Shown: positions 1 to 32,925, counted from the first letter of the stretch. The stretch: DNA of 32,925 nucleotides from Candidatus Nanohalobium sp. (GCA_042217545.1 JBDGSM010000024.1:20374-53298), one strand, 5' to 3'. Program-made: numbers and translations. The notes: generated from the letters alone by a model not told the origin.

Positions 1-31
1 TCTTCATGGCCGGTCCTCCATATCTACGATA

Positions 32-55
32 TGGACTCTCCGGGATTTGAACCCG
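32..55 (-). repeat. 24-bp exact copy of the tRNA-Ala(GGC) 3' end (T-arm plus acceptor 3' strand); att-like
   Basis: tggactctccgggatttgaacccg at 32-55 is identical to 111-134. Confidence 0.9.
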
Positions 56-110
56 TCCGAAGATCGAAGATTTTCTAGGAGGATATCAAATCTTAGGAGA
101 AGGAACGGAG

Positions 111-184
<74 letters not shown>

Positions 185-346
185 TGCGGTGTGTAAAGGC
201 CTTTGACCGGAGAGTTTTTTAAATCGGACTATGGTGCCTGGATTCCGTCAGAGGTCTTCGTTTTCGGCAAGACTATCTGGTTTTCCGAAGTCTTGACCGG
301 CTGTTTTACCGGCAGTTATAATAGATTTTGTCGATTTAGTAAAGTC

Positions 347-1217
347 ATGTCGGTCACTATCGACGATGACTACCGTGAAAGTTTCTCTGACTGCGAACCG
401 GGAACCCTTCAAGACAGGATGACCGTTCTGAACGAGGATCCCTCTCAGTACGATGAAGAGGCGCAGGAAGAGCTCCTCGCCGAGTTCATCTACGCCCTGG
501 AGCAAGGCGATGTCCGAGCTGCAGAACGATACGATGGCGAATGGGAGGCCAACCCGTGGGTGAAGGAAGGGATACTGTCGATATTCGGTCTTGCGGAAAA
601 CATGGAAAGAGAAGACACGGAAAACGGCGAGATATACCACGATGTCATGCCGACGAGGAACGTCGAAGAGTTCCTGGAGAAAGGAGCCAGGAACACCCCA
701 GGAACAACACTGAGAGTAGGAAACTACTTCGGCGACGGCACAACGGTCATGAGAAGCTTACGTCAACATTGGAGCCTATGTAGACGACGACACGATGGTC
801 GACTCAAACGTCACGTTCGGATCAGCCGCACAGATGGGAGAAGACGGACACGTAGGAGCAAACACGACGATCGGCGGCGTACTCGATCCCGCGGAGAAAA
901 GGCCTGTCGTGATAGGTGACAACGTATCAATCGGCGCGGGAAGCCGCATAACCAGCGGAGCAGAGATCGGTGACCGCGTCAACACCGGAGAAGACCTGCT
1001 TCTCAACCCCAGCATCGAAGTATACGACCTCGTGAACAACCAGATCCTGGAAGGAGAAATCCCGAGCAACAGAACAGCATTCAGAAGAACCAAAGAATCC
1101 AGCGTAAGCGACCACGAACTCTTCGACGAAGACGAATCAGTCCAGAAACCAATCGTCGTAGCAGTAGAATACGACGAAGACGCAGTAGAGCTGGAAGAAG
1201 AACTGAGGATGGACTAG
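347..1217 (+). pseudogene. dapD: Tetrahydrodipicolinate N-succinyltransferase, split by a +1 frameshift near 753-759 (pseudogene, recoding or sequencing error)
   Basis: First frame has WEANPWVKEGIL...YHDVMP...R.GNYFGDGTTVM; second frame continues YVNIGAYVDDDTMVDSNVTFGSAAQMG...IGGVLDP...LEEELR, typical of DapD. Confidence 0.85.
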
Positions 1218-1226
1218 AGAAGGCCT

Positions 1227-2282
1227 TCAGCTCAGGAAACTTTCGGCAACGGAGACAGCAGTCTTCCCCGCTTTTTTGACCTCTTCTTTCTCCACGTATT
1301 CTCTTTTGGAGTGAGCGACACCGCCTTCCCCATCTTTCAGGACGCCAGGTCCGAAGACAGCGGTAGGGATCTCTGGAGCGAAGTAAGAGGCCTCACACAC
1401 AGCCGTGAAAGGCCTCAGTTCTCCGTCGGCGTGTTCCTCCAGTTCATTGACCAGTTCGCTGTCTTCAGAGGTTCTGAAAGCTCCGAGGAGTGGAGAGTTG
1501 TTCGCGGCCCGGTCAACAGATACTTCAGCTGGTGTATCGATATTCCTGATAAACATCTCCAGCCTCTCCATGAACTCCTCCATACTTTCCCCAGGTACAC
1601 TTCTCCTGTCGATCCTCACCTTACAGGTATCAGGGACAACGTTCGAGGACTTGCCTCCTGAAACGATCGTTGGCGTCAATGTAGGCCTCCCCAGCTCCTC
1701 ATCGGAACTGCCGGAGTCAAAGTTCTTCAACAAGTTTATGATCTTTGAGGCCTCCGAGACCGCGTTGACACCTGACTCAGGTTCTGCGGCGTGAGCGTTC
1801 TCCCCTTCAACCTTTATCTCCACCTCGAAACGTCCTCTCGAAGCGTTGCATGCGTCAAGGCCTGTCGGCTCGCCGACCACGACAGCATCAGGATCAAGGC
1901 CCAGCTCACCTATGGCCCGGGACTCTGTCTCCTCGTCAGGAGTCAAAGCCAGAGAAAGACGGCCTTCGCCCATATCAGCCTCAACAAAAGCCTTCAGCAT
2001 CGAGGCCAGAGGCCCTTTCGCGTCACAGGAACCTCTACCATAGATCTTTTCCTCGTCCTCCCTGAACTCGACATGAGGAGAAACCGTATCCATGTGAGAG
2101 TTCAGGACGAGGTGAGGTCTTCCAGAACCTTTCGAAGCGATCAGATTCCCCGAGGAATCCACCTCGGCCTCGATTTCATGATCCTCAAGAACCTGAAAGA
2201 TCATCTCCCGGAACCCATCCACAGATTCATGTGAAGGCGTTCTGACAGCTTCCCTCAAAAATTCAAGCTCGTCGAAGCTAAT
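1227..2282 (-). CDS. dapE: M20 peptidase, ArgE/DapE family (probable succinyl-DAP desuccinylase); start uncertain (ATT 2282 or ATG 2318)
   Basis: SHMDTV, GRGSCDAKG, DEE, GEPT and C-terminal AHS motifs; located in the DAP cluster. Confidence 0.8.
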   Translation of the reverse strand: MSFDELEFLREAVRTPSHESVDGFREMIFQVLEDHEIEAEVDSSGNLIASKGSGRPHLVLNSHMDTVSPHVEFREDEEKIYGRGSCDAKGPLASMLKAFVEADMGEGRLSLALTPDEETESRAIGELGLDPDAVVVGEPTGLDACNASRGRFEVEIKVEGENAHAAEPESGVNAVSEASKIINLLKNFDSGSSDEELGRPTLTPTIVSGGKSSNVVPDTCKVRIDRRSVPGESMEEFMERLEMFIRNIDTPAEVSVDRAANNSPLLGAFRTSEDSELVNELEEHADGELRPFTAVCEASYFAPEIPTAVFGPGVLKDGEGGVAHSKREYVEKEEVKKAGKTAVSVAESFLS

Positions 2283-3498
2283 CCTGATCCACCTCGAAAC
2301 CAGTTCCGTGGAAGACATCGCTCCAGTCCTGGCCCTCCCGGACAAGCTCTGCCCCACCGTCCTCGATTTTGACCTCGGGTGGCATAGGCCTCGTGTTCCA
2401 GTTCGAAGCCATCGCAAAACCATAAGCGCCGACGTCTCTTATCGCCAGAAGATCGCCTCTACCGACCTTCGAGATCTCCCTGTCCTCAGCGAACGTGTCA
2501 GTGTTCTCACATACAAGGCCTACAACATCGACAGTGAAGCTATCCTCGGAAGGATTCACAGCCTCTATCTCGTGATACGCATCGTAGAGCATAGGCCTCA
2601 GGAAATGATGCATACCGGAATCAAGGCCTACATACGTCTTCTCCTTCTCAAGTACGTCCTGTACCTGAGCGATCAAGGTTCCAGACTGGGCGACCAGGAA
2701 ACGACCCGGCTCCATCATGACCTCAGGATTCCCGAGATCGAAACCTTCCAGGGCCTCTGAAACGTTTTCAGCTACTTTTTCAACGTCGAGTTCATCTTCT
2801 TCAGGCCTGTAAGGTACTCCCAGGCCTCCACCTATATCTATGAACTCGAACTCGATATCCAGTTCTTCTGAGATGTTCTCTGCGATCTCGCAAAGCTTCC
2901 TAGTAACTCTTCCGAAGTACTCCGCCTCCAGGACTCCGCTGCCGGTCATCACGTGGATACCGAATCTTTCCACACCGGCTTCCTTTGCTTTTCTGTAGGC
3001 CTCTAATGCATTCTCTTCTTCGACTCCAAACTTGGAGCCTCCGCCGAGTTCAAGGCCGAAACTTCCCTGCCCTATACCAGGATCTATTCTAAAGGAGACT
3101 CTTTCAGAAAGCTCTTCTGCCCGTTCAAAGGCCTTAATCGAGTTAAAATTCAGAGTAACGTTTTTCTCAGCAGCAAACTCAAGCTCCTCCTGTGGCGGGA
3201 AAGGAGCAGTGTAGATGATATTCTCCGGATCGTTAAATTTCAGTGCGAGCTCCAGTTCTGCCCTGCTGGCACAGTCAAAACCTGCTCCCTCCTCTGAAAG
3301 GAGAGAAAGAACGGATGGGTTAGGATTAGCCTTAACAGCGTAGTTGACACTCGATTTATCGAACTCCTCTGCGAAGGCCTCCGATAACCTGCGGTACTGA
3401 TCGTTTATCCTGTTAAAATCGTAGACATAAAGGGGAGTACCGTATTCTTCCGCAACATTTTCTGCTTCAAGGCCTCCTATCTCAAGCTTCTCAGTCAT
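2278..3498 (-). CDS. lysA: Diaminopimelate decarboxylase
   Basis: YGTPLYVYD, YAVKAN (PLP lysine), SKFG, DIGGG, EPGR, CENTD, GAYG..M.SNWN; SD-like AGGAG before ATG 3498. Confidence 0.96.
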   Translation of the reverse strand: MTEKLEIGGLEAENVAEEYGTPLYVYDFNRINDQYRRLSEAFAEEFDKSSVNYAVKANPNPSVLSLLSEEGAGFDCASRAELELALKFNDPENIIYTAPFPPQEELEFAAEKNVTLNFNSIKAFERAEELSERVSFRIDPGIGQGSFGLELGGGSKFGVEEENALEAYRKAKEAGVERFGIHVMTGSGVLEAEYFGRVTRKLCEIAENISEELDIEFEFIDIGGGLGVPYRPEEDELDVEKVAENVSEALEGFDLGNPEVMMEPGRFLVAQSGTLIAQVQDVLEKEKTYVGLDSGMHHFLRPMLYDAYHEIEAVNPSEDSFTVDVVGLVCENTDTFAEDREISKVGRGDLLAIRDVGAYGFAMASNWNTRPMPPEVKIEDGGAELVREGQDWSDVFHGTGFEVDQD

Positions 3499-3538
3499 CC
3501 TGATCTCCTGATAAAGAAAGAAGATGGTTGAAAGGTTT

Positions 3539-4990
3539 TCATTCTTCCTCACCCACCATCGGGAACAGCAGCACATCCCTGATCGACTCCTGACCTGTCA
3601 GGATCATCACCAGGCGATCGATCCCGATACCGAGGCCTCCGGTCGGCGGCATGCCTAACTCGAGAGCTTCTACAAACTCCATGTCCAGAGGATGAGCCTC
3701 GTCATCTCCCTGCTCCTGACGTTCCTGTTCCCTCTCAAAGTGCTCACGCTGCTGGACCGGATCACGCAGCTCGGTGTACGCGTTCGCCAATTCCATACCG
3801 GCGACGAAGGACTCGAACCTCTCGATAAGGCCTTCCTCGCTCCTGTGGTCCATGCAGAGAGGCGTGGTCTCGGTCGGATAATCCGTGATATGGGTCGGCT
3901 GGACCAGTTCCTCCTCCGCGACCTCCTCGAAGATCTCCGCGATCGCAAGGCCTCGCTCGAACTCGCTTTCAAGCTCTACACTAAGTTCATCCATCGCTCC
4001 CCGGAGTTCCTCGTCGCTCATCTCGCTTACTTGAAGGCCTCCGTACTCCTCTATGGCTTCGTGCATAGTCATCCGTCTCCAAGGCGCCGAAAGGTCTATC
4101 TCCTCGCCCCGGTACTCGACCGTACTTGAGCCTGTCACTTCTTCCGCGATGTGTTCGACGAGTTCTTCCGTCAATTCCATCATGTCCTCGTAGTCGGCGT
4201 AGGCCTGGTAGAGCTCCATCATCCGGAACTCCGGGTTGTGCGTCGTGTCGATCGACTCGTTCCGGAAGTTCGTCGCCACTTCAAAAATTCGCTCGTATCC
4301 GCCGATGATGAGTCTTTTGAGGTAAAGCTCCGGGGAGATCCTCAGGTAAGCGTCCATGTCCCTGTCGTTCACATAGGTCTCGAAAGGCTCGGCGTTCGCA
4401 CCTCCATAGACAGGCTGGATGGTCGGTGTCTCCACCTCCATGAAACCATCATTTTCCAGGAATCTTCTCAGCTCGGAGATAATCTCGCTTCTCTGCCTGA
4501 ACCGATCCCTTGCGTCCATATCCATCGTTAAATGGAGAGGCCTGTCCCTGTACCTCAACTCCTGATCTTCGACACCGAAGTGCTCCGAAGGTACAGGTCT
4601 GACAGCGGTCGTCAGAACCTCGACCTCGGAGGCCTGGAGCGTGAACTCCTCTCTATCGGTGTATGTCAAGGTTCCCGTGACACCTATGAAGTCTCCTCTG
4701 TAAACATCTTCAAGAGTCTCCAAGGCCTCATCGTTCTCTCTGACCATGACCTGGATCTCCGCTCTCGCGTCTCTCAGGTCGAGGAAGACCAGTTCTCCGA
4801 AATCCCTGATCTCCATCACTCTTCCGGCTGTCGAGAAACTCTCTTCAGGAAAATCTTCTGAGGCTTCTTCCGTATCAAATTCCTGAAGTTCTTCTATTGT
4901 ATGTGAGCGGTCGAAGTCGTAGGCGAAGGCCTCACCGTTTTCTCTTCTCTGCCTGAGGTGTTCCAGGCGCTCCTGTCTCTCGTCAGACAT
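3539..4990 (-). CDS. lysS: Lysine--tRNA ligase, class II
   Basis: OB-fold N-terminus; GGANAEPF, YLRISPELYLKRL..GG, FRNE...HNPEF, ELANAYTEL, GMPPTGGLGIGIDRL. Confidence 0.97.
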   Translation of the reverse strand: MSDERQERLEHLRQRRENGEAFAYDFDRSHTIEELQEFDTEEASEDFPEESFSTAGRVMEIRDFGELVFLDLRDARAEIQVMVRENDEALETLEDVYRGDFIGVTGTLTYTDREEFTLQASEVEVLTTAVRPVPSEHFGVEDQELRYRDRPLHLTMDMDARDRFRQRSEIISELRRFLENDGFMEVETPTIQPVYGGANAEPFETYVNDRDMDAYLRISPELYLKRLIIGGYERIFEVATNFRNESIDTTHNPEFRMMELYQAYADYEDMMELTEELVEHIAEEVTGSSTVEYRGEEIDLSAPWRRMTMHEAIEEYGGLQVSEMSDEELRGAMDELSVELESEFERGLAIAEIFEEVAEEELVQPTHITDYPTETTPLCMDHRSEEGLIERFESFVAGMELANAYTELRDPVQQREHFEREQERQEQGDDEAHPLDMEFVEALELGMPPTGGLGIGIDRLVMILTGQESIRDVLLFPMVGEEE

Positions 4991-5039
4991 GGGAGACACC
5001 GGAAAGTATAGCTGAAGCTGTGTTTAGAAGGTTTTCAGT

Positions 5040-5056
5040 GCTCAGAATTTCTGAGC
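5040..5056. promoter_or_regulatory. Perfect inverted repeat GCTCAGAA-T-TTCTGAGC in the lysS/dapA divergent region (candidate operator)
   Basis: 8-bp arms with a 1-nt spacer, about 50 bp upstream of lysS. Confidence 0.4.
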
Positions 5057-5232
5057 TGTTTGCATACGTGTCGGCGCTTAAAACATCCACCGTTCATTGT
5101 AGATCTATATTCCGGGATGAACCTTAAATACTCTTCGACTTTTTCAACTAAAACAGCATTATATTTTGAATTCCGAAGGATATTCTTCGAAAAAGAGAAG
5201 AACTTTTAAGGTTTCGGAACTGTAAGGCCTGT

Positions 5233-5319
5233 ATGGAAGACGACTACCTCCGGTTGATGAAGACCCATATGACTGCCTTCGAAAATCCTGAAGAAAATTC
5301 GAACTCCGTACGGCGGTGA
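5233..5319 (+). CDS. Putative 28-aa leader ORF upstream of dapA (MEDDYLRLMKTHMTAFENPEENSNSVRR)
   Basis: ATG about 25 nt downstream of TATA-like TTTTAAG; stop codon lies in the GGTGA SD-like site of dapA. Confidence 0.35.
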   Translation: MEDDYLRLMKTHMTAFENPEENSNSVRR

Positions 5320-5325
5320 AGGCCT

Positions 5326-6267
5326 GTGAGTTTCACGCCCGAAGGGGTTTTTCCCGCGCTGCCGACGCCGATAGATGAGGATGGATCGATAAACTATGAG
5401 GCTGCAAGAGAGCATATCGAGTATCTGGAGGAGAACGGTGTTCACGGGATCGTTCCTGCTGGATGTACCGGGCACGCCGCAACACTGGGCGATAGAGGAA
5501 GCGAGAACCTGGAGTACGACGAACACGTGGAATTCGTTTCGCGCATCGCGGAGATGACGGATCTGCCTGTTATCGCCGGGGACGGGATGAACTCGACACA
5601 ACAAACACTGGAACTTGCGACTCGTATCGAGGAAGAGGCTGATATCGACGCACACCTGATGATCTCGCCTTACCAGAACTGCCCTCCACAGGACCTTATA
5701 ATCGAACATTACAGGACTCTCGCGGATGAACTAGAGAAGCCGATCATTGCGTACAACGTGCCAGGAAGAACAGGAAGGAATATCGACGCGGAAACGACTC
5801 TGGAGCTTGCGAGAATCGACGGAGTGATCGGGATCAAGGAGGCCTCTCTGGACTACGAGCAGATCCACGAGATCGGGATGCGGCTTGAAGAAGAGGACCT
5901 GGAAGATTTCTTCCTTGGATCTGGAGACGACGCCGCGAATCATTTCGTCTTCCAGCAGGGAGGCAGCTTCGCCATCTCAGTATCCGCGAACGTTCATCCC
6001 GAGGCCTCGGTCGAGGTCTGGAGACATGGATACGAAAACGATGATTACCAGAGAGCTTTCGAGCTGAACAGGGAGTTGAGGCCTCTGCATGATGCGATGT
6101 TCCAGGAGGGCGAGAAGAACCCGATAAGCGTTCAGTACGCGGTCAACCTTCTAGGCTTCGACTTCGGAACTCCACGTGCGCCGCTGAACAGGAGGCCTAG
6201 AGAGGATGAGGAGTACAGTAACCGGAGCGAGATCAGTAACGTTTTAGAGGATCAAGGCCTAATCTAG
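5326..6267 (+). CDS. dapA: 4-hydroxy-tetrahydrodipicolinate synthase
   Basis: GVFPALPTP, variant GCTGH loop, YNVPGRTG, GIKEAS (Schiff-base lysine); GTG start. Confidence 0.93.
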   Translation: MSFTPEGVFPALPTPIDEDGSINYEAAREHIEYLEENGVHGIVPAGCTGHAATLGDRGSENLEYDEHVEFVSRIAEMTDLPVIAGDGMNSTQQTLELATRIEEEADIDAHLMISPYQNCPPQDLIIEHYRTLADELEKPIIAYNVPGRTGRNIDAETTLELARIDGVIGIKEASLDYEQIHEIGMRLEEEDLEDFFLGSGDDAANHFVFQQGGSFAISVSANVHPEASVEVWRHGYENDDYQRAFELNRELRPLHDAMFQEGEKNPISVQYAVNLLGFDFGTPRAPLNRRPREDEEYSNRSEISNVLEDQGLI

Positions 6268-6276
6268 AGGTTAAAG

Positions 6277-7029
6277 ATGAGAATAGCAGTAACCGGCGCC
6301 ACGGGCCAGATGGGAACCAACGTCATAAAAGTCGCCAGAGACCGCGGAGAAACGATCTCGCTGGCTGTGGACAGGGAAGAAACCGAGAGCAGAGGCCTTG
6401 AAGTGAAAGAGGATGAAAACTTCGAGGAACTTCTCAGGGAGAGAGACGTCGATGTTATCGTGGATTTTACGGTCCCTGCCGGAACAATGAAGTACCTGGA
6501 AGCAGCGAGAGAAACTTCTATTCCGATCGTCATCGGGACTACAGGCTTCTCGGAGGAACAGGAACGCAGGATCGAGGAAGCTGGTAAGGAGATAGCTGTG
6601 CTGAAGGCCTCGAACTTCTCTCCCAGCATCAACGTGATGAGAGAGCTGGTGAAAGAGGCCTCCGGGAAGCTTGAAGATTATGATATCGAGGTCACCGAGA
6701 CACACCACAACAGGAAGCGGGACGCTCCGTCCGGTACCGCGAACACGTTTTTAGACGATATAAGAGAGGCTCGCGGAGATTTCGAGGAGGTTCACGGACG
6801 TGAAGGAGAGCAGCCGAGAGAAGAAGGCGAGGTCGGTGTACATGCGAAGAGAGCCGGCGACATCAAGGGAACGCATGAAGTCCTCCTCGCCGGGGATGAA
6901 GAAGTGCTGAAGGTCAAGCATAGAAGCGAGTCGCGCGAAGTTTTCGCTTCTGGAGCGCTGAAGGGTGCGGAATGGCTTCAAGGCCGTGATGATGGTTTCT
7001 ACAGTTTTTCGGAGGTGCTTGAGGAATGA
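6277..7029 (+). CDS. dapB: 4-hydroxy-tetrahydrodipicolinate reductase
   Basis: GATGQMG, DFT, VIGTTG, ETHHNRKRDAPSGTA. Confidence 0.97.
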   Translation: MRIAVTGATGQMGTNVIKVARDRGETISLAVDREETESRGLEVKEDENFEELLRERDVDVIVDFTVPAGTMKYLEAARETSIPIVIGTTGFSEEQERRIEEAGKEIAVLKASNFSPSINVMRELVKEASGKLEDYDIEVTETHHNRKRDAPSGTANTFLDDIREARGDFEEVHGREGEQPREEGEVGVHAKRAGDIKGTHEVLLAGDEEVLKVKHRSESREVFASGALKGAEWLQGRDDGFYSFSEVLEE

Positions 7030-8216
7030 GGATGGTCGCCAAGTTCGGAGGAACAAGCCTCAAAGATGGAGACAGGATAGAGAACGCCGCCGACAGCATA
7101 AAAAATGCTGTAGAGGAAGGCCATGAAGTAGCGGTAGTGGCCTCCGCCATGGGTTCGACGACTGATGATCTTCTGGATAACATCAATTTCAACGCGGAGG
7201 ACGAGGATCGGGACGAGATCGTCTCGATGGGGGAACGCACAAGCGTAAGGATGTTGAAGGCAGCTCTGAATGCTAGAGGCCTTGAAGCTGAGTTCTACGA
7301 GCCAGGTAAAGAGGGCTGGCCGGTCTTCGTTGATTCTGAGGGCCGTGTAGACAAGGAGATTACCAGAGAAAAAGCGGAGGAGCTTGCTGAAGGCCTTGAG
7401 TCCGAGGTTCCTGTGATTACAGGTTTCCTGGCGGAAGATCATGAGGGAAACGTTACTACGCTCGGCAGGGGCGGTTCTGACACTACAGCGGTTATGCTCG
7501 GTAATTACATGGATGCGGACAGGACTGCGATTGTTACAGACGTCGAAGGCGTGTTGACAGGTAATCCTGAGATCGTTGAATCCACGCACAACGTGGGGGA
7601 GATCAGTATAGACGAGTTAAGAGATCTATCGTTCAAGGGTGCTGAGGTCATCGCTCCGGAGGCCTTGCCATATAAGACAGATGAGATGGAGGTCAACGTG
7701 GTGCATTTCCAGAACGAGGACCTGCTTGAGTCTGGTACCAGTATAGAGGGCGAGTTCGAACGTATAATCGACACTGACGAGAAGGAGTTCGCCTGCTTGA
7801 CAGTGGCGGGCAGGGAGATCCGGAACGAGCCAGGGATACTCTCGAAGCTTTCCTCTGCACTGGAGGAGGAAGACGTGAACATCGAGGCGGCTTCGACAGG
7901 TATGGACAGCGTCAGCTTTTTCGTGGACGAAGAAAGAGCTGAGGAAGCGAATCAGGCCTTACATGATCTTGTACTGGAGAGGGAGAAGATATCCTCGGTC
8001 ACCGTGGACGATGGGATCGGTGTTATCCGTGTGGCCGGGGGGAAGCTTCCGGACAGGCCTGGCGTTGTAAGAGAGATCGTGGATCCTCTGGCTGAGGCGA
8101 ACATCAATATACATGAGATCGTGACCTCTGCCTCCAGTGTTATCATGTTCGTCGGGTACGAAGTACGGGAGAAAGCACTGCGGATAGTACAGGAGAACCT
8201 TGGCGTCACGGAATAA
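7026..8216 (+). CDS. lysC: Aspartate kinase with ACT domains
   Basis: KFGGTS, SAMGSTTD, TTLGRGGSDTTA, TDVEGV; ATGA overlap with dapB. Confidence 0.95.
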   Translation: MRMVAKFGGTSLKDGDRIENAADSIKNAVEEGHEVAVVASAMGSTTDDLLDNINFNAEDEDRDEIVSMGERTSVRMLKAALNARGLEAEFYEPGKEGWPVFVDSEGRVDKEITREKAEELAEGLESEVPVITGFLAEDHEGNVTTLGRGGSDTTAVMLGNYMDADRTAIVTDVEGVLTGNPEIVESTHNVGEISIDELRDLSFKGAEVIAPEALPYKTDEMEVNVVHFQNEDLLESGTSIEGEFERIIDTDEKEFACLTVAGREIRNEPGILSKLSSALEEEDVNIEAASTGMDSVSFFVDEERAEEANQALHDLVLEREKISSVTVDDGIGVIRVAGGKLPDRPGVVREIVDPLAEANINIHEIVTSASSVIMFVGYEVREKALRIVQENLGVTE

Positions 8217-8225
8217 CGTGATACT

Positions 8226-9347
8226 ATGACAGAAAAAATTAAGCTTGGCATACTCGGTGCGACAGGTATGGCGGGCCGAGACGCGGTGATACATCAGAGA
8301 AAACTCGAGGAGAACGGAGATGATTACGCAAGCCTGGAACTGGTGACCGGAAGCTCATCCAGCCAGGGAAGGCCTCTTAGAGACGTCTTCCAGGAGAAGG
8401 AAGAGGCCTTGTCGGAGAAGTACGGTTTCTGGGAGCCACAGGAATGCCCGGAAGAATACAGGGATTTAACTGTTCAAGGCCTTGACACGGAGGAGATCTC
8501 TGAAAAAGTAGATTACGTTATATCCGCCCTTCCGAGTTCTGTGGCTTCCAGGATCGAACCGGAGCTTCGTGAGAGAGGAGTACACGTCTTCTCAAACGCC
8601 AGTGAGTTTCGCTGGAACGAGGATATCCCTCTCATGATCCCGGAGGTCAATCCAGGGGATATCGAGATGCTGGAAGAGCAGGAGACCCCAGGTAAGCAGG
8701 CGAACAATCCCAACTGTACGACTGCAGCTTATGTCCCTGTGATAGAGGCCTTGAGAAGCGAGTTCGGGGTTGAAGCGGTTGATCTTGTTACTTTCCAGGC
8801 TATATCGGGAAAGGGCGATAAAGTAGCGGGCGATGAGTACGCTTCCCGTATTAACGGGAACTTGATAGATGATTGGGATGAGAAAAGCAATCACAACGGT
8901 GAAGAAGTTAAGTCCGAGATCGAGCCGCAGAAGATCCTGGGCCTCGCAGATAACAAGGAGGAGGCGAAGAGTTCAGGCCTTGAGATCGATGCCCAGACCG
9001 CTAGGGTTTCCACGCAGTACGGTCATCTCGAGTCTCTGAGGATAGAGTTTTCGGAGGATATGGATGTGGATGATGTGCGGGAGACCCTGGAGAACTGGAG
9101 GCCGGGGGAAGAAGTCAGAAGTCTTCCTTCAACCGCTGAGAAGCCTCTGAAAGTGCTTGATAGGCAGCCAGAGCCTCGGAGGGATGTCTTCGATCAGGAG
9201 GGTATGTCCGTGGTGGTAGGTGATCTGCGACAGCTGGAGGATGACCGGATTGCGATGTTCTCGCTGAGCCATAATCTGAGGAGAGGAGCGACCTGGACCG
9301 CCAGGCAGTCGATGGAACTATACCTCAAGAAGAAAGGCCTTCTCTAG
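8226..9347 (+). CDS. asd: Aspartate-semialdehyde dehydrogenase (archaeal type)
   Basis: GILGATGMAG, SNAS.FR, PEVN, NPNCTT (catalytic Cys), QAISG, HNLRRGA. Confidence 0.92.
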   Translation: MTEKIKLGILGATGMAGRDAVIHQRKLEENGDDYASLELVTGSSSSQGRPLRDVFQEKEEALSEKYGFWEPQECPEEYRDLTVQGLDTEEISEKVDYVISALPSSVASRIEPELRERGVHVFSNASEFRWNEDIPLMIPEVNPGDIEMLEEQETPGKQANNPNCTTAAYVPVIEALRSEFGVEAVDLVTFQAISGKGDKVAGDEYASRINGNLIDDWDEKSNHNGEEVKSEIEPQKILGLADNKEEAKSSGLEIDAQTARVSTQYGHLESLRIEFSEDMDVDDVRETLENWRPGEEVRSLPSTAEKPLKVLDRQPEPRRDVFDQEGMSVVVGDLRQLEDDRIAMFSLSHNLRRGATWTARQSMELYLKKKGLL

Positions 9348-9751
9348 CTTTCCTTTCTTTCATTGAGTACCATGTAGGTCTCGGTGCTGTCAACTCCGTC
9401 GATACTCCTTATCTCATCCAGTACATCGTTGATTTCCTGGTTTGAAGGCCTTTCAACTTCCAGGATAAGGTCGTATCCTCCTGTTACCTCCTTTATCTGT
9501 ATCTGTCCTGGGAACTTTTTCAGGACCTGGTCTATGTCTTTTCCTGTCTCCAGTTTAACCATCACGACAGCTTTCGGGCCTGCTGTTCCTGTTTCGACCG
9601 AGAATTTTTCGATCACTCCGTCCTGCTTCATTTTCTCGACACGGTTTCTGACAGTGCCTTCGGAGACTCCTATCTCCTCGGCTATCTCTGTATAACTTGC
9701 TCTACCGTCTTTTCTCAGATACTTCAGGATCTTTTCGTTTTTCTCATCCAT
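9344..9751 (-). CDS. Lrp/AsnC family transcriptional regulator
   Basis: DGRASYTEIAEEIGVSEGTVRNRV HTH plus RAM domain (EVTGGYDL). Confidence 0.93.
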   Translation of the reverse strand: MDEKNEKILKYLRKDGRASYTEIAEEIGVSEGTVRNRVEKMKQDGVIEKFSVETGTAGPKAVVMVKLETGKDIDQVLKKFPGQIQIKEVTGGYDLILEVERPSNQEINDVLDEIRSIDGVDSTETYMVLNERKES

Positions 9752-9802
9752 GGTTTCGAATTTGAGAAGAATGATTAAGTATCTTTGCGGAAAAATTAGG
9801 CC

Positions 9803-10432
9803 TTACTCCTCAACCAGAAGGACTTCCTCCACTTCCTCTACCCCACCTTCGTCACCTATAGTAACTGAGAAGGCCTTTCCTGTCTCGTCTGCTGCTGCGT
9901 TGAGTACTTTGGTACCCATAAGTTCTCGCTCTCCGAAATCCTCGTGTACGTGGCCGTTCATCCACAGGGCTGGTTTGTGCTTGATGATAAGTTCTCTGAA
10001 CTGGTCGAATCCTATTCGCTTTCCACTGTGGATCTGGTCGCCAAGTTTTTTCGGCGGGTAATGTGAACCGATGATAACTTTCTCAGAGTCCACGTCTTCT
10101 ATCAGCTCCTCAACTTCCTGCTTGACATCCTCAGGGAACCTTCCCCCTATCAGGATAAGCTTGAACTCGTCGTCTATATCTGCTTCCAGAAAGTTGTAGA
10201 CAGGGACGTTGCTGTCAATGAACTCCTCGCTGAACATCATATCCCTGTTCCCTGTGCATCCGACAGCAGCGATCTCGACCTCTTCAAAAAGTTCCTCGGC
10301 GTACTCCTCACTCGTGTAGTCCCCAAGGTTCACAAACAGGTCGTAATCGCCCTTGTTAGCCTCCTTCACCGCTGCTTCCTTCAGATCCTTACTTGCGTGG
10401 AAGTCGCTGGTAACCAGGATTTTCAGTGTCAT
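9803..10432 (-). CDS. Calcineurin-like metallophosphoesterase
   Basis: SDFH, GDY, GNRD, SHYPP, GHVHE motifs. Confidence 0.9.
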   Translation of the reverse strand: MTLKILVTSDFHASKDLKEAAVKEANKGDYDLFVNLGDYTSEEYAEELFEEVEIAAVGCTGNRDMMFSEEFIDSNVPVYNFLEADIDDEFKLILIGGRFPEDVKQEVEELIEDVDSEKVIIGSHYPPKKLGDQIHSGKRIGFDQFRELIIKHKPALWMNGHVHEDFGERELMGTKVLNAAADETGKAFSVTIGDEGGVEEVEEVLLVEE

Positions 10433-10474
10433 AACTCTACAAAGGCCTCAAATCCTTTTAAACCTGAAATCTTT

Positions 10475-10804
10475 TCACTCCTCGTCCTCTACGTATTCAA
10501 GGGACTCAAGTCCATAGCTCATAGTAGCACCTGCTCTGACCTGGGCAGCGATCTGGATAACCTGGGCGACCTCTCTCTCCGAAGCACCGTGCGTGATCGC
10601 TTTCTGCCCATGAGTATGGACACAGTACTGGCATTGCGTCGCAGCGGCAGCAGCAAGCCCCATCAGTTCACGGGTCTTATCATCAAAGACTGCCTCATCA
10701 GCGATCGACTCCTTCCACTCCTTGTAGTAATCAGCTATGTCGCCAGAACCCTCGTTAAGCTTTCCAGCAGCTTTCATGTGGTCATCGTCAAAAGGTGAAG
10801 ACAT
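10475..10804 (-). CDS. Carboxymuconolactone decarboxylase / AhpD-like protein
   Basis: KTRELMGLAAAAATQCQYCVHTH (CxxC...H), GASEREV. Confidence 0.88.
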   Translation of the reverse strand: MSSPFDDDHMKAAGKLNEGSGDIADYYKEWKESIADEAVFDDKTRELMGLAAAAATQCQYCVHTHGQKAITHGASEREVAQVIQIAAQVRAGATMSYGLESLEYVEDEE

Positions 10805-10909
10805 TGTACTGCAAAACAGGTGTGTAAGGCCTGAATAAAAAAACCGGCCAGTTGAGGTCGAGAACACAGTTTCAGGTTTAAACCTGGAGAACCACAATCA
10901 ATCACAGGA

Positions 10910-12178
10910 ATGGACAGCGAGTCAAGGAAACAGGTCGAGAGAGCGAAAGAACTCCTGATGAACCAGCTCAAGGAAGGCCTCCAACCGGAGGACAGAATAA
11001 CCCTGACACTCGTCCTCTACGGCGAGAAAAACGGGGCATCAATAACTACGGACAGGCCCTCAAAACTGGAGTATTTCTGCGACCTGACAGGCCTTGAGTA
11101 CAGGAAAGCAAGTGAAAACAAGATCGGGAGCGAGTACCTTATCTCCTGTGACGAGGAGGAGATTCACCGGATCGAGTCGATGGGTGATTTCCTTGGCTAT
11201 CCTGACAGCGCCGTCGAATTCTTCAACGAGTACCAGGGCAACCGCCTGAACTGGAAGTATATCCAGTTCCTGGACGAGTTGCTGGACGAAGGAAAAGTTG
11301 AACGTGAAGAGCTACAGTACCTTTACCTCGTACAGTTTATACCGGAGCTCTCTGAGGAAAACGTGAGAGAGGCGCTGGAGATGGGTAAGGAACGGGAAGA
11401 ATCTATTAAGGGCAAGGACAGGAGTTCAGGCCTTGATATAGGCTCGGATATACTGGAAGAAGAGGTTTACTCAGCCCGTAACTTTGTGACTCAGCAAAAG
11501 ATCGAGATGCTGTACATAGACTTCATCATGACCTATGAGACCGGAGAGCTGGAGAACTACTTTCTTGAAGAGCTTCCCAGCGAGATCGGTTACGAGCACA
11601 GCTTTGATATACTGATGATGCTTACAGGTGAGAAACCCGGCAGCCTTGTCATGAGGCCGAAGCCAAAGCAGGTGCAGATGCTGAAACAGATGTGCGACGA
11701 ACTGGACCTCAGCTACAAGATCACAGGCGGAGACAAAAAATCACTGGTCGACAGGGTCCTGGGTATCGACAGAAGAACTTTTAAAGACGGTTTCTTTCTA
11801 TCCCGGGACGAAAAGGCCTTGAACAGACTGGAAGAATCCGAAGGCAAGTTCTACGGCTTCTCGGATAGAGGTGTCGGCGAATTCCTCGGCTATCCCCGCG
11901 ACTCCACCATCTACTACCAGAACAGCAGCGAACCGGCAACTGAAAAAACCCAGAAAAAGATCGAGGAACTCGCCGGAGACAAGATAGAAGAGGAAAGAAT
12001 CGAAAAACTCTGCTTCATCAGCTACGTACCCCGACCCGAAGAGGAAAACATACTCCGGGCCGTCAAAATCGGCGAGATGAGAGAAGAAAAGCTCAGAGAG
12101 ATGGATAAAGACCTTGAAACCAGTATAGGGGAAAAATACATTGAAGAAATCAAGGCCTCCGACTTCAATCTCTACTAG
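10910..12178 (+). CDS. Hypothetical protein made of two tandem homologous ~200-aa domains
   Basis: Paired motifs GEKNG/GEKPG, GDFLGYP/GEFLGYP, EENVREALEMGKEREE/EENILRAVKIGEMREE. Confidence 0.8.
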   Translation: MDSESRKQVERAKELLMNQLKEGLQPEDRITLTLVLYGEKNGASITTDRPSKLEYFCDLTGLEYRKASENKIGSEYLISCDEEEIHRIESMGDFLGYPDSAVEFFNEYQGNRLNWKYIQFLDELLDEGKVEREELQYLYLVQFIPELSEENVREALEMGKEREESIKGKDRSSGLDIGSDILEEEVYSARNFVTQQKIEMLYIDFIMTYETGELENYFLEELPSEIGYEHSFDILMMLTGEKPGSLVMRPKPKQVQMLKQMCDELDLSYKITGGDKKSLVDRVLGIDRRTFKDGFFLSRDEKALNRLEESEGKFYGFSDRGVGEFLGYPRDSTIYYQNSSEPATEKTQKKIEELAGDKIEEERIEKLCFISYVPRPEEENILRAVKIGEMREEKLREMDKDLETSIGEKYIEEIKASDFNLY

Positions 12179-12792
12179 AAACCGAAGTCGTCGTCACCGA
12201 AGTCAGAATCCCCGAAATCCGAGTTACCGAAGTCTCCACCACCAAGGCCTCCATTGTTCCCATTACCGTTGTTCTGAAAACCTTGTTGCTGCCTCTGCCC
12301 GCTATTCTGTTGCTGGATATTGTTCTCAATCTTTCTCTTGTACTCCTCGGGACCCTTAACACCGTTCAGGATTAAGGTCGTGCCATCATGCCCAGCAGTA
12401 TTCACCTTGATATCGCCGACATCGAAAATCCGCTCATTGAACTTCTTGTTCAACGTGACATCAGTAATATTGTTGTACATCGTGGATTCCGTCTTCTGAT
12501 TCAGAATACCGCGTCTCATAATCACCTGCTGGTTCGTAATATAGTACTGCACGAAACGCCTCTGTACCTCAGACTTCAGCACTACCGCAACAGGCAAAAG
12601 TAGCAGAACCAGGAAATAAATACTGCTGATATTCAGGCCTAAAAGGCCAGGAGTTAACGCCAGGGCAATGATACCGACGAAAAGCAGAGATGCCACAATG
12701 TAATGCCCGATAAACTTCGTATCCAGCATCGAAGGACTGGTCTTAACTTCAACCTGCTCACCCTGAGTCAACAACTCCTGAATATCCGACAT
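12175..12792 (-). CDS. Membrane protein with bacterial PH (bPH_2) domain and low-complexity tail
   Basis: Two TM helices, then YYITNQQVIMRRGIL...ERIFDVGDI.VNTAG. Confidence 0.85.
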   Translation of the reverse strand: MSDIQELLTQGEQVEVKTSPSMLDTKFIGHYIVASLLFVGIIALALTPGLLGLNISSIYFLVLLLLPVAVVLKSEVQRRFVQYYITNQQVIMRRGILNQKTESTMYNNITDVTLNKKFNERIFDVGDIKVNTAGHDGTTLILNGVKGPEEYKRKIENNIQQQNSGQRQQQGFQNNGNGNNGGLGGGDFGNSDFGDSDFGDDDFGF

Positions 12793-12899
12793 AACCAGAA
12801 ATTACCCAAGGCCTGTAATAAAACCTTTCCAGAACGCTTCACACCTACCAGACAAAAACAAAGACGGAGCCAGAAGGCCTTCTCAATGATCTCAAAAAC

Positions 12900-13256
12900 T
12901 CAGGCCTCGTAATCCTCTTCCAGGTTCCCGGAAACCTCACCGTATTCATAGATGGTAATACCGTCTTTCTCTATCTTCACAACCGGTTCAGGACCCTGAT
13001 CTTCACTGGAGGCCTTTCTTCCAGCGATCTTTCTACCTGATCTTTCCCCGAACTTCTGGGCTTCCTCGGCTTTTCTCCGAATACCTCTCTTGACGCTCTG
13101 CTTTGTATCTCTCCAGACATTTCTGGCTGTTTCAGCTGCCTTCTCTTTAGCCATCTCCTTGGCTTTCTGCTTGGCCTCCTCAACCTCTCCTTCTCTCTTC
13201 ATCCGTCTCCACTCCTTCTCCGCCTCGCTGAGCAGCTCGTCCACATCGTAATCCAT
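12900..13256 (-). CDS. Hypothetical charged helical protein
   Basis: 118-aa ORF with ATG start filling the gap; K/E/A-rich. Confidence 0.65.
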   Translation of the reverse strand: MDYDVDELLSEAEKEWRRMKREGEVEEAKQKAKEMAKEKAAETARNVWRDTKQSVKRGIRRKAEEAQKFGERSGRKIAGRKASSEDQGPEPVVKIEKDGITIYEYGEVSGNLEEDYEA

Positions 13257-13370
13257 AACAGAACAACCCTCCGCATTAGCTGACCTCCAAGAAGAAAATA
13301 CCTCTCAATCCGTTAAACAAAAAGTTATACAGAGCTATATGCGGTCAAATCTGGTGAAGATGGAACAGAA

Positions 13371-13386
13371 TGGACTCTTCGGGATT
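13371..13386 (-). repeat. 16-bp exact copy of the tRNA-Ala(CGC) 3' end
   Basis: tggactcttcgggatt is identical to 13435-13450. Confidence 0.85.
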
Positions 13387-13434
13387 AGAAGATCGATGAA
13401 TCTTCTTGACCTGATTCTTCATATCCTCTGGATA

Positions 13435-13584
13435 TGGACTCTTCGGGATTTGAACCCGAGGCCTTCTCCTAACTCTGCCCTAGTAACGCTTCTGGGAGGC
13501 ATTCTTTAGAATGCCTTATTGCGCGCCGCCGTAGCGTAACAGGGCGTGCGAGGGAGGCGTTCTGCCAAACTGAACTAAGAGCCC
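13435..13584 (-). tRNA. tRNA-Ala(CGC) with 76-nt intron (13471-13546) at position 37/38
   Basis: Exons closely match tRNA-Ala(GGC); anticodon CGC at 13548-13550; intron ends pair (GCCCTG/TAGGGC) to give a BHB-like junction. Confidence 0.9.
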
Positions 13585-13608
13585 TACAAAGTACGCATAC
13601 ATCAGGAT

Positions 13609-14016
13609 TTAAGAATCAACGTACTCCGAACGCAGACGGTCAAGGAAGGCCTCAGCAGTTTCACGGTCTGGAAAAAAGGCGAGATGTGAATTACAGCTGC
13701 AATCAGTTGATCCGAAGGCCTCTACTTTTTCATCGGCTTCACCTGCAAGGTCACATTCGATATCTTTCTCCGGGAACTTCAACGCTTCCAAGAGTTCTGA
13801 GGACTCGAGGCCTGTCAGGTAGTCGATATGCCAGTGCTTCACGTCTCGTTTTCCTGAGGAGACTTCTCTGTGTCTCTGTACTCTTTTGAGGCCTCCTGTT
13901 CCAAAGGCACTGCCGAAGTAGATGTAGAATCCTTTTTCAAGGTGTTTAGGGCCTGTACCGAGTTCGATTTTTGTGTCTTCTTCAAGTTCGATGAGAAGTG
14001 TGTAACTGCCTTTCAT
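13609..14016 (-). CDS. DUF123 / GIY-YIG (Uri) superfamily endonuclease
   Basis: KGSYTL, GFYIYFGSA, HWHIDYL, EC, FGSTDCSCNSHL. Confidence 0.88.
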   Translation of the reverse strand: MKGSYTLLIELEEDTKIELGTGPKHLEKGFYIYFGSAFGTGGLKRVQRHREVSSGKRDVKHWHIDYLTGLESSELLEALKFPEKDIECDLAGEADEKVEAFGSTDCSCNSHLAFFPDRETAEAFLDRLRSEYVDS

Positions 14017-15020
14017 TCTACCGCCTTGTATTTGCGCCAGCGGCCTTCCCCCTCCGAGTTAACAAGGTTGTAGTGGTCCATCTTCTGCAGGTATTTTCTC
14101 AGCATCCTGTCGCTCTTCGGATCATCAACTGCTTCCCGGTACTTTTCATACAGATCGCCTGGCTTGATCTCTTCTTCCTCGTTCACGATCTCGTACAGCG
14201 TTTCCTGATGCTTATTCAGCTTCTCCTCATTCTTCTTCCTGTTGTTGTCCTTCGCCTCGGGAACTGCTTTCTGGATCATATCTCGACTGATCTCCCGGCT
14301 ATCCTTTTCCTCCGCCCTCCTCGCCGCGGAACGCAGGACGCCGATCGCTATACGTGCATCTCCCTCGGAAGACAGTGCTATCTTCTTGATACGGGATGAG
14401 TCGATCGCAGATGAGTCAAGACCCCATCCAGCACGGTCCATAAGTATATCCTGCAGCTGGTCGCTGGTGTAGGCCTTGAACCGGATCCTCTTCGAGTCTA
14501 TAAGTCTGCTTCTGACCCTGTCGTCCATGTTGTAAAACACGCTTTCCTCAGTGTTCGCTATCATCACGATATGTACGTTTTCAAGGCCTTGCAGGTCATA
14601 AAGTACTTTTTCATCTTCTAACTGGTCGACCTCGTCAAGTATCAGCACGTACGGTGCGCGGTCGTAGGCCTTGAGCTTGGAGTAGAGTTCATCTGTAGGT
14701 GTGGACTGCCTGTGTACGTGTAGAGTTTTTCCGATGCCTTCCAGCGCTTTGTAAAGGACTTTGAACCTGTTGTAGTTCTCCCAGCAGTTGATGTACATGT
14801 AGTTGAAGTCCAGTAGCTCCTCCTCCAGTTTATCCATCACGTACTGGGAAATACAGGTCTTTCCCGTTCCTGGAGGTCCATACAATAGGAGGTTCCTGGC
14901 CTGCTCTCCCTCAACTAGAGGCTCAAGAGATCTTGAAAGCTCCTGCACCTCCGAGTCCCTGTGGACAACTTCCTGCGGGATAAAGTCATCGCGGAGAACA
15001 CGGGCGTCCTGAACAATCAT
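14013..15020 (-). CDS. cdc6: Orc1/Cdc6 family initiator (short haloarchaeal-type paralog)
   Basis: DARVL...P.EVVHRD, Walker A GPPGTGKT, Walker B LDEVD, RVRSR, GDARIAI, C-terminal winged helix. Confidence 0.93.
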   Translation of the reverse strand: MIVQDARVLRDDFIPQEVVHRDSEVQELSRSLEPLVEGEQARNLLLYGPPGTGKTCISQYVMDKLEEELLDFNYMYINCWENYNRFKVLYKALEGIGKTLHVHRQSTPTDELYSKLKAYDRAPYVLILDEVDQLEDEKVLYDLQGLENVHIVMIANTEESVFYNMDDRVRSRLIDSKRIRFKAYTSDQLQDILMDRAGWGLDSSAIDSSRIKKIALSSEGDARIAIGVLRSAARRAEEKDSREISRDMIQKAVPEAKDNNRKKNEEKLNKHQETLYEIVNEEEEIKPGDLYEKYREAVDDPKSDRMLRKYLQKMDHYNLVNSEGEGRWRKYKAVE

Positions 15021-15223
15021 ATTCAAAGTCTTACACCTCAAATCTTAAGGGAATTTCGCCAATTCCGGTAGAAAAATTGATGCTTCATGGGAGGCCTTTA
15101 CCCGGTGACCCGGGTGTACGACCTCCTCAGCTTTATGGCGAACCTCCGCCGGAATCCGGGCGGAGCTTGATCGGGATCCCCAGGCAGGCCTTCAAGGCTC
15201 CGAAACTCCCGAGCTTTCATCTT

Positions 15224-15298
15224 ACTCCCCCTCCAGTCTCGAGCTGAAGGCCTCAAATGCTGTTTTCCTGTTTTGTGTGAAAGTCAACTCCCCCTCCA
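15224..15298. repeat. 12-bp direct repeat ACTCCCCCTCCA (G-strings on minus strand) upstream of cdc6
   Basis: Copies at 15224-15235 and 15287-15298; also TTCCGGTAGA at 15063 and 15379. Confidence 0.6.
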
Positions 15299-15429
15299 TT
15301 TTTGTCATCTGTTATCTCACCCTCTAACCCATTATTCGCACCCCCTATTAAAAATGAAAAGTGGCAGCCTTCCGGCATTTCCGGTAGAGTGCAGTAACGA
15401 GTAAAAACCGCGAGGCCTGTTCCAAAGTT

Positions 15430-16224
15430 ATGACGGAGATACCGAAGCTGGGGCTTGGAACCTGGCAGAACTCAGATCCTGAAGAATGCAGAAACTCGGT
15501 AAAAACCGCTCTTGAGATGGGCTACAGACATATCGACACTGCCCAGGCCTATGACAACGAGGAGTACGTCGGTGAAGGCCTCGAAGCCGCGGATGTTGAA
15601 CGTGAGGATTTCTTCCTGGCGTCAAAGGTCTGGATCAACAATCTATCCGCTGAAAAGGTGAAATCATCGACTGAGGAAAGCCTGAAGAAGCTTGGCGTCG
15701 ATTCCGTGGACCTGATGTACGTTCACTGGCCTTCAGGCGACTACCAGGCCGAGGAGACTCTTGGCGCCTTCAAAGAGCTTGTGAAGGAGGGAAAAATTGA
15801 TAATATCGGTATCAGCAATTTCAGGCCTGATCAGGTCGATGAGGCCATGGAGATCGCCGGCGAACAGATTGCTGCGAACCAGGTGGAGATGCATCCGTTG
15901 CTTCAGCAGGAGGAACTGCTTGAGAAATGCAGGGAACACGGTATCACTCTTGTGGCTTACTCGCCGCTAGCCAGGGGGAAGGTTTTCGAGATCCCGGAGT
16001 TACGTGAGATCGCGGAGAAACACGATGTTTCGCCTGCGCAGGTTTCTCTGGCGTGGCTGATGCAGAAGGATGGGGTTGCCGTGATTCCGAAGGCAAGCAG
16101 TGAAGAACACATCAGGGACAACTTTGAATCACAGGAGCTTGACCTAGATGAAGAAGACGTGGATAGGATAGAAGGCCTTGAACGTGAGGAGAGACTGGTA
16201 GATCCAGGTTTCGCACCCTGGTAA
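15430..16224 (+). CDS. Aldo/keto reductase
   Basis: LGLGTW, GYRHIDTAQAY, SKVW, VHWP, IGISNF, AYSPL, IPKAS. Confidence 0.95.
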   Translation: MTEIPKLGLGTWQNSDPEECRNSVKTALEMGYRHIDTAQAYDNEEYVGEGLEAADVEREDFFLASKVWINNLSAEKVKSSTEESLKKLGVDSVDLMYVHWPSGDYQAEETLGAFKELVKEGKIDNIGISNFRPDQVDEAMEIAGEQIAANQVEMHPLLQQEELLEKCREHGITLVAYSPLARGKVFEIPELREIAEKHDVSPAQVSLAWLMQKDGVAVIPKASSEEHIRDNFESQELDLDEEDVDRIEGLEREERLVDPGFAPW

Positions 16225-16229
16225 GGTCC

Positions 16230-16595
16230 CTATTCTTCCTCGTCTTTCCCCTGTTCAGTATGTCTTTCTTTTTCTTCGTGGACGACCTGTGAGATCTTTC
16301 TCATGAAGAGGACGAATCCGATTATCATTGTGATGCCCCCGAGCTCGGAGAAGTAGCTTAATGCTTCGTTTTGCTCAAGCAGTGCGAAGGCTCCCACAAG
16401 CGAACCAGCAGAGAAAATTGTTGCTGCCGCGGAAAGGTTTCTGAAGGCCTCCGGCACACCGTCTTTGAGTACGAGTTTAGTTGCTGCGAGATCTCTGTCG
16501 TCCCAGAACGCCTTGAGAACCTTGTAGTTGTAGTAAAGAATTGCTGCCGTGGTGACTGCGGCCAGTAGGCCGAAGACTGTAAGCGGAGTGTTCAC
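16230..16595 (-). CDS. Small 3-TM membrane protein, type B copy 2
   Basis: Paralog of 16966-17367 (YYN...ATKLV...YFSELG...FMRKIS); GTG start overlaps upstream TGA. Confidence 0.8.
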   Translation of the reverse strand: MNTPLTVFGLLAAVTTAAILYYNYKVLKAFWDDRDLAATKLVLKDGVPEAFRNLSAAATIFSAGSLVGAFALLEQNEALSYFSELGGITMIIGFVLFMRKISQVVHEEKERHTEQGKDEEE

Positions 16596-16915
16596 CGGGA
16601 TATCACCCACATCCTGAGCACTCCGTACGCAATCATTGAGAGGAACAGTATCAGGAGGACTCTTGCGGAGTCCATAAGATATACCGCGTCTGTCAGGCCT
16701 GCGATAACGTAGGTGATGAATGTTCCTAGCAGGAGGATTTCAGCGATGAAAAACAGGACGAAATCGTGGTAGGTCTGATCGGATCTGAGCTTGAAACGGG
16801 TCATAACAGAGTCCTTGTTCTCCCTGATGTTGAGGAACAGCCTTCCAGCTCCCAATCCTATAAGCGCTGCCAGTACGGCAACCGAGAACTCGAAGACCAG
16901 GTGGAACGTTGCCAT
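16592..16915 (-). CDS. Small 3-TM membrane protein, type A copy 2
   Basis: Paralog of 17364-17687 (FKL.SD.T..DF...YGVLRMW). Confidence 0.8.
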   Translation of the reverse strand: MATFHLVFEFSVAVLAALIGLGAGRLFLNIRENKDSVMTRFKLRSDQTYHDFVLFFIAEILLLGTFITYVIAGLTDAVYLMDSARVLLILFLSMIAYGVLRMWVISR

Positions 16916-16965
16916 TAACTGCGAGGTTTTCCCGGGATGTTGATATATTTTTCTAGCAAAAATTC

Positions 16966-17367
16966 TTACTCCTTATCCTCTTCGTCTTCTTCGGAGTCCT
17001 TATCTTCTCGATCGTCGGATTCGTCTTCAAGTTCCGTCTCCTCTCCTTCGTTGACCGCGTCGGAAATCCTTTTCATGAACGTAAGAAGGCCTGCAAGCAT
17101 GGTCAGCACGCCGAGCTCGGAGAAGTATCCGAAGACCTTGACATCCATTATCAGGGTGCCTGCACCGAGAAACGAGGCCAGGGAAAAGAACAGCGATGAG
17201 ATCGATAGGACCATGAAGGCATCAGGGATCTGCTTTTTTATCACCAGCTTCGTAGCTGTAAGCTCCTTGTTCTCCCGGAACTTCCTTACAATCCTCAGAT
17301 TGTAATAGAATATTGCCAGCGACATGATGGCCGAGACAGAAGCGAAAAGTGCGATTTCGGGCCTCAT
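16966..17367 (-). CDS. Small 3-TM membrane protein, type B copy 1, with acidic tail
   Basis: ATGA overlap with the upstream gene; paralog of 16230-16595. Confidence 0.8.
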   Translation of the reverse strand: MRPEIALFASVSAIMSLAIFYYNLRIVRKFRENKELTATKLVIKKQIPDAFMVLSISSLFFSLASFLGAGTLIMDVKVFGYFSELGVLTMLAGLLTFMKRISDAVNEGEETELEDESDDREDKDSEEDEEDKE

Positions 17368-17687
17368 CTGGAACGCCACCACATCCTGAGAACCCCGTAA
17401 GTGATTACTCCGAGGAAACCTACGATTTGGATGCGTGAGAACAGTATCAATGCCAGGCTACTGGTAAAGGCGCCGATAGCGTATATAATAAACGTCAGGA
17501 AGAGGAAAAGGTCTCCGACAAGATAAGCGAAGAAATCATAACGGGTCAGATCGGATTTAAGCTTGAAAGATGTCAGAACAGTCTCTGAATCCTCCTTTAT
17601 GTTCCAGTAAAGCTTGCTGGCGGACATGCTTATCACAGCAGCAGTCAACGCGGTGCTGAGCTTGATCAGTACGTTAAGTTCCATCAT
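17364..17687 (-). CDS. Small 3-TM membrane protein, type A copy 1
   Basis: Three hydrophobic segments; paralog of 16592-16915. Confidence 0.8.
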   Translation of the reverse strand: MMELNVLIKLSTALTAAVISMSASKLYWNIKEDSETVLTSFKLKSDLTRYDFFAYLVGDLFLFLTFIIYAIGAFTSSLALILFSRIQIVGFLGVITYGVLRMWWRSR

Positions 17688-17768
17688 CGTCCACAAAGAT
17701 TATTGAAGGCTTTCAGTTGATAAAGGTTCACATAACCAGAAATCGATACTGAAGGCCCTTCTCACAGC

Positions 17769-18167
17769 TTAGAGCTCCTGTATCCGGTAAAGATTGACCC
17801 AGGCCTTACTGGTCCCGGGATCGTCGGTGTATCTCATGTAGAAGATGTACATCTTCCCGTCGACAGTGAAGATGTTCCTTAGATCATGGACCTCGCCGTC
17901 CCTCTGAATGTTTTTCAGCTTCTGGACAGTGCCGTTTATACTTACGAAGAATCCCGAGCTGTTACCTGGCTGGATTATAAGCTGGAGGGTCCGGTTGTCA
18001 AAGTTGACATCTGTAATCATATGTGAGGAGTTTGCTGAGAAATCAACGTCCTTCACAAACTTCTGGGAGCCTGAAGTCTTTGCTCCGGAGAACCTGCCTG
18101 CTGCAAAACCCACAGCGAGTGAAACGATCAGGACTCCTGCGGTAATGAAGATTTCCCTTTTGTCCAT
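17769..18167 (-). CDS. Hypothetical exported or membrane-anchored protein
   Basis: N-terminal hydrophobic helix, then a beta-rich S/N-rich domain with N-x-S/T sequons. Confidence 0.75.
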   Translation of the reverse strand: MDKREIFITAGVLIVSLAVGFAAGRFSGAKTSGSQKFVKDVDFSANSSHMITDVNFDNRTLQLIIQPGNSSGFFVSINGTVQKLKNIQRDGEVHDLRNIFTVDGKMYIFYMRYTDDPGTSKAWVNLYRIQEL

Positions 18168-18235
18168 GAAAACTATTTGATGTTCCGAGGCTTTAAACCG
18201 GAACGGTTTCCAAAGGCCTGGATCACCTCTCCAGG

Positions 18236-18652
18236 TTATTCATCCGGAGTGAGATCAGGGTTAGCCAGTTTCCAGAACCTGTAAAATCCGTAACTGACTA
18301 TTGCAAAGCCTACAGCTCCCAGGAAGTTGAAGAAGCCTTTCCAGAACGGATCTGAAAGGCCGAGCGAATCAGAGAACTTTGAACCCCAGAGGATCTCGGG
18401 TAGCCTGTGGATAATAACAGCTCCAAGGCCTATAGCAACGAGCTCCATATCCTTTGCAATCTCGCCACCCCAGAGCTTCTTCCCACTGTAAATAGAGACA
18501 GGGGCGAAGAGGAGAACTATCAAGGTAATTAACTTGGTCGTTTTAACAGATATGAATCCCATCTGCCTTGCCATACCGCCCATTACGGCTACTGCAAGGC
18601 CTCCAGTCATTATAGCATAGTCCTCTCTAGTGAAGTTTTCCTCCTCTGGCAT
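18236..18652 (-). CDS. Hypothetical 4-TM membrane protein
   Basis: Four hydrophobic segments; TATA-like TTTAAG about 25 nt upstream of ATG. Confidence 0.75.
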   Translation of the reverse strand: MPEEENFTREDYAIMTGGLAVAVMGGMARQMGFISVKTTKLITLIVLLFAPVSIYSGKKLWGGEIAKDMELVAIGLGAVIIHRLPEILWGSKFSDSLGLSDPFWKGFFNFLGAVGFAIVSYGFYRFWKLANPDLTPDE

Positions 18653-18689
18653 AAAATTATGTAACGGACCCGCCGCTTAAATACCTTGC

Positions 18690-21422
18690 TTAAAACCTCT
18701 CTATCCTGGTCTCTACAGGCCTTTCAAATACTTTTCCCAGGCCTTCCCTGTAAAGTTCCAGCTGCTTCCTGTACTGTTCCATGTTCTCCGGATGTGAATC
18801 TGTCTTCCAGTCGACCACAAGAACCCTGTCTCCCTGCTTCACCAGTAAATCTACTACGCCCTCGTATACTTTTCCATCTCTGGAGATCTTCACTGGCCTT
18901 TCAGCTTCGAGTTCCCCATCCAGAGAGTCGATGAACTGTTTTACATTTTCCTCCTGTTCGGATGAGGCCTCCACTTCTTCACCGTTGACGTATTTCTCCG
19001 CGAAGCTGTGCACCCTGTTGCCGTTCTCCTTGTCTCCTTCTACAAGATCAAGTTCAGAATGAACCGATCTCAATTCAGGCCTTGACCCATCCGGCGCTTC
19101 TATCTCGAACAGTTCCAGATCCTCTGTATCGACTTCCACATCCCTGAGATCAGGTTCCAGTAGCTCCAGATCTCCTCTGAGGCCTTTAAAGAAGGTTGAT
19201 TCACGTTCATTCTCCGCGGTCAGGAAGAGATGTTGCTCTGCCCTGGTCATGGCGACGTACATTAGCCGTCTCTCCTCGTCGTAGTTTCCTGAGAGACATT
19301 TCATCAGTATCTCCGTCCTCCAGTTATCGTACTCAAAGGCGTATCCAGAGTTCCTGTAAATTTTCCTCTGCCTCAGACCTACAGGATCCTTGTACGTGAC
19401 TGCTTTCGAATCCGAGTTCTTCGACGGGAACTTGCCCTGGTTCACGTCCGATATGAAAACCGCAGGGTACTCAAGGCCTTTCGCCGCGTGTATCGTCTGT
19501 ATCTTGACAGTGTTCCTGTTGCCCGAGGAGTCAACCTCATAGATCTCGTTCTCCTCAATGTTCTCCTCAACGAACTGGATAAGTTCGCCAAGGTTCATGT
19601 AACTCGAGGTAAAGATATCGCTCAGCACCTCTATTATCTTGTCAGTGAACGCATTGGAGTAGCCATACTTCCTGAAGACAGTACGTGCAACGGCAGAAAC
19701 AGAGTCAAAGCTGTCCAGCCGTGCACGGAACTCAAGCATATCCTCCGGATAACTGTACTCCTCTTCATCCTCATCAAGTATATTCTCAGCCTCCTCAAGC
19801 CTGTAACCTGCTCTCTCCAGGACTACTGCCCAGCCTTTCCGTGAATGTTTATGGTTCAGTATTCTCAGCCACGCAAGCAATAGGATTGATGGATTCGTTT
19901 TGAAAAGCTCCACACCGCCCTCATAAGCGACAGGGATACCGTACTCGTGGGCCTTCTCCTGTAACTTCAGTCCAAAACTTCTCGTACGTGTCAGGACAGC
20001 CACATCTTCAAAATCCAGCTTCCTCTCCTCATCCCCGTACAGGTACTCTTCGTTGTCAACTATCTCAAGTATCTTGGTAAGCACAGCTTCAACCTCTTCA
20101 TCAGCCACAAACTTCTCAATCCTGGACTCCTGGTTCTCTATCATCGACTCAAGGCCTTCAACGTCCTGCTCATCGACTTCCTCGTATCTGTTCGCCGGCA
20201 ATCGTAGGCTTTGCTCTGCGTAATCCAGTATATCCTGAGAGGAACGGTAGTTCTTGCTCAGCTCAATCTCATGTACGTCAGTAACCGGGAAACTGACTCT
20301 ATCCCTGTCCTGATTCAACTCCTTCCTGAACTCCTGAAGCCGCTGACGGAACTCCTGGATATTCTCCACGGAAGCATACTGGAAACTGTAGATCGACTGC
20401 TTCCAGTCACCAACCGCGGCGATATTAGGCCTTTCAGCCAGAAGTAGCGCCAGCTTGAACTGCAGCGGGTTGGTATCCTGGAACTCGTCGATCATCATAT
20501 ACTTGAAGCTCTCCTGCCTCCTGACGTACTCGTTTTCAAGCAACAGGACGTAAGCGAACATCATCAGGAAGGAAAAGTTCAGATAATTTCTTGAAAGGCA
20601 GTAACGCACGTACTCGAAGTAAATATCATGTACAAAGGCCTTCAGCTCCTCCCTGTCCTCTTCAAAGGCCTTCTCCCCGAAGTCCTTCCTCACGCTTTTC
20701 GTGCCGTAGCCTCCTCTTACCTCTTCCTCTTCTGGCGCGTCATCCGGAAAGTTCTTGTACCTGTAGCTGTACAGCCTGTTCCTGAGGTCGCTCTGCTTCT
20801 GACCGTTGCTTGACTGTCGAGGCCTGTTCGCCTCCTTGAAAAGCTCCAGGAACTCCTCCTTATCGCCGTCAAGAAAGCTTTCTGTATCCCTGTACCAGCC
20901 CTCTTTCTCCGGGATTATACCTTTGGATGCGAGCGACTTTATCAGGTGGAGGAAGCTGTCATAAGTTCTCGAGATGCGGTAGAAGTTGGAGTACTCCGGG
21001 TTGTTCTCTATGAAACGGTTCATGAACCGGTCGAACTCCTGGCGTTCACGTATCTGGCTCTCCAGCACGTCGATGTCCTCGATGCTGTCACCTATTCCCA
21101 GCTCCTGCGGCGTTGAGAAACCGTTCCGCTCCAGTATCTTCTGGCAGTGGCTGTGAAATGTTGAGATCGGGGCGTCCCAGATATCCGAGGCCTGGTAATC
21201 CGATTCAGAGACTATGCGCTCCGCCATCTCGTCCGCAGCGTTCCTTGTAAACGTCGCAAGGAAGATATCCTCCGGCTCCACGTCTTCAAGGATCTCTATG
21301 TAACGATGAGTTATAGTAAAAGTTTTTCCAGTTCCTGCACCGGCGTTGACCAGGTAGAGGCCTTCAGTGTTATCGATAAGTTTTTGCTGCTGCGGGTTCG
21401 GATTGATCTCCTCTTCTGTCAT
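18690..21422 (-). CDS. UvrD/AddA-like SF1 helicase with C-terminal RecB-like PD-(D/E)XK nuclease
   Basis: AGAGTGKT, TFTRNAA, DEFQD, VGDWKQSIYSF, NYRS, TIHAAKGLE, EERRLMYVAMTRA; nuclease G.VD...VDWKT...QL.LY. Confidence 0.93.
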   Translation of the reverse strand: MTEEEINPNPQQQKLIDNTEGLYLVNAGAGTGKTFTITHRYIEILEDVEPEDIFLATFTRNAADEMAERIVSESDYQASDIWDAPISTFHSHCQKILERNGFSTPQELGIGDSIEDIDVLESQIRERQEFDRFMNRFIENNPEYSNFYRISRTYDSFLHLIKSLASKGIIPEKEGWYRDTESFLDGDKEEFLELFKEANRPRQSSNGQKQSDLRNRLYSYRYKNFPDDAPEEEEVRGGYGTKSVRKDFGEKAFEEDREELKAFVHDIYFEYVRYCLSRNYLNFSFLMMFAYVLLLENEYVRRQESFKYMMIDEFQDTNPLQFKLALLLAERPNIAAVGDWKQSIYSFQYASVENIQEFRQRLQEFRKELNQDRDRVSFPVTDVHEIELSKNYRSSQDILDYAEQSLRLPANRYEEVDEQDVEGLESMIENQESRIEKFVADEEVEAVLTKILEIVDNEEYLYGDEERKLDFEDVAVLTRTRSFGLKLQEKAHEYGIPVAYEGGVELFKTNPSILLLAWLRILNHKHSRKGWAVVLERAGYRLEEAENILDEDEEEYSYPEDMLEFRARLDSFDSVSAVARTVFRKYGYSNAFTDKIIEVLSDIFTSSYMNLGELIQFVEENIEENEIYEVDSSGNRNTVKIQTIHAAKGLEYPAVFISDVNQGKFPSKNSDSKAVTYKDPVGLRQRKIYRNSGYAFEYDNWRTEILMKCLSGNYDEERRLMYVAMTRAEQHLFLTAENERESTFFKGLRGDLELLEPDLRDVEVDTEDLELFEIEAPDGSRPELRSVHSELDLVEGDKENGNRVHSFAEKYVNGEEVEASSEQEENVKQFIDSLDGELEAERPVKISRDGKVYEGVVDLLVKQGDRVLVVDWKTDSHPENMEQYRKQLELYREGLGKVFERPVETRIERF

Positions 21423-23986
21423 TTGACTATCAGGTCTCTATCAGGTAAGTCATCTGCTTTTGCATCCAGCGGGAACCTTGAGCCCCTGTACTCATTCAGC
21501 TCGTCCAGCTTCTCCTGCAAGAATTCCTCGAACAGGTCGATATCATCTCTGAAGTAGTTCTCCATGTGGAAATCCACCAGCTTCTTCAGGGCCGATTCGA
21601 CCCCGTTTCTCACGTACTTGTAGTCTCCGACCTCCTTTCTCGCATAGGCCTTGAAATCCTCTGCGAACTGTGACGCAAGAACTTCCTTCCTATCATGAGT
21701 CTTCGGGAACTCGTTCTCCTCCATGAACTTCTTGAACTGGTGGCATCCCAGCTTTTCAAGAGTCTTCCTCCGGTCATTGCTCTTCGCCACATCCTTTATC
21801 AGCAGCTCGAAGGCCTGATTCGACGCAACTTTCTCACTGAACTTTTCAGGGTAATAAGTCACTGTTACGACGTTATCCTCCATCTCTCCATCGCCTGTAA
21901 CCTCTTCGCCAAGGTTGTCCAGGAAATGGAAGAAAGTGAAGTTCAACTCCTCACCAGGAACCTGTTTGCGGTGATAGGCCAGGTACATCGGGGCCTGGAA
22001 ATTGGGATACCGCTCATCGCCGTGAAGCGCAACCTTCGACTTCTTGACAACTTTTTTCTCCGACTTCCTTCTCCCCGATTTGTAGTCCACCAGGTTCTGC
22101 CGGTCCTGGATGAAATCCAGCTTCCCCTTCCCTCCCAGCTCAGAATCTTCGAACCACATCTCCGTGATCTCCGAACGGACAGGCCTTTCATACTTCTCGG
22201 CGAAGACGTTCTCGTCCCTTTCCTTCTTCTCGTAGCCGTCTATCTCCTTCCTGGAGACGTCCCTCGTCTTCACGAAGTTCCTGATATTCTTTATCCCGAC
22301 GCGGAACTCGGTCTCCAGCTTCTCAAGATCCAGATCATCCGCATAAGGCCTTATACTCTCCAGCATGAACTCCACGACCTCTCTATCACCTTTCTCATCC
22401 ATGAAATCCGGGTAGTTGACGTAGAACTCTGCGTAGTCATGGAAGAGGTTTCCTTTCTCCAGCGCTTCCTCGTCAACGTCGGAAACAAGCTCGGAGACGT
22501 AGTAGAAACGCGGACTCATGGCAAAGTTGTTCAGGGAGGACTGGCTCAGCACCTCGACCTCAGATGTCTCTATACCGAGGCCTTCACGTTCGAAGCCGTT
22601 GCCGTACTCCTCTTTCCCGGGCCTTACACGTTTATGTGGCAGTTCACGGAAGTTGATGAACTCCTCTTCAAGCAGCTGGTTCAGGTAGAAACATGGTTTC
22701 ACGTCCTCACCCATCTGCTTGTCCTGGACCATGAAAACTGGTTTACCTGACTGAAGCAGTGATTCAAAGTCCTTCAGGTTTTCTTTCTCCCTCTTCTCCT
22801 GGTCTACCCATGCAAGGTTCTCCGGCTCCTGCCTCCAGTCCGATTCCATGCCGACGAAGAAGACTACAGGCCTGTCGACACGGGAGACCTTCTTCGGATC
22901 GGCGAAAAGAACTCCGTCCTCCTCTATCTCCTCGCTCGGGGCAAAACTGTCCAGGTAGTACTCTATCTGGTTCAAGCGGCCTTCGGACACCATCTCGTCC
23001 TCGATATCAAGCTCCTCAAGTATGGATTTAACAGGTTCAAGGCCTCGGTTCGTGAACTCCTCGTACTTCCGCACGACTTCCTCGAACGGAAGATGCTCCA
23101 TCATCATGAAGAACTCCCGGAAATCCTCGAGGCCTGACTCAAGGTCTTCCACGAACTTTTCGCTCTCCGCCGCGGAGACAGGCACGTTCAGCTCCTGAAG
23201 AACAGGCCTGATATCCTTCACACGCACCCTCTTCGATGAAAGACCTGTACGCACAAGTGAGAGGAAGGTACGCAGGTCCTCATCTTCTGAGAGGTCCTGC
23301 TGCTTCAGGTACGGGATGTCGGAGGCCTCGAGCGTGGATTCGAGAAGTGACTGGTAGCCGGAGGATGGATCGACCACGACGCCGGCGTTCTCCGGTCCGA
23401 CGTTCTCTATGTTCTCCTTCAGGGCCTGTATCAGTGCGTTCGAGGAGTTGAAGACGTTGAACTCCGGCAGCTCCTGTTCCTCCTCCGTGAAGAGGCCTAT
23501 CTCATCGTAATCTTCAGGCAGAATCTTTCTGTCAAGTTTGTTAAGCTGGTACGGTGCGATCACTGCGACATCTTTTTCTCCAGAGATCCTGTGTTCCTCC
23601 AGGGCCTGTAGCGGGTTGTCCGTCTCCCTCAGTACTTCGATGACTTTTTCTACTGCTTCGCCTTCGAAGCCGTGTTGCTTTATAGCTTCCAGGTCTCCTG
23701 TCTCCTGCCAGCAGCTGATGACGCTCGAGAGAAGGTATGAGGCCTGTTTCCAGGGGAGGCCTTCCTCGTTCACAAGTCTGAGGAAGATGTCGCGTTTGAA
23801 GTCTTCTTCCGCGAGTTCGTCGCCGTAGGCCTCTCTCTGCGGTGTTGCAGCGAACCTGCCAAGTTTGGATTCGTCCAGCCTTCTCTTCAGCGAGTCCGCT
23901 GTCGAGGCCTCCGCGGTCAGGACCAGGTCGTATTCCCGGACTTCTTCGTACATCTGGTCCAGTGTCTTGGCTTTTCGAACTTTCAT
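21419..23986 (-). CDS. AddB-like protein with a degenerate helicase-like N-terminus and a PD-(D/E)XK nuclease domain
   Basis: SQSSLNNF, GNLFH, E...GKLD...VDYKSG, Q..MY; no Walker A; ATGA overlap with the helicase gene. Confidence 0.8.
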   Translation of the reverse strand: MKVRKAKTLDQMYEEVREYDLVLTAEASTADSLKRRLDESKLGRFAATPQREAYGDELAEEDFKRDIFLRLVNEEGLPWKQASYLLSSVISCWQETGDLEAIKQHGFEGEAVEKVIEVLRETDNPLQALEEHRISGEKDVAVIAPYQLNKLDRKILPEDYDEIGLFTEEEQELPEFNVFNSSNALIQALKENIENVGPENAGVVVDPSSGYQSLLESTLEASDIPYLKQQDLSEDEDLRTFLSLVRTGLSSKRVRVKDIRPVLQELNVPVSAAESEKFVEDLESGLEDFREFFMMMEHLPFEEVVRKYEEFTNRGLEPVKSILEELDIEDEMVSEGRLNQIEYYLDSFAPSEEIEEDGVLFADPKKVSRVDRPVVFFVGMESDWRQEPENLAWVDQEKREKENLKDFESLLQSGKPVFMVQDKQMGEDVKPCFYLNQLLEEEFINFRELPHKRVRPGKEEYGNGFEREGLGIETSEVEVLSQSSLNNFAMSPRFYYVSELVSDVDEEALEKGNLFHDYAEFYVNYPDFMDEKGDREVVEFMLESIRPYADDLDLEKLETEFRVGIKNIRNFVKTRDVSRKEIDGYEKKERDENVFAEKYERPVRSEITEMWFEDSELGGKGKLDFIQDRQNLVDYKSGRRKSEKKVVKKSKVALHGDERYPNFQAPMYLAYHRKQVPGEELNFTFFHFLDNLGEEVTGDGEMEDNVVTVTYYPEKFSEKVASNQAFELLIKDVAKSNDRRKTLEKLGCHQFKKFMEENEFPKTHDRKEVLASQFAEDFKAYARKEVGDYKYVRNGVESALKKLVDFHMENYFRDDIDLFEEFLQEKLDELNEYRGSRFPLDAKADDLPDRDLIVK

Positions 23987-24052
23987 AGAGAACTGTGAGG
24001 CCTTATCCTTTAACCGGGTTACGCTCCCGTTTCCGTTTCTTCCGGGAGAAAT

Positions 24053-24685
24053 CTATTCCAGGTACTCCTCCAGTACTGACGGGAACTTCCTGCCTTTCAC
24101 GTAGCTGACTCCGAAGTCCTCCGCCCATGAGATCACGCCCTTATCCTCTGTTACGATTGTGGCGTCTATCTCCCTGGAGAGCAGGATCATGTCCAGGTCT
24201 TCACGTGAGTCAAGTATGCCTTTTCTCATGGTTTCCTTGTACTTGTCCCTGAGATCCGAGATCACGACGTCCTCTGACGTGTAGTGTTCCTTGTCCGGTT
24301 CTTCAGTCTCTTCGACTTCCCTGACAGCTTTCTCTGCGTCTCTCAGGCCTTTGTTGATCCGATCCCTCATATCTTCGATGAAGTCTGCGACCGCTTCCCC
24401 GGGAACTTCGACTTCGTAGCGTGAAGGACTTTTCTTCGTGACCCAGGCCTCCAGCTTCTCTATGGTTTCGTCCTCCACGTCGTTGTCCCTGAGGATCTCC
24501 CTGAGCTCTGCAAAAGTCGATGGAGGCATGTAGAATTCCATGTCTTCCTCCCTTGTCGCTTCCTTGATTGTTTCGAGAAGGCCTCTGACTGCGGACTCCA
24601 GGCTTTCGTTGTCTCTGATGTAGTTTGTTAGGAATGCTGAGGTGTCCAGTACGTATTTCCTGTCGAGGCCTTCTTCCTGAGTCAT
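24053..24685 (-). CDS. RNA-free ribonuclease P (HARP, PIN-like, Aq880 family)
   Basis: VLDTSAF, YMPPS, KSPSRY, MRDRINKGLRDAE, RKGILDSREDLD, TEDKG. Confidence 0.9.
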   Translation of the reverse strand: MTQEEGLDRKYVLDTSAFLTNYIRDNESLESAVRGLLETIKEATREEDMEFYMPPSTFAELREILRDNDVEDETIEKLEAWVTKKSPSRYEVEVPGEAVADFIEDMRDRINKGLRDAEKAVREVEETEEPDKEHYTSEDVVISDLRDKYKETMRKGILDSREDLDMILLSREIDATIVTEDKGVISWAEDFGVSYVKGRKFPSVLEEYLE

Positions 24686-24718
24686 GTCTCTGTTTGAAGG
24701 GCGAAGTTTTATGGGGTT

Positions 24719-26170
24719 TTACTTGTTCTTGGGCTTGAGGTTGTAATAGCCTCTCTGGAGGTAGTCTTCCCCGAGGTCCGGGTACCAGTCCTCGATGTTT
24801 TTCCAGAGGTCGCTGTGCCTGTTGTTGACATGTCTCTCCACCGGCATGGTTTCCTGGCCTGCCAGATCTCTCATCAGCTTGTTGACGTGTAGTGCGGAGA
24901 CCTGTTCGTCGAGGCCTGACCATCTTGCGATCAGGTCGGCCATAGATCCCGGACTACCGTTGAGTTCCGGTGAAAGGTAGACTGTGCCGTCCTCTTCTTC
25001 GTACTCCTTAGCTCTCTCTATGTAATGGTCTGGGAGGTGCTGTATATCCTCCATGCTTGTTTCTATCAGGTCCATACCGATCTTGAAAGGTTTCCTGTCC
25101 AGGTCCTTGTTGTAGTTGAACTCGTCAGGCCCGAAAGAGCCGATTATATCATGTGCCAGGTTTCTGGCCTGTCTTCCCAGAAGTGCGGAGTTGTTCTCCG
25201 CCCTCCTGTTGAACTCCGGCATAGGTATCTTCTCGTTGTAGTTGACGTCTACAGGTTCGACGCGTGGCTCTGCACCGGGACCAGGCCCTCTGTAGGCCTT
25301 CAGGGCCTTTCCGTATACTCTGTAGTCTGTTCCGTTTATGACGCCGTCCATCTGCGAGAGATTGGTCCTGATGTCGTCTTCAGTATTGTTTCTTCTCTCC
25401 GCATTGACTATCTGGTCTCCTACCGTGATAACTCTCAGGTCGCTGTCGTGAGGTATCTCAGGCTGTACAATGTATTCGTCGGGATCTATCAGCTCGTCTT
25501 GGTCTTCTCGGTCTATTCCTCCTTCAAGGAATTCCGCTACTTCGTGCATATCGTCGAATGATTCGACGCCGTCTCCGAATGAGCCGTTGTACGGTTTTGC
25601 GACGTACCCGTGCTCTCCTCCATCTCCCAGTTCCTGTTCGACGTACTGGGGGCCTCCTTCCAGGTATTCGTCTCCTTTCAGGCTTGGGATGCCGGGAAGG
25701 CCTTTGTCCTCGAAATGTTTGGATGTCTCGTATTTGTCCTTGAACAGGTTGATCATGTCGATGGGGTTGATGACGACGTCGTCTTCGCTGTTCTTCAGAT
25801 AATCCTTGAACTCCGGTTTCGCATGTTTTCTTGCCTTGTTCGACATGTTGATGACGTAGTTGTCTCCTTCCTCCAGTCCGTGGAGTTCGCGGACGTTCTG
25901 CCATGATTCTGGTGTGTGGTAGTGGTTGCTCCAGTTCGCCATAGGAGGGCCTTCATGTGAAAAACGGTCCTGGAGGCCTGAAGTCCCTGCCAGAACGTTT
26001 CTGCGGGACTGGTAGAAAGGCTTTCTCTCATCTGAAAGCTGGCCGTAGCTCATGAATGCCATCGGTTCATCCCTGAACAGGGCGTAAGGTTCTTTGCTGT
26101 CGCTCTGCCAGCCGTCAATGTCCTCAAACTCAAGTTGCCAGCCAGAACTGATACCTCCGACCGTAGACAT
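24719..26170 (-). CDS. Enlarged RimK-like ATP-grasp ligase
   Basis: DKYET, VAKPYNGSFGDGV, IVQPEI, DLRVITVG, RTNLS, GMDL, ELNGSPG. Confidence 0.8.
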   Translation of the reverse strand: MSTVGGISSGWQLEFEDIDGWQSDSKEPYALFRDEPMAFMSYGQLSDERKPFYQSRRNVLAGTSGLQDRFSHEGPPMANWSNHYHTPESWQNVRELHGLEEGDNYVINMSNKARKHAKPEFKDYLKNSEDDVVINPIDMINLFKDKYETSKHFEDKGLPGIPSLKGDEYLEGGPQYVEQELGDGGEHGYVAKPYNGSFGDGVESFDDMHEVAEFLEGGIDREDQDELIDPDEYIVQPEIPHDSDLRVITVGDQIVNAERRNNTEDDIRTNLSQMDGVINGTDYRVYGKALKAYRGPGPGAEPRVEPVDVNYNEKIPMPEFNRRAENNSALLGRQARNLAHDIIGSFGPDEFNYNKDLDRKPFKIGMDLIETSMEDIQHLPDHYIERAKEYEEEDGTVYLSPELNGSPGSMADLIARWSGLDEQVSALHVNKLMRDLAGQETMPVERHVNNRHSDLWKNIEDWYPDLGEDYLQRGYYNLKPKNK

Positions 26171-26254
26171 ACCTGTATAACTGCAAGGTAACAAATAAAT
26201 AAGTGGAAAAATTTGTTACGGAGAAAAAACAAAAAAGACCGGGGTTAGGCCTTT

Positions 26255-28147
26255 CTAGTAGACTATCGGCGGCCTCGGGACAGGACCTGGTAGACCCTGT
26301 TTTTCCCGGAATCTGATGTTTCTAACTGTTTCCCAGTTGTTTTCGTTGATTACTGTCGCGTTGCTGTCGCCGAAGATATAGAGGTAGTCGTTGACATATG
26401 TTGCGCGTTTGGGATCGGTCAGGTTGACTTTTTTAACCTCTCTTAGGCCTTTACTGTAGCTGAAGATGTGACCTCCGCTGCTTCCAGGGAGGAAGAAGGC
26501 CCTGTGTTTCCTGTCGATCTTGAACGCATGGTGAGAGTTTGAGATGCTGGAGTACCAGTCGTCCAGCACCTTTGAATCCTCTACTTCAGGTTTCTTACCC
26601 GAAACGTCAAAGATCACAGCCTTCACTTTTCCGTCTTCTTTTCCTATGCCAAGGATCCGATCACCGGATAGTGGATGTAGGTAAGAGGAGAAGCCAGGTA
26701 GCTTCAGCTGCCCCACCAGTTCAGGACTTTCGGGATCAGAGATATCCACCATGTGGAAGGGATCCACGTGTTTGTACGTAACTATGTAGGCCTTGTCGTC
26801 AATGTACCTGACCGCGTAAATCTGTTCGTTGAGTCCCAGTCCCTGAATCTGTCCTTTCCTCTCTAGATCTCTGTCGAGTATGTAGAGGTCGTTGGCTGGT
26901 TCGGCGTTGAACCTCCATCCCAGGCCTGATGTCGTGGCTATCCTGAGGTTTCCTTCTTTCTCGCTGAGTGAGAACTGGTTATTGACTTTTCCAGGTACTG
27001 ATCCCTGTGCCTGAAGACTCAGGTCCAGGCTGAACCGGGCTATACCGGTCTTGGAAAGTTTTCTCTTCCTCTCCGTGGTGTAGTTGCTCCATGCGTTCTG
27101 GAATTTTTCCCTGGCTTTCTTCCTGTCTGCTCTGGAGAGCCGGTTCATGTATCTCTGGATGGCCTTGTTGACCTCGATCTTGAGAGCCTGGTCGCTGAGG
27201 TTGTACCCCTGTAACTGGTCGATCCTGTCCAGGGTTTCCTGGTCAAAATACTTGCTACCCTCATCTCCAAGGAAGTTCATCATCACCTCCATCCTTGACT
27301 TCCTTGTTAGATACGTCAGGTAGATCGAATCCTTCGAAACGTAGATTACCGTGTTCCAGCCGGAGCCGACGAAGCCAGCAGTCTTCTCTACTTCTCCGCT
27401 TTCAGCATCAATCTTCACTATATTATACGTCGTGGAACTCCCCTTGCCAGATGAAGGCCTGTAGAAACTTGTACATGAAATCGCCACGCCACTCATAGGC
27501 CTTACGGGACATGGTGCTGATACATCAACGTTCTTCCTCAGAACGAGATAGATGCTTGAGTTTATCTTTCTGGCTGAGACAGTGCTGCTGGAGTTCAGCT
27601 CCAGGTTCCAGTTCCTCTCGTAACTGTCCCTGTCGTAGGAAGTGATGTTTCCACCGAGGAAGACTACCGAGTTATTGCTGAGGAACATCTTCCCGCTCTC
27701 AGGGATCTCGGCAGTCCTGGAGAAGTTCTCTGCGGGAAGAGGCCTGAAAACTGAAGTATTACGTCTTCCGAACCGTTTTCCATAGTAGTAAAAATTCTGC
27801 TCTCCGGAGTAGAAGATCTTCTCCCCGGCATTCTTCAGTATATCCGGTTCTCCTACGCCTTCAACCTGCACGTTAGTGGATGAATGCCTTGACGTATCTG
27901 ACCCTGAAATACCTGGCGCGCTCTGAGAGGCCTTCATACCCGACTCTGCCTGAAGCCCGACGGCTCCGCCAGATGCAACACTTCCAGACGATTGAGGATA
28001 GGATGAAACGTATTCCTTAAACTGTTTCCTGGAACTAAATTTCTGGATATCTCCCGTCCCGCTCGCTGAGGGGCTCTGCACCACCATAAGGAACGCAGAT
28101 GTCAAAAGCAGTGTTGCTGCCGCCGAAACCGCGAAATAATTCTTCAT
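26255..28147 (-). CDS. Secreted beta-propeller domain protein (COG4880-like)
   Basis: Signal peptide; STNVQVEGVGEPDILK, NQFSLSE, LRIATT, EQIYAVRY, VDPF, LKLPGFSSYLHP. Confidence 0.88.
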   Translation of the reverse strand: MKNYFAVSAAATLLLTSAFLMVVQSPSASGTGDIQKFSSRKQFKEYVSSYPQSSGSVASGGAVGLQAESGMKASQSAPGISGSDTSRHSSTNVQVEGVGEPDILKNAGEKIFYSGEQNFYYYGKRFGRRNTSVFRPLPAENFSRTAEIPESGKMFLSNNSVVFLGGNITSYDRDSYERNWNLELNSSSTVSARKINSSIYLVLRKNVDVSAPCPVRPMSGVAISCTSFYRPSSGKGSSTTYNIVKIDAESGEVEKTAGFVGSGWNTVIYVSKDSIYLTYLTRKSRMEVMMNFLGDEGSKYFDQETLDRIDQLQGYNLSDQALKIEVNKAIQRYMNRLSRADRKKAREKFQNAWSNYTTERKRKLSKTGIARFSLDLSLQAQGSVPGKVNNQFSLSEKEGNLRIATTSGLGWRFNAEPANDLYILDRDLERKGQIQGLGLNEQIYAVRYIDDKAYIVTYKHVDPFHMVDISDPESPELVGQLKLPGFSSYLHPLSGDRILGIGKEDGKVKAVIFDVSGKKPEVEDSKVLDDWYSSISNSHHAFKIDRKHRAFFLPGSSGGHIFSYSKGLREVKKVNLTDPKRATYVNDYLYIFGDSNATVINENNWETVRNIRFREKQGLPGPVPRPPIVY

Positions 28148-28216
28148 ACAGAAGTATTTCTCCACTACTTGTTTTAAAATGTGAGGCCTCTGTTCGGAAA
28201 AAATAGAACTCTCAGG

Positions 28217-28783
28217 TTACTCTACCTCGATATCCACGTTTCCGACATTCTGCTTGACCAGCGGTGCAGCCAGGTTGTAGAACTTGTCCGAAAGTGCCTT
28301 CTGCCGTCCAAGGAAGAATGAATTTGCCAAAGGTAATTTCTCTGCAAAGACCTGACGGCCCTTCAGAACGTAGTCGCTGTCCTGATAAGGATCTTCAAAC
28401 GCCAGAACGGCTTCCTCTATCGTGGCTCCTCCTGTTTCTCCGTCCTCAACCAGCCTGGAAGGAGAGTTCCTGTAACCTATATCAAAGAGCTGTCCCCGGC
28501 CATCCATGAATCCTGAAGGCCTGTTATCCTGCATTATCTGCTGCATTTCCTGGATCTGTTCTTCATCGACTTTGAGAACCTCTTCTTCCTCCACTCTGGG
28601 ATCGCTGAAAAGTTCATGGTATGCGTTAAGCGATAGAGCACTGTAGGCCTCCTTGCTGTTCGTTATTTCTTCTTCCAGGACCCCTTCAAGGCCCCATGGA
28701 TCGCTTGCGTACGTTCCCATTTCAGGGTAGGGATCAAGTTTTCTTTCAAGGTCGACATCCCGGTCTGTCTCGTATCTAATCAT
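28217..28783 (-). CDS. Hypothetical acidic protein
   Basis: 188-aa ORF with 8-nt overlap with the upstream gene. Confidence 0.7.
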   Translation of the reverse strand: MIRYETDRDVDLERKLDPYPEMGTYASDPWGLEGVLEEEITNSKEAYSALSLNAYHELFSDPRVEEEEVLKVDEEQIQEMQQIMQDNRPSGFMDGRGQLFDIGYRNSPSRLVEDGETGGATIEEAVLAFEDPYQDSDYVLKGRQVFAEKLPLANSFFLGRQKALSDKFYNLAAPLVKQNVGNVDIEVE

Positions 28784-29090
28784 GGCCTTCCACCAGCGGT
28801 TCCCTGAGATCCGCTATCTTGCCGAAAACTTCACCATATACTTCAGGATCCTCGATTATCTCATAAGTTCTCCTGTCGCCGTCCTGCATTAGGAGGCCTG
28901 CTTCACTAAGTACTTCAAGAGCTCTAAGGCCCTGATCGTTCCTGTCAAGATCTTCTGGTCTGAGCTCGTCGTTTTCCCTGAAGGATTTATCGTACTCCTC
29001 CGCCCGGCTCACGATCTCGTAGAACGCGACACCGGAGGTATTTACTATTTCCTTGTATGCCTGTTCAGCATCTTTGTTCTCGAACTCCAT
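28776..29090 (-). CDS. Hypothetical protein, possibly winged-helix
   Basis: RALEVLSEAGLL...RRTYEI resembles a wHTH wing. Confidence 0.6.
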   Translation of the reverse strand: MEFENKDAEQAYKEIVNTSGVAFYEIVSRAEEYDKSFRENDELRPEDLDRNDQGLRALEVLSEAGLLMQDGDRRTYEIIEDPEVYGEVFGKIADLREPLVEGHD

Positions 29091-29152
29091 CAGGATATCT
29101 ACACTGAACTGTAACTTTTATTATTCTTACCTAACAACGCTGGTTTTTTCCT

Positions 29153-29620
29153 GTGCCCGATAAAAAGTTGGACCTGGAGACATCAATCAACGGGGGAACG
29201 ACAGTGGATTTCAAAGATCTCGAGAAAGGCCTTAAAATCCTGTTCAACGACAGGAAGACTCCGCTGGAGGTTGTGGAGAAAGAGGATGAGAAAGCTATCG
29301 TTGAAGGACCTAACGGCGGGCGTTACGAGGTATATACGGATGAAGGAACCTTGCTCGTGTCGAAGGAGGGCAGCAGACGTTACTCCAGTTACTGTGAGGA
29401 TCTTCGTTCCGTAGGTGAGTGGCACCATGAGGAAGACACCTGGACTCATTCCAGGACCGGTGCGGAAGTTTCTCTGGAGAAAAAGAGCAACGGGTTCTGG
29501 ACTGTCAGGACTGAAGGCCTTGAGGACGAGATGGATACTCCAATGTACGGTTACTCCGACAGGGAGTTCGCTGAGGAGGACGCAGAGAAGTTTGTGAAGA
29601 ATCATCCTGAAGGACGGTAA
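29153..29620 (+). CDS. Hypothetical protein
   Basis: 155-aa acidic ORF, GTG start (exact start uncertain). Confidence 0.7.
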   Translation: MPDKKLDLETSINGGTTVDFKDLEKGLKILFNDRKTPLEVVEKEDEKAIVEGPNGGRYEVYTDEGTLLVSKEGSRRYSSYCEDLRSVGEWHHEEDTWTHSRTGAEVSLEKKSNGFWTVRTEGLEDEMDTPMYGYSDREFAEEDAEKFVKNHPEGR

Positions 29621-29660
29621 CCCGGGCGAAATGGTCTTTCTCTAAAAGCTTACGCCCCAG

Positions 29661-30293
29661 ATAAAAAATGAAAGGCCCTCGGTAACGAACGCAGAACAAC
29701 CTGCACTGGACGTTATAGAGAGGAAAGCGGAGGATAAAAACTCCCGGCTGACAGAACCGGATGAATACATGGAAAAAGAAGCTGAAGGGCCTCTGAAGCT
29801 GAGATATGCTGGTGAAACCTTTGAATCAGGCCTGAAAGCCGGTTATCAGATAGAGAACATGAACACCGCGATCGAAGCCATAGAACGTTCAGGCCTTGAA
29901 GCACAGGAAGAAGCAGTTATAGCGGCATTGAATGAGATCAACGTACCTGGCAGAATGGAGAAGATATCGGAAAGGCCTGAGCTGTTCGTGGATGGAGCAC
30001 ACAACAAGGAAGGCATGAAGGCCCTGACTTCTTCGATAGACAGTTTTGACACCATGGTCTTCGGCTGCATGGAGAAAAAGCCCTACAGAGATATGATCGG
30101 GCTTCTAAGACCTCACACGGAGAACATGATTTTTACAAGGCCTGAAAAAGATCATGCCTGGAACCCTGAATCAGTTGAAGATGGTAAAATAGTTGAAAAT
30201 CCTTTTAAAGCTGTCAAAGCTGCAGAAGGCTGCACACGGGTTACCGGTTCTCTTTACCTGGCAGGAGCAATCAGAGAAAAGTTCAGGGACTAG
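29661..30293 (+). pseudogene. folC: 5'-truncated folylpolyglutamate synthase (C-terminal part only)
   Basis: YQIEN..TA, PGRME, VDGAHN, VTGSLYL; homology extends in frame to IKNERPSVT at 29661, upstream TAA at 29643; P-loop domain absent. Confidence 0.75.
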
Positions 30294-30296
30294 AGT

Positions 30297-30869
30297 TCAG
30301 TGTTTTTCAGCGAACTCCCTGAAGCTGTTATAGGTCTCCGAGGCAAAAACTTTTTTCGTAATGCTATCCGTTATCAGGACGGTTCTGAGGCCTGCTCTTT
30401 TGCCAGCGACGAGATCCTCTATCGAATCGCCTACATAGATAAATTCTTTGCGTCCAAGGCCTGATTCCGTTATTATTTTTTCGATTCCTTCGGTGCTTGG
30501 CTTTCTGCGCACGTTTCTCGGTGTTACCACTTCGTCCAGCAGCTGGTCGAGACCTAGCTCCTCGATCTTGTAATCTGTGCTCGGGTGAGGTGCGTTTGTC
30601 AGACCTGCCTGGAATCCGTCTTCTCCCTTCAGGAAGTTTTTGACTCCTGGGGCAAGCTTTATGAGGCCTTTCTCAGTGTATTCACGGGTTTTCTTCAGGT
30701 GGTTGCTGCTGTAACGATGTTTAAGCTGTTTCAGGATTGATCCGGGCTGTTCCTGTGAATCTTTGTTTCTTTGACTTTTTAGAAGTTCCCTGAACGTCAT
30801 GTATGCGGCGTAATGTGGGACATCGGAGTTCTTGATCAGTGTATCGTCCAGGTCGTAGATATAGTTCAT
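30297..30869 (-). CDS. HAD superfamily hydrolase
   Basis: DLDDTL, LTN, KP, YVGDS..D..AG. Confidence 0.9.
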   Translation of the reverse strand: MNYIYDLDDTLIKNSDVPHYAAYMTFRELLKSQRNKDSQEQPGSILKQLKHRYSSNHLKKTREYTEKGLIKLAPGVKNFLKGEDGFQAGLTNAPHPSTDYKIEELGLDQLLDEVVTPRNVRRKPSTEGIEKIITESGLGRKEFIYVGDSIEDLVAGKRAGLRTVLITDSITKKVFASETYNSFREFAEKH

Positions 30870-30981
30870 GTACCAGGGAGCCTTTGGAAAAAGTTCTTGG
30901 CCTTTATCTTGAAATTTATTTTGGAGTCGATAAAAGTAAGAAAAGATAGGTTGTAGAAGCGCGGCTTCAGGCCTTGCGGCT

Positions 30982-31173
30982 TTATGCCTCGACTACGTTG
31001 ACTGCTTTTGGTCCTTTGTCGCCTTCCTCTGTGTCGAACTCGACTTCTGTTCCTTCCTCAATCTCGTCGATGTCGAGATCGTTTACGTGGAAGAATACAT
31101 CGTCGTCCATGTCGTCAGTCTCTATAAATCCGTACTTCTTCTCGTCGTGGAAGAACTTGACTTCTCCTTGCAA
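30982..31173 (-). CDS. cspA: Cold-shock protein (CSD), TTG start
   Basis: GEVKFF...KYGFI, DVFFH, GDKGPKAVNV; SD AGGAGGTG 8 nt before TTG. Confidence 0.92.
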   Translation of the reverse strand: MQGEVKFFHDEKKYGFIETDDMDDDVFFHVNDLDIDEIEEGTEVEFDTEEGDKGPKAVNVVEA

Positions 31174-31285
31174 AAGTAATACACCTCCTAGATAAAACCG
31201 AGTTGGACAGTAACATTTATAATATCGCTGATGATTGGTGGTGGAATGGGAAGATTTAAGCATATTGGACACCTCAAGTTTTTCT

Positions 31286-31735
31286 ATGGAAATCTCCAGT
31301 AATGCGTTCAGTGATGGAGGCAGGATCCCAGAAAAATACGGTTACAAACGGGACAACATCCATCCTCCGCTCAAGTTCTCTGATATACCTGAAAGCGCCG
31401 AGTCACTCGCCATAGTAGTTGACGATCCTGATGCAAAGGAGCCTGCAGGGAAGATATGGGAGCACTGGTTGATCTGGAATATCTCACCTGAGACCACTGA
31501 GATAGACGAGGGACAGCAGCCTATAGGTGCCCGTGAAGGAATGAACGACTTCGGGAAGAGAGGATACGGAGGGCCAAATCCTCCGGACGGTGAGCATGTA
31601 TATAGGTTCAAGCTCTACGCACTCGACAGAGAACTGAATATCAACGATGCATCGGACAGAGAAGACCTGAAAAATGAGACGGAGAACGATATAATCGAGA
31701 AAGCAGTCCTGAAAGGATCATTCAAACCGATCTAA
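31286..31735 (+). CDS. YbhB/YbcL (PEBP) family protein
   Basis: DDPDA, HWLIWNI, GMNDFG..GYGGPNPP, HVYRFKLYALD. Confidence 0.93.
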   Translation: MEISSNAFSDGGRIPEKYGYKRDNIHPPLKFSDIPESAESLAIVVDDPDAKEPAGKIWEHWLIWNISPETTEIDEGQQPIGAREGMNDFGKRGYGGPNPPDGEHVYRFKLYALDRELNINDASDREDLKNETENDIIEKAVLKGSFKPI

Positions 31736-31740
31736 ACGTC

Positions 31741-32010
31741 TCACCTCTTGATCTCAAAGGCCTCAATAAACTCAGGCGCCTCTTCCTCAAGCTCTACTTT
31801 CTCAACTGAAGCGATACTAGGGCCTTTCCTCGCCCACTCCATTACTTCGGCGACGTCGTCTTCCTCGCCTTCCAGGACCGCTTCCACCCTGCCGTCTTCA
31901 AGATTTTTCACCCATCCGGTTACATCATTGTTTTTCGCTCTACGCCTCATAGAGGCACGGAAGCCGACACCCTGTACGTTTCCGGAGATCCAGAGATGAA
32001 CCTGTTTCAT
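31741..32010 (-). CDS. acyP: Acylphosphatase
   Basis: GNVQGVGFR, GWVKNLEDGRVE. Confidence 0.95.
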   Translation of the reverse strand: MKQVHLWISGNVQGVGFRASMRRRAKNNDVTGWVKNLEDGRVEAVLEGEEDDVAEVMEWARKGPSIASVEKVELEEEAPEFIEAFEIKR

Positions 32011-32058
32011 ACAAAGAAGAAGAGATATGTATGGAGAAAAAAGGTGTGGTCGAAGGCC

Positions 32059-32790
32059 TTACTTCACGACCCTCTCCGAACTCGTTGCTCTATCTCCGAT
32101 CGAGGTCGTTGAGTAATGTTTCTCGGCCTGGTGGAAGAAGTTGTCAAAGATTTTCAGGACCCGTTTCGCCCTGTGGAAGTTCGCATCGTTCACTTCCCTC
32201 ATCAACCTCTCCTTCTTCTCCTCAGGCATATCTTTCGTACGTATCGCCTTCTCCTTGATCGGCGGGGTCAACTCCGGATGGAACTGCACGCCGTAGACCG
32301 GCTTATCCCTATGCTGGACTCCCTGAACTGCCTTATCCGTCTCAGCAACGCTTTCCAGCTCCTCGGGCATATCTGTAACCTTGTCCTGATGCGTGTTGAA
32401 CGGGTATTCCACCGAGTCAAGACCTTCAAAAATCTCACTCTCTCTGAAATCTACAGGCCTGTAACCGATCTCATAACCGTCCATCTGCACGACTTCAGCT
32501 CCCATGGCCTTCGCGATAACCTGGTGACCGAAGCAGAGGCCTAACACAGGGATGTCATCCTCGATGTACTCCCTGGTCTTCTCGACTAATGCGTTGATCC
32601 AGGCCTCGTCCTCGTAGATTCCTGATGTCGAACCGGATATTATCACGATCTCGGGATCCTCCGGGAACTCCTGTTTCATGGCCTTGTACTTCTCGATGTC
32701 GTCGCCCAGCAACTCGTTGAACCTGTTGCTGTAACGGGGCCAGTCCAGCGTCGCATCTATCACAGAAACCCTGTGAACTGAGTTAAACAC
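32059..32790 (-). CDS. Class I glutamine amidotransferase (GMP-synthase-like); start uncertain
   Basis: ISGS, GLCFGHQ, HQD, GVQFHPE. Confidence 0.88.
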   Translation of the reverse strand: MFNSVHRVSVIDATLDWPRYSNRFNELLGDDIEKYKAMKQEFPEDPEIVIISGSTSGIYEDEAWINALVEKTREYIEDDIPVLGLCFGHQVIAKAMGAEVVQMDGYEIGYRPVDFRESEIFEGLDSVEYPFNTHQDKVTDMPEELESVAETDKAVQGVQHRDKPVYGVQFHPELTPPIKEKAIRTKDMPEEKKERLMREVNDANFHRAKRVLKIFDNFFHQAEKHYSTTSIGDRATSSERVVK

Positions 32791-32925
32791 TGGAGAACAC
32801 CGGAGAAAAGGCCTGATCAGTGGTTTTGGAAAAGTTAGAACTGGCACTATGGAAATTATCTTGAACTGTCTGCCAGAACGCATCCACCCTGTTCTACAGG
32901 ATCAGCACCGTACTTCATGTGTAAA

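Follow-up and report, generated by a model that had tools for sequence, protein, structure and literature searches.

AGGCCT as a highly iterated palindrome in a subset of nanohaloarchaeal genomes, with an AddAB-type helicase-nuclease as a candidate co-factor

The window analysed here, a 32,925-nt stretch of DNA from Candidatus Nanohalobium sp., contains 152 exact copies of the palindrome AGGCCT between positions 197 and 32814. Dinucleotide-preserving shuffles of the window (n = 100) gave a mean of 8.86 copies (sd 2.99, largest 16) and none reached 152, in agreement with the initial annotation, which had counted about 150 copies against about 8 expected. Sites lie 216 bp apart on average, and the widest gap is 789 bp. 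On the basis of 37 accepted ORFs, 133 sites are inside ORFs and 19 are outside, matching the roughly 20 intergenic positions noted earlier, and density is higher in non-coding (7.12/kb) than in coding DNA (4.40/kb). The sites in ORFs occupy all three codon registers (AGG-CCT, 27; xAG-GCC-Txx, 47; xxA-GGC-CTx, 59) and genes on both strands (35 on the plus strand, 98 on the minus strand), again as first described.

ARAGORN identified a single tRNA gene in the window, tRNA-Ala(GGC), at 110-184 on the minus strand. It had been read as tRNA-Ala(CGC) with a site inside it; the anticodon is GGC, the gene holds GGGCCT and no AGGCCT, and the nearest site (197-202) lies 13 nt outside. The densest spacer of the window is 388 bp long and holds four sites at 15092-15418 (15092, 15186, 15248 and 15413). 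It sits between an orc1/cdc6 gene (14013-15041, minus strand) and the next gene (15430, plus strand), a neighbourhood that suggests a putative replication origin.

Two minus-strand genes overlapping by 4 nt encode an AddAB-type helicase-nuclease (18690-23986). The first product (18690-21422, 910 aa) is AddA/AdnB-like, with a UvrD-type helicase and a C-terminal PD-(D/E)XK nuclease. Its Pfam scores are 174.6 bits for UvrD-helicase, 127.1 for UvrD_C and 24.1 for PDDEXK_1, and its PDB matches are PcrA, UvrD and AdnB chains; matches to the NCBIfam pcrA, addA and recB models fall below the cut-offs. The partner (21419-23986, 855 aa) is AddB/AdnA-like, carries a PD-(D/E)XK nuclease domain (PDDEXK_1, 39.1 bits, residues 480-731) and gave no PDB match by sequence. 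Because this pair is encoded in the window and occurs in every AGGCCT-rich genome, the earlier statement that the effector lies elsewhere cannot be asserted.

The abundance of AGGCCT extends to the whole genome. In the source assembly (G000; 1.03 Mb, 82 contigs, 92% complete) it is the commonest hexamer, with 3,699 copies distributed over all 82 contigs at 1.33-5.85/kb (median 3.61). This bears out the genome-wide DNA mark proposed in the initial annotation, and its presence on every contig removes the possibility that it is confined to one of them. Under a first-order Markov model, the observed/expected ratio (O/E) is 13.0 in G000, and 16.3 and 17.2 in the rich genomes G001 and G003. Outside called genes, two rich genomes carry 5.0 and 5.45 sites/kb (O/E 20 and 22), against 0.22/kb (O/E 1.2) in the poor relative G011. 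Along genes the density is flat, except for a trivial peak just after stop codons. An order-4 Markov model lowers the O/E to 1.11; such high-order models, which are built from words overlapping AGGCCT itself, absorb most of the excess. No published report of hyper-abundant AGGCCT in nanohaloarchaea was found.

Permutation of the coding sequences places the excess at the level of DNA. The 2,973 sites observed fall to 574 ± 19 when synonymous codons are shuffled within genes, and to 286 ± 18 when the order of codons is permuted. Arg-Pro dipeptides are written AGG-CCT in 518 of 693 cases (75%), where codon usage predicts 13%. For the two registers spanning three codons, 995 and 1,460 sites are observed where a first-order codon (dicodon) model expects 537 and 831; the comparison covers registers 1 and 2, since register 0 is kept by such a shuffle by construction. 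The excess named in the initial annotation therefore shrinks under a dicodon-preserving check, and it persists. Places where the peptide permits the word are filled to about 75% in rich genomes (3,761/5,043 in G001 and 2,693/3,674 in G003) and to 8.5% (168/1,965) in G011. Permitted places are themselves more numerous, at about 4,500 per Mb in rich genomes versus 2,456 in G011, and proteins have therefore been reshaped to admit AGGCCT. KP-to-RP and xGI-to-xGL replacements are frequent at orthologous sites between rich and poor relatives. The excess is real, genome-wide and acts on DNA; codon or amino-acid bias, already judged an unlikely cause in the initial annotation, cannot account for it.

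The excess is also specific to the hexamer. AGGCCT makes up 58-65% of all GGCC in rich genomes, where the remaining NGGCCN words are about as frequent as in the poor relative. O/E values for the nine one-mismatch classes span 0.65-1.9 in G000 and 0.61-2.1 in G001, half-site variants are mildly raised rather than drained, and the C-to-T neighbours show no depletion in these two genomes. At 1,336 orthologous positions, the single-mismatch words in the poor relative include transversions (AGGACT 55, AGGCAT 30, AGGGCT 23) as well as transitions (AGACCT 28, AGGTCT 21). The whole word is raised without draining particular neighbours, a pattern that marks biased fixation, through selection or biased conversion, rather than bias in a single step of mutation or repair. 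Of the sites compared between rich genomes, 1,274 of 2,258 are shared with G000 and 519 of 1,411 with G003; at places encoding identical peptides, 84% and 81% are kept, respectively, versus 8% in G011, a degree of sharing that high occupancy in both genomes would largely yield even if descent were not shared. The flanks extend palindromically in a lineage-dependent manner, AAGGCCTT being commonest in G001 and GAGGCCTC in G003. Asymmetry among 8-mer flanks is only mild (584 vs 492), no polar flank was found, and a two-replichore skew is absent in G001.

The phyletic distribution is patchy. Among 70 species genomes of the phylum, 12 are rich and 1 is intermediate, and the trait switches on and off among close relatives; for instance, two of the six species of genus g2 are rich. 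Recently acquired DNA lacks the word: a 5.5-kb island adjoining a tRNA gene has no site, and G003's type I R-M island is poor in it, as are low-GC orphan blocks. Sites are more evenly placed than chance predicts, at about one per 250 bp, with both close pairs (less than 50 bp apart) and 400-1,000-bp gaps rarer than under a Poisson model. Occupancy of permitted places drops to 0.6-fold if there is a neighbouring site no more than 15 bp away, an effect that is weak in G003 beyond 15 bp and is partly trivial overlap exclusion. G001 gave a 74.5-kb peak in a periodicity analysis (matched by 1-4 of 500 block permutations), and 800 kb of G003 gave no peak.

The AddAB-type pair is a candidate co-factor of the word by association. 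The AddB-like protein is present in 13/13 rich or intermediate genomes versus 26/57 others (Fisher p 2.9e-4, ignoring phylogeny), and in genus g2 it occurs in both rich species and in 0/4 poor ones. This distribution is compatible with the enzyme being necessary for richness, for which it is clearly not sufficient, and a handful of evolutionary events may underlie the association. AddB identity is 41-49% for rich-rich as for rich-poor pairs, and a quick AddB tree does not group the rich lineages in one clade. Haloarchaea have the same AddB family without abundant AGGCCT: among 79 AddB-like loci, all 5 that reach 2.5 sites/kb or more bear nanohaloarchaeal titles, whereas the remaining 74, most of them from Halobacteria, do not exceed 0.55/kb. 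The poor relative G011 has AddAB, and no hyper-abundant word of 5-8 bases was found there beyond a mild excess of ACCGGT. The prediction that this second word would track AddB within genus g10 failed: it shows a mild excess in almost every one of the 70 genomes, also where AddB is lacking.

Taken together, AGGCCT is almost certainly a lineage-specific 'highly iterated palindrome' maintained by a real fixation bias at the DNA level. A force on double-stranded DNA would favour fixation of the complete word wherever it arises, in genes and spacers, overriding synonymous codon choice and pushing conservative amino-acid changes. We tentatively place this force in recombination or self-recognition, the leading reading and one that may well prove wrong. 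The word would be read by a symmetric (dimeric) DNA-binding protein of DNA exchange or recombination, a candidate role for which no reader was found in the candidates and families searched. AGGCCT-bearing DNA might be preferentially taken in or recombined, as with uptake sequences and as proposed for HIP1, or preferentially spared and repaired by the AddAB-type helicase-nuclease, as with Chi; under both options, alleles with AGGCCT would replace alleles without it. If so, in a symbiont attached to its haloarchaeal host, the word would separate symbiont DNA (about 4 sites/kb) from host-type DNA (about 0.1-0.2/kb). A six-base word is a weak discriminator.

The regular spacing and the flat density along genes would also suit an unlikely alternative, in which the sites bind a nucleoid or chromatin protein, or serve a structural role, and an even density is selected for packaging, segregation or domains. 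The scale of the G001 peak is similar to the 10-90 kb reported for HIP1 (Xu, Lawrence and Durand 2018, PMC5861425). Against this, 800 kb of G003 shows no periodicity, close relatives do without the word, and no candidate protein was found: three DNA-binding candidates (ArsR-like, PadR-like and a 299-aa HTH-like protein) that the poor relative lacks at the syntenic position occur in poor g2 species too.

A somewhat less probable alternative is a HIP1-type methylation link, whereby an orphan methylase marks AGGCCT or GGCC and methyl-directed repair or strand discrimination favours the word, along the lines of the scheme proposed for HIP1 by Elhai (PMC4390886). HIP1, the closest known phenomenon, is accompanied by orphan methylases (PMC4390886; Rodriguez-Cruz et al. 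2026, PMC13756078). Furthermore, several relatives strongly depleted in AGGCCT relative to a reversed-word control (G018, 55 vs 362; G017, 73 vs 491; G051, 97 vs 344) carry C5 or N4/N6 methylases, and this coincidence suggests that GGCC- or AGGCCT-specific enzymes probably circulate in the phylum. The enzyme could belong to a family not yet recognised, or the host could provide it across the cell-cell bridge; a nanohaloarchaeon and its host have been proposed to exchange methylases (PMC11001535). The distribution of known families runs the other way. PF00145 occurs in 1/13 rich or intermediate genomes versus 16/57 others, and PF01555 (E <= 1e-8) in 1/13 versus 12/57. C5 and N4/N6 enzymes are absent from the single-contig rich or intermediate genomes G001, G003 and G057, PF02086 was found in 0/4 rich genomes searched, and PF02384 is real only in G003, within its motif-poor island. 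In the source genome, no C5 methylase, real N4/N6 methylase, D12-class methylase or Vsr was found, so that the orphan GGCC/AGGCCT methyltransferase whose search had been suggested did not appear there. A published nanohaloarchaeal methylome, from an organism that may or may not be AGGCCT-rich, gives GDGCHC alone, and the text of that paper makes no mention of GGCC (PMC11001535). The methylation-coupled repair proposed in the initial annotation is disfavoured by the rarity of methylases, the absence of Vsr from G000 (the sole genome searched for it), the undepleted C-to-T neighbours in G000 and G001, and sites derived by transversion; MutS was also not found in four rich genomes. As a whole, the earlier interpretation is partly supported.

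It is improbable that a neutral mutation bias or very-short-patch-like repair converts near-sites to AGGCCT with no benefit. Such a process predicts equal action on coding and non-coding DNA and the filling of foreign DNA with time, and G003 is low in AGGTCT/AGACCT (O/E 0.45) and AGGGCT/AGCCCT (0.42). However, the same classes stand at 0.96-1.11 and 0.61-0.65 in G000 and G001, with the other seven at 0.83-2.1, and further GGNCC-type words are scarce in G003 too, suggesting a separate cause there. The transversion partners and the lack of Vsr and MutS in the genomes searched also argue against it, as does NucS, which is present in 62/70 genomes of the phylum and does not track the trait. Lastly, a by-product of codon usage, dipeptides or composition, or a contig assembly artefact, is already refuted: the order-4 O/E and the dicodon model, which accounts for about half the sites in registers 1 and 2, favour it, but both models are built from words overlapping AGGCCT, the permutations fall 5- to 10-fold short, site density is higher in spacers than in genes, occupancy of the same places is 8.5% in relatives whose proteins are similar, and the excess is found on all 82 contigs and in 12 other genomes.

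In the Dcm/Vsr system of E. coli, CCWGG is raised and CTWGG lowered; it needs a C5 methylase and Vsr and drains the T-for-C neighbour. A raised palindromic word is the likeness to AGGCCT, whereas no C5 methylase, Vsr or T-for-C depletion accompanies the latter in G000. Chi sequences are asymmetric, oriented with replication, only few-fold enriched, and read by RecBCD or AddAB. AGGCCT is likewise an over-represented short word, and a putative mark of self versus foreign DNA, in genomes encoding an AddAB/RecBCD-type enzyme; unlike Chi, it is palindromic, has no polar flank and fills about 75% of permitted places, and the enzyme also occurs, unaccompanied by the word, in 26/57 poor genomes and in haloarchaea. 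The USS of Pasteurellaceae and DUS of Neisseriaceae are non-palindromic words of 9-12 bases, present at about 1/kb and read by competence machinery. They share with AGGCCT hyper-abundance within a lineage, presence in genes and spacers, spacing more even than chance, the bending of proteins, absence from recently acquired DNA and, on the reading favoured here, upkeep by a drive coupled to recombination instead of by mutation bias. In contrast, AGGCCT is palindromic, and ComEC (PF03772) was found in 0/5 genomes (4 rich, 1 poor); these organisms are not known to take up DNA.

The resemblance to HIP1 (GCGATCGC) pointed out in the initial annotation is the closest. AGGCCT differs in being archaeal, a different word and 6 rather than 8 bases long. 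It is denser (2-4.75/kb, against 0.3-2.7/kb; Elhai 2015, PMC4390886), with a lower fold-excess (13-17 vs 15-300). HIP1 is accompanied by DmtA and DmtC, whereas no cognate orphan methylase was found for AGGCCT in the PF00145 and PF01555 searches. AGGCCT-rich genomes measure about 1 Mb and come from obligate symbionts, whereas symbiotic cyanobacteria tend toward HIP1 loss (PMC4390886). HIP1 is now proposed to be an uptake recognition sequence (PMC13756078; bioRxiv 10.1101/2024.09.10.611283). What AGGCCT shares with HIP1 and the alternate cyanobacterial palindromes is a short palindrome that is the genome's most over-represented word, found in all gene frames and in non-coding spacers, with sites kept between genomes, a lineage-restricted distribution with exceptions among close relatives, and lineage-specific palindromic flanks.

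AGGCCT occurs 152 times in the window, against 8.86 ± 2.99 in dinucleotide-preserving shuffles (0 of 100 reached 152), which bears out the excess counted by hand in the initial annotation. The window corresponds to G000:C17:20374-53298, in an assembly (G000) of 1,032,751 bases and 82 contigs with 92% completeness and 0.5% contamination. Across G000 the word is the commonest hexamer, with 3,699 copies, one per 279 bp, and an observed-to-expected ratio (O/E) of 13.0 under a first-order Markov model. Because all 82 of 82 contigs carry it (1.33-5.85 per kb, median 3.61), the excess is not an artefact of the window's contig. The over-representation is a property of the hexamer itself; 58% of GGCC in G000 sits within AGGCCT, and the other NGGCCN palindromes are scarce (GGGCCC 39, CGGCCG 72, TGGCCA 106). 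Its flanks show a mild palindromic preference, position -1 being A in 41% of cases and T in 11%.

Within the window, 133 sites lie inside ORFs, on genes of both strands and in all three registers (27, 47 and 59), and 19 lie in spacers, with densities of 7.12 per kb in non-coding and 4.40 per kb in coding DNA. This distribution is as first described, except for a site placed inside a tRNA gene. The sole tRNA gene is tRNA-Ala(GGC) (110-184, minus strand), which carries GGGCCT, and the AGGCCT at 197 lies 13 nt beyond it. Structural RNA resists the word: in the AGGCCT-rich, single-contig relative G001, the SSU rRNA holds 0 copies and the LSU rRNA 4.

Codon bias or artefact is excluded as the source of the excess by permutation, by codon modelling and by the non-coding sites. 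Our own rough gene calls for G000 (1,045 ORFs, 83% of the genome) contain 2,973 sites; permuting synonymous codons within each gene leaves 574 ± 19, and permuting codon order leaves 286 ± 18. A first-order codon model, which preserves register 0 by construction, predicts 537 and 831 sites in the two three-codon registers where 995 and 1,460 are observed, in agreement with the original view that codon or amino-acid bias alone was an unlikely cause. AGG-CCT encodes 518 of 693 Arg-Pro dipeptides in G000 (75% vs 13% expected), and in the other two registers 60% and 71% of permitted tripeptides carry the word. Permitted places are filled at 3,761/5,043 (74.6%) in G001 and 2,693/3,674 (73.3%) in G003, a second rich, single-contig relative, against 168/1,965 (8.5%) in the poor relative G011, an odds ratio of ~31 and a scaled bias of ~3.4. 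Outside called genes, the density is 5.0 per kb in G001 and 5.45 per kb in G003 (O/E 20 and 22), and 0.22 per kb (O/E 1.2) in G011. Permitted places themselves number ~4,500 per Mb in rich genomes vs 2,456 in G011, which shows a shift in the proteins as well; over orthologous codons, peptides at G001 sites differ most often by KP to RP, EP to RP and xGI to xGL. The sequence comparisons covered one relative whole and 800 kb each of G003 and G011.

The neighbouring words indicate what kind of force is at work. None of the nine one-mismatch classes is drained (O/E 0.65-1.9 in G000, 0.61-2.1 in G001); compared with G011, AGGCCN half-site variants are slightly commoner and the remaining NGGCCN words unchanged. 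G011 carries AGGCCT at 32 of 1,336 positions orthologous to G001 sites, and its single-mismatch states there (n = 221) include AGGACT 55, AGGCAT 30, AGACCT 28, AGGGCT 23 and AGGTCT 21, which comprise both transversion and transition partners. A Vsr-type repair bias acts through one transition only and would empty that one neighbour. The pattern fits a fixation bias for the whole word, arising from selection or from biased conversion; a neutral repair bias is very improbable. Vsr was not found in G000, MutS and ComEC are absent from five genomes (four rich, one poor), and NucS was rejected as an effector on its near-universal presence (62/70 genomes). G001 has its sites in common with G000 at 1,274/2,258 aligned positions and with G003 at 519/1,411; where the peptide is identical, the G001 site is kept in 84% and 81% of cases, respectively. 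AGGCCT is a real, genome-wide, hexamer-specific fixation bias acting at the DNA level.

The taxonomic distribution shows this bias to be on in some nanohaloarchaeal lineages and off in close relatives; no cognate DNA methylase could be recognised. Twelve of the phylum's 70 species genomes are rich (2.0-4.75 per kb): 3/3 in genus g1, 4/5 in g26, 3/3 in g29 and 2/6 in g2. One g26 genome (G040) is intermediate (0.95 per kb), and in the remaining genomes AGGCCT counts are close to or under those of the reversed-word control. Rich and poor g2 species are about equally distant by DNA identity (66-76%), and the median protein identity of G001 is 63.6% to rich G003 and 62.7% to poor G011. The trait is thus gained or lost fast relative to genus-level divergence. 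Five genomes (G018, G017, G051, G022, G036) are strongly depleted, with 55 copies vs 362 of the control in G018 and 73 vs 491 in G017. High-scoring C5 methylases occur in G017 and G051 and N4/N6 methylases in G018, and the depletion resembles restriction avoidance, directed at the very word that their relatives accumulate.

Other words are also abundant in these organisms. ACCGGT outnumbers its reversed control 3- to 6-fold in almost all of the 70 genomes, most strongly in family f4 (G021, G024, G036, G038; ~1 per kb), and is the top hexamer of G011 (O/E 4.2). TACAGG/CCTGTA is over-represented (O/E 2.6-5.2) in G000, G001, G003 and G011, AGGCCT-rich or poor. In Natrialbaceae-type haloarchaeal loci (L215, L222, L225, L241, L242, L266), the commonest hexamer is CTCGAG, at 98-164 copies (both strands) per 15-23 kb, which may reflect Leu-Glu codon usage.

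Methylases dominate thinking about HIP1, the highly iterated palindrome of cyanobacteria. A methylation-linked system here, with an enzyme that is unrecognised or supplied by the host, seems quite unlikely on the gene content. PF00145 was detected in 1/13 rich or intermediate genomes vs 16/57 others, PF01555 (E <= 1e-8) in 1/13 vs 12/57, and PF02086 in 0/4 rich genomes. For PF02384, a real HsdM was found in G003 alone, inside a motif-poor island, and the single-contig genomes G001, G003 and G057 yielded neither a C5 nor an N4/N6 enzyme. A weak PF01555/PF02384 match in G000 (contig C19, 297-aa ORF) has motifs that look like those of a THUMP-type tRNA methylase, not a DNA methylase; such weak matches also occur in many poor genomes, and it was rejected.

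A wider search for an effector began from the 102 G001 proteins with matches in G000 and the 800 kb of G003 and no match in the 800 kb of G011. Of these, 98 were Pfam-scanned and the other 4 straddle locus borders; a further 234 G001 proteins, matching in G000 only, fell outside the scan. The filtered set was mostly housekeeping genes that must sit in the remaining 16% of G011, and neither it nor seven individual candidates gave an effector. A small SAM methylase has orthologues in rich and poor genomes alike; the ArsR-like, PadR-like and 299-aa HTH-like proteins are each also present in poor g2 species; and a DUF123 GIY-YIG-type protein occurs in 53/70 genomes. A 656-aa Rad50/SbcC-like ATPase with an Mre11/SbcD-like phosphoesterase partner (L086:9717-12726; G001:C1:609717-612726) was likewise set aside, being found in 6/70 genomes, 4 of them rich. 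The ATPase carriers are G000, G001, G003, G060, G048 and G014, a mobile-looking distribution.

The palindrome suggests a symmetric reader of double-stranded DNA. A nucleoid protein binding at AGGCCT is one possible, though unlikely, candidate for that role, and the spacing data bear on it. The sites are somewhat more regularly spaced than Poisson: in G001, gaps below 50 bp reach 0.25-0.8 of expectation, those of 100-300 bp 1.16-1.29 and those of 400-1,000 bp 0.62-0.84. A permitted place with a neighbouring site <=15 bp away is filled 0.6 times as often. A 74.5-kb periodicity in G001 was matched by 1-4 of 500 block permutations, and none was present in G003. Density along genes is flat, apart from a dip over the first 20 nt of coding sequence and a 2-fold peak in the 20 nt past stop codons, where a stop that ends in A leaves GGCCT free to follow. 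No polar flank or replichore bias of AGGCCT was found, and G001 has no usable GC-skew turning points.

Recently acquired DNA lacks the word. Low-GC orphan blocks and the region of the G003 type I restriction-modification genes are bare, as is a 5.5-kb stretch of G001 (L100:10530-16065; G001:C1:890530-896065) with 0 AGGCCT where ~22 are expected. This stretch adjoins an intron-bearing tRNA gene and carries a foreign-looking metabolic operon (a PLP enzyme with a rhodanese domain, an Orn/DAP-type decarboxylase, CbiA-like and CobW-like NTPases and a ParB-like protein). Homologues occur in G011 and are absent from G000 and G003; the stretch was probably imported recently.

In a viral scan for AGGCCT triplets, none of the 80 loci examined with flanks among the matches listed was recognisable as a nanohaloarchaeal virus. 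One match, L313 (IMGVR_UViG_3300047319_000951, 21900-32064 of 42,865), is a temperate viral contig with an integrase; 10 kb of it hold 33 AGGCCT (O/E 23), 36 CGATCG and only 2 GCGATCGC. The integrase is basic, not acidic, and the contig has no similarity to the nanohaloarchaeal proteomes compared, so iteration of AGGCCT extends to an unrelated, non-halophilic element as well. Another viral contig (L380, 2,088 bases) is a tandem-repeat array with units of ~60 bases and 49 AGGCCT, mostly as TAGGCCTAGGCCT.

The one positive outcome of the effector search came from annotating the window, where an AddA/AdnB-like helicase-nuclease (910 aa) and its AddB/AdnA-like nuclease partner (855 aa) are encoded at 18690-23986 on the minus strand. 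The AddB-like protein is present in 13/13 rich or intermediate genomes and 26/57 others (Fisher p 2.9e-4, which overstates the evidence because phylogeny is ignored). Within g2, 2/2 rich species have it, against 0/4 poor ones (the latter 77-89% complete). AddB alone is insufficient for richness: G011 has it yet lacks a hyper-abundant word, and haloarchaea, with AGGCCT at 0-0.3 per kb, have members of the same AddB family (35-40% identity). A quick AddB tree does not group the rich lineages into one clade. Three small genes (160, 212 and 134 aa) part the AddB-like from the AddA-like gene in G011 (G011:C1:615098-622100; L162:15098-20000 and onward); the two overlap in G000, G001 and G003. Contrary to prediction, ACCGGT did not track the presence of AddB within genus g10.

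Two further features of the window were recorded. Six small ORFs (107-138 aa; 16230-18652, minus strand) directly downstream of the AddA-like gene have no Pfam or NCBIfam match, and their homologues were found in G001 and G002 only. At 203-9751, a complete-looking diaminopimelate/lysine set (dapD-like, dapE, lysA, dapA, dapB, aspartate kinase, asd and a LysM-type regulator) is adjacent to a class II lysyl-tRNA synthetase, which is unexpected for a symbiont usually described as biosynthesis-poor.

Our best single guess, held tentatively, is that AGGCCT is a recombination-linked 'self' word, which could act like an uptake sequence or like Chi. It is favoured because foreign DNA is bare, the contrast with host-type DNA is ~30-fold and every rich genome encodes an AddAB-type enzyme. 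In one specific archaeal form, which we regard as doubtful, AGGCCT would be sensed by a symmetric DNA reader that cooperates either with the AddAB-type helicase-nuclease or with a route of DNA import where symbiont and host meet. DNA bearing the word would be spared or recombined, and DNA without it degraded or ignored. The host-attached nanohaloarchaeon could thereby distinguish its own chromosome (~4 sites per kb) from host DNA (~0.1-0.2 per kb), and this methylation-free self/non-self system might double as a molecular drive that rewrites the proteome. The remaining probability falls to something else. Should the word prove to signal recombination or self-recognition, it would be relevant to the means by which obligate symbionts keep their genomes separate from host DNA. 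In practical terms, the density of AGGCCT is a sharp marker with which to bin these genomes and detect recent acquisitions in them.

In cyanobacteria, highly iterated palindromes have puzzled researchers for three decades. A signature of this kind now appears in another domain of life, in 1-Mb genomes, with a shorter and denser word and with HIP1-type methylases not found, and it differs within one genus (2 rich, 4 poor). Taken together, these features bring the mechanism within practical reach of population genetics and of gene-content correlation, the approach applied to HIP1 in PMC13756078. Our literature search, thin on subscription journals, found no published account of AGGCCT over-representation in archaea, and the text of a study of nanohaloarchaea and methylation (PMC11001535) contains neither GGCC nor AGGCCT. 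Among known phenomena, HIP1 and the other, alternate iterated palindromes found in cyanobacteria (PMC4390886, PMC5861425, PMC13756078) come closest; AGGCCT shows their defining sequence statistics, but no methylase accompanying it was found.
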